64,000 nucleotides of DNA from NCBI RefSeq assembly GCF_006345805.1, contig NC_043020.1, forward strand, positions 18,042,001-18,106,000, written 5' to 3'. The position numbers and the translations under genes were made by a program. The first letter of the stretch is position 1. Each line of letters begins with the position of its first letter. Below, one piece after another: positions 1-64,000 of this stretch. Below the pieces are notes generated by a model that searched no databases, was not told the DNA's origin, and saw only the letters and a list, made by a program, of their open reading frames with translations. The DNA comes from Octopus sinensis. Lineage: Eukaryota.

Positions 1-1452
1 AACAAGAAAAGACTGACAGTTAATTTAAAATTTTAGCTCTGTAGTTTTCATCAGACTAAATCATATATATATAAAGTTGTTACATCAGTGTTTCCATGCC
101 AACATGCATTAGAGTAATGGGGAATATAGCATCTTCCCACATGCCTAAAAGCTTTTGTGATGTAGTCTTTAACACATTTCTCTACAACAAGGTGTCCATA
201 AATTATTTTTACAACCTCCGCAATTTATTGGATCTATTACAGTTGAAATCCATAATCAATTTCTTTGCATGTTAAATAAATATCATTGAAGTTTTAAGAT
301 GTGTACTTTGTTTTGATATTGGTTTCTAATTTTTGCACAAGGCCAGCAATTTAGGGGGAGGGGTAAGTTGATTACTTCAACCCCAGTGTTCAACTGGTAC
401 TTACTTTATCAACTCCAAAAGGATGAAAGGCAAAGTCAACCTCAGCACAATTTGAACTCAGAACATAAGGACTTTGTTTTAATATTTAAACCACTGCAGG
501 ATAGAGTTTTAATATGATTGCAATATTTCAAGGTGACAACCTAGCAGAATTGTTAGCACATCAGGCAAAATGTTTTGCAGCATTTTGCTTATCTTTATGT
601 TCTGAGTTCAAATTCCACTGAAGTCGACTTTGCCTTTCATCCGTCTGGGGCAATAAAATAAGTACCAGTTAAGTACTGGGGTTGATGTAACTGACTCACC
701 CTTCCCCCAAAATTGCTGGCCTTGTGCCAAAATTTGAAACCAATATTTAAATCCCTTTCATTTGTCTTTAAAGGTGTTTATTATTTCCTTATTCTTCAAA
801 TTGTAAATGGACATTCTGTATTTACTCTTTTACTTGTTTCAGTCATTTGACTGTGGCCATGCTGGAGCACCACCTTTAGTCGAGCAAATCGACCCCCAGA
901 ACTTATTCTTTGTAAGCCTAGTACTTATTCTATCAGTTTATTTTGCTGAACCGCTAAGTTACAGGGACGTAAACACACCAGCATCGGTCGTCAAGCGATG
1001 ATGGGGGGGACAACCACAGACAGAAACATATACACACACACATACATACATATATATACAACGGGCTTCTTTCAGTTTCCATCTACCAAATCCACTCACA
1101 AGGCTTTGGTCAGCTTGAGGCTATAGTAGAAGACACTTGCCCAAGGTGTCACGCAGTGGGACTGAACAGCCAATCTTTTCTCATCTTTTTACAAACAATA
1201 TACAGTCATAAATACCGACCAACTTTATATTATAGACTACACTTGTTTCCAAAAAATAACACCATTGGCAAGCAAGTGATATTAGTCTCAGAGTGTTTTA
1301 CTAGTGCTTTAGTCATTGAGTCACATTAGCAGATTTTCTTGAAGTTAAGTTGACATCATCTAAATGAACACTCTTGGTGATAGTGGTCTGGAGTTGTGAG
1401 TCATAACAGATATTTTATGCTGATTTATTCCTTGTGATTCTCTAACTGTTCA

Positions 1453-1583
1453 CTAATTCATACGCATGCATTGTGTTGGTTGGTTTATTAGCTTATTAGC
1501 ATCCACAGCTTCGTTGGTCACAGAGCTCTCTCTTCCTGGCACAGTAGTAATAATAACTACTGTTGGCTGATGACAAATTTGGT
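1453..1583 (-). CDS. Possible terminal exon DQICHQPTVVIITTVPGRESSVTNEAVDANKLINQPTQCMRMN*
   Basis: ttttgtgcatcag|AC; phase 1 fits 7161; non-repeat sequence; no homology recognised. Confidence 0.25.
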
Positions 1584-1700
1584 CTGATGCACAAAATTTT
1601 ACAATAGACATGCGTGCATTTATATATGTGTACATGAGTATTTCATTACATAAGCAACAATGTGCACATGCATATATACACACACACATGCATATATATA

Positions 1701-2340
1701 TCATCATCATCATCGTTTAACGTCCGCTTTCCATGCTAGCATGGGTTGAACGATTTGACTGAGGACTGGCAAACCAGAAGGCTGCACCAGACTCCAATCT
1801 GATCTGGCAGAGTTTCTACAGCTGGATGCCCTTCCTAACACCAACCACTCCGAGAGTGTAGTGGGTGCTTTTACGTTCCACTGGCACGAGGGCCAGTCTG
1901 GCGGTACTGGCAACGGCCACACTCGAAAATGGTGCTTTTTACGTGCCACCTGCACAGGAGTCAGTCCAGCGGCACTGGCAACAACCTCGCTTGAATGTTT
2001 TGTTCACGTGACACCGGCACAAGTGCCAGTAAGTCGATGCTGATAACGATCACGCTCAAATGGTGGTTTTTACGTGCCCACCGGCACGGAAGCCAGACAG
2101 CTGCTCTGGCATTGATCCCGCTTGGATGGAGCTGTTAGTGCTCCACTGGCACAGGTGCCAGTCATCGAATTTGGTTCAATTTTGATTTCACTTGCCCCAA
2201 CAGGTCTTTGCAAGCAGAGTTTAGTGTCCAATGAAGGGAGGTTGGCATGGGTGCCAGTAATCGGATGTGGTTCAATTTTGAATTCAATTTCGATTTCACT
2301 TGCCTCAACAGGTCTTCGCAAGCTGTTCCCATTGATTGGT
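1701..2340 (-). mobile_element. SINE/LINE-tail family C with (ATG)n tail (other copies near 8210, 11965, 14578, 16262, 31685, 63370)
   Basis: On minus: ggttggtgttaggaagggcatccagctgtagaaac...ggaaagcggacgttaaacgatgatgatg; internal duplication at about 2165-2325. Confidence 0.75.
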
Positions 2341-2576
2341 GCAGGTACATACAGGGCTGTATATGCAGGCAAGTACTAGTCCATGGAAGTTGCATCTCTC
2401 AATGAAAAAATGAATTGAAACATGACGACCTGTCCAACTCATGCCAGCATAGCAAGTGGAAATAAAATGACCACACACACACGAGCACGCGCACACACAC
2501 ACACACAGAAGATGAATAGGACTGGCTTTTCTGATAAATATTCCACTTTAATAATTATATGTTAACACCTAATGGT

Positions 2577-2958
2577 TTACTCTTACTTGTTTCAGTCATT
2601 TGACTGTGGCCATGCTGGAGCACTGCCTTTAGTCAAGCAAATCAACCTCAGGACTTATTCTTTGTAAGCCTAGTACTTATTCTATCGGTCTCTTTTGCCG
2701 AACTGCTAAGTTACAGGGACGTAAACACACCAGCATCAGTTGTCAAGCGATGTTGGGGGGACAAACATGGACACACAAACACACACACACATATACGACA
2801 GGCTTCTTTCAGTTTCCGTTTACCAAATCCACCCACAAGGCTTTGGTTGGCCCGAGGCTATAGTAGAAAACACTTGCCCAAGGTGCTATGCAGTGGGACT
2901 GAACCCGGAACCATGTGGTTGGTAAGCAAGTTACTTACCACACAGCCACTCCTGCGCC
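2577..2958 (-). mobile_element. tRNA-derived SINE family A (most abundant; dozens of copies, e.g. 818, 19355, 25797 on minus; 3672, 45983, 57620, 61326 on plus)
   Basis: Head ggcgcaggagtggctgtgtggtaag...ggttccgggttcagtccc (A/B-box-like), CORE-like caccttgggcaagtgt, internal (TA)/(TG) tract, tail actgaaacaagtaaaagag. Confidence 0.85.
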
Positions 2959-3847
2959 TATGGTTAATTAACATCTAATTATTAAAGAGGAAAAATTATC
3001 AGAAAAGCCCCTCCTATTTATAAGTACGAGTATGACTATGTAGTAAGAAGTTTGCTTCCCAACCATGTGATTCTGGGTTCAGTTCCACTGCATGGTACCC
3101 ATGGCACCCTGGCAAATGTCTTCAACTATAGCCTTAGGCTAACTAAAGCCTTGTGAGTGGAATTGGCAGACGGAAGCTGAAAGATGACCATCGTATATGT
3201 GTATTTGTGTTTGTCCCTCACCATTGCTTGACAACAAGTGTTGTTATGTTTATGTCCCTGTGACTTAGTGGTTTGGCAAAACAAAACCAATAAAGTAAGT
3301 ATCAGGCTTAAATAACAAAAGAACAAAAAGTACTGGAGTCAATTCCTTGGATTAAAAATTCTTCAAAAGCAGTGCTCCACCATAGCCATAATCAAATGAC
3401 TGAAACTATATATATATATATACATACACATGTGTGATCATTATCTTTTGCCCGTTTCACTCATTGGAGAGTGGCCATGTTGAGGCATCGCTTACAAGGG
3501 CTTAGTCAAACAAATCAACCCCAATACTTATTATTTTTTTTTTTGAAGCCTAGTACATAGTCTATCAGTTCGTTTTGGTGAACTGCTAAGTTGCAGAGAT
3601 GTAAACAAACCAACAGTTGTTGTCAAGCAGTGATGGAGGGGACAAACAAAAGCACAAATATATACATATATAGGTGCAGGAGTGGCTGTGTGGTAAATGG
3701 CTTGCTTCCCAACCACATGGTTCCAGGTTCAGTCCCACTGTGCAACACCTTGGGCAAGCGCCTTCTTCTATAGCCTCGGGCTGACCAAAGCCTTGTGAAT
3801 GGATTTGGTAGACAGAAACTGAAAGAAGCCCATCATATGTATGTATG

Positions 3848-3882
<35 letters not shown>

Positions 3883-3990
3883 TTGTCCCCCCAACATTGC
3901 TTGACAACTGATGCTGTTGTATTTATGTCCTGGGGTCGATTTGCTCGACTAAACAAATAAAAGAATATATATATATATATATATATACAC

Positions 3991-4191
3991 CAGTGGTTTT
4001 CAACCAGGGTTCTGCCAGTACAGTCCAAGGGTTCCGCAAGGAGTTACAAAACTGCTAAAATCGGCAGTAATTTTTAATTGTCCTGTGCAGATATGTGTGC
4101 ATAAGACTATTAAATTATTGCACAGGGGTTCCTCAAGCCAGTGGAATGTTTCCTTGGGGTTCCGCTCCAGCAAAAAGTTTGAAAAGCACTG
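3991..4191. mobile_element. hAT-type MITE
   Basis: TIRs CAGTGGTTTTCAA / TTGAAAAGCACTG; imperfect 8-bp flanks atatacac/atatatac. Confidence 0.7.
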
Positions 4192-4938
4192 ATATATACA
4201 CACACACACACACATATGATGGGCTTCTTTCAGTTTCCATTTACCAGATTCACTCAGAAGGGTTTGATCAGTCCACAGTTGTAGAAGACTATTGCCCAAG
4301 ATGCCTTATAGTAGGATTGAACCTGAAACTATGTGGTTTCCACACTACCATGCCAGCTTTCATTAGAGATCTACTCAGTCAGAACTGAGATGTGGCTAAA
4401 CTTCCACTCTTCACTATCCCTACCTTGCTAGTGTGGAAATACATATTACGACTTTAGACTCAGTCACTGCTCCAGACACAAACGGTTTTAATTTTTATTT
4501 TAAATCATATTGCACATTGGATTCCTACATTCTATAATTTCTAGTATAATCCACCAAACTAGCTTAGAGTGTTCCTGGCAGGGAGACCAAAGCAAGGTAG
4601 CGGTTATCTTTATGTACAAGAACGAGGGAAGTAACTCATCATGATCATCGCCATAATAATAATTGTTTCAAATTTTGGTACAGGGCCAGCTATTTCGGGG
4701 GTGGGGATAAGTTGATCATATTGACCCCAGAGTTCAACTGGTACTTATTTTATCAACTCTGAAAGGATGAAAGGCAAAGTCGACTCTAGAAATATTTGAA
4801 CCCTGAACATTAAGCTGGAAGGAATGCTGTTGTGCATTTTCCCTGCATGCATGTATGTATTTGTATGTATGTATGTGTGTGTGTGTATGTATGTATGTAT
4901 GTATTTGTATGTATGTATGTATGTATGTATGTATGTGT

Positions 4939-5157
4939 ATATGATGTGTTCTGAATTTATGGAAAGAAATCCCATAAAATGCAACAATTCAGTTAAAAAT
5001 TGTTTCGTCCAGAGATATATCTCTATTTCTCTGTATGAAACGATCGTGTGTATGAATTAAAACTCCCTTATATATTTTAACAACTTCTCTTCTCCATTTT
5101 TATCAAAATTGTTGAGTTTTATTGGATTTCTTTCCATGAATTCACAACACACCATAT
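4939..5157. mobile_element. MITE with ~50-bp imperfect TIRs
   Basis: atatgatgtgttctgaatttatggaaagaaatcccataaaatgcaacaatt versus its reverse-complement match at about 5108-5157. Confidence 0.7.
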
Positions 5158-5291
5158 CCAAGTGTTATTTTCATATTCACAAATTTACGCCTGTAAACTA
5201 CCAACAAAATATAAAGAATCAATATTAGAAATCATTTTTGGAAACCACCAAATTAACGTATGAATCAAAATTCAACCTTTTTACACACACA

Positions 5292-5506
5292 CGAGGGGGT
5301 TCTAAAAGGTTCCTGGCTTTAAGGGTATTACAAAAGGCCTGGTTAGAGGCCCTACCTTCTGAGTTTTTTTTACAAGGATTAGGAAAACTAAAGGGCAGCT
5401 GCAATATGTTAATCTGAGAGGGGATTATGTTTGGATAAAATCCTAATTAACTGATCCTCCTGTATTCTCTTTTACTCAAAGCCAGGAACTTTTCAGAACC
5501 TCCTTC
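5292..5506. mobile_element. Tc1/mariner-type MITE
   Basis: cgagggggttctaaaaggttcctggcttt / aaagccaggaacttttcagaacctcc inverted ends. Confidence 0.6.
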
Positions 5507-5712
5507 TATACACATATATATGTGACAGGCTCTTATTCAGATTCTCTCTACCACATTTAGACACAAGACTTTGGTTAGGCCAGGGCAATAGCAGAAAACA
5601 CTTATCCATGGTGCTGTGAAGTAGGACTGAACCGGAAACCGGGTTGTTTGGAAGCAAACTTCTCAACCACATAACCCTACTTTGACTATATATATACACA
5701 CATTTATATGTA

Positions 5713-5749
<37 letters not shown>

Positions 5750-5849
5750 TAGTCCAACTCATGCTAGCGCGGAAAACGGACATTAAACGATGATGATGAT
5801 ATATATATATGAATATATATATATGTATTTATATTTGTGCGTGTTTATT

Positions 5850-5880
<31 letters not shown>

Positions 5881-6648
5881 TATATATATGTATGTATATA
5901 TATATGTATTTATATTTGCGTGTATTTATATATATATATATATAAGCTGTCAGATGAGTAACGCATGAGGCTACAATTAATTATACGACATTAAGTACTG
6001 CCTTTATTCAGGGAAACATTGTACACGGCCAACGTTAGAATTTATACAGACAACAAAGACATCCATCTACAATAGCAAACATCAACTGACATTTAAGAAA
6101 TATGAACAAATCTATAATAAAAATCTATTACTACGACCGACAGTGCATTAAAAGAAACTCTATTTAACCATATATTTGGCTTCGTTCCAACTGCAGTATG
6201 TTGTAAAGCCAGGAAGCTCAATCCAAAAGAGTGAGGTCATATGTTTGTGCATCTTCACACACACACACATACAACCATTTCAATTCCAACCTGTTTAAAA
6301 CCACCTCTAAGGTTATTTGATACAAAACGCTTGGTTCTGAAAGTGTTTATATCTAAATTAAAACTTTTAGCCGTGATTTTATGTGAGAACTTTTCATTAA
6401 GTCATAGAAGCAGATGTGGCTGTGTGGTTGTTCTTTTACTTGTTTCAATCATTTGATTGCAGCCATGCTGGAGCACTGCCTTCAAGGTTTTTGCTTTTTT
6501 TTAGTTGAACCGATTGACTGCAGGACTTATTCTTTGTGAGCCTAGTAATTATTCTATCGGTCTCTTTTGCCAAACAGCCAAGTTATGGGGACATAAACAC
6601 ACCAACATCAGTTGTCAAGCAATGGAGTTGGCACTGGGGAAAACATAG

Positions 6649-6684
<36 letters not shown>

Positions 6685-7160
6685 GATGGGCTTCTTTCAG
6701 TTTTTATCTACCAAATCCACTCACAAGGCTTTGGTTGGCCTGAGGCAATAGTAGAAGACATTTGCCCAAGGCGCATTTTGCCCAGTATGCTAAAGACTCT
6801 GCCAGCTCGCTGCCAATTTTGGCACAAGGTCAACAATTTTGGGGGAGGAAGTAAGTCAATTACATCAACCCCTATTACTCAACTGATACTTATTTTATCG
6901 ATCCTGAAAGGATGAAAAGCAAAGTTGACCTTGGCAGAATTGAAACTCACAACGCTAACCATTTTGCCTGGTGTGCTAACAATTCTACCAGCTTTCCCCT
7001 TTATTCCACATATCAGTATGTTGAATAGTCAGCCAGTGGACATTTTGTTAATACAGGACATCGGCAAATGTCATCACTGCCCAATTGATGTCAACACAAA
7101 AACATGTGGAGATACACAGATATATTGACATACGAATGCAATAGACTTCTGCAGACTTAC

Positions 7161-7228
7161 CATTTACCATATTTCGCTTACAAGTTTTGACCAGCCTGCG
7201 GGCATATAGGAGACACTTGTCCTGGGTG
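7161..7228 (-). CDS. Possible exon of an unidentified minus-strand gene: TQDKCLLYARRLVKTCKRNMVN
   Basis: Strong acceptor tttgttctggctttgatctcccttcacag and donor ATG|gtaagt; phase 2 to 1. Confidence 0.35.
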
Positions 7229-7790
7229 CTGTGAAGGGAGATCAAAGCCAGAACAAACATACTTATTGTTTTTTTCTTCATATTCTTCTTCAATATATTA
7301 TATTCCTGTGTTTTGTTACAGTGAATCCATGGAAATCTCAGGATGTAAACCTTTCATTAGAATATTCATGTTTGTACATTTGTTTCACATCTGTTTGTCG
7401 ATGCTAGCATGCATTAGGCATATATTGTAAGACACTGAGACTTTGTCTTACAACCAGATACCTGTCCTGGCACTAACCATTACCTGTTTTTCAAGTAAAG
7501 AACTTTACTCAGCTTCAAAAGCACAGAACAACTGCACTTGTCTTAAAACCAGACACAAAACCAAAATTGTGTCCAATTTGTTAAAACATTGTGACATCGT
7601 AAAGTGCTTCCCTTTTGGCTCTCTGGTAATTACTAATTATGATGTAATGTCAGTCGTTAATGATAACATTTACCTGTATTATCAGAACAGCTGAGACATA
7701 ACTACTGTTATTTCCTTAAGTGCTTTGGGTTCTTTTTGTCTTTTGTATTAAAATATAATCACAGAAAAGAAAAACCCTAGTAAAGCCAGG

Positions 7791-7861
7791 GGCCATTTAG
7801 CTTAATGGTAGAGCACTCAGCCAGTATCTGAGAGGGATAGGCTCGATTCCAACAGATGCCA
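7791..7861 (+). pseudogene. tRNA-Thr(AGT)-like relic or tRNA-headed short SINE
   Basis: A box TAGCTTAATGGTAGAGC, anticodon arm CTCAG-CCAGTAT-CTGAG, B box GGCTCGATTCC, T7 run at 7871; acceptor and T stems mispaired. Confidence 0.55.
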
Positions 7862-8985
7862 GCTGGCAACTTTTTTTGAAAGGCAGTGCTCCAGCATGGC
7901 CCTGGCCTCTGGCTGAAACCAGTGAAAAAATAAAAGAATGTAATAAAAGTCAAAATTATAAGGGCAAAATATTTTTGTAAGTGGAGAAGTTTAACCCCGA
8001 GACATTCATATTACTCTGTCAAATGTAATGTTCATTTATTCAGATCATTTTGAATTAATCATGCATTATCTTGTAGCTTTGAGATTTCAATGATATTGAA
8101 GTGATTGTAATAATGACAGCTATTTCTCTGCCACACTCTAATCGTTCATCATCTGATACTGGACCACCTCCTCCTCTGTCTCTTTGTCACCCTCTAACCT
8201 TTCATCCTTGTGAGATGTAAAAAGCATCCAGTCCACACTGTAAAGTGGTTGGCATTTAGAAGGGCATCCAGCTGTAAAAGTCATGCCAAAACTGACCTCA
8301 CCTGTGCTAGTGTCATGTAAAAAGCACTGAGTTCACACTGCAGAGTGGTTAGTGTTAGGAAGCCATAAAAACCCTGCCAAATCAGAGCAGCATAGGGTAC
8401 TTTTCTACTTGGCCAGCTCCTGTGAACCATCCTACCCATGCATGCATGGAAGATGGATGTTAAACGATGATGATGATAATGATGAATACTGTTTATAAGC
8501 ATACATACATACATTTGGACGACAGTTCAAAGTTGTTTATACGGAGTAACTTTACATTAAGGAGTGGAATGTACAATTTCCTGTAATTCAGACCACCTCA
8601 TGGTCCCAGCAGACAAAATGGGAATCAGGGCTACCCCAGAGGATGACGGAGGAAATGTGTTGGAAACAGCCACTTTGACTCACGAGGCATGCACTTGTGG
8701 ATAGCCATCTCTGCATACACCTGCTCATCTAGCAGTGAGTGTGGATATGGTCCAGGGGTCCAAGAACACTGGCGGTCTCCACTGCCATACACTCAACCAT
8801 AAACAATACAGTGCTCTTGCTGTCTGCAGTGGTGAACTGTTTAACCTGTAGTTCTTAATTACAAGTTAGTAAAATTGTGGCCATCCACACATACAGGCAT
8901 GTCCTTTATGGTTATGTTCCCCATTTCCTCTCTCAACCAAGAGGTCCTTGTCTTGCAAGCTTGAGAGTACTGGTGCCACATAAAA

Positions 8986-9240
8986 AGCACCTGTGCCAAA
9001 GTCAGGTAGGAAGCACCTGTGCCAATGTCAGGTAGAAAGCACCTGTGCCAATGTCAGGTAGGAAGCACCTGTGCCAATGTCAGGTAGGAAGAACCTGTGC
9101 TGGTGCCAAGGTAGGAAGCACATGTGCCAATGTCAGGTAGGAAGCACCTGTGCCAATGTCAGGTAGGAAGTACCTGTGCCAATGTCAGGTAGGGAGCACC
9201 TGTGCCAGTGTCAGGTAGATAGCACCTATGCTGGTGCTGC
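8986..9240. repeat. 26-bp minisatellite, about 10 units
   Basis: Unit GCACCTGTGCCAATGTCAGGTAGGAA. Confidence 0.9.
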
Positions 9241-10564
9241 ATAAATAGTACCTGTGCTGATGCCACATAAGAAACACCTAGTGCATTCTGTAAGGTGGTT
9301 GGCACTAGGAAGGGTACCCAGCCATAGAAACCTTGCGAAAACACAACTGGAACCTGGTGCAGCTCTCTGGCTCGCCAACACCTGTCAAACTATTCAACCC
9401 ATACCAGCATGGAAAACAGATGTTAAATGATGATGATGATGATCTATCTTCACTGAGATATTCAGGTTGAAACTATGTAGAGTACACTGCTTCTGAAAAT
9501 CACCAAACCAATATTCTGCTTTTGTTAGTAAGTACCCAATCAAGTCAACCAAACTTCTCTTGATGCTTACTCAGGAATGTTATTAAGAAAATGTCTTTAA
9601 CTCTTAACATCCTCTATGATATGAATCTACATGACAACACATGTATGTCAATTTTATGCCACTTGAAGCTGCCCAAATAAAGCCACTCTTGTTTATTATT
9701 ATTCATTTATATAATGAAATTATTGTATACAGTGCTCAGGTGCACCACAACTTGTCAGAAAGTGCATATAAAGTACATGCAGTAATGTAGAAATGTCTGG
9801 AAAGCGAACAATGTATGAGTGGAAAGCGATCTCTAATCTAAGGGAGAAAACTTCTAGAATCCTTTCTATCATTTATTTACATTCTGCATTGAGAGGTGAT
9901 AGCTCTGGTACTATGGACATATGATTAGAATAACCAGCAGGAGATCTAGAGGTATATAAATATATATACATACAATGGGCTTCTTTCAGTTTCCGTCTAC
10001 CAAAGCCACTCACAAGGCCTGAACCAGGAACCATGTGGTTGGGAAGCAAACTTCTTACCACACAGCCATGCCTGTGCCTATATATGTAAATATATATAGT
10101 CTTTTATTCTTTTATATGTTCCAGCCTTGAGGCTGTTGCCATGCTGGGGCACTACCATTATATGTATGTAAATATACATATATACATGAAGTGGACACTT
10201 TATAAAGTGTACTAGACATCAATTCCTGACACATTTCACGTTTCTGCCTGAAAAAGCTCATAACATCTGCAGTAGGGTCTTTTTGTCCTAAGCCGGACTG
10301 GCTAGTCATACAAGATTTCATGATAGTATTTTCTAATTGAAGGGATGGTCTTCATCTGTAAAAAATAGCAATCACTATATATTATTATTGTTATTATTAT
10401 TATTATTTTTTTTTTATTGCCAGGTGAAGTGCTTAGTGGTATTTCATCTTTCTTTATGTCCTGAGTTCAAATTCTGCTGAGGTTGACTTTGCCTTTCATC
10501 CTTTTGGGTCGATAAATTAAGTACCAGTGAAACACCAGAGTCGATGTAATCAACTATACCTCTT

Positions 10565-11924
10565 CCCCAAAATTTCAGGCCTTGGGTTCTTAGTAGAAAG
10601 GATTATTATTATTACCAGTATTATTTGTTTTTTTATTTCTCAGAATGCTTAGTCTTGTTTGTTCTGGTAGATTCTGTGAGAGTGGAAACCAGCCTGTTGT
10701 CAGCGGTCTCACAGGATCTCTTTCCACACATTATAGGCTTTGATACTTGGTTGTTTAATATTATTATTATTATCATTATTATTATTATTATTATTATTAA
10801 AGGTGGCGAGCTGGCAGAATCATTAGCATGCTGGATGAAATGCTTACCGGTATTTCATCTGCCACTACATTCTGAGTTCAAATTCTGCTGAGGTCGACTT
10901 TGCCTTTCATCCTTTCAGGGTCGATTAAATAAGTACCAGTTATGCAGTGAGGTCGATATAATTGACTTAATCCATTTGTATGTCCTTGTTTGTCCTCTCT
11001 GTGCTTAGCCCCTTGTGGGTAGTAAAGAAATAGGTATTTCACCTGTCTTTACATTCTGAGTTCAAATTCCACTGAGGTCAATAAAATAAGTACCAGTTGA
11101 ACACTGGGGTCAATGTAATCAATTCATCCCCTCCCCACTAAAATTGCTGCCCTTGTAGTAAAATCTGAAATCATCATCATTATTATTATTGTTAAGGCAG
11201 TGAGCTGGCAGAATCATTTACGACTAGTCCCCTCCCCCAAAATTTCAGGCCTTGGGTTCTTAGTAGAAAGGATTATTATTATTACCAGTATTATTTGTTT
11301 TTTTATTTCTCAGAATGCTTAGTCTTGTTTGTTCTGGTAGATTCTGTGAGAGTGGAAACCAGCCTGTTGTCAGCGGTCTCACAGGATCTCTTTCCACACA
11401 TTATAGGCTTTGATACTTGGTTGTTTAATATTATTATTATTATCATTATTATTATTATTATTATTATTAAAGGTGGCGAGCTGGCAGAATCATTAGCATG
11501 CTGGATGAAATGCTTACCGGTATTTCATCTGCCACTACGTTCTGAGTTCAAATTCTGCTGAGGTCGACTTTGCCTTTCATCCTTTCAGGGTCGATTAAAT
11601 AAGTACCAGTTATGCAGTGAGGTCGATATAATTGACTTAATCCATTTGTATGTCCTTGTTTGTCCTCTCTGTGCTTAGCCCCTTGTGGGTAGTAAAGAAA
11701 TAGGTATTTCACCTGTCTTTACATTCTGAGTTCAAATTCCACTGAGGTCAATAAAATAAGTACCAGTTGAACACTGGGGTCAATGTAATCAATTCATCCC
11801 CTCCCCACTAAAATTGCTGCCCTTGTAGTAAAATCTGAAATCATCATCATTATTATTATTGTTAAGGCAGTGAGCTGGCAGAATCATTTACGACTAGTCC
11901 CCTCCCCCAAAATTTCAGGCCTTG
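10565..11924. repeat. Tandem duplication with a 670-bp period
   Basis: 10565-11254 recurs at 11235-11924; I noticed one substitution (ctacAttc/ctacGttc); ORFs 10625 and 11295 are duplicates. Confidence 0.95.
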
Positions 11925-12459
11925 TGCCATTAATAGAAAGGATCATTATTATTATTATTATTTCGTTAGGAAGGGCATCCAGCCATAGAAACACTGCCAG
12001 ATCAGACTGGGCCTGATGCAGCCTTCTGGCTTCACAGACCCCAGTTGAACCGTCCAACGCATGCTAGCATGGAAAGCGGACGCTAAATGGTGATGATGAT
12101 GATGATGATGATTATTATTTTTCCTTCTTTCTTAAAATTTTCTTCCGTTTCTCGTCGAGTGTTTTCCGTACACCTAGGGCAGAGAAGCTCATTGTATGCA
12201 TTCCTAGATTACACACGCAAATTCACAGGTAAAATATGTATTAAAAAAAATTAATATATAAATAAATTCACGAATGGATGTTGTTTTCACAGCGATAATG
12301 CTTTTCTCAGTACATGAACCATTCCAGTTAACACGATTTCTTGCACTTCCTGTAGGAATGGTATGCCTGGTATCATTTTCTAATAGATTTCAGTACCTAT
12401 TTTTTATCATTCCTAGAGATCCTACAATCACTGGTACTGTAGTCGCGTTGAGATGCCAC

Positions 12460-12489
<30 letters not shown>

Positions 12490-12493
<4 letters not shown>

Positions 12494-12653
12494 TAAAACA
12501 GTTTGGTTAAAGTTTCACAGGCTTCTGACAGAAACCCATCTCATTTAGGTTTAGATTACTGAATTCTGTAATTTAAGCCTGAAAGAGATGGGTTTCTGTC
12601 AGAAGATCATACAACTTTAAGTCACTTGGAGTCGAATCAAACTGTTTTAAATA
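12490..12653. repeat. Foldback palindrome
   Basis: Outer arms tatttaaaacagtttg/caaactgttttaaata; inner arms cttctgacagaaacccatctc/gagatgggtttctgtcagaag. Confidence 0.85.
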
Positions 12654-12930
12654 ATAATACTTGTAACCAATGCTAAATATGTTGAATGCCTTTTGCATTT
12701 GTCAACTCATTCTTATGTAGGCGCAATGGCCCAGTGGTTAGGGCAGCGGACTCGCGGTTTCGATTCCCAGACTGGGCATTGTGTGTGTTTATTGAGCGAA
12801 AAACACCTAAAAGCTCCACGAGGCTCCGGCAGGGGATGGTGGTGATCCCTGCTGTACTCTTTCAAAAGGCGGTGCTCCAGCATGGCCGCAGTCAAATGAC
12901 TGAAACAAGTAAAAGAGTAAAAGTAAAAGA

Positions 12931-12961
<31 letters not shown>

Positions 12962-13214
12962 CAGTAAAAGGAGTAAAGATCCCCTTTAGTCATGAATGAC
13001 CATAGGATTGTACCTAGAAAGTAACCCTCTGAAGCACAAGTCCAGGCCAGGTTGTTCATGGAAAAGCAGCAGTTGCCTATGGATACTAGCCTCCCCTCTC
13101 TATGTCCTTGATGTTATCCAGGGGAAAGGCAAAGGTCGATGCCACTTGGCACCAGTGACGTCACAACTCATTTCTACAGGTGAGTGAACTGGAGCAACAT
13201 GAAATAAAGTGTCA

Positions 13215-13251
<37 letters not shown>

Positions 13252-13659
13252 ATATATATAATATACTCATTCATATATATATATATATATATATACACAT
13301 ATGTATATTTCTATATATACATATATACACACATATATTTAAATGATTTCATTTTGGCAAAAGTTCTCCACCTTATATCATATCCTTTTAAGTATTTTAA
13401 TGACTTATGAAACCTTTCTCTTAAATTTTTCTGTTTCTTTTCTTTTGCATCTAGAATATATTAAATTTTAAAAAATACAGAGCATGCTGGGTAAACTGGC
13501 AAAATGACCATTCCGAAATATAACAATAAAAACAGTTTCCTTTTAATTTTTCAGGTGAAATATAAATCATTGCGTGTGAGCCGTGCCAACAGTCTGAAGC
13601 AAGCAGTGTGGAAATTAAAGCGAGTTAAAAGAATTCTCAATGCATATTTAGCTCCTCAT

Positions 13660-13694
<35 letters not shown>

Positions 13695-13850
13695 CAGACA
13701 GACAGAGAGAGTATGTAAAGGCATGATTCAAAAGTCCCTTTAGCATTAAAATGATATATAAAATATTTATTTTCTATTTTGTCAGGATTTTTGCTTTTAT
13801 ACATTTGAAAAATTATTGTAGCTATTTTATTCTGGACACTACACACATTA

Positions 13851-14246
13851 TCTTTATATATAAAAGTGAAGTTGTGTGTCTGTCTCCTACGATTTAGATT
13901 CCTAACTACTCCTACATTTTGCAGTGCAGTGTAACCAAAAGTGGGTATTTTATAGTTGTGATCCATATCGAGCCCTTCTGGGTATTAGCGCACGTCTACG
14001 ATGAGTCAACGATTTAAAAAAAAATTTACCACAATTTTTTCCCATTTTTAATGCATTTTTTTTGCTATTATATAAGGGAAGTAACTCTCTAAAAATGTAT
14101 TATTAAATCTCAGAACGTAAAAAGCTACAGTAACACCCCCCTTTGTGGTTAGCCATATTGAGATGGCTATTATACTTTACATCTCTAAAAATGCTTATAT
14201 AGTTATTTCCCTTACAAGCCCGAGCAACGCCGGGCGATACTGCTAG
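13851..14246 (+). mobile_element. Non-autonomous Helitron
   Basis: A|TCTTTATATATAAAAG...CTAG|T termini; subterminal hairpin GCCCG-AGCAACGC-CGGGC (14218-14235). Confidence 0.85.
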
Positions 14247-15147
14247 TGTATATATATATATATATACACACACACACATACGTATGCTTATGCCTTCTTA
14301 GATAAGAGAGAACGCACACACACACATACATACGTACATATAGTTAAGTGAGGGTCAGGTAAAATTGTTGTCAAATGCTGTGCAAAGCTTGTCCAGTTAT
14401 TGGCTACCTGATGGATATAGCATGGAACTTGTTTAAAGAGTCATTTATCATGTAAGATAATTGACTGCATAACATCTCACCTATGAACTACGGGTGAGAG
14501 AATGTATCAAAACAATTGTAGTGACTTTGAATAAAGAACCTCATAAATTCTATTTTCTGTCTTTGATCTATATATCATCATCATCATCATTTAACATCTG
14601 TTGCCCATGTTGGCATAGGTTGGATGGTTTGACCAGAGCTGCACTAAGTTCAAGTCTGATTTGGCTGGGCTTCTACGGCTAGATGCTCTTCCTAACACCA
14701 ACCACCTTACAGAGCATGCTGGGGAATTTTGCAGGCCAATCCTCTTCACCAGGGAGGCAAGACTTAACACTTCTGCTGTAGAGTACAGACCTTCTTGAGT
14801 ACATCAAGGCACCAGGAATCTCAGTCCTTTGTCATCTCAACTAGATACACATACATATCATTCACTCATTTATGCCTGTTTGTTTTTATGTTTGCATAGG
14901 TTGGTCAAATATGATATCTGAGGCCTTGTCTTACAGTTGCATGGTCTTTCTGATGCTTATCCATACCTGTTTTTCAAGAAAGTGATCACCAATTCCACAT
15001 GACTTTGATGGCACAAAGTGCCCCACTGGTTTGTTGATAGGTGAAACTGACAACACCACTTCTTTCACTTTCATACACACGTGTGTATATAAAATTATAC
15101 ATATACATACATATATATATATATAATATATATATATATATACACAC

Positions 15148-15185
<38 letters not shown>

Positions 15186-15470
15186 AATTAGAGACAAAAC
15201 CATTCCTCAAGTATGAAAAACAATTTGATGCTACAATGCATCATCAGTCATGGTTTTGTCTCTAATTTATATAATATATTATTTTACTATAAATTGGATT
15301 CAATCCTAAATCTGATTTTTCCCTGTAAGTTTGGATTTATTCCCTAATATTTATTATTATTATATATATATATATATATATATATTTGGGGTACTTAGTT
15401 GTGCTCATGACTTAGTGTTTGCTTCTTCCATGGGTATGAGTAAGTATTTCATTTATTTCTTTTGCCGCAT

Positions 15471-15530
15471 TTATCACTGACGAAGGGAGGGTTCTTATGA
15501 ACTAACCCTGAAATCGGTCCGATATGGTAA
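15471..15530 (+). ncRNA. Type I hammerhead ribozyme motif (minimal, palindromic stem III)
   Basis: Stem I TTATCA/TGGTAA; core CTGACGA; stem II AGGG...CCCT; GAAA; stem III TCGG-T-CCGA; U16.1-H17 = TA, predicted cleavage after A15524. Confidence 0.8.
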
Positions 15531-16045
15531 TAACAGAAATTTTTAGAGATTTCTGTCAACCTTTTTCGAGTAGCCTGCTTATCGTGATAAATTATATGGT
15601 TATGGACAATGTGTCTAATTTCGGCATATTTGGCATTTGAAATTTTTTTCGTTTGCCCTTATTTATAAGTTATATATATATATATATATATATGATGCAC
15701 TTCTTTCAGCTTTCATCAGCCAAACCCACTAAAATAGGTGCCATGCAGTGGGATTGAATCCTAAATGATGTGATAGGGAATACTTACCTTGTATGGAAAA
15801 AGGAAGAACATCCTCCCTTAGAAAATCTGCCTCAGTAAATTGCCTGACACCATGCATGCATGGAAAAGTGGATGCCAAAACAATGCTGCTGATTATATAT
15901 ATATTATATATATATATATATACATATATAAAATGATGACATATATGTGTGTGTATATATAATAATGTGGAAATGGGCAGACTCTTATGGTAAAATCTAT
16001 ATACTGACAGGTTGGATTTGACTCAATTATAAGAAGTATGAAGCA

Positions 16046-16097
16046 GTACTACTGATGAGCTTTAATTTCAAGCGAAATTGGTTTGTCAATTTAGTAC
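16046..16097 (+). ncRNA. Type I hammerhead ribozyme motif (complete three-stem)
   Basis: Stem I GTACTA/TAGTAC; core CTGATGA; stem II GCTT-taatttc-AAGC; GAAA; stem III TTGG-tttg-TCAA; U16.1-H17 = TT, predicted cleavage after 16091. Confidence 0.85.
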
Positions 16098-16551
16098 CTC
16101 CACTTGCTATTGGGTGGTTAACTGCCCTGTCAGTACATAGACTTGTACTACGTGCCTATAAGGGTCTTTGACTCTTACTTCTAGCAATATATGTGCTACA
16201 ATGCATCATCAGTCATGGTTGGTGACAATTGAATCCTTCCTTTTTGGTTTTATATATCATTATCATCATCGTTTAAAAACTGCTTTCCATGCTGGCATGC
16301 ATTGGATGGTTTGACTGAGGACTGGCAAGCCAGAAAGTTGCACTAGACTCCCATCTGATCTGGCAAATTTTCAACAGCTGGATGCCCTTCCTAATGCCAA
16401 CCACTATATATATAGTTGAGGTATATTCCATTAAGAACATATTAGAGTACAAAACAGAGCTCATTCCCCCCTTAGAATTACCAGATAGCCAGCAATATTA
16501 TGATATACTACCAATTCTAGGCTTAGGCATTCCTCAAGTGTGAAAAATAAA

Positions 16552-16744
16552 AAGGAAAGAATAAGAGTCAAAAAGAAGAGGGAGTACAATTCAACAGCTG
16601 TTTAATGACCACTGCACATGTATCAATACAGCATAGATCCACATATACATGTGGATCTATGTTGTATCGAAATATGTGTAGTGATCATTAAACAGCTGTT
16701 GAATTGTACTCCCTCTTCCTTTTGACTCCATTTGTTCTTTCCTT
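16552..16744. repeat. Foldback (long imperfect palindrome)
   Basis: Arms gagtcaaaaagaagagggagtacaattcaacagctgtttaatga / tcattaaacagctgttgaattgtactccctcttccttttgactc. Confidence 0.9.
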
Positions 16745-16757
16745 AATATTTTATATA

Positions 16758-16799
<42 letters not shown>

Positions 16800-17086
16800 T
16801 GTACATTTAAACACATGAGAGGAATCCATCATAGGACCCCTGTTAATGGAAATTTCTAATATTTCTGATTACCCTTTGATATTATTAATTATATATATAT
16901 ATATAGATCGTTAGCTACTACACACATTTTTTTTCTCTCCTTGTTTTTTTCTGTGTATCTTTCTGTAGAAGAGCGTAGGCTCGAAATATAAAAGACTTTT
17001 TCTATTCCTGAGCGCTATACTAATACATTTGTTTGTTTGTACACCACCTGTCTTCGTCTTTTGTTTATTTTCGTAAACTTTCCCTT

Positions 17087-17120
<34 letters not shown>

Positions 17121-17123
17121 TAA

Positions 17124-17915
17124 TTTAAAAATTGAGGGAGATAAATTAATATTAATTTTAATATCAATTTAAAACCAGTAGTCCAGCATTCAAAAAATCT
17201 GAGGAGTCAGAGAAAATTCAAATATATGTGTATATTGGCAGGGCTGGCCTGCTAGGTAGCCGGCCAGAATGCTAGAAAAAGATCATCAACGATCAAACTA
17301 CAAGGGAAAATTCTCTAGAGGAAGAATTCAGCGAACACCAGAACCAAATTTGGCGGGCAGGACATATGAAAAATTAAATAAAAAACAGACTTAAATGCAT
17401 ACCTCGGTTTCGGTCTTAACAAAAGAATTACTTGCATAATTCAAGTGTCCGTGACTTCTTCAGTACATTCGGTCCTCGAGATGCAAACCGCAAGACTAAC
17501 CCCAGCTCTCTGTGTCAAGACAGACACGTGCTTAGTCTTACTGATTACATCGGGAATAAAATTTCAAATGTCTTGGCTCTGGCGCGCTAAGAGACTCCTG
17601 AAGCGAAGGGCTGCAGTGAATAATTCACTGCGGGTAATGCTTACAACTAGGGAACGTATTTATTTAAATATTTAAAAATTGAGGGAGATAAATTAATATT
17701 AATTTTAATATCAATTTAAAACCAGTAGTCCAGCATTCAAAAAATCTGAGGAGTCAGAGAAAATTCAAATATATGTGTATATTGGCAGGGCTGGCCTGCT
17801 AGGTAGCCGGCCAGAATGCTAGAAAAAGAATTTTCCCTTGTAGTTTGATCGTTGATCTTTTTCTAGCATTCTGGCCGGCTACCTAGCAGGCCAGCCCTGC
17901 CAATATATACATATA
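17124..17915 (-). mobile_element. Penelope-like element relic: ~158-bp direct repeat (17124-17281, 17671-17828) plus an inverted partial copy (17829-17915)
   Basis: Near-identical direct repeats; the terminal segment is the reverse complement of about 17221-17315; (TA)n flanks; internal hammerhead motif. Confidence 0.6.
17395..17468 (-). ncRNA. Type I hammerhead ribozyme motif inside a Penelope-like repeat
   Basis: Minus strand: ATGTA CTGAAGA AGTC-(37 nt)-GACC GAAA CC-GA-GG TA TGCAT; A.C mismatch at the base of stem II; very short stem III. Confidence 0.7.
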
Positions 17916-19155
17916 TATATATATATACATACACACACATCCATACATTTATGAAATGGGAGATGCAGGGTGTTGTTATCAAGTAAACAATTCAACTTCC
18001 ACATGCATGGTTATGAAGCGAGGAATAAAGATATAAAGTAGAACAGCTCACCAAGTTACACTGAAGCCTCAAGTTTCTTCCCCCATGTTCCCTACAAAAC
18101 AGCAAGCATGCACTTTACGATAGGTTACAGGGCACAATGTTCTGAAGAATAGCAGCCAACACCAAACAGTCCAAGTATATGTAGATATGAAATTACATTT
18201 AGATATATATATTATACATATATATATATATTGAGATATTGTTGGGGAAATTAGACAGAGAAGGTGCTTAGAACAATTTGAAATATCTACAAAATAACAA
18301 GTATAGTAGTGATGGGGTAGGGGTCTGTACATGGTTACGAGACTTGCTAGAAATAGTAACTAAATCTCAAATCAATATTTAATATCTTCGGAAAAAGATC
18401 ATATTGGATAATAAACTAATGGATAAATGGATATGTATAAAGGTGGGATGGCCATGGCTAGAAATGTCTTTGACCATAAGTCTGCATGGAAAGAGTTAAC
18501 CAGGGTATAAACAGTAACAACTAATATAGATTTTTAGCTACTATATGAGTCTCTATTTGATTACTTAACCTGCTAAAAATAGCAGCCATATGTCAAATCA
18601 TACCTTACCATTTGCAGATATGGAAGCAGTTGTGGCTATGCAAAAAGATGACCAAGTTTGGCTGTGTGGTAAAAAGTTTGCTTCCCAACGATGTGGTTCT
18701 GGGTTCAGTTCCACTGCGCAGCACCTTGGGCAAATGTTTTCTACCATAGCCTTGGGCAAACAGAAACTGAAAGCAGCCCATTATACGTATGTGTGTGTGT
18801 GTGTGTGTTTGTTCCCCACCACCATTTGATAACCAGTGTTGGTGTGTTTATATCCCTGTAACTTAGCAATTCAGCAAAAGTGACCGATAGAATAAGTATG
18901 AGGCTTAAAGGAAGAAAAAAGAAAAATATTGGGGCAATTCATTTAATTAAAAATTCTTCAAGGCGGAGCCCCAGGCTAATGACTGAAACAGGTAAAAGAT
19001 AAAAGATTACTGGAATGCAGCTGATCATAGATTTACCTGATCAGGACTGGACCGGGGTTAAACCCCACTACTAATAACAATAACAAGAAAGCTTCACAAA
19101 GCAAAACTCGAGCTTTGGTGTGTTTTACTGCTTTGATCTCTTGTCAGAAGATTCA

Positions 19156-19167
19156 ATGGCAGTTCAG
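19156..19167 (+). CDS. Putative first coding exon (MAVQ) of an unidentified plus-strand gene; exon 19148-19167
   Basis: ctcttgtcag|AAGATTCA ATG GCA GTT CAG|gtgagt; consensus donor, phase 0 joins 22927. Confidence 0.4.
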
Positions 19168-19559
19168 GTGAGTAAAAAGTTATCTGCTCTTGGAGAAAAA
19201 CCAGGTATTAAGACTGGTATAATCTTTTCCGTGCCAGACGAAATGCTCTTTTGCATTCTGAGTTTAGCTTCACTTTTCAAGGTCAGTAAAATAATCATTA
19301 GTTAAGAAAAGGGGCTAAAGTAATGAACTTGCCTTTATCCTTTAAAACTGCTGGCCTTACTCTTTTACTTGTTTCAGTCATGTGACTGTGGCCATGCTGG
19401 AGCACCACCTTTAGTCGAGCAAATCGACCCAAGAACTTATTCTTTGTAAGCCTAGTACATATTCTATTGGTCTCTTTTGCCGAACTGCTAAGTTAAGGGG
19501 ACGTAAACACATCAGCATTGGTTGTCAAGCGATGTTGGGGAGGACACAGACACACAAAC

Positions 19560-19590
<31 letters not shown>

Positions 19591-22500
19591 CGACAGGCTT
19601 CTTTCAGTTTCCGTCTACCAAATCCACTCACAAGGTTCTGGTTGGCCCAAGGCTATAGAAGAAGACATTTACCCAAGGTGCCACACAGTGGGACTGAACC
19701 TGGAACCATGTAGTTCGTAGGCAAGCTACTTACCACACAGCGACTCCTATGCCTTGTGCAAAATTTGAAAGCATTAAGGCAGCAAACTAGCAGAACCATC
19801 AGCCCATTGCACCAAATAGCTAGTGGCAATTTTTTCTGGCTCTTCAAGCTGACAGAATGGTTAGCACCGTGGGCAAAATGCTGAGTGGCATTTCATCTGT
19901 CTTTGCATTCTGAGTTCTGATTCCGCTGAGGTTAACTTTGCTTTTCATCCTTTCGGGGTCGATTAAATAAGTACCAGTTATGCACTGGGGTCGATGAAAT
20001 TGATTTAATCTGTTTGTCCTCTCTGTGTTTAGCCCCTTGTGGATAGTAAAGAAATAGGTATTTCGTCTGCAGTTACGTTCTGAGATCAAATTCCGCTGAG
20101 GTCAACTTTGCCTTTCGTCCTTTCGGTGTCGATAAATTAAGTACCAGTTATGTACTGGAGTTGATGTAATCAACTTAATCCCTTGGTCTGTCCTTCTTTG
20201 TCCCCTCTGTGTTTAGTCCCTTGTGGGCAATAAAGAAATAATAAGCTAAATGATGATGATGATTATTTTGACACATAAAAACTACCAAACAAGCGGATAT
20301 ATTGCTTGCAGATTCAAACATAATATCGCTGTCACCCAAACAGTGCTCCCAACATTGACATTGTCTTTCATCTTTACAGGGTCAATAAAATAAGGTAACA
20401 ATTGAGCAGTGGGGCTGATGTAATCAGCTTCCCACACCCTTTGAAAGTGCTGGCCTTGTACCAAAATTAAAAAGAAATATTGACACTAGCAGAAATAGTA
20501 GCATGCTGAATAAAATGTCTTGTACTGTTTAGATATAAATACAACTAGATGCAGGTATGGCTGTGTGGTATAACATTCACTTAGTAACCATATGGTTTCA
20601 GGTTCCATCACACTGTGTGTCACCTTGGGTAAGTGTATTTTGCTATGACTTTGGGTTGACCTAAGCCTTGGGTGTGAAATATTGAATCCCATTGTGTATC
20701 TCTCTGTCTTTCTGTGTGTGTGTGTTTATTTCCCCAAGTCTTCACACTGACACACTGTTTTGGTGACAGCAATGTCATGTTCACATCTGCAAATCGTATA
20801 TCCTCTTGTTTGGTAGTTTCTATGTGTGAAAATGTTGATGATCATCATTTAGCTTCCACATTCCATGCTGGCATGGGTTCGACAGTCTGAAAGGATCCAA
20901 TAAAGCAGAGGACTGTGTTGACCTCCAACATCTGTCTTAGCCTGGTTTCTATGGTTGGATACCCTTCCTAACACCAACCACTTTACATAGTGCACTGGGT
21001 GCTGTTGTGTCACCAGCACTGGTGAGGTGATCAAGTAGCTCACAAGATAAGACTCCTTGACTGAGTGGAGTGTAGTATTGAGTGAGGTGGCTTATGCCAG
21101 GTGTTGAGAAGCAAGAGTATGATAGAGGAATAAAAATACCTGTCTTGAAAAACAGGCAAACGTTGGTGGTAGGAAGGATAAATAGCCACAAAATGCTGCT
21201 TTTAAGTCTCACCCAAGCCAGACTAGCACAGGAAAAGTGAATGTAAAACAATGATCTTCTCAAAGAGGCGATTTTATCTTTCGTCCTTCTGGGTTTGGTA
21301 AAATAAGTATTGAGAGTTGATGCAGTTGATTATTATAGAGCTTAATTACTCAACCCTTAGTGATGTTAGCTCTAGTAAAGGTATTCAACCTAGGTCCCCT
21401 GTCAGGGTATTAACTTCCTCTCATCAGTCTTAGAGTTCATGAAATGGTCCATGGCCACACCTTCATTGACCAACCTGATGATTAAAGACATTTGACCCAT
21501 GTTTAGACTTCAGTGGTGGATTGAATACATTTCCTGATTCAACACCTCCACTGGGGATGTTGAGTACTTTTAGCAGATTCCCACTGTTGTAAGCATTCAG
21601 GCCAAATTATCGGTTGGAAGATAACATCTTCCTTCCCTCCTTTCCACCCACCACACTTGGAGACTCAGCAAATGGTCTGGCTAAAAGAAAAACAAACTAA
21701 AAAAGACTATCTGGGACTACACCATCCAATGTATCCTTGTAACATTTTATTTGAAGGAGATTTGGCAGCTATTTCTAGCAGTTCAAACAATCGTGTAAAT
21801 TTTCTCATTCTCTTTTTCTCGTGTGCTGTAATATGCCCCATAAAAAGTCAATGATTGTTTAGCTCAGTCCATCTATCTGTAAATGGGTACCATAGTTAGG
21901 AAGTAGAATTGTTGTATTATTATTTCAGTGCCATAGTGAGAGATGAGTGATAAATCTATCTCCTGGATAGGGTCACAGTCTACCACAGGTAATGTCTTGC
22001 TATCTATTCCTGTCAGCTGAACTGAAGAAATAAGATAAAAATTAACTGCAGATTTCAACTCTTTATAAGTAACTCATCCAACACTCTATAGCAGGAGTTG
22101 GAAGCAGAAGTTGGGTCATTTAGGTGTTCTTTGGATCTTGGTCCTTTTCTAAGCATTTTTCCAATTTTATGTATTTGTAGGCCATTGAAGCAGTTGCTGG
22201 CTTTTAGACTTTTATGTTCTGAGTATGAATTTAAATTGCGGCCAGTAGTGGGTCTCTTGTTCAGGGATTTCAGGATTTTAAGGATTGTGTAACCGCCTTT
22301 TAACTACTATTGTTGCCATGTCTACTCTAACTGGAGAAGTAGCACCTGTTAGGGCCCTAACTATGGGTTATGAATAGCATGTAACCATCTGAGCTAGGGT
22401 AGGTTGAATTCATGGATTGCAGCATGGTGGATGTGAACTATTTTGGCAGATGAACTAATATCATTTGACAGACAGCTGATATCACTTCGATGCTGAGAAA

Positions 22501-22926
22501 ATGAACAAACAACAAACAGTCAACTGCCAGGATCAACCAGTTCAGTTACCAGACAACCACTATCAACTGTAGTTGTGAGGTGTAAAGAAGATATATTTCA
22601 GCTAGTGAAAAAATAATGTAACTAAAACCCAAGGTAGAGGTTTATAACACATCTCTCGATCAGGGGCAGCTGGCATGGAGGAGTTGCATTGATCCAGGCA
22701 AGGTAGCCAACCAGATGATGCTGATTGAGCAAGAGATTGTTTATTGGAAATGGAATGGACAATTAGGGATATTTTATATATCTAAGATATAATACATGTG
22801 GGCTACTGGCAAATGGGAGAAATGATCAGATGTTGGCAATTTCAGAAAGAAGCCATTTATCTCTGTACTACAAAATCAAGTGTCCAAACCATTGTAAAGA
22901 AGCCAACAAGGGGAGCTTCTATTTAG

Positions 22927-22991
22927 TTGTTCAATCAGCTAGAAAAAGCAGCTAAAGCTTCTGATATCAAACCATCATGTCTTAAAAAACA
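22927..22991 (+). CDS. Putative exon of unidentified gene: LFNQLEKAAKASDIKPSCLKK(Q)
   Basis: tctatttag|TTG...AAA CA|gtaagt; only frame 0 is open; non-repeat sequence. Confidence 0.5.
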
Positions 22992-23428
22992 GTAAGTGGC
23001 ATTAGATAATGTAATCTTAGATATAATATAGTTGGAAAGAAAAAAAGGTTCTGGTATCCTGAGTTTGAGTTCTCCCAAGAGTATCACAGCTAGGATCCAT
23101 AATAGAATTTGGACCACAGCTTTATTCCAACATCTCTTGTATTATACCCCCACCCCATACCAAAGTGAAGTTCAATATGAAAAGGCTACTAGTTGAAAAG
23201 CAAGGAAGGATTAAGTGCTACCTCCAACCTTAAACACACACACAAAAAGTGATACGTAGTCCAATTTAGGTATACATACAGATAACTGAGAATGATTTGG
23301 TTTTGGCTGCTGCTCTCCTTTTATAACAAAACACAAGCATATACAAAGACATATATATATATATTGCACACACATAGACATCTTAAAAGTAAGTAGACAC
23401 CTCTCATTATATTGTTTCATCTGTACAG

Positions 23429-23484
23429 ATGCTACTCATTAGTACAATGCTCAAGCGAGCTAAAATCACTAAAAACTGCACAAG
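23429..23484 (+). CDS. Putative exon (Q)CYSLVQCSSELKSLKTAQ with a GC donor
   Basis: ttgtttcatctgtacag|A...CAA G|gcatgt; phase 2 to 1 fits the neighbours. Confidence 0.4.
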
Positions 23485-23696
23485 GCATGTCTACTAAATA
23501 CTAGATGAAGTTTTTAAAAAAGTATTTAAATGCCTCAAATTACATTATTTTGCTTCTGGAAATAAATCTTTCAAAACTGATGCTGCCTAAGATGTCCGTG
23601 TATGTGAATATATATATAGACACATATACATACATGTAATAATCAAAAACAGGAGTAAAGTAAAATATGCTTCAAAGAAAATACGTAGATGTATAA

Positions 23697-23900
23697 CCCT
23701 TTAACATTTGAACTACCCATATTTGGCCAAAATATTCTGCTTTATATTCAAACTGGCCAGATCTGGCCTCTCACACCAACCCTACAATGACATTCTAAAA
23801 ATTAACAGTTTCTCATAGCTACAAGATAATGCATGATTAATTCTAAACAATGTGAATAAATAAGCATTATATTTAACAGAGGAATCCGAATGCTAAAGGG
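23697..23900. mobile_element. piggyBac-type MITE, second family (related fragments near 8010, 46370, 50435, 52670, 52860, 60345)
   Basis: ataa|CCCTTTAACATT...GAATGCTAAAGGG|TTAA. Confidence 0.7.
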
Positions 23901-23954
23901 TTAAACAAGTTATTTTGAAGAAATAAATTATCAATCTAAAATTTACTTATTTTT

Positions 23955-24140
23955 GTTGTGTGTGGGGAGAGTCATTCTCTTTTAGTGCCTTATCATTTAA
24001 CACACTCACCGGTAAAATTTCCATTTATTTCTTATTTTTATTTTATTTAGAGAATAAAAATAAGAAATAAGTGGAAATTTTACCGGTGAGTGTGTTAAAT
24101 AATAAGGCACTAAAAGAGAATGACTCTCCCCAGACACAAC
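23955..24140. repeat. Foldback palindrome
   Basis: ggggagagtcattctcttttagtgcctta...ccggtaaaatttcca / tggaaattttaccgg...taaggcactaaaagagaatgactctcccc. Confidence 0.9.
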
Positions 24141-25621
24141 AGAATATGCTTCAACACACGAACTCACATAAAGAATCTTGCAAACCAAATCCCAAAATGA
24201 AATATTACTAATTTGTTTTAGTTTGAAAATATAAGAAAACAAAACATTGGGGTTAAATAAAACCTAATGATGTGGAGGTATTTGGCCTTGTGGTTCAACT
24301 GTTGGATTCTACATTGTAAAATTGAGGGTTCAGTTCCTGTACTAGACAGCATTTTTCTCTTTCCTTCAGTCTGCTCAGCTGAAAATGAGTCGCATCGGCA
24401 TCTGATATGGAGTCATGCCATGTATATTAGCTGGAAAATCTTGCAAATGCAAGATGATAAGGGGTTGTTGATGGTTATGGCACATAGGATCATGATGTGA
24501 TGAATGTCAGCAGGGACAATTTTGCTACGACTAATTGAATCTCTGCATATGTGGGATTACTTTCATCTAACATTGATTTTTTGTTTTCCCCTCATGCTAA
24601 CAAGGATTTGGATGGTGACCTTTTGTGACAAGACTTCACAGCTGGATGCTCTTCCTGCCACCAACCCTTACCATTTTTCAAGTAAAAGATATCTTTAGTC
24701 GACAGGTCTTTGAAAGAGCAGAGTGGTCATAATGTCAACGTCAGTACCAGTTTGCTCAAGCAGTGATGGGCATGGAAAAAAATAAAACACTGACATATAC
24801 TTCTGTGCATGCACACACACACACATATGAAGGCTTCCATTAGTTTCCATTTACCAAATTCCCTTGCATGACAGTCGTCTGCCTGGGACCATAGTAGAAG
24901 TTTACTAAAGGTACTGTGAGGCAGGACTGAACCTTAAACTTGCAAAACAAACTTTTTAACCATACAGCCATGCCTGCACCTAGCATAATCCACACATACC
25001 TGTGCACCCATGTTAATACTTAACTCATTAACGATCATACTCCTAATGAAATACCCTACATCATATATTTCAAATGATTTTGAAAACGAAGAAAAATTTA
25101 GAGGGATTTTGTAAAATACCTCACTTCTCTATTTGCTGATTGTCGTTTCACCCTGGTTCAATCCTAACTGACAAGACCAATGACGAAAAATATTCTGACC
25201 ATGGCCATCCAATCTTTTATCAAAAAAAAAAAGTCTACAAAAATAGTTCTCAATGTTTTCGACTTTGTGACACTTCACATGAAAAGCTTTTTTTTTTAAT
25301 GTTTTAAGTTGTTTTTTCTATTTAATCAGCAGATTTGAAACCAGATTAGATCTTTTTTATTATAACATATGGAATTGGATACAATTTCTAGCAGGTCAAG
25401 CACACCTTGAAGATGCTCTCTCGTTTGTCTTCTTGGATAAAGGTAATTAGTATAATGTGCTGCTGGTCTACTCAGAAACAAAACTAGCTCAACCAGACAA
25501 TCATATTTCTTACAGCAACAGGAGAAACCAATGACTATAACTTGATGTTTGTTCATTTTTTATGCCCATTCCTCCACCAAAGCATGTCAGATAAATATAT
25601 TATCGAAGCATTGTTTTACAG

Positions 25622-25651
25622 TGCTGAATGCTAACCTTAATTTGTTTTCAA
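25622..25651 (+). CDS. Putative 30-nt exon (V)LNANLNLFS
   Basis: ttgttttacag|TG...TCA A|gtaagg; phase 1 to 1. Confidence 0.35.
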
Positions 25652-26269
25652 GTAAGGAATCTTTTTACTCCACACATTTCAGAAAGCATAAAGTCAATGA
25701 ATGACTTGTTGACAGAAGGAAATTGAAGTCACCACTTGTAGTTCAGCTATTTTCAGAGAAGCCCAGAATGTAAGCAAATACACACACACAAATATATCTT
25801 TTCTCTTTTACTTCTTTCAGTCATGTGAATACGGCCATGCTGGAGCACCGCCTTTAGTCGAGCAAATCGACCCCCAGGACTTATTGTTTGTAAGCCTAGT
25901 ACTTATTCTATCGTTCTCTTTTTGCTGAACCGCTAAGTTATGGGGACCTAAACACACCAGCATCGATTGTCAAGCGATGTCGGGGAGACAAACACATACA
26001 TATATACGACGGACTTCTTTCAGTTTCCATCTACCAAATCTACTCACAAGGCTTTGGTCGGCCCGAGGCTAGAGTAGAAGACACTTGCCCAAGGTGCCAT
26101 GCAGTGGGACTGAACCCGGAACCATGTGGTTTGTAAGCAAGCTACTTACCACACAGCCACTCCTGCGCCTTTCTATTTGAAATTCATTTCCACGGCTTTT
26201 GTCAACCAGGAGTTCAAGATGCCATGCGGTGGGAAAGAACTCTAAATCACACAGAGATTCTCTGTATAG

Positions 26270-26335
26270 AAGACAGTAATGCTCAAAAGATTCAAACTTG
26301 GACTCTGATGTCTCGACAGGGGATTATTCCACAAG
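26270..26335 (+). CDS. Putative exon DSNAQKIQTWTLMSRQGIIPQ
   Basis: ttctctgtatag|AA...CAA G|gtaaag; only phase 1 is open; phase 1 to 1. Confidence 0.5.
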
Positions 26336-26422
26336 GTAAAGAAAGGCTATAAGAGGGATCAAGTTGAGCAGGTGTAGAGGCAATTATGTGGATAAACAAA
26401 TTAAATGCATTAAATACGAAAT

Positions 26423-26640
26423 ATGTATACATGCAAAACAGGAGAAAGGAAATGGTGGAAACTTTCAGATGAATTTTTAACTATATAGATTTTTATATTA
26501 ATTAGTCCAACTTACAAACAGCAGAATTAAAGGGATGTTATTTCTACTCTGTGCAAGTTGGACTTAATAATATAAATATCTATATATTTATACATAAAAA
26601 TTCATCACCTGAAAGTTTCCACCTTTTGCGTGTATACATA
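26423..26640. repeat. Decayed foldback palindrome
   Basis: ggtggaaactttcag/ctgaaagtttccacc and agtccaactt/aagttggact arms. Confidence 0.75.
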
Positions 26641-26661
26641 TTTTTTTTATGTACATAATTG

Positions 26662-26728
<67 letters not shown>

Positions 26729-26828
26729 TTATCAATATAAGGGTAGCAAAAAATTCAAGAGAAATTTTTTCGCCACCAGCAGTCTAGTGAGAAAGAAAAA
26801 ATAGTCAACAGACTATATAATGTACATT

Positions 26829-26882
26829 CAACAATAATATTAAGGAATGGCCTATCAAGGCCATTCCTTAATATTATTGTTG
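26829..26882. repeat. Perfect 25-bp hairpin with a 4-nt loop
   Basis: CAACAATAATATTAAGGAATGGCCT-atca-AGGCCATTCCTTAATATTATTGTTG. Confidence 0.95.
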
Positions 26883-27815
26883 TATATATATATATCCTTC
26901 TGGAATCATATAGATTCATATAGCTGGGTTCCTGGTTTCTGTGGTGTATACCCCCCCCCCCCCCAATTATTGGTCAGGATGCCAGTTTATTGTAGGATTA
27001 CTCATTTTCACCAGCTGAGTGGACTAGGGCAACATGAAATGAAGTGTTTTGTGCAGGAACACATTGCGTCACCTAGTTCAGGAATCAAAACCACAATCTT
27101 ATGATCATGAGGCCCACACCCTAACAGACTATATATGTATATACACATATATGTGTGTGTGTGTATATGTAGATATATGTGTGTGTGTATATATGTGTGT
27201 GTGTATATATATATTGTATGTGTGTATGTATATTTCATTTAGGCATTGCAAGGCTAATAGCCTAGTGTAGAACTCAATATATGTGTATTTCAGAACAAAG
27301 TGTCAGACGAGCATAGAGCAGTAAAAGCAAAGAGAGATGACAAAGGAATAAACTCCATTGGCCTACAGCTGTTTCTATGAGTTCACTGCATCTTATAGCA
27401 AAGACAGCTGTAAGCTAACGAAGTTCATAATAGTATTTTTCCTTTGTCATCTTTCTTTCTTATGTGTGTGTCTAACTCATTCTAGCATGGAAAAAATGGA
27501 TGTAAAATGAATGAGTGAGATGTTTGTGTGTACAGCAAACCCATCAAAGCCATGCCAGCATAAAGAGACATTAAATGTGAATGAAGAACAATACTAATGT
27601 TTTTAACATAGGCACAAGGCCAGAAGTTTGGGGGAAGTGTTAGTAGTTTTAAATCAATTTAGCGCTTAACTGGTACTTTTACCTTATCAACCCCAGGAGA
27701 GTGAAATGCCAAGTTAACATTGGTAGGATGTGAATTAAGAATATAAAAGAACACTGCAAATCATGCTGTCTGGGGCACTGGTGATTCAGTCATTCCATAA
27801 TAATAATAATGATAA

Positions 27816-28178
27816 CTAGCACTATGACTAGGCAATGCCAGGTCATAGTGCTAGTGCATGCATATACAGCTGCATGTGTGCGCACATACACGCGAGTACG
27901 GTCCAAATCTCCGACCAATCACATACAGCTAGCTGGCATTTAATTGGCGTATCATGTTTCGGGCATTTTGATTGGGTTTTGGATAGAAAATTCACAAAAA
28001 AGTCCCTTCTATTGATTTTTTTAATGGCTTTGCTGGGTGACTGGGGAAATGTAAAGATGTGCACGACCACCCTTGGACGGTTTTGAATGACCATAGAAAG
28101 TGCGAGCCCTCTAACTGAAAAATTGTGGATTTGTATAAAGGACACACACACAGACATTTTGCCGTTTATATATATAGA
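27816..28178 (-). mobile_element. Helitron-like non-autonomous element
   Basis: Minus strand starts TCTATATATATAAACGG and ends CTAG|T; 13-bp terminal palindrome CTAGCACTATGAC/GTCATAGTGCTAG; the 5' flank is T rather than A. Confidence 0.6.
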
Positions 28179-28391
28179 AATAATAGCTGAAATTTTGGAA
28201 CAAAGTCAGCAATTTTGGGGAAGGGGCTAAGTTGATTACATTGACCTCGGTGCTCAACTCGTACTCATTATATTGACCCTGGCAGAATCTGAATTTAGAA
28301 CATAAAAACAGCATAGAAACAATTCTGCTATTCAAAGAGCTGGCCTTGTCACATTCTGTGTCATGCTTAATCTCCCTGAAAACTATGTTAA

Positions 28392-28612
28392 CCCTTTCGT
28401 TACTGTATTTATTTTGGGATGCTCTGTGGTTCTCTCAATTATTTTAGATATAACAAAGAATTTTGTAAAATAACTTCGTTATCGTTAAGCTGGTGTTAGG
28501 AACATAAAGTGTGACTAAGGTTTGGTGGAAGATTTTAATTCAAACCTTATGAAAACAAGACATTTGTACTACAGAGCCAGAGGCGGTTTCAGCCAGGTTG
28601 GTAACGAAAGGG
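28392..28612. mobile_element. piggyBac-type MITE with TTAA target duplication
   Basis: TTAA|CCCTTTCGTTAC...GTAACGAAAGGG|TTAA. Confidence 0.8.
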
Positions 28613-28899
28613 TTAAGGGTATGAGTGTCTGTTAAGTGCTCAGCCATTTGCATGTTAATTTAACGAACAGGCTGTTCTGTTGACTGGGTCAACTGGAACC
28701 ATCAATGTCATAATCGACAGTGTGTCAGTCATCTGGTCCAAATATTCTACCAGCCAGATCAAGACTCTCACACTTACTCTACAATGTTATTCTATAAGAT
28801 GATTTGGATGAGACTTATTGAAACACTATTCTAAACCTAGATACCCTACTTGCTGCCAACTCTTACCTGTTTTTCAAATAAGGTATTTCTATCCCGTGA

Positions 28900-29440
28900 A
28901 GGTGCATGGCTCAGTGGTTAGAGCATCGAACTTACGACCGTCAGGTTGTGAGTTTGAATCATGGACCGGGCTGTGTGTTGTGTCCTTGAGCAAGACACTT
29001 TATTTCATGTTGCTCCAGTTCACTCAGCTGTATCGGCCTTTGCCTTTCCCTTGGATAACACTGGTGGCGTGGAGAGGGGAGGCTGGTATGCATGGGTGAC
29101 TGCATACATAAGGCGGCGAGCTGGCAGAAACGCTAGCACGCCGGGCGAAATGCTCAGTGGTATTTCGTCTGCCGCCATGTTCTGAGTTCAAATTCTGCTG
29201 AGGTCGACTTTGCCTTTCATCCTTTTGGGGTCGATTAAATAAGTACCAGTTACGCACTGGGGTCGATATAATCAATTTAATCCGTTTGTCCTCTCTGTGT
29301 TTAGCCCCTTGTGGGTAGTACAGAAATAGGTACGCATGGGTGACTGCTGGTCTTCCATAAACAACCTTGCCCGGACTTGTGTCTCGGAGGGTAACTTTCT
29401 AGGTGCAATCTCATGGTCATTCATGACTGAAAGGGGTCTC
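28900..29440 (+). mobile_element. CORE-type tRNA-SINE (family D) interrupted by a family B SINE
   Basis: ggctcagtggttagagc...gtgttgtgtccttgagcaagacacttt head/core; the insert is flanked by 19-bp repeats at 29085-29103 and 29329-29347. Confidence 0.75.
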
Positions 29441-32400
29441 CGATTTCTATCCCATTGGTTGAGTGGTAAGAAGTTTGTTTTCCAACCATATGGTTCTGGG
29501 TTCAGTCCCACTGTGTGGCACCATGGGAAAGTGTCTTCTGCTATAGCCTCAGGTCAACAAAAGCTTTATGGGTGGATTTGGTAAACGGAAACTGAAAGAA
29601 GCATGTCACACACATCTATTTATTTGTGTGTCTTTGTTTGTCCACCACCACTGCTTGACAACTGCTGTTCGTTTATGCCCCTGTAACCTAGCAGTTCGGC
29701 AAAAGAGACCAATAGAGTAAGGCTTAAAAAGAAAAAAAATATCTGGGGGCAATTCGTTGGACTAAAGACTCTTCAAGGTGGTGCTCAAGCATGGCCGCAG
29801 TCCAATGACAGAAACAAGTAAAAGAAAAAAGACATACATATACAAACATGCAGAGTGTGCATATCTTTGTGGTTGTCCTCCTATTGCTTAGCAGTTCAAC
29901 AAAAGAAACTATAGAATAAGTACTGAAATTTATATGTCTAACTAAAAAGCCTTCAAGGCTACAGACCAATGACCGAAACAAGTGATAAATGGAAGATAGT
30001 CTACAAATAAATTGCAGCTAAATCTGCCTCAAATTCCACCATCATCAAAAAAACACTTTAAAAAAAAAAAATAAATAAATGAAGGCTTGAGTGAGAGGCG
30101 CCTGGGAAAACTGCCAGGATAGTCATGCTTGGAATGCCTTTGATCATGTGTCTGCTTGATCAGGGCCGATTTGCAGCTTAAATTTAGATATGAAATGGGA
30201 AAAATCTGCAAACGCTTGATGAGTAAATATATATATATACACACATATATAAATATAAACTTCAGCAGATAATTTTGTTGCTGTAGCCTTGACAGTGTGT
30301 TGACAGATACTGGAATTACAAACAGCAGAAAATTAAATGCAATAAACCAAATTGCCAAGCTTGAGTTTTGGCATTCATGTTTATTTCATTTCATTTATCC
30401 TTTTTTGTTTTTTCCAAGTTGCGTGTGTGTCACTTGTGAAAGTTGAAATTCAACCAGATATAAATGACACTTATGTCAAAATACAGGACAATTCAGAAGT
30501 CCCTTCAACATTCGGACGATATCTATTTATACTTTTATTCATTTCAATCACTGCATGGTGGCCATGCTGGAGCACCACCTTGAAGGCTTTTTAGTCAAAT
30601 GAATTGCCTCTAGTAATTACTCTCTCTTTCTCTTATGTCTAACTGGCAAGTTAGTGACATAAACAAACCAACACCAGTCGTGATGCAGTGATAAAGGACG
30701 GGCTTCTTTCAGTTTCCATCTACCAAATCCACTCAAAAGACTTTGGTCAGCCCAGGGCTATAGTAGAAGACACTTGCCCAAGGTGCCATGCAGTGGAACT
30801 GAACCTGGAATAATGTAGCTGGGAGGCAATCTTCCTACCACACAGCCATGCCAGTGATAAGAATCTTATTCTGGTTTTCATAATTTTAAATAGATTTATA
30901 TATATCACCATCGCTTTAACATCTCCTTTTCCATGCTTTCATGGGTCAGGTGGAGTTTACTGAGGCAGACTTCCTACTGCTAGTTGCCCTTCCTGTTGCT
31001 CTCCCTCATCCGTTTCCAAACAAGGATGCTTCCCCATGGCCAGACATGTTCTCACAGAATATTGGAAATGAATGACACTGCTAGTATAACAGTGACAATC
31101 ATACACATACGCACCTACACAGGAATGGCTGTGTGGTAAGTAGCTTGGAACCACATGATTCCAAGTTCAGTCCCACTGCATGGCACTTTGTGCAAGTGTC
31201 CATATTCTATAGCCTGGGGAACACCAAAGCCTTGTGAGTGGATTTGGTAGACGGAAACTGAAAAAAGCCCGTTGTATATATATATATGTGTGTGTGTGTG
31301 TATGTGCGTCTGTGTTTGTCCCGGTAACTTAACGGTTCAGCAAGAGACTGATAGAATAAGTACTAGGCTTACAAAGTCCTGGGGTTGATTTGTTTGACTA
31401 AAGCCAGTGCTTCAGCATGGCCACAGTCAAATGACTGAAACAAATAAAAGAATACACATACATAAACGAACAGCTTTCTTTTAGTATCTGTCTACCAAAT
31501 CCATTTACAAGACTTGGTTGGCCTGGGGCTATAGTAGAAGAAACCCGTCCAAGGTGCCACACAGTGGGGTTGAACTCGGAACCATCCAAATGGGCAGCAA
31601 ACTTCTTGCCACAAAGCCTTGCTTGTGTCTATAGCCATATATGTGTATGTGTGTGAAATAAACACACACACACATGTATCAATTCATCATCATCATCATC
31701 GTTTAACGTCTACTTTCCATGCTAGCATGGGTTGGACAGTTCGACCAGGAGGCTGCAGCAGACCCAGTCTGATCTGGCAGTGTTTCTACAGCTGGATGCC
31801 CTTCCTAACGCCAACCACTCCATGAGTGTAGTGGGTGCTGTTTACGTGCCACCGGTGCAGGTGCCAGACGAGGTTGGCAATGGCCACGATCGGTTGGTGC
31901 TTTTTATGTGCCACTGGCACCGGCCACATTCGGATGGTTCTTTTACGTGCCACCAGCACTGGTATAACAACTACAATTTCCATTGATTTTGATTGATTTC
32001 GGTTTCACTTGCCTCAAAAGGTCTTCGCAAGCAGAGTTTTGTGTCACATGTATCAATTAAGACATGAAATAATATTCATTTTCCTAAAAATGGTACCATG
32101 TAATAAATGAATTGCACCAGTCCAAAAGATATTGTCATTTTACACATTCCCTCCATACAAATATAGGTTGTACAGTTCAACAGGATCTAGCAGCTTAGAG
32201 TACCACAACTTGCTTTAATATCTCAGTTCTGGCATGGTTTCTATGGCTAGATGCCCTTCCCAATGCCAGCTATTTCACACAGTGTACTGGATGTTCCATC
32301 TTTTTATGACATTAACATTAGTGAGGTCACCTTGTAACTTGCTGGAGTAAAGAGACCCCACAACTAAGAGGGTGGTGAGTTTAGGTAGTGTTGAGAAGTA

Positions 32401-32759
32401 TGATCCTGGTATTTTGTTGGTTACGTCGACAAAGGTTCCAGTTGATTTGACCAACAGAACAGCCTGCTCATGAAATTAACATGCAAGTGGCTGAGCACTC
32501 CACTGACATGCGTAGTTCTCAGGGAGACACAGTGATACATAGAATGTGACAAGGCTGGCTCTTCGAAATACAGATACAACTATTTTTTGCCAGCTGAGTG
32601 GACTGGAGAAAAGTGAAATGAAGTGTCTTGCTCAAGCACCAACATGCTGCCAGGAATCAAACTCATGATCTTACAATCGCAAGCCAAGTACCCTAACCAC
32701 TAAACCACCTGCATTCACATGTGTGTACTAATCGTAAATATGTTGGCATTCATATAAAC

Positions 32760-33097
32760 GAGAGGTTCTCAACCTTTTTTTACCTATGGATCCTTTTGAT
32801 TACTGCTTTATTCTGGTGGACCCCCATGGGAATTGTGAAAGAAGTTCCTATAAAACTAGTTTTTAAACATCAAATGGCTATTTTGTTTTTCACACATTCA
32901 CTTGTGTAGGCACTTATGTAAAACATTAAGGAAAGAAACCGAGCTGTTTTCTTACAATACATACAACAAAGGCAACATTTTTTCAGGGGCCCTTAAAGTA
33001 CTATTGTGGATCTCCAATTTGCTACTTTGTTGTGTGGACCCCCAGAAATCTTATATGGACCTTCAGGGGCCATATGGACTTCAGTTGAGAAACACTG
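32760..33097. mobile_element. hAT-type MITE (decayed left end)
   Basis: gaggttctcaacc...gttgagaaacactg termini. Confidence 0.5.
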
Positions 33098-33123
33098 ATG
33101 TAAACAGTGTCCTTTGTTAATAG

Positions 33124-33172
33124 ACATGCATGAAAGCATGTGGGGTAATTATCACAACTATCTGGAAACAAG
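33124..33172 (+). CDS. Putative exon (D)MHESMWGNYHNYLET(R)
   Basis: cctttgttaatag|AC...ACA AG|gtgagg; phase 1 to 2, which conflicts with the open frame of the next exon. Confidence 0.3.
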
Positions 33173-33404
33173 GTGAGGGTTGCTCATCACGAAAAGCAAC
33201 TAGCCATAGGAAAATCTGCCTTTAAAAGACTCATCTGACCCATGCAAGCATAAAAAAGGAGACAGTAAAAGTGATGATGATGATGATGCCAACTGAACAC
33301 TACTTGATTGTCATTGAGATGAAATTCACTGAAAGCATTTTGATGTAATTCAGGCCAAATCACATGGTGGCAGCCAACCCTGACTAACCTATTTTTTTTC
33401 TTAG

Positions 33405-33469
33405 GCATTTGTGTACCTAGAATTCTATGATTCCACAACTGCTGATAATTTGCCAGACTTTTCCTTCAG
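33405..33469 (+). CDS. Putative exon AFVYLEFYDSTTADNLPDFSF(R)
   Basis: Branch-point-like TGACTAAC (33381-33388), ttttttttcttag acceptor, CAG|gtgaga donor; only frame 0 is stop-free. Confidence 0.5.
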
Positions 33470-34095
33470 GTGAGACACAAACATCATTTTGTATAACTGA
33501 ACAGTTCCACTATAGACATGCAGAAACACAGACATACTCATTTGGTTGACATTGAGTTTCCCATACCAGCATGGGTTAGCTGAATCATCATCATCACTGT
33601 TCCATGTCTGCCTTCCATGCAGGCATGGGATGGACGGTTTGACAAGAGCTACCCAGGTAGAAGACTACCCCAGGCTACTGTGTCTGTTTTGGCAGGGTAT
33701 TTACGGCTGGATGCTCTTCCTAACATCAACCACTCCACAGTGGACTGAGTGCTCTTTATGTGGGACCAGCACAGGCAAGGTCAGTTTTGGCATGGTTTTT
33801 ACAGCTGGACGCCTTTTACAGTGTGGACTGGATGGATACATTTTACATGGAACAGTGAATACATATTGAAATATTGTTTACAATCTGGATGCCCTTTCTG
33901 TTTGCTAACCCTTACCGGTTTTTTAACTAATAGAGATTTTAACCCCTTCATCAGTATTGCAAAGATGTGAAATAAAGAGCACCTTACCTGAAAACAAAAG
34001 TTGGCATCAGGAAGGGTATTTGATCATAAAATACTACCTCAATGAGATTCGTCCAACACACACCAGCATGGAAAACACAAACATAGAAATTATAA

Positions 34096-34320
34096 GGCGG
34101 TGAGCTGGCAGAAACGTTAGCATGCTGGGCGAAATGCTTAGCGGTATTTCGCCTGCCATTATGTTCCGAGTTCAAATTCCGCCAAGGTCGACTTTGCCTT
34201 TCATCCTTTCGGGGTTGATAAATTAAGTACCAGTTACGCACTGGGATCGATGTAATCGACTTAATACTTTTGTTTGTCCTCTCTATGTTTAGCCCCTTGT
34301 GGGCAATACAGAAATAAGAA
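34096..34320 (+). mobile_element. tRNA-derived SINE family B (other copies near 10802, 11472, 19850, 29112, 62745, 62962)
   Basis: ggcggtgagctggcagaaacgttagc...gttccgagttcaaattcc, conserved gactttgcctttcatcc...gataaattaagtaccag core; often beside (ATT)n. Confidence 0.85.
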
Positions 34321-34642
34321 ATTATGATGGTGAAGACACTGCTTCTGCCAAGAACTTGCCTGGTGAACTAGCAGAATCATTAGAACACTGGACAAATACC
34401 ACGTGACACTGGTTCTGGGTCTGTGATCTGAGTTCAATTACAGCCAAGGTCACACTGTACCTTTTATCTTTCTAAGGTCAATAAACTAAAAGTACCAACA
34501 TCAATTCTCCCTCTCAATATTGATTGTTCTCTCTTTGGTTATTATCATTTAAATGAGAATGTCAGTTAGTTTCCACACCCAGTAAAAGAGAAGGCTTAAG
34601 CCAGAGCTGGCAACTTGCTGCCATGAAACTAGCTTTCTTCAG

Positions 34643-34716
34643 AAACCACCCAAAAAATTCAAACCAAAGAAACCTTTGTAGTCCAGAGGCAGACAAGGTG
34701 GATATGGGAGAGTTTG
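34643..34716 (+). CDS. Putative exon (R)NHPKNSNQRNLCSPEADKVDMGEF
   Basis: gctttcttcag|A...TTT G|gtatgt; phase 2 to 1 continues the 33405 exon. Confidence 0.4.
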
Positions 34717-35734
34717 GTATGTGGTGCAGCACAGAACAGCTTATGGATATTTTCCCTTTAAATATAACCAACCATATTTTTTAAGATTATCATTACAATG
34801 CAAAGGATAATGTATTTTGGTGTTATTTAACCCCCGGTCAATTTGGAACAAACAGGTCTATGATCAATAACATGCTAATTGTAACTGTCACATCGTCTTT
34901 TTAAGAGTATAAATGACTAATCAAATGTGTTACTTTTTTTATATCAAAGATGGCAGGCTATGATTTATGAGAACTTACTGCTTATTTTAGCAAGGTGACT
35001 TCTTTGGCTCCAATACTCTTTAGAAGAAGATAAATTAATGTACAACTACTAGTTGCTAAGCTTTACTTTACAGAAAGGGAACCATTTCACAGAATAAGTG
35101 ACCGAGTTTCCTTACCTGATAAATCTAAAAGCAATGAGGGAGCCTCAACACAGTTGTCCTCAAACTGGCTAACATAGCAGTCAAACCTCCCTCAAAGTCA
35201 TCCTTATTACTTTAATAAAACAAGGAAAGGACATACGAGATGATGTAGTCCTAGATACCTCTAAAAAGATGTGAGAGTCACAACTGGAATGCAGGACTGG
35301 TCACAGGTCTGCTCTAGTAAGGATGAGTCGTGTCTAAACATGTTGCCAGTAAAATGCTTAAGTGCTGAGAAAGTACAGAAAAAGCAAAACATTTTCTTAT
35401 GGGGGTAGAAGTTAAAGAAAGGAAACGAGTCCCAAACGAAACAATGAATGACCGCAGAAATAAAAACACACATGTACAAACATGCACACACACACAGACT
35501 TTAAAATCTTATATCAACATTAATGAAAAATCCACGAATCTGAAATGTGTAAAGATAAGAGGTATGTTAACAATCAATGCACTACAACTACACATTGCAA
35601 ATAGACACACACAAAATATACACACATATGCGTGCATGTGTGTGTGAATATATACACATATATATATATGCACATACACACACATGCACTCTGACATAAT
35701 AACATACGCACAAAAAATAAGATGATGTTTGGTT

Positions 35735-35740
35735 TTTATT
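35735..35740 (-). promoter_or_regulatory. Candidate polyadenylation signal AATAAA closing a putative ~3.3-kb 3' UTR (about 35715-39015)
   Basis: tttatt on the plus strand; on the minus strand it is followed ~20 nt later by a U/GU-rich tract (ttattttttgtgcgtatgtt). I saw no SINE copy between about 35400 and 45970. Confidence 0.4.
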
Positions 35741-38228
35741 TAAACGTTTTAATTATGACTTTTTTTCTTTCTCCTTCAATGCTTTTGTAAAGTGTTTCAA
35801 GATCGAGGGGGGAAGGGGAGGAGGGGAAAGGGAGAGAGAGAGAGAGAAAAAATCCGACATCTTCAAATACAGATGTTTATAGTCCAACTTTCACAATGCA
35901 TTGACACATGAAATATGGTTCTTGTTGGGGGGTGGGGTGTTCCTTTAACACATACACACACACACACAGACACCTTAGCTCTCTTCACAACACTTGTGTG
36001 TGCGTGTGTGCGTGCGTGTGCGCATGCATGTGTATGTATCTATGTTTAAGCCTTGTAATATGTGTGTGTGTGTGTGTGTATAAAAATGTTGTGCATTGTT
36101 AGGAATGGGTAATGCAGAGAATTATAGTGACACAGAAAGAAAGATTAGGGGGTCGAGGAAAGGAGGGACAGAGCTCAATTATTGTAGTGATAATGATGAG
36201 GATGGGAAGGAAGGAACTATATATATATTCATATATATATGTTATACCATATTGATGAAGACGTAATCCATGGCGCTATGGGCTTCTTCAGAAAGGGTCC
36301 TTGTTTGAATTTTGTTTTTTGAAATGTCTCTTTATTTGTTTAGTTGAGTTTTCATTTTTTTTTTTTTTATCCTCTTGCCAATAGGGGAAGAAAGAAAAAA
36401 AAAAAGAAGCTTAATGTTGTATTGATATATCGAATAGTTGTGCAACCTGATTATCTGTGATGTAGGGTGGGGGGGGGTCAGAGTGTGGGATGGGACAAGA
36501 AGGAACAGACCAGTTAATAATTTGTCCAAATAGGTAGAGGAGTGGTGGTGGTGGTGGTGGAGGCGGGGAGGGGGAAAACAAGTTTAATGACCAAAGAGAG
36601 ATTGACAAGACACGTACATAATGACAGACAAATTTTCAACAGAAATTGGGGGGGGTGGAAAAAAAAAAAAAAAGGTTTCAGGGCTGAGGGTTTAGTTTTT
36701 TGAAATTTGAGTCAAGGAGAGTGACTGGTAAACAAATAAATAGGCCAATCTATCGGATGAAAAACAATGGATACAGTTTGGAAGTTTCAATGTTGCTTGG
36801 TTTCTTTGTTTATTTTGTTCTTTCAATTCATTTTCTTTTTGTCTTTGTGATGAGGAATTATTTATTTGTTTGTTTGTTTCATTATCTTTTTTTTTTGTTT
36901 TTCTCGCTTTTTATTTCTTTCCATATTTTTGTTTGTTCGTTTGTTTTTTTGTTGTTTTTTTTCTTTTTTGGCTTTTTATTTTTTTTTCCTAGTTTCACAG
37001 AACACTTTGGCCATTTCAATGAGGCAGAAGAATAATGAAGATAGCGATAGGAAGGAAAGGAAAAAAAAAAAAAAATTTTTTTTTTTTAAATCAAAAAGAT
37101 TGTGAGAGATGGTGAGAAATACTTTTACAGAATGAGGCATGTTCACATCAAGCAAACCAAAAAAATACTCGCACATACATAACAAACAAGCTAAGAGATA
37201 TCCATGAAAAATAATCCATTCGATTGAGTCACAACTAATCCCATAATCAACTAGCATGTAGTACGCGAAGAGAGAGAGAAATTTTCAACTTGACCCTTAT
37301 AGCAAAGGCTTGTTTTTATAACAAAGTATCTGTCTTTTACAGAGAAAGAAAAACAGGAACACAACCACATACCTATGAAACAACTGAGTCTTCAAAATAC
37401 TATATATATATATATATATATTCTTCACCACTCACAGTCACAGTATGGCCAGATTATATACATATTATATATACATACATAAGATAGCTATCTAAATCGT
37501 GCCAAACATCAGACATTTTATATATACATATATATAATATATATGCATATACACACACGCGCGCGTGACTTTAGCTCTCTGATACATAATGCAATAAAGT
37601 GCTCCCTCGATGAGCTGTAGTGGTTAAGCATTCAACTGCAATTGGAACATCAAATGCAGGAGTTCCAAACAACCACAATTGTAAAATGTACAGGGGAACA
37701 AATGATATAAACTTGTGTTTATTGTAATTTCTCCTACACACACACACATATATATATAGATAATATATATATATATATACACACAGATGGATAGACAGAG
37801 GGATACATACATGCATACACACACACACATACATACATACATACACAATATTTGCAGGCAAAAAGATACTAGATATCCCAAAAGTGTACATTATCGACCA
37901 ACTTTGAGCTGACTGGAGGACATGCGCCACACCCCTAAACTACTATTTCTACAAAGGTGATCCTTCTTTCTACAACAGCAGTCTGCTTAACAGACAAGTC
38001 AACTGAATCCATTGTTTCTGGTGGGCAAACAACAACACAGCAAAACCCTCTCCAAAGGGACAAAGAAAGCAGCTAGCCATTAAGTAAGGGTCAAGCAAAA
38101 TAGATGACTTCCAAAGTGAACAAAAACATCTCTGGAAGGATCTAACAGAGAAAAATGACAAAACAAAATCCTTTTTAAATGAAATCATAATAATAACTTT
38201 GACACTGGCATGGAGCCTCATTTTATAG

Positions 38229-38272
38229 AGGAAGGGAAATTTGTGATATTCATGCCTTTCCCCGAGGCATAG
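38229..38272 (+). CDS. Possible terminal exon (E)EGKFVIFMPFPEA*
   Basis: ctcattttatag|AG GAA...GCA TAG; phase 1 fits 34716; weak support. Confidence 0.2.
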
Positions 38273-39037
38273 GTGACATAAATGAAATGGTTCGCAAACG
38301 GGAATCAAAAGCGAACCATTTCTACAAAATATGCAATGATTACAATACAAAGTGTTAGAAGTATCCGACTGTCTGCCAGGTATTGTCTAAACTGTACTTT
38401 ATATTGCTTGAGGTATGCATCTGTATGTATGGAGTAAAAATGTTATGTGTGTATGATGTATGTATGAGTAATAATTAATGCTTCATATGGGTGTGTAAGG
38501 GTCTCCTCTTTTTTTAAAAAAATTATTTGAAATTGAACTAAACCTATTATCATAAACTGTTTGTGATGCCTGAGGGTAGCAATATTATAAGTTGTGATGC
38601 CTGAGGGTGGTGTGTTATGGGTTGGACAATAAAGTGTGAATATCTCCAAGGGATCTGGAGGGATTGTCTAATATCCAATCAGCTTCTAGAATCAGCTGGC
38701 AGACTTTCTTTCAATGAGCAATGTCAGTTAAGCCCCAAAAGAGAGTATACACATTTGGTTTGTTGGTGCCAAGTGTAGGGACCAATTTAAAAGAAAATAG
38801 CTGGCATGGACTATAGAAGGGTGTTTCTGCTCTTTTCTTGGTCAGAGAATTTTGGAAAGAAAAGGAGTTTTAAAAAAAAAAAGTTTTAAATAAAATAAAA
38901 TAAACTGCTTTCACATCCCAATCAAAATTTTTCTCCACCAGTCACCCGAATGCTGATTGATCAGAAATGGCAGAAAAAAAATGATAAAAAGTTTTAAAAG
39001 AAGATCAAGATGATATCAAAACAATAGTTTGTAATAC

Positions 39038-42000
39038 CTGGGTGTTTCTGTGATGTCTTCAGGTTTGCCACAGAAAGGTTCAGTGACCTTAGGTATACTG
39101 AGACCATATTTTGTTGCTGTATGACAGATTAAGTCTTTGCTAGGTGGACGATCGCGTGGTGTTAATACCAGAGACTCTTTGCCAGCGACTGGCTGAGGAC
39201 TGGCATTTTTAAAGTGATCGTCCTGTCTCTCAGAGCCTATACTTTCATTGCTACCCACATTAACTTTTTGAGATTCCTTTGTAGCTGCTTGATTAGTCTG
39301 GTTGGGTTCACTAGTGTCAGCCGACTCCTTCTCTTTTGATGAATTACCAGAAGATTTGCTTGATTGTAAAACACCTGTTTTATGGCTTACGGACAAATCC
39401 AATGTTGTTATGTCGGAGTTAAAGACATCATCTTCAGCTGCTAATGCTTTCTTACCCTGTTCTACTTCTTCGCCAGATCTACTGATTTCTCCTTGCTTAG
39501 AAGTGGTGATACACTGCCCACCATTCACCTCTCTTTGCGAACTAACATCATTGAGTGGACCTTCTTCACAAATGGTATTTTGAGATCCAATATGCAAATG
39601 AGACTCAGTTGTGTTCTTAATTGATTCTGAAGCTGCTTTAGAAACCCCATTTTCCTGATCTGCAGTTTCTGATATTTTCTTCACAGTTTCCTTTCGTTGT
39701 GCAGATTCTACCATTTCACTGTTACACGTAACACCTGTCTGCTTTGCAGTAGCTTCTTCCGTTTCTTTGTTCAATTCACAGATCAATTGTGTAGTCTGCA
39801 AAACTTGATGTTCAGTTGATTTCTCTGTCTCCTCTAAATTCTCACCTGACTCAATTCCAGGACTAGCTGGTAGCTTATTCGCAATATTTTTAAACTCAAC
39901 TTCTGACGACTCAGTTGAGTCTTTGTGACAAACCTCTGATACTGTTTCTCTCTCTTCAATCAAAGTATTTTGTGTTTCTTCGTTGTCTATTTTATCCATG
40001 AGATATCCTACATCCATATCAGCTGCATCACAATTAGAATAACTATTTAATCTGTCACTACTGGTTTCTGCTGGGCAATTAAATGAATAATTGCCCATCT
40101 GGTAGGGACGAGGGGAAGTATTAGTTTGTTCTTCAGCTCGACTAATTTCGTCTTCAGTGCAATTTGATGACTGATTGCTCCCTACAAGCCTACTATTAGC
40201 TTGAGAAGTTTCTATACGAAACTGTACATTAGGGAAACCTTCAAGTTCACTCGATTCTTTTTGTTGGTTGGAATTAACGAGGGAGAAATTTCGAGTAGCG
40301 GGGTTAAGAGAAAAAGTAGCTTCCAAATCATTATACTCAGGTTTGCAATCAACTTTAGATTTACTACCAGATCTTGCACGTGGAATGAGCTTCACAACAG
40401 CCGTCTTTACAGCATAGGGTGATTTATCGGTAGGAGCGTCATTTTTCCAAGACAACAATGTTGGAATGGGCGGAGACTTGTTTTCTGCAGCTTCATCTTG
40501 CTTCACAACTGGTACTATTATATCACTGGTTGGCTCTGTTTCAGATCCACCCAACGATGTAAGACTAGGGGATTTGGCTGATTCACAGGAGCGCTGTGTC
40601 TCTACACTAGACAAAGGGGTCTCGTAGATCGAATCTAAGGAAGTTTGAGACAGGAAGTTAGGCTGAGACAAAACGCCATCGGTCGAGTCAAGCGAGACGT
40701 CGTCAGGATTCCCGTCAACTACTGGCAGAGGTGCATTTTCTTCAGGGGATAGTGGCTGGGGCGGAGAGGTATCACCTTTTTCAGAAACAGGAGGAGAAAA
40801 TAATGCTAACTTTGACATAACATCATTGTAGGTTTTCTTAAAATCATCAGAAGAATCTGTGTATGTGGAGAGCGTTGATAATTTAGCCAATGTTGCTTGA
40901 TGCAACAAAGACAAACTGTTCATCAGTTTTCCATGGTTTATTGCAACTGCACGTTTTCTGCGATGCCTCGTAGTCAAGAAAGCAACACCTAGACGTTGGT
41001 TAGGAGTGAGGTTTCTTTTACGTTTGTTCTTGCCTCGGGACTTTATTTCGAATTCTTCTTCGTAGCTTATGGTTGCATCTTCCCCTGAACTAGAATCTGT
41101 ATTTATCATTTGGGAGTAGCCATCGTCGTCAAGTGACATAAGCAAACCAGTATCATTGGGCTCATCAAGAGTTCCTGCAATAGCCACTCCCAAATATTCA
41201 TCTTGAAAATAGTCACTAGCTGGTCGGTCATAGAACATGCTACCAGAATGCTGAGTGAACAGGGAAAGACGTCCATTATCATCACTTATTGGACTTGAAT
41301 AACTCATTAGAGGTACTCCACCACGATACTTATTTTTATCAGCTAGTTTAATTCTTTCCCATCCAATATTCTCAATACGGCCAGGTATTTTGTTACCAAC
41401 ACAACTACGATGTGGAATGCCATCACGTGTAGCAAGAAATTCACTGGCCTTCACCGTTTTACTTGGCAGCTTTAACTTCTCCAACTTCACCACTAGAGAC
41501 CTCTGGTGTGCTCTTTTGTTGACAACAAGACAACAAACATTTCCGGAAGAGGCTTTATGATCAAAGTTATCGTGGCTGTCATCGTCGTCGTCGTCATCGT
41601 CACCATCGTCATCGTCATCTGCGTCAACATCATCATCATCATAGCCCTCTAAGTGAGGATCATAGATATCTGTGAAATCCATTGTGGAAAAGTTCATGGT
41701 GCGTTTTGAACCATCTTGGCTTCCATTATCAGAACCCAGTTTTCGCTTGCGCACCTGCTGGGAATCTTGGCTGTTTGAAGAGGATTGAATAGAAGAGTTA
41801 ACGGTGAAACTTTGTCCAGTTGGTGTATTACTGGGTTGCCACAGGGATGAACCAGATGTTGGTGGGGGGTCATGAGGTGAACCAATGTTAGTTGGAAAAG
41901 GAGACTGATTATCTTTACAGGAACTCAATGGACTAGGTGAAGAATTGTTGGAGGAATTTGGCCCGACTTCAGGTTCTGTTATGTTATCGATTTTGGGGTG

Positions 42001-45000
42001 AGCGTCAAAAGTAGTATCAGCAGTTTGTTGAGGGAGACTCATAGTAAGATTAGTGGGTTGCTCAGGGCATTGACCTGGACACAGTTTAACTGGAGGAGTG
42101 ATATTTGTTGCATGTGAGGTAGGGAGCTGGCTATTTTGTGTATTAAAATTATTATTGTTACTACTACGGTACTTGTTGTCAGTGATGATGCGAGGTCTTG
42201 CTCCTGGGAGGGGTGGCACAACATTGTGTTTGGGAAAAGGGCGAGTTGAACGCCTAACATGCGTGGTTTTCACAGGCGGTAACGTGTTTTCAGTTGCATT
42301 GGAAGACTGGATATTGGCTATAGGCGGCGAATGCAGAGTTTCTATTAACACAGGAGTCTTGCTATGACTTGTTATTTCTGATGCAGAGGATGGGAGTAAA
42401 TACTGGTTATGAGGATTGGTGCTGGGTAAATTCTTGTTGTAAGGTAACTGAGAAACAAGGGAGCAGTCTGTGTATAACGAAGAGTCGGACAGCAAATCAC
42501 AAGAGCCCTTTCTCCTGTTAGTCACACGTACTTTCTTTCGCCGACGTTTTTCTTTTGCTTTAGTCAATTTAATCTTGACATTAGACCTTGCACGGTTTCG
42601 AGGATTCTGGGATAACATTCGTTCATATTCTAATTGAAATCCCGATGGAGCATTTTTACCCATTCCTTTAGCACTCATAGGAAGCAATTTCCTATCCACT
42701 GTAACATACTTAATACCAGGTTCATAAGAAGAAACTGGTTTTGGCTCATTCAACAAACCTGGCAATAAACCAATTTTAGTCGATATACTTGGCTGATCAG
42801 ATGGAACCATATAACCAAAACGTGAACACGCTCCAGGATAATAACCTGTCTCTTTAATTTCCTTCTGAATTCTTTTGATATCTCGTTCCTCCAGCTTTGG
42901 AATCTTTACCAGCTCTCGACCAATTTTAAGCAAACTATAGCGGCGAGCGTCCATTGGGTGCATGCGAACAATGCAAACAGCATTCTCTTCAGGAATCATT
43001 GATTTTTGGAGAAGTTTAAGCCGTTTGTAGATCGGGGTTGGCACATGGAAAGTGTAAGTATACTGCGATAGTTGGGAATCCACAGGCATAGCTGACATAG
43101 ATTTAGCCATAGTAAAAGAAGACCTTTTCCTTCCACGCTTGCTCTTTTCAGGTGGTGTTCCAGGAGGCAGAACAGGCTGTAGTTTTGGAGTTTGTGAAAT
43201 AGTTCCTGGTTCCACCTTGGGATTCTGAACATAGCCTTGGTAAGTTTGGTAAGTATCCATATACCTCCAATAAGTGGTGTTCCTATAATTTTGACCTGGA
43301 GGTCCAGGGTGCTGATTCCAAGATCTACCTTGTTGATAATATGATTTACCATATGACCAGTTATCCGTTTCACCTCGTTTCTTTTTTAAAGCCATACGAC
43401 CCTGTTTAGGCATCATGACATCCTGTGTGGTATAATTCGGTTCAGATATGTTGTATGAGTGGGACCTGTCATGCCCCTGTGAAACATGATGGCCCTGAGG
43501 AAGATTGTGAGTTTGCATCATGTTATGACCAGAAGATATGCTATGACCGGACATATTGTGACCATGGGCACTGGGAGGAGAAGTAGCTGGACTGTGACCT
43601 GGTGGCGGAAGTTGAGGTGCAGCGGCTAAGTTGTGAGAGGGATGAACAGAGTGACCCTGAGATATGTTGTGGACTTGTGGGTGCATTGCATGGCCATGCC
43701 CATGAGGAGTGACACTTCGGCCCATAGTATGACCTCCATGAAGGCTCGTTGACATACTTGGTGTCAAAGCACGCACTTGAGTCACGTGCTGGCTTTGAGA
43801 CATGTTCACAGGAGCGACATTCGGCCTTGATGGCATATTGTGGTTAGTAGGGATGCTATGTGGGGGCATATTCGTAGGAGTGAGAGAAGGACCAGGTGAC
43901 ATTGCTGGCATATTGTGTCCAGAAGATGACAGGTTACGGTTTTGTATATTATGTCCAGGTGTCATGTTAGGAGCGGAGTGCATGTTTGATCCAGTGGGCA
44001 TACCTGAACCTAATGTCATGTTTGAAACAGGAGGCATATTTGATCTCGTCATATTCTGTCCAGACGTCAACGTTTGATTGGGGGGCATGTTTGGGCCAGA
44101 TGATATGCTTGGAGCAGAAGGCATATTTGAACCAGTTGACATACTTGTACCAGATGGCATACTGGTGTTGGCCGGCAAATTCCCACCTGGGGGCATAGTT
44201 GGACCAGCAGATATGTTGTGCAGAGGGGTAACATTGTGAGATGGTTGAGTACCAGCACATTGCCATGCTCTGTTCGGAAAAGCTGCATAGTCATAACCAA
44301 TATCATAGCCTCCGACACTAGACACCATCTGTTCCAGGCTGGCTATCGCCGAGTGACTGCGGTTACCGGTTTGGTTACCGGGGAACGACATAGTCAGCGA
44401 CTGGTAACTGGGTGCCTCTTCTTCGCTTGTGACAGAACTACAACGTTGTGGGTGTGACGTATTCTTGTTTGAATATCCTGAAGAAATGAAGGAGCCTTGA
44501 TTTGATTGGTCAACAACACTCTGGTGTCGGCTACCTTCAGCAGAGGTGAAAGAATCAGAGGAAAGATCAGCACAAGAATTAAGAGAAGGGGTTCCAAATA
44601 AATCTTCATGGCTTATGTTAATTGAGGACATATGTTTCTTTTGTGAGTTACTACCATCTAATGGAGTCAGTGAAGCATTTCCAGTTTCCGATGGGGGATG
44701 ATTTGAAGAATCAACACTTGAACGACCTTCGGCTGTTTCATCTAACTTTTCTATGCTTGACATCTTTTCAAAAGTCTCCATAGTAGTATCTTCTGAAGAA
44801 ACAGGTTTTGGAAGACTCTTAAAAGGGTCAGGTGTAGTACTGGCACCCATACTTATTGATTCACTAGAATGTGTGGAGCATCGGCTGATACTTCGCTGCA
44901 ATGACTGATGGGTTGAAAGATCGGCTGGAATGGTTTGCTTTGGGCTGTCGTTACAAGTTAATAATTTGTGGAAACTACCCTGGCTTTCCTCAGGAGGAGG

Positions 45001-45710
45001 CAACGAAGGGGTCTGATTATACATAGAACTACCTGATCCTTGTATTCCAACATTTCCAGAGAGTGGAACAGGAGATCGGCTTGATTCGAATCCATCACGA
45101 GAATAACCGGGGGACGGGGATAAATGGCCAGCGAAGGGGCTGTTGTGTGGATCTGAAGTGTGCCCACTGTCAGATGTTCGTGAGCGTGAATAGGAGTCCG
45201 GACTATATATGTTCGTCATGTCATAAGGAAATGAAGCAGGATATTGATCAGTGCTGGATTCACTTAATGTAGCAGCTTGTGAGGGATGATTTTGGGGTTG
45301 CTGATTGGCATATGGACGGGAGAAGCCTTCTGTCATGTAGCTGCCATTGTTACCATGCACATTACCGGCCCCAGCGTAACTGGAAGGATCAGCACGTGCT
45401 GAGTGTAAAGAGCGTGACCATGCAGGGTTCCAGTGAGATGATTGCTGATCGACGTTAGGAACACCGCTAGACATATCCTCACGAAATGCATGAGTATCCC
45501 ATCGGCGATCATAATCCTGATAATTTGTTGGACTTTGGTAGGCCTGCATATTGGAACCGGAGCCAAGGAATCCAGGGTCATTTTGGAAAATAGGGCCATA
45601 ATTTGAAAAACTTGAAGCCTGTCCCTCGGAACTTACAGGGGAGGGATTGTTGGCAGAGCTGATTACAGGGCCACGAGGACCCATTCGTTTGCGAATCTTT
45701 GGTTGTTCAT
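39038..45710 (-). CDS. REV3L: REV3L-like giant exon, 6,673 nt (about 2,224 codons), phase 1 to 2; if the donor is read through the frame ends ...PRYYKLLF* at 39016
   Basis: Acceptor atctttacag|AT GAA at 45710; uninterrupted ORF (track 39016..45771); donor CCC AG|gtatta at 39037. The end, VLTPRDRPPSKDLICHTATKYGLSIPKVTEPFCGKPEDITETPR, aligns with human ILKPLMSPPSREEIMATLLDHDLSETIYQEPFCSNPSDVPEKPR. REV3L is known to carry a very large central exon. Confidence 0.93.
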
Positions 45711-46861
45711 CTGTAAAGATAAGAGATATTTTATATATAAAGATGTATACATGTGCATAATTAAAGAACAAAATACCAGCAATGGATATACTTGTAGTTT
45801 AAAACCCTTTTGAAAGCAGGGCATCTCAAAGCTAGTTGGATTTACTTATTCATATTTAAATCAAAATTACAATGGAAATCATGTTGCAAAGTTAGTGATA
45901 ATCACTCGTACTCTGAGCCAACAAAGGAGCCTTTATGTAAGAAACAGTAACCAAATAGGGAAGGAAAAGTAACTCAATCTCCCTGGCTGTGTGGTATGAA
46001 ACTTGCTTTCCAACCACATGGTTCTGGGTTCAGTCCCACTATGTGACATCTTGGGAACATGTCTTCTACTATAGTCTTGGGCTGATCAAAGCATTGAGAG
46101 TGAATTTGGCAGATAGAAACTGAAAGAAGCTCGTTGTATATATATCTATGCATGTGTGTCTTTGTTTGTTCCCTGCCACACTGCTTGACAACTAGCACTG
46201 GTGGTATTTATGCCTCCATAACTTAGTGGTTCAGTAAGAGAGATTGATAGAATAAGTACCAGGCTTTAAAAAATAAGTACTGGGGTTGGTATATTTGACT
46301 AAAAATTCTTCAAGGTAGTGCCCCAGCATGGCCAGTCTAATGACTGAAACCAGTAAAAGCATCTAAACCAGCCATATCTGGCCTCTCACTTTTAACCTAC
46401 AATGTCATTCTAAAAAAAAAAAACAATGACATCTTTGAAGCAATGAGATAATGCATGATTACTTCAAAATAATGGGAATAAATAAGCATTAGATTTGACA
46501 GATCAGTCTGAATGCTAAGGGGTTAAGTCACACTTCTCCATCTTACAAAAAGACACATTAGATAATGTAGTTTTAGGTTCACAATGAATAGTAATAAGAC
46601 AGAAATGGTCACTGCTGGAATGCCTTTAGTCAAAGCTCCATCGGGTTGACCTGGTGCTAAACATCAACAACCATTCAGCATCATTATAGCACAAGTTCTG
46701 TGATCTTAAAATTTTTTTTGCAATTGAATTCAAATCTTTTACTTTCCTTTATCTAAAACGTTCTCATTTCAGCCATTAGACTGTGGCCATGCTACGTTAC
46801 AGGGGCGTAAACACACTAACTCTAACTGGTTGTTAAGCCTATGTGTGGCGGGTGGGGGGGT

Positions 46862-46896
<35 letters not shown>

Positions 46897-47206
46897 GAGG
46901 GGCAATAAGACACACACGACAGGCTTCTTTCAGTTTCTGTCTACCGAATTCACACACAAGATTTTGGTTGCCCCAGGGCTATAGTAGAAGACACATGCCC
47001 CAAGTTCCTCAAAGTAGGACTGAACCAAAGACGATATGATTGACAAGCAAACTTCTCAACCACAGAGCTATGCCTGCACCTTGCACCCAATTCCTAAAAT
47101 ACATTTAAAAAGTCACAGTTGTTAAACCAGTCTGCATTCATATTGGTTTTAGAATTTAATCAAAACAGAATTACAATAATGAAAAGGTTAAAATCTAATT
47201 AATTAC

Positions 47207-47337
47207 CAGCAGGTTTTTCATCAATTGGCCCATCAAACTGAGGGATAGTTTCTTCATCAGATTCAACATCCAAAATTTCATCACTAACCATTTCTTCATC
47301 CAATGATTGAGAAAAATCATCTGATTTGATGTAATTG
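47207..47337 (-). CDS. REV3L: REV3L-like exon, 131 nt, phase 2 to 1
   Basis: tatctttgcag|C...GCT G|gtaat; ...EETIPQFDGPIDE resembles human SIPQLDGTADE. Confidence 0.92.
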
Positions 47338-48972
47338 CTGCAAAGATAAAACAAATCGATAATGTGCAGAAAATAATTTTTCAGTGCATTAGGAGATTGC
47401 ATCGTATACCGGTTTCAGTCATTTGACTGTGGCCATGCTGGGGCACTGCTTTGAAGGGTTTTAGTTGAACGAATTGACCTCAGGAGCTTTTTTTTTTTAA
47501 AGTCTAGTACTTATTCTATTAGCCTCGTTTGCTGAAGCACTAATTTACAGGGATGTAAACAGACCAACACCAGTTGTCAAGCGGTAGTGGGGACAAACAA
47601 ACACACACACACACATATATACAATGGGCTTCTTTCAGTTTCGGTCTCCCAAATCCATTCACAAAACCTTGGTTGACCTGAGGTTACAGTAGAAAACATG
47701 TCCAAGGTGACATGTAGTGAGACTGAACCTGGTACCATGTGGTCGAGAAGCAAGTTTATCATACAGCCATGCCAGCATTGTCATGAAGTTTATGAAATAT
47801 TCTGACATTAAGTCCATAAGTCTAAATCAGTTCTTAGCTTGACTGGTCTATCTCAGTCATGTGAAGGGGGAAGTCGTAGACACTATGACTCCCTATTTGC
47901 TTTTCCATACCCAAAGTAAAAAAAACATTTGATAGAATAATCTGAATGCTAAAGAGTTAAGGCAGGGTAATAGATAAAATAGAATATTTCTGTGAGACAG
48001 CAGACACGGTGCCTAAATTTCTACTCTGTTCATAAGTGGTCATCTTTGTATTTCCCCATTGTTTTTTAATTTCTAAAATTTAATTCCCCTGTACCCTGTT
48101 CTCTAGATGACCACGATTGAATAAGTTGCATTGAGGCAGACTTTTTTGGAACAGACATTTTCTGAGACCTCAACACAATAGATGATACACCTGTCAAGTT
48201 AGTTCAAGGATCATTAGTTTCTTGGTCTGTTCTTAATATACCTTGTATTGGGACTTTTAGGGGATGCCAGACATTTGGGGACAGCTGCCGAAGCTCACTC
48301 TTACATTTTGCTTTTGTTGAACAATTGGTAGAAATTATAGTTATTTGTGAAGTAATATAAACAATACTTTGCATCATAAACCATGAGACTGGAAACAGTT
48401 TTTAACAGTTATTAATTAAATTAAAGATTTTGTCTGTCTTTATATTCAGAGTTCAAATTTGCCTTTCACCCTTTCAAGGTTGATAAAACAAATACCAGTT
48501 GAGCTCTGAGGTTGATGTAAATGACTTAACCACACCCCACCCCCAAACTTACTGGCCTTGTACCAAAATTTCAAACCAACACACCCAACATAATAACTAA
48601 AAAGCAAATCTAATAAATGTATCCTTTTTAAAAGGCTTTATTTTATTTTTTTTTTGCTAATGTTAGTTGCTGGATGGCTCTACAGCAAATCATCAATCTT
48701 AATTAATATCTAGCCAAACATAAGTCGTTTACCTCATACATCACATATATCACCCATTCATCTCAGCATAGTTGTCACGCCTATACACGCCTTTCGTTGG
48801 TAGCAGCATCTTAAATACACATACTTTATATAATCTAGGTTTTAATATCAGAGGTGACCTTGCCCTAAAATATATTCCATAATTTGTTTGATCTACCAGC
48901 AAACGCCTCCCCCATTTCAAACAAAACAAAGCAGCATGAACAAAAAAAAGATTCCTTTGCATCACAACTTAC

Positions 48973-49174
48973 TGCCTTTCTGCATCAGACTCCAAAGGAA
49001 AATCTTCGTCCTTAAAAACTTGGGACATTGTTACACTTTCACGTTCATCTTCTTCTGGATCTTCTAAAGGCTGACTTGAAAGGATGCTGTCACTGTCATT
49101 TACAGTTCTCTCTTGAGATGGCTTTTCTCCTTGACTAGCCAACATAGATGCTAGTAATTTTGTCAAATCAGTAC
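48973..49174 (-). CDS. REV3L: REV3L-like exon, 202 nt, phase 1 to 2
   Basis: ccatttttag|GT...AGG CA|gtaagt; TDLTKLLASML...EEDERESVTMSQVF resembles human LVHLLAGL...EEMELSLVMSQRW. Confidence 0.88.
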
Positions 49175-51425
49175 CTAAAAATGGAAAGAAATATCAATTA
49201 TATATACCATTAACCCTTTCGTTATTGTATTTCTGCTGAAATACACAACCTTTGTCTTGATTAATTTTAGAAATAATGAAGAATTTATTAAAATACCAAT
49301 CATTTTTTAAGCTGGCGTTTGAAACATAAACTTTGAAAGTTTTGAATTTAGATCACTTTAAAATTGAGAATTCACGTCATAAAACTAGGGTTGGTTTCAG
49401 GTGGCCTGGTATCAAAAGTCATTGTCAACAACATTCTTGTATAAGAATCATATACATACATTTATATATTTGTTGTGCAAGATTTTTTATGTGAAGTCGT
49501 GTGTTGAAACAGATATTGTTATATTTCAGAATGGTCATTTTGCCAGTTTAGCCAATAAAAACACACGCACTATATATTTGGTGTTATTTTGCTTCAGTGT
49601 TATTTATTTTTTACATTAATCTTTACATTAATATATATATACATATATTCAAACAAATAAAATATTTACACTTTATACTTGTACTGAGTCATTTCCTGGT
49701 TTTGTTACCCAGTACTAAAGCTTCTTACAAGCATACACATCAGTATGTGTGAGAGATCAACAGAAAGAGTGCAGCAAAATTGCTGGTGAGCATAGCAAAG
49801 CCAACGCTTTGGACAAAGTCCTTCTTCAGGGTAAAGTAGACAGGAGAGGAAATTATACAAAAATAAAAGACAGACAGTAAGGTTTTATATCCTCTGTGTC
49901 TGAGAAACTGGCAACTTATAAGGATTGCAAAACATGACCTTCATACACTCTATAAATATGTACATACATATATATGCTGTTCACTGGTCCATATTAGGAA
50001 AAACATCCAATTCTAAAAAAATCCAGACCAAAAATCATGCTAGACATAATGGAGTCAGCCAGTTTATTCTGTTGTTGTGTGTGTCAGATGATAGACAGTC
50101 ACAGTGGATAACAAAACAAAAGGCTACACAACATGTGGTCAAGGGAAGGACTGTGGCAGGTGCGAAAGTGAGACTCATAGCAGAGCAGTTTAGATGTTGA
50201 AACTCATCCTACTCATGCCAGCATGGAAAAACAAATGTAAAATGATGATGATGAAGATGATATGCATGTAACAAGTGTAGATATTGTAAAATAAAAACTA
50301 ATTCTACCTCTGTACCTGTTAAAATTTATATATATATATATACATATATAAAACTGGATTAGCTTTACAGGTGTCCTAATCAAGATTTTCTAAGAAACAC
50401 AGAAAAAGTTTTATATGCTTCCACAAATCCTTTTAACCCTTCAGCATTTAAACTGGCCGTATCAGGCTCAAATATTCTACCCATTTTAAGTATTTCCAGC
50501 CAGATTCTAAAAATAAACAATCACATCTCTGCTTCTCTCTCTCTCTCTTTCTCTTTGTAGTTTCAAAGCTACAAGATAATGCATGAGTAATTAAAAACAA
50601 CGTGAATATATAAGCATCCCATTTGAGCAGGCTTAGTTTGCCAAATGATGAGAATAACTCAATTGGTGAGCTCCATCCAATAGCAATGATTACATGAATA
50701 TGGAGAATCTTGCCTTTCACAATATAGAAACATTTCTCATGGCACCAGCAGACAAAATGGAAAAATGTTGCCCTAAATGATAGCAAGGGAGATGAGCTAG
50801 AACTACCACTCTCGACTCACATGGCTTGCACTTGCAGACAGCAATTTCTGCCTCAATAGCAGTAAACAGGGATACGGTCTGGTGGAGTCAAGAACCCTGG
50901 AAGTCTCAACTGGCACCTTTGGAAATGAATAACCAAATTCTGAAAAGTAAAGCCTTTCAGTAGTGTGTGTGTACGTGTGTATGTATATATATATATATCA
51001 TCATCATCAAACGTCTGTCTTCTATGCAGGCATGAGTAGGATGGTTTGACAAGACTACACCAGGCTACTGTGTTTTGGCATGCTTTTTACAGCTGGATGC
51101 CCTTCCTAACACCAACCATTCTGCAGAGAGGACTCACTGCTTTTTATGTGGCACCAGCATAGGCAAGGTAAATTTTGGCATGCTTTTTACAGCTGGATGC
51201 CCTTCCAAATGCCAACCATTTCACAGTGTGGAGTGGATGCCTTTTACATGGTATCAGCACAGGCAGGGTCGCCAAGTAACTTGCAAGACAAGGAATTTTG
51301 AGAGAGGAGGGTCTTACTACAGAGGAAGTACATAGTTACTTGGGAGAGGGGCAGAGAGAGAAGCAGAGACAGAGGAAGAGAGAGGGAAAGAGATACCTGA
51401 TTAAAAAATAAATAAATTAACTTAC

Positions 51426-51566
51426 CAGTAAGTTGAGAAGAATTATCTTCTTGGAAACTCTGACTAGATTCCAATACTTGATTAACACATTCAACATTAA
51501 CAACAGCTGCAACTTCATCATTCATTTCATCCTCATCATACACAACAGTTTTCTGGGAATCATCAG
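51426..51566 (-). CDS. REV3L: REV3L-like exon, 141 nt, phase 1 to 1
   Basis: tattttcag|CT...ACT G|gtaagt; DDSQKTVVYDEDEMNDEVAAVVNVECVNQVLESSQSFQ resembles human EEALINEEAILNLMENSQTFQ. Confidence 0.88.
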
Positions 51567-51879
51567 CTGAAAATAATAAAAATAAAAATAAAATCCAACC
51601 ATTGCACACGGGAATATTTTTTGAAGTGGGGAAAAAAAAAAAATCAAATTAGCAGATATATTTATACGCACACACTTATATATATATATATATATTACAT
51701 ACACCAGAATAAGCACATAAATGCAAAGTAAAACAGAAAAATTAGTACTCGAATACCAGAGGTAGAGTAATATGCTTTATAAAAAAGCAGCAAAACTATC
51801 ACAAAATCTGTTACTCAGAGATTCACGTTTTCGTTCATCATAGGTTTGTTTAGAATGGAACTGTTCCATAAATAATAAA

Positions 51880-51880
<1 letters not shown>

Positions 51881-51960
<80 letters not shown>
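51881..51960. repeat. Compound (TA)n(GA)n microsatellite, representative of many in the window (e.g. (CT)n(AT)n near 26662-26728)
   Basis: Seen directly. Confidence 0.95.
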
Positions 51961-54900
51961 TTGTAGTTTCAAGAACACAAATGGTGCCATATACATTTTC
52001 TTCCCTTACATCCAGTAACTTAGCTGTTTGGCAAATAGAAAATGATACAATAAGCACCAAATTGAAATATGTGCTGAGGTTGATATGATCAACTATGCAG
52101 GAGAAGAAAAAAAAACCCCAGAAAACTCCCTAGACAGTGTTACAAGGATGACTGTAGTTTTAGGTATCACATCCATTGCTTCCCGATGTGACTCAGTCCT
52201 ATGACTGAAACGGGTGATAATAGAAATAGGTGGAGATGAATGTTTCACTGTTTACTTATTGATTTATTGATTGGTAAAAAAACGATCAGTCGCTCAGGGT
52301 TAACATAATTATTATGTAACTGAAATAGAAATCCAGCTTTTGAAATGCATCTTTGGTTTGTGCGAAGAATATGAGATTGCCATAAAAGATAAGGATGGAC
52401 CATTTAGGAAATATGGTTGTTGTTGCTTAGCCCTGACTGTCTCCAGTCAAGCAGATCAATGATCAAAAGCATTCCAGTCACGACTCTCTATTTTCAAGCA
52501 GTATTTCTAAGACTTCACTATCACATGTATCCTTTAATTTTTAAGATGATTGATTTGATTTAGCTACTCTTTCTAGCAGATTCAGCCACTGCTTCAGGAA
52601 ATATGATAAGTTTGGGTTCTGAGTGATGATCATGAGTAAAATGGATGTAGTAACAGTACAGGTTTAATCTTTTACCATTTAAACTGGCCATATATGGCCA
52701 AAATATTCTACCTGCTTTATGTTGAAACTGGTCAGGTCTAGCCTCTCACACCAACACTACAATATCATTCTAAAAATTTAATAGCTACCTCATCAAAATT
52801 ACAAAGCTACAAGACAATGCATGATTAATTCAAATGGGTTAATTAGTATTGGGTCTGTAGTTTAACCTTTTATCATTTAAACCGGCTCTATCTGGCTCAA
52901 ATATTCTACTGGTTTTATGTTAACACAGGCCACATCTGGCCTTTCACATCTACCCGACAATATTATTCCAAAATTAAAGGAACCACATCATCAAAATCTC
53001 AAAGCTACAATGTATTGCATGATTAATTCAAAACTGTGAATAAATAAGCACTACATTTGACAAAAGAAATATGAATGCTAATGCAACAGAATGTGGTTGA
53101 AGGTTTCCTAAGCATCTGTTCAATTATGCAGTACAGGGGTATGAAATGTTTCGGCACAGCCATTCTGGCACCACTAATTCAAAACCAACTTGTTTGACAT
53201 CAGAACTTTTAATGTTTCCTTCATTCTCAACTCCCCTCTCTGTTTATTTGTGTGAGAAGAGGGAACATGTTCATGTCAATAATGTTTGATTAATAAATTG
53301 TGATGTCTTTCTCTTGCTCCCCCTCTCTCTGTATTATTTTAATCTTTTACATGTTTCAGCCATTACACTGCAGCCATGCTGGGGCACCACCTTCAAGAAT
53401 TTTCAGGCAGACAAATCAACTCTAGGACTTATTTTTTAAAGCCTGGTACTTAATGTATCACTCTCTTTAGCTGAACTGCTAAGTTACAGAGACATAACAA
53501 ACCAGCACCAGTTTTCAAGTGGTGGTAAGGGACGTTTAGAGACCCCCCCCTTTGGTCATGACTGACCATTGGATTGCACCTAGAAACTTACCCTCCAAGG
53601 CACAAGTCCTGGCAAGGTCGTTTATGGAAGACCAGCAGTCGCCCATGCATACCAGCCTCCCTCTCCACACCACCAGTGTTATCCAAGGGAAAGGCAAAGG
53701 CTAAAACAACTTGGCACCTGTGATGTCGTGAGTGAACTGGAGCAACATGAAAAAATAAAATGTCTTGCTGAAGAACAAAACACACAGCCTGGTTTGGAAA
53801 TTAAACTCACAACCTCACGATTGTAAGCTCGATGCTCTAACCATGATGGGCTTCCTTCAGTTTCTGTCAAGCAAATCCACTTGACCAAAGCGCCATGCAA
53901 TGGAATTGTATGCTGAACCATGTGGTTAGGAAACAAGCTTCACACCACACATGTTTGTGTATGTATTTCTCTCCTGTGTCAAATTGACAGCATCCAAACA
54001 GTCACACTCAATCACATCATTCAAGCAGTTATAGACACGACAACAAGTGCAGGTGTCACAGATAGAAAAAGAGCTGTATGCTGAAATGAATGAATGTAGA
54101 CTGGTTGCCATCACACAAGTGATGTGATGTGATGTATTGTGAGTGCACATGAATTATGTGCATGAGGGAAGAGGACATGCGTGTTGTTAGTTGACCATCA
54201 TTAAAAGTAAATTGCTAATGTAGTGGACGATGAAAGTCAGTATGATAGCTAGCTACTGACATGTACGCATGAGCGGAAGAGATATTAATAAGATCATCAT
54301 TAACTTATAATGAAACTAAATGTGAGAATGCCTTTAGTTTAAGTAGTAAGTTTGTAAAAAAATTCTGGCATTCCTTTGCTTATGATGACAAGGGTTCTGG
54401 CTGATCCGATCAATGGAACAGCCCACTTGTAAAATTAACGTGCAAGTGTCTACCTTTAAAGTAGTTCTCAAGGAGATTCAGTATCACACTGAGTGCTACA
54501 AGGCTGGCCCTTTGAAATATAGGTACTACACATTTTCAACAGCCGAGTGGACTAGAACAACATAAAGCAAAGTGACTTGCTCAAGGACAGAATGCAATGC
54601 CGGGAATCAAAATCACGACTATACGATCATGAGCCTAATACCCCAACCATTAAGCTGTGCTCCACATTCTTGGTAAAGGTATTGTTGATGCTAATGGCAA
54701 TAATTTTGCCCTCAAAGTTTCAAAGATATAAATGATTACAGGTGTTGGTTCAGAAAAAAATTTCTAATGGATATTACATTTTCAGAACATGTTCTGATCA
54801 TAACTGATGAGAACATTAAAACGGTGTGATAGGTTTCTGCATGGTATTTATTATCATCATAAGGGCACAGGTGTGGTTGTGTGGTTAAGAACTTTGTTTC

Positions 54901-55639
54901 CCAACTACATGGTTTTCGGTTCAGTCCCACAGTGAGGCACCCTGAACAAGTGTCTTCTACTATACCTTCCGGCTAACCAAAACCTTGTGAGTGAATATGG
55001 TAGATGGAAACTGAAAGAAGCCAATTATGTGTGTGGAGAGGGGGGGCATGTGGTAAGAAGCTTGCTTCCCAACAACGTTTTCAGGTTCAGTCCCACAGTA
55101 TGGCATTGTGGGCAGGTATTTTCTACTACAGCCTCGGGCTGACCAAAGACTTGTGAGTGGATTTGGTAGACAGGAAACTGAAAGAAACTCATATGTGTGT
55201 GTGTGTGTGTGGGCCTTCGTGTCTCTGTTTGCCCACCACCAACACTTAACAATAGGTGTTGGTTTATTTACATCATTGTAACTTAGCACTTGAGCAAAAT
55301 GAGACTGATAGAATAAGTACAGGGCTTAAAAAACCCCCAGAAAAACAGTCAAGTACTGAGGATGATTCATTCAATTAAAAGTTTTTCAAGGTGGGGCCCC
55401 AGCATGGCTGCAGTTGGATGACTGAAACATGTAAAAGATAATATGTATAGAGAAGGAATGGATGTGGTCGAGATGCAACATTCTGATAAGAAATGAATTG
55501 TGTGTTAAGACAAACTGCCAGAGAATGCAAGCTGAATCAAGTACCTTGTACTTCCAAATAGTTATCAACTAGCTTTGAAGTGGACATGGTATCTATTTGT
55601 GTTTCATTTCAGTAAGATTTTACATAATACTGGTATTAA

Positions 55640-55860
55640 CCCTTTCATTACCAATCTGACTGAAACCACCTCTGATTCTGAGTACAAATGTCTTGTTTTC
55701 ATAAGTTCTGAAATAAAATCTTCCACCAAACCTTAGTCACAATTTATGTTCCTAACACTAACTGAATGATAACCAAGTTATTTTACTAAATTCTTTGTTA
55801 TATTTCAAATTAATTGAAAAAAACACAGAGCATCTCAAAATAAATACGGTAACAAAAGGG
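55640..55860. mobile_element. piggyBac-type MITE, same family as 28392 in the opposite orientation
   Basis: TTAA|CCCTTTCATTACC...GGTAACAAAAGGG|TTAA. Confidence 0.8.
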
Positions 55861-55975
55861 TTAAAGTTGGAACTGCTCACCATTCTACCAAACGTGTAGC
55901 TCACAAAACTGTCAATAAAACTAAGTAATTCTTGCAAAGAAGAAAATAATGGTTGAAAAGAAAACAAAAACTTAC

Positions 55976-56070
55976 TGTCATCAGTGAAAGAATGAGACTC
56001 CACAAGAGAAGCTGGATACACAGAGTCTAGACTAGATTTGGCTCCATCCTGAGAATGTGTCGTCTGTTGA
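55976..56070 (-). CDS. REV3L: REV3L-like exon, 95 nt, phase 2 to 1
   Basis: ttattcccgcag|T...GAC A|gtaagt; QQTTHSQDGAKSSLDSVYPASLVESHSFTDD; supported by strong splice sites and phase fit, with little recognisable homology. Confidence 0.75.
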
Positions 56071-56933
56071 CTGCGGGAATAAAACAGAAATACATATAAA
56101 TAAATAAATAGAACAACACTGATGGAAAAAATTACTGTGTATATAGGCACATGCATGGCTGTGTGGTAAGAAGCTTGCTTCTCAACCACATGGTTCTGGG
56201 TTCAGTCCACCATGTGGTACATTAGGCAGGTGTCTTCTACTATAGCTTAAGGTTAACCAAAGCCTTTAACAGATTTGGTAGATGGAAACTGGAAGAAACC
56301 CATTGTTTGTCCCCACTATTGCTTGATAAACGTTATTGGTATGTTTACATCCCTGTAACTTGGTGGTTTGGCAAAAGAGACTGATATAATAAGTACCAGA
56401 TTTAAGTAAGTACTGGGGCTGATTCATTTGATTACAAAAAAAAAATTCCAGGTGGTGCCCCAGTATGGCCACAGCTTAACGACTGAAACAAGTAAAGTGT
56501 AAATGGTAAAAGGTATACGCTTAAATAAGCAGACATTGATGCTGCAGGGGGTAAGAAGTTTGCTTCACAACCACACAATTTTCAGTTCAATCCCATTGCC
56601 CGGCACCCTGGGCAGCTATCTTCCATTGCCTTGTGTTAGCCAAAATCACGAGTTAAAATTTGATTGGTGAAATTTGAAGCCAGTCTGAAGGGCTGTTCCT
56701 GAGAAGTAAATATAATCAGCCACTTGGCTTGACACCACCATCTGGTCCCTGGGTGCCTTTTGCAAAGACCCCTCCACTGAGAACATTCAGACCACTCTCT
56801 GATCTTTTATTTGTTTCAATCATTAGACTGCAGCCATACTGGGGTACTGCCTCAAAGTTTTCATCAAATAAATCGGCCCCAGGACTTATTTTTTAAGCCT
56901 CTTTGGCCGAACTGCTAAGGTATGGAGACACAA

Positions 56934-56970
<37 letters not shown>

Positions 56971-57266
56971 CAATGGTCTTCTTTCAGTTTCTGTCAACCA
57001 AATCCACTTATGAGGTTTTAGTCAGCCGAAGGCTATAGAAGACACTTGCCCAAGGTGGCATGCAATGAGAGTGAACCTGGAACCATGTAGTTGGGAAGCA
57101 AGCTCCTTACCACACAGCCATATCTGCATTTAAGGATAACTCTCATCTTCCCAGCAAATTGTTTCAGAAGCCCTAAAAAAAGGGTCATAGGTACAGCCTT
57201 TCCACCTCTGATTAAGTCAGGATGTACAATTAAACGAGCAGGATGTATAGCGACAAACAAACTTAC

Positions 57267-57351
57267 CCATACATTTGATGGAATTGTATAATTTTCTGTA
57301 AACGGTTCTTGAGTGTTTCTTCACTAGGTGAGGAGATGAGATTTTCCCTTT
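57267..57351 (-). CDS. REV3L: REV3L-like exon, 85 nt, phase 1 to 2
   Basis: tttgacag|AA...TAT GG|gtaagt; ERENLISSPSEETLKNRLQKIIQFHQMY resembles human ESEKKFQKRLQEIL. Confidence 0.9.
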
Positions 57352-58247
57352 CTGTCAAAAAAATAAATAAATAAATAAAAATAAAAAACCATGAATTATT
57401 AATGTATGAATAAATGACTAATTCAGTGACATAATTATCTAATATGCACACACTCATTGAATAAATAAAGGTAGGATTTTATGTTATTTATAGTAAAGCT
57501 ATAAACACTGTCTGTCTTTGTATGATACTATCTGAGCAAAATAGTGTTATGCTGTTTCATGCTTCAGTCCAACCCCTGCCAGCACGGGAACAGGAAAAAA
57601 AAAAAAAAAAACGACAGGTGTAAGCGTGGCTGTGTGGTAAGAAGTTTGCTTCTCAACCACATGGTTCCAGGTTCACTTACACAAGATGGCATCTTAGGCA
57701 AGTGTCTTCTACTATAACCATGAGCTGACAAAAGCCTTGCGAGTGGATCTGATAAGCAGAAACTGAAAGAAGCCCATTGTGTGTGTATGTGTTTGTCTCC
57801 CACTGCTGCTTGACAACCAATGTTTGTTTGTTTACATCCCCATAACTAAGCAGTTCAGGAAAAAGACTCTGATAGAATAAGTACCAGGCTTTAAAATCAG
57901 TACTTGAGTTGATTCCTATTGAAGGCAAGACCCAGCTCCCTAATGACTAAAACAAGTAAAAGCTAAAAGATAAACAAACATATAGTGAAGGGACTGAAGA
58001 AATTCTAGTGAATACCTCAGTCAGCACTTCATTGCAATAGAACTTGAGGATCTGAAGAGAATGGTGGAGGGGTTAACTCTTCCATTAATTAACTGATTTT
58101 GCATTGAAGCCATTCTATAGCAAGGAAACAATTCTTACGGCCACTTGAAATGTTTGTAACATTGAATAAAGTTACGTAAAAATATAATTCTCCATTCTTT
58201 GTTTGCTTATAAATCTGTTAATTCAACAGGAGTGATAAATTCGTCAT

Positions 58248-58790
58248 CGGTTCTTAGCCCTCTCTTGTTTATCTTAGACCACCAAACCACAACAGAGAAA
58301 CTTTAAAGACTGGCTACCGTTGGGAGCTCCTCTATGCTGCTGACCTTGTTATAGATGGATCACTACCTGAACTAGGGAGGAAATTTCAGGTGTGGAAGCA
58401 AGGTCCAGAATTTAGGGCCATAGGTTAATTTAGTGAAGACTAAAGTAGGAAAACTGACAAATCTCAACTGTTTTCAGGAGATGACCTTGTTCAGTATGTA
58501 GAATAAGTGTTGGTAGAAACTCTATACACTGTACCCAGTACAAGCTATGGACACATAAGAGATGCAGTGATGTCATAGGAAAGTTGACAGAGTTTCTGTG
58601 TGTAGCAGATGTGTAGGTAGAATAAACACTGAGAATGTATAATGAATAGACTTTCCCAAATGTCCAGTGGAGATCCAACAGGTAGTAGACAGCTTCTGTT
58701 ACCAAGGTAACCAAATTAGCAATGAAGGAAGTTCTGTGAGTATAGCTGCTAGAATAAGAAAAGGCTGGGCTAAGTTCAGAGAGCCACAAC
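58248..58790 (+). pseudogene. Degenerate RTE-clade LINE reverse transcriptase fragment
   Basis: Frameshifted pieces SVLSPLLFI, WELLYAADLV (YADD decayed), CSVCRISVGRNSIHCTQYKLWTHKRCS and VVDSFCYQGNQIS...IAARIRKGWAKFRE. Confidence 0.85.
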
Positions 58791-59514
58791 CATGTAAAAG
58801 CACCCGTATTGGTGCTACATAAAAATGCTCATTATAAGCTATAATGAACCTAAAAGCTGATGACAATGTTGATGTATATTAGTTTTATAAAATCTCTGCA
58901 TTCTCTATGAGTGGTCATTGTAACCATTTGACATTAACCTAGTTTTCCTAATGCCAAATCTGTTTACCAAATAGTAGTAATTGGCATTGTAGTGTGACAA
59001 TCCTTTTCTCTACATTAATTTTTTTATATGGAACTCTGACATCTCTTTCACCCCTATTTCTATATATAGAAAATCTTTGTTGTCTCCTTTCATTTGTCCT
59101 TTCCTCTCAGAACCTTACAGAAGTTAGGAGCAACTGAATTTTAGTCAGTCAGTTGATAAGCTCCACAACCTCAAATGTTCTTAAAATTTAAATCCACATC
59201 TTTGTCTATATATCTACCTTCTCTATAATGTTACCACTTGATATGAAAATTACGTATTAATGGAAAACCTCTATTAATGGCTGATGAATGCTCAGCATTT
59301 TAAAACTGTTGTAATACTTACAACATTTAATAAAATGATGTAGTGCGAAACGATCATACCAAATTACCGGAGTTATCCTTGTTGCTTATTTTGATTATAA
59401 TCACCCCATGGATTTATATGGATAACACCATACAGAATTCTGGTGCATCTAACTTAAGTACCATATTCATTTGAATCTAAATTTTGCTGAACTATATATA
59501 TGTATGTGTATGTA

Positions 59515-59551
<37 letters not shown>

Positions 59552-59557
<6 letters not shown>

Positions 59558-59754
59558 CAAAATGCGACAAGAACGCAAAACATCCAGACAACTAGGTGAT
59601 ACAAAAAGGGACAACAAAACATCCAGATAGATGATACAAAGAAAACAAGGACAGGTTCGTCTTTCTTTGTATCGTCTATCTGGACGTTTTGTTGTCCCTT
59701 TTTGTATCACCTAGTTGTCTGGATGCTTTGTGTTCTTGTCTAATTTTGTATTTT
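59552..59754. repeat. Foldback palindrome between (TA)n tracts
   Basis: catccagacaactaggtgatacaaaaagggacaacaaaac / gttttgttgtccctttttgtatcacctagttgtctggatg. Confidence 0.9.
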
Positions 59755-59757
59755 TTT

Positions 59758-59810
<53 letters not shown>

Positions 59811-60034
59811 TTTATTATATGTACAACCTCAATTTTTATTCCATTCTTCATCACAACTGCCCAATGAATGGGAACATGAAGCTTTGAGTAGCAGTTTTTT
59901 GTGGTGTTCTTGCAGCTTTAACAATCTCCAGTATTCGAGTACTATTTTTTTTGCACCTTGTTTCACATTTACATGCTTACTCGGGTATGCATGTATGTAT
60001 ATATATATATATTCAACTTCTTTCTGTTTCTTAC

Positions 60035-60139
60035 CTTGGGACTGACTTAGCCCACACTGAGAAGATAAACCTTTCAGTCGCCGTCGCTCTTTTTCATCGT
60101 TCCACAGCGCAGTTAAACCTGGATTAACACCAATGTTAT
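60035..60139 (-). CDS. REV3L: REV3L-like exon, 105 nt, phase 1 to 1 (not in the ORF track)
   Basis: tttcag|AT...CAA G|gtaag; NIGVNPGLTALWNDEKERRRLKGLSSQCGLSQSQ matches human IGGNPGLQAIWEDEKQRRR. Confidence 0.95.
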
Positions 60140-60721
60140 CTGAAATATATATTTCAATATATGAATAAATAAATAAATTTAAAAAATACCAATTCCCAAC
60201 CTTTCCCTCATTGTTATGTAATTAACACTAAACAATCTATTCGTTATAATCCTAATAACAGTACACATGTAATCAGCCCTAAACAGTGATGAAAGATATT
60301 GCTTGGCCCCAGGTCAACAATAATCCAGCAGACATTTCAGCTTAACCCTTTAGCATTCAGTTTACTTTGTCAAATGTAATCCTTATTTATTCACATTGCT
60401 TTGAATTAATCATGCAATAATTATCTAACTTCAAGATATCAAAAAACAAACAAACAAAAAAAAACATCTGATTAATTTTTCAGATGAAACCAACAAAGGA
60501 ACATCTATGAAGTTGCTACAGCAGGCTAGAAATAGCAGCTGAATCTCTCTCAAATTATACTGAGCAGTCTTATTGGATAAATATTGTTCTAAATCATGTC
60601 TTAAAAATATAAGACAGGATGGCCATGGTTGAAACAGCTTTGATCATATGCTTGCTTGATCAACAGAGACCAACAATATTTCCAGATAAGTAGTAGTAAA
60701 CTGCAAACTGATCTGACTTAC

Positions 60722-60819
60722 CATTAACATCAAGTCTATTCAATATATCAGCAGCTACGATATCCACCTCTAGTTCACAAGTACTCATTCTCTCAATATC
60801 TTCATCTAATAACATTTCA
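60722..60819 (-). CDS. REV3L: REV3L-like exon, 98 nt, phase 2 to 1
   Basis: ttccag|T...AAT G|gtaagt; EMLLDEDIERMSTCELEVDIVAADILNRLDVN matches human STCELEVDAVAADILNRLDIE. Confidence 0.95.
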
Positions 60820-61325
60820 CTGGAAAATAACAAAGGGCAGTTCATGAAGGAAAAAAAAGGGTTAATAATTCAATAAGTACAAAATACATAAATCACAAGA
60901 GCATAACAATTTTACCGTTTTAGTATTAGCTTTCTTTTTATTTAGTGAGTAAAAAAAAAATTATGGAAAGTAATAATTAAAAACATTACCATACCAATAA
61001 TACGATAAAGAGGGGGAAAATACCCATGTAATATTAGGTATGATTTTAAACTATATTAGGTAGTGTGGCCCTGGTTTAGGAGATCCAGTGTTTGAGGAGT
61101 GTGGAACCACATATTTGCTACTATTGATCCCAGTTCTGTTCTCACCTGCAGTAGTAGTACTTGTCAGGATCCCAGCTATGGTTTCAATAGCATGTAACCA
61201 GCTAAGTCAAGGTACACTGAAATCATAGGATGCAGCATGGGGGACCTGAACAATTTCAACAGATGAACTTATTGAATACTGGCAAATATCATTTTGATAC
61301 TGAGCAGATGAACAGTAGATGAATA

Positions 61326-61672
61326 GGCGTAGGAGTGGCTGTGCGGTAAGTAGCTTACTTACCAACCACATGGTTCTGGGTTCAGTCCCACTGTGTGGCA
61401 CCTTGGGCAAAGCCTTGTGAGTGGATTTGGTAGACGGAAACTAAAAGAAGCCCGTCGTATATATGTGTGTGTGTGTTTGTCCCCCACCAACATCACTTGA
61501 CAACCAATGCTGGTGTGTTTACGTCCCCATAAGTTAGCAGTTCAGCAAAAGAGACCGATAGAATAAGTACTAGGCTTACAAAGAATAAGTCCTGGGGTCA
61601 ATTTGCTTGACTAAAGGCGGTGTTCCAGTATGGCCACAGTCAAATGACTGAAACAAGTAAGAAAGAGTAAAG
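61326..61672 (+). mobile_element. SINE family A, near full-length copy
   Basis: Same head, body and tail as the 2577-2958 copy. Confidence 0.85.
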
Positions 61673-62422
61673 AGAGAAAACGAGCTGTCAATGGCCAGCA
61701 CTGAGTTCTGTCAGCAGACAGCTGTTACCATCTGTAGTTATGGCATGTGCAGATGAGATGAACTTTTACTCTGCCAGTTGTGACAATGAGTGTTTCAGTT
61801 GATCCATGAAATTAATGTGGAAGTGGCTGAACACTCCACAGACACACATACCCTTAATGTGGTTCTCAGGGAGACTCAGCATGACACACCAAACGCGACA
61901 ATGCACAATTCATTTTTGTCAGATGAGTGGACTGGAGCAACGTGAAGTAAAGTGTCTTGCTCAAGGACACACAACATGCCGCCAGGGATCAAACTCACAA
62001 TCTTACAATCGTGAGTTGAGCACCCTAATCACTAAGCCATGCACCCTTAAATGACTAACTCATCGTTTGGCTATATACTTCCCCTCCTGCCCCTTCTGTC
62101 TCTCTCTCTCTCCTCCCTCTAAAAGCCACAACAGTTTCTGTTCCACCCAATATGCTGACTTCTGCTACCCTAATGTAAGCAGAAGACACCAATGCTCTTA
62201 CTGCACTATTATCATACTTCCTTATAAGCTATGAAAACAAAACCCAATAGCACAGAAAGAAGGTCCTTATGTAAAGCATGAGAGTAACAGGAGTTTAATA
62301 TGAGAATGAAACACAGATAGGAAGATAACAAGTGTATGTGGTGGTGGTGGGGGTAGATAAGGTTAATATGAAAGAGAATGAAAGGAAAGGACATAGACCA
62401 AAAAAAAAAAAAATCCATTTAC

Positions 62423-62561
62423 CTTGACACAGTTGAATCATTCCACCTGAAATGATTAATGTCATTGTTGAGCCAGGATTGAGAATTGGGTACATCAGGG
62501 GATTTCTGATCAGCAGATGGTGTTTTATTATGCTTATTGATCAATTCCACATTTGATTTGT
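62423..62561 (-). CDS. REV3L: REV3L-like exon, 139 nt, phase 1 to 2
   Basis: tttcag|AC...TCA AG|gtaaat; DKSNVEL...NHFRWNDSTVS resembles human LFRWEQDEIPS; phases fit both neighbours. Confidence 0.88.
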
Positions 62562-62921
62562 CTGAAAATATTGAAAGGACAAATAAAATAAGGAAAGAGG
62601 AAAAAAAAAACAAAAAAACAAAAAACACATTATGAACAAACTATATTGTAATCATAAACAAATACAACCATATTCCCAAAAGAGTTGATACTTATTTTTC
62701 AGTTTTCCCATTAATGTTTATTATTATTATTATTATTATTGTGATGAGCTGGCAGAATTGTTAGCATGCTGAGCAAAATACTTAGTGGTATTTCATGTCT
62801 TTACATTCTGAGTTCAAATTCTACTGTCTACTTTGCCTTTCATTATTTTGGGGGTCAGTGTCACTGAATTTGCCCCATCCACAAAATTTCAGGTCTTGTA
62901 CCTATAGTAGATAGGATAATA

Positions 62922-62962
<41 letters not shown>

Positions 62963-63844
62963 GGCAGTGAGATGGCAGAATCATTAGCACACTGGGCAAA
63001 ATGCTTAGTAACATTTCGTCCATCTTTATATTCTGAGTTCAAATATTGCCACAGTTGACTTTGTCTTTCATCCATTTGGGGTTGATAAAATACCAGTTGA
63101 ACACTGGGGTTGACATAATCAATTAGCTCCCTCCTACTAAATTGCAGGCCTTATGCCAAAATTTGAAACCATTATTATTATTGTTGTTCCTGTCGTCTTA
63201 CTGATATAGCATACATACATTGCACAACTGAGTTCTGTTGCCTAAATATTTTTCAATGATGCCAGCACTGGACTGGGATATATCTGCAACAGGATTTTAC
63301 AACTGGATGTTACTGCTGCTTCCAACTCTCACTTGTTTTTCAAGCAGGGGAGGGGGCCCATCACTGCTACCATCATCATCGTTTAATGTCCATTTTCCAT
63401 GCTAGCATGGGTTGGACAGTTTAGTTAGAGCTGGCAAGCAGTACCAGATTCCAGTCATGTTATGGCTTGGTTTTTACAGGCTGGATGCTCTTCCTAATGC
63501 CAACCACTTTATATGTAGTGTACTGGGTACCTTTTACATGACATCAGCACACATTTTCATAATTTGAGAAAATATTTCATTCTGTGTCTTTGACATGGTT
63601 TCAAGGATATTTAAATAACAGGAGTGCTAACAAATATTAAATATCAAATTACATGGTGCTAAATATTAAAGTTTTACTTATGAAATATTGTAAATATTGC
63701 ACTGAGAGCAATAATGCATGAAATAGAAGGCATCACTGGTAATTTCCAGTAACGGGTTGTGGTTAATGTGAGTTCAAAAGGTCCTGATGCTTTCCTGCAA
63801 TGTAAGTTTATACTCCGAAACCAGAACATGAAGTTTAAGCTTAC

Positions 63845-63923
63845 CTTTAGTTTGGCGCCGCCGAAATTTGACATGGTTAACATTCAGCAAATTCATACCA
63901 TAAAGATTGTAATCGATAAACAT
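63845..63923 (-). CDS. REV3L: REV3L-like exon (N-terminal domain), 79 nt, phase 0 to 1; upstream exons lie outside the window
   Basis: ttcag|ATG...AAA G|gtaag; encodes MFIDYNLYGMNLLNVNHVKFRRRQTK, matching human REV3L LFIDYNLYGMNLINLAAVKFRKARRK (recalled). Confidence 0.95.
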
Positions 63924-64000
63924 CTGAAAAATAAAATTTATGAACGCTTGTTGAGAGAGAGGCATAAATAAAATCATTATAGACAAGTCATGGGAATAGA

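What the first reader, a model, noticed from the sequence alone, without database searches (positions are those of the whole stretch)
1..39038. REV3L-like gene stops short of its polymerase domain: no catalytic exons seen in the 39 kb downstream
Seen: ten phase-consistent exons spaced 0.6-4.4 kb apart end at donor 39037. I then found no minus-strand exon resembling what follows in human REV3L (EIGGRLL, second REV7 motif, DPEFDPI, LDFQSLYPS, YGDTDS, Cys clusters). Established: Pol zeta needs those domains, and vertebrate NEXMIF/KIAA2022 and AHDC1 share sequence with the REV3L middle region without having a polymerase. Inference: (a) an intron >39 kb holding a nested antisense gene, (b) a polymerase-less REV3L paralog or fission product, (c) a split or trans-spliced gene, or (d) a misassembly. 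My scan was by eye and could miss a short exon.
Basis: partly seen in the sequence, partly recalled or inferred. Interest (0 to 1): 0.78.

Follow-up and report, generated by a model that had tools for sequence, protein, structure and literature searches.

The report
Ordinary octopus REV3L, cut by window
This is the middle of an ordinary, already annotated octopus REV3L (DNA polymerase zeta) gene about 200 kb long.

Summary
The ten minus-strand exons are real and phase-consistent, and the donor after 39038 is real. No exonuclease, polymerase or zinc-finger exon lies in 1-39036.

The gene does not stop there. An eleventh exon of 40 nt at 18091-18052 (minus strand) encodes (R)EHGGRNLRLQCNL, the octopus counterpart of human 'EIGGRLL'. 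It has a good acceptor and donor and the right phase.

Exons 1-11 spliced together (2596 aa) match residues 223-2818 of Octopus sinensis XP_029650343.2 exactly. That protein has 4068 aa and its gene spans 200,696 bp. It carries POL3_N, REV3_N, DNA_pol_B_exo1, DNA_pol_B and zf-C4pol domains, with LDFQSLYPS, YGDTDS and both Cys clusters.

The window is collinear with the O. bimaculoides locus along its whole length (about 91% identity in introns). There, every exon after the 40-nt one lies 51.5-87.5 kb past the big-exon donor. The window holds only 39 kb past it. By synteny the next exon sits about 5 kb left of window position 1.

There is no paralogue, gene fission, trans-splicing or misassembly here. 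The gene has long introns, and the window ends before its catalytic exons. Already known; low interest.

The parts
63845..63923 (-). REV3L exon, first one inside the window (MFIDYNLYGMNLLNVNHVKFRRRQTK; starts at residue 223 of XP_029650343.2)
   Evidence: Acceptor tttttcag|ATG and donor AAG|gtaagc. Part of the exact 2596-aa match to P0016.
62423..62561 (-). REV3L exon 2 of the window (139 nt)
   Evidence: Splice sites and phase; tblastn of P0016.
60722..60819 (-). REV3L exon 3 of the window (98 nt; ...STCELEVDIVAADILNRLDVN)
60035..60139 (-). REV3L exon 4 of the window (105 nt; NPGLTALWNDEKERRR)
57267..57351 (-). REV3L exon 5 of the window (85 nt)
   Evidence: Donor TGG|gtaagt.
55976..56070 (-). 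REV3L exon 6 of the window (95 nt)
   Evidence: also present in the O. bimaculoides model P0001.
51426..51566 (-). REV3L exon 7 of the window (141 nt)
48973..49174 (-). REV3L exon 8 of the window (202 nt)
47207..47337 (-). REV3L exon 9 of the window (131 nt)
39038..45710 (-). Ultra-long REV3L exon 10 (6673 nt, 2224 codons). It encodes the disordered middle region, with a DUF4683-like stretch, the DVMSKLALFSPP motif, and a stretch LVLTPRDRPPSKD that resembles the human REV7-binding motif as I recall it (from memory, not tested).
   Evidence: Open frame 39016-45771. Borders. Weak DUF4683 match, E=0.0084, below the Pfam cut-off. 97.7% identical to O. bimaculoides, with mismatches concentrated at third codon positions (98 against 36 and 21).
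18092..39037 (-). Intron 10, 20,946 nt, rich in repeats. Its first ~1.2 kb (37851-39037) is unusually conserved.
18052..18091 (-). REV3L exon 11, 40 nt. It completes the Arg codon (AG|G) and encodes EHGGRNLRLQCNL.
   Evidence: tblastn E=0.007 with P0007 and 3.7e-4 with P0016. Acceptor ttttgtag|G, donor TTG|gtgagc, phase 2 in and phase 0 out. 97 of 98 nt identical to O. bimaculoides including flanks, against ~91% intron background. Included in the exact substring match.
1..18051 (-). Start of intron 11, which runs off the left edge of the window (28,273 nt in O. bimaculoides)
   Evidence: No match to P0016 residues after 2818. Collinear with L002 down to window 213-472. The next exon in O. bimaculoides lies about 5 kb further on.

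Best explanation
The window is a 64-kb internal piece of the single, intact REV3L gene (catalytic subunit of DNA polymerase zeta) of Octopus sinensis or a sequence identical to it. The gene is on the minus strand and spans about 200 kb.

The window holds eleven exons, not ten. After the 6.7-kb exon comes an intron of 20.9 kb, then a 40-nt exon at 18091-18052, then an intron longer than 18 kb that leaves the window.

The exons for the second half of the protein lie to the left of window position 1. They encode the exonuclease domain, the polymerase domain with LDFQSLYPS and YGDTDS, and the two C-terminal Cys clusters.

Shown: exon structure, exact identity to the annotated protein, absence of later exons from the window, and synteny with O. 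bimaculoides. Inferred: that splicing joins 39038 to 18091 and 18052 to the next exon in vivo. That rests on two gene models, phase, splice sites and conservation, not on cDNA seen here.
For: - Spliced exons 1-11 give 2596 aa with no stop. They are an exact substring (residues 223-2818) of P0016, which is XP_029650343.2 of O. sinensis, 4068 aa.
- The gene on record for P0016 spans 200,696 bp and its product hits PF24055, PF24065, PF03104, PF00136 and PF14260.
- Exon 11 has proper splice sites and phase. It is 97/98 nt identical to O. bimaculoides, against ~91% for the intron.
- The O. bimaculoides model XP_052832126.1 (P0007) makes the same exon 10 to 11 to 12 joins.
- The window is collinear with O. 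bimaculoides CM046624.1 along its whole length.
- In O. bimaculoides, every exon after the 40-nt one lies 51.5-87.5 kb past the exon-10 donor, on the same strand. The window offers only 39 kb.
Against: - No cDNA or RNA-seq junction reads were seen here. Both protein models are computational predictions.
- The DNA left of the window in O. sinensis itself could not be fetched because the gene range was too long for the tool. The position of exon 12 is therefore inferred from O. bimaculoides.
- The exon-10 donor (gtatta) is only moderately strong.
Confidence: 0.96

Rival explanations
1. A polymerase-less REV3L paralogue or fission product: a second gene copy that keeps only the N-terminal and middle regions.
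For: None beyond the absence of catalytic exons from the 39 kb inside the window.
Against: - The exons are identical to the one full-length O. sinensis REV3L model.
- Exon 11 ends in phase 0 at an intact, conserved donor, so it expects a further exon.
- The orthologous O. bimaculoides locus carries the catalytic exons downstream on the same strand.
- The 90% cluster holds only one O. sinensis protein.
Confidence: 0.01
2. A misassembly: the sequence left of about 39 kb was joined wrongly to the REV3L exons.
For: None.
Against: Same order and orientation as an independent chromosome-scale assembly of another species across 1-64000. 69% of 1-39036 aligns, at about 91% identity. Exon 11 sits at the syntenic place.
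Confidence: 0.01
3. A split or trans-spliced gene whose polymerase half is transcribed from elsewhere.
For: None.
Against: In O. bimaculoides the remaining exons follow in cis within 87.5 kb. The O. sinensis gene is recorded as one 200.7-kb range on one contig.
Confidence: 0.005
4. In addition to the full-length mRNA, not instead of it, a transcript that fails to use the exon-10 donor. It would read ...TETPRYYKLLF* and give a polymerase-less isoform, with the conserved 1.2 kb after the donor as its 3' UTR or as a splicing-control region.
For: - Window 37851-39037 is about as conserved as the coding exon, against ~91% for the rest of the intron.
- The read-through peptide RYYKLLF and its stop are identical in a more distant cephalopod contig, L003.
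Against: - In L003 the similarity ends about 60 nt past the donor, as expected for ordinary splice-signal conservation.
- There is no AATAAA or ATTAAA within 1.3 kb of the donor.
- There is no RNA evidence.
Confidence: 0.08

Closest known systems
Octopus sinensis LOC115223813, protein XP_029650343.2 (UniProt A0A6P7TG80, DNA polymerase zeta catalytic subunit)
   Same: Residues 223-2818 are identical to the window's spliced exons 1-11. This is the same gene.
   Different: Nothing differs. The window simply lacks the exons for residues 1-222 (to the right) and 2819-4068 (to the left).
Octopus bimaculoides REV3L locus, CM046624.1 from about 19.686 to 19.810 Mb (XP_014783409.1, XP_014783417.1, XP_052832126.1, XP_052832491.1)
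   Same: Collinear orthologue. Exon 10 is 97.7% identical and introns about 91%. It has the same 40-nt exon with one substitution (N to I), followed by exonuclease, polymerase and zinc-finger exons.
   Different: The annotation cuts the gene into four models of 205, 133, 2925 and 685 aa. Intron 10 is 23.2 kb there, against 20.9 kb here.
Human REV3L
   Same: - One ultra-long internal exon encodes a disordered middle region: 4161 nt in human (bioRxiv 10.1101/2020.10.09.333039) and 6673 nt here.
- The exon border falls after '...EPFC..P.D.PE.PR' and is followed by E-I/H-GGR (and human sequence from my memory).
- The catalytic motifs are the same.
   Different: The human protein has 3130 aa, the octopus one 4068 aa. 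The octopus middle exon is about 2.5 kb longer.
NEXMIF/KIAA2022 and AHDC1 (DUF4683 proteins)
   Same: Exon 10 has a weak DUF4683-like stretch (E=0.0084, below the Pfam cut-off).
   Different: Those are separate polymerase-less vertebrate genes. This locus is REV3L itself, joined to its catalytic exons.

Membership tests
REV3L / DNA polymerase zeta catalytic subunit | N-terminal domain (Pfam POL3_N, REV3_N) | tested here: inconclusive
   Only the tail of this domain is in the window (MFIDYNLYGMN...). Pfam gives no hit on the window's exons 1-9 alone. The full protein that contains these exons exactly hits PF24055 and PF24065.
REV3L / DNA polymerase zeta catalytic subunit | Long disordered middle region on one ultra-long exon, ending at ...PR and followed by E(I/H)GGR | tested here: met
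   Exon 10 at 45710-39038 and exon 11 at 18091-18052. Other mollusc homologues end at the same ...PR border.
REV3L / DNA polymerase zeta catalytic subunit | Family-B exonuclease and polymerase domains (PF03104, PF00136; LDFQSLYPS, YGDTDS) | tested here: met
   Not inside the window. Present in the gene product of which the window's exons are an exact part, and in the syntenic O. bimaculoides exons.
REV3L / DNA polymerase zeta catalytic subunit | C-terminal Cys clusters (PF14260 zf-C4pol) | tested here: met
   P0016 and P0015 carry PF14260. The sequences show CPVC...CPQC and CQSCQG...C...C. These lie outside the window.
REV3L / DNA polymerase zeta catalytic subunit | Splicing of exons 10, 11 and 12 confirmed by transcripts | not testable with these tools
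   No cDNA or RNA-seq reads were available. Only two computational gene models and sequence conservation support the joins.
Polymerase-less REV3L-middle-region paralogues (NEXMIF/AHDC1-like) | A gene that ends without family-B polymerase exons | tested here: not met
   Exon 11 has an intact donor in phase 0. The gene model continues for another 1250 aa that include the catalytic domains.

The most novel reading that the evidence does not exclude
The 1.2 kb directly after the big-exon donor (37851-39037) is as conserved between two octopus species as the coding exon. The seven-codon read-through RYYKLLF* is identical in a more distant cephalopod. This could mark a regulated choice between splicing on to the catalytic exons and ending the message there. 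Ending it would give a natural polymerase-less REV3L isoform, or the block could be a control element for handling the ultra-long exon.
Probability: 0.08. Interest if true: 0.4.

Novelty: already known. Interest (0 to 1): 0.05.

Why it matters
It matters little biologically: octopus REV3L is intact and already annotated. The useful lesson is about method. In genomes with introns of 20-30 kb, a 64-kb window often holds only part of a gene. A 40-nt exon between two long introns is easily lost, both by eye and by gene predictors. O. bimaculoides REV3L is cut into four models, and several mollusc models stop exactly at this exon border.

Tried and rejected
- Word-index protein search with the last 487 aa of exon 10 found nothing. 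This was a false negative: proteins 96-100% identical are in the same collection.
- The same tool with exons 1-5 returned only short fragments. These still led to the O. bimaculoides locus.
- Pfam on the window's own exons gave only a sub-threshold DUF4683 hit.
- Open frames on both strands of 1-39036 look like translations of SINE-like and simple repeats, with no gene-like frame. I did not run them through Pfam. I relied instead on the absence of any called gene inside the REV3L range in both octopus annotations.
- Rfam at gathering scores found only one weak tRNA-like hit, which ARAGORN does not call.
- A relaxed Rfam search of the conserved block gave only TG/TA-repeat look-alikes of mir-297 and mir-466, far below gathering.
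- Fetching the O. sinensis DNA left of the window failed because the gene range is too long for the tool.
Full report
**What is in the window**

The window has about 38% G+C, no Ns, and many simple and SINE-like repeats. A 2251-codon open frame lies at 39016-45771 on the minus strand. Upstream of it, at higher coordinates, short open stretches show REV3L N-terminal motifs: FIDYNLYGMN, STCELEVDIVAADILNRLD and NPGLTALWNDEKERRR.

I set the exon borders from the sequence. There are ten exons with AG/GT borders and mutually consistent phases:
- 63923-63845
- 62561-62423
- 60819-60722
- 60139-60035
- 57351-57267
- 56070-55976
- 51566-51426
- 49174-48973
- 47337-47207
- 45710-39038

The last exon is 6673 nt, ends CAG|gtatta, and leaves phase 2.

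**Test of the 'nothing follows' claim**

tblastn with a human REV3L C-terminal sequence typed from my own memory found only the end of exon 10 (39120-39037). It found nothing credible in 1-39036. The same query found the exonuclease and polymerase exons in the O. bimaculoides locus, including VVVLDFQSLYPSIMIAYNYCFSTCLG, so it was able to detect them.

A full HMMER scan with the last 1200 aa of exon 10 found P0007. This is O. bimaculoides XP_052832126.1, 2925 aa and 96% identical. After ...EDITETPR it continues EHGGRILRLQCNL IKDLTPF....

tblastn of that continuation on the window gave one hit, at 18090-18049 on the minus strand: EHGGRNLRLQCNL. The sequence there reads ttttgtag|G GAA CAT GGG GGA AGA AAC TTG AGG CTT CAG TGT AAC TTG|gtgagc. 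This is a 40-nt exon at 18091-18052. Its first G completes the AG left by exon 10 to give Arg, and it ends in phase 0 at a good donor.

**Identity of the gene**

The 90%-identity cluster of P0007 contains P0016. This is O. sinensis XP_029650343.2 (UniProt A0A6P7TG80), 4068 aa.

My eleven exons spliced together give 2596 aa with no stop. They are an exact substring of P0016, residues 223-2818. P0016 continues for another 1250 aa, which include:
- the exonuclease region
- LDFQSLYPS
- YGDTDS
- two Cys clusters

Its gene on record spans 200,696 bp on a 31-Mb contig of GCA_006345805.1. The product hits POL3_N, REV3_N, DNA_pol_B_exo1, DNA_pol_B and zf-C4pol. No other gene is called in that range.

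tblastn of P0016 on the window recovers the exons up to residue 2819 and nothing beyond. No exact 7-mer of the last 1250 aa occurs in any frame of the window. The catalytic exons are therefore truly outside the window but belong to the same gene.

**Where the missing exons are**

The O. bimaculoides locus was fetched as L001, L002 and L004 (CM046624.1, about 19.686-19.813 Mb). It is collinear with the window from 64000 down to about 213, in one orientation:
- introns about 91% identical
- exon 10 97.7% identical, with mismatches mainly at third codon positions

In O. bimaculoides the layout downstream of exon 10 is as follows:
- exon 10 ends at L002:21629
- the 40-nt exon is at L002:44797-44836, so intron 10 is 23.2 kb
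- exon 12 starts at L002:73110, so intron 11 is 28.3 kb
- the remaining exons run to the stop codon, 87.5 kb past the exon-10 donor

Window 213-472 aligns to L002:67632-67886. Exon 12 is therefore expected about 5 kb to the left of window position 1. The window offers 39 kb past the donor, and all exons after the 40-nt one need 51.5-87.5 kb.

**Rivals**

- A polymerase-less paralogue or fission product is contradicted by the exact identity to the full-length model. It is also contradicted by the intact phase-0 donor of exon 11 and by the syntenic catalytic exons.
- Misassembly is contradicted by collinearity with an independent assembly of another species.
- Trans-splicing is unnecessary, because the exons follow in cis.
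- A nested antisense protein-coding gene is not called in either annotation. The open frames in 1-39036 look like repeat translations. I did not run a Pfam scan on them.

**What remains inferred**

I saw no cDNA. The 10-11-12 joins rest on four things:
- two independent computational models
- splice sites and phase
- 97/98 nt conservation of exon 11 with its flanks, against ~91% background
- homology to the human border ...PR|EIGGR, which I know only from memory

The left-flank DNA of O. sinensis could not be fetched.

**Comparison with what is known**

Human REV3L also has one ultra-long internal exon. It is 4161 nt and encodes a disordered stretch of about 1386 aa in a 3130-aa protein (bioRxiv 10.1101/2020.10.09.333039). 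The octopus exon is its longer counterpart. The finding is an ordinary, already annotated gene.

**Side observations**

The first ~1.2 kb of intron 10 (37851-39037) is about as conserved as the coding exon. The read-through RYYKLLF* is identical in a more distant cephalopod contig, but similarity there stops about 60 nt past the donor. Rfam finds nothing there. This allows, at low probability, an intron-retaining short isoform or a splicing-control element.

**Verdict**

Novelty: already known. Interest: 0.05.

Noticed in passing
window 37851-39037 (minus strand, first 1.2 kb of the intron after the 6.7-kb exon): This block is about as conserved between O. sinensis and O. bimaculoides as the coding exon: about 9 substitutions plus 2 small indels in 1187 nt. 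The rest of the intron is ~91% identical. No Rfam family matches, and there is no AATAAA or ATTAAA within 1.3 kb of the donor.
   Followed up: partly
window 39016-39039; L003:4560-4620: Reading through the exon-10 donor gives RYYKLLF followed by a stop. The same seven residues and stop occur in a Logan contig of a more distant cephalopod (SRR19578101; ~69% nt identity in the exon). Similarity there ends about 60 nt into the intron.
   Followed up: partly
L001, L002, L004 (O. bimaculoides CM046624.1:19686156-19812662): The O. bimaculoides annotation cuts one REV3L gene into four consecutive same-strand models of 205, 133, 2925 and 685 aa. Three other mollusc homologues (P0009-P0011) end exactly at ...PR, the border before the 40-nt exon. 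This suggests gene predictors often lose that exon.
   Followed up: partly
tool behaviour: The word-index protein search found no hit for 487 aa of exon 10. Proteins 96% and 100% identical over that stretch (P0007, P0016) are in the same collection. A null from that tool is therefore not evidence of absence for long proteins.
   Followed up: yes
window 7791-7861 (+): An Rfam tRNA hit just above gathering (32.1 bits against 29) that ARAGORN does not call. It is probably a tRNA-derived SINE or a decayed tRNA inside intron 11.
   Followed up: partly
window 10550-10888 and 11196-11558 (+); 8985-9237: The same ~113-121-aa open frame is translated twice, 646 nt apart, so there is a repeated segment there. 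A 26-nt minisatellite (9.5 copies) lies at 8985-9237. About 39% of 1-39036 is repeated elsewhere in the window.
   Followed up: no
P0016 residues 1-66 (outside the window): The O. sinensis RefSeq protein starts 66 residues before the conserved MFSVRIVTADYY start seen in O. bimaculoides P0004 and in human REV3L as I recall it. The extension is hydrophobic and looks like a model artefact.
   Followed up: no
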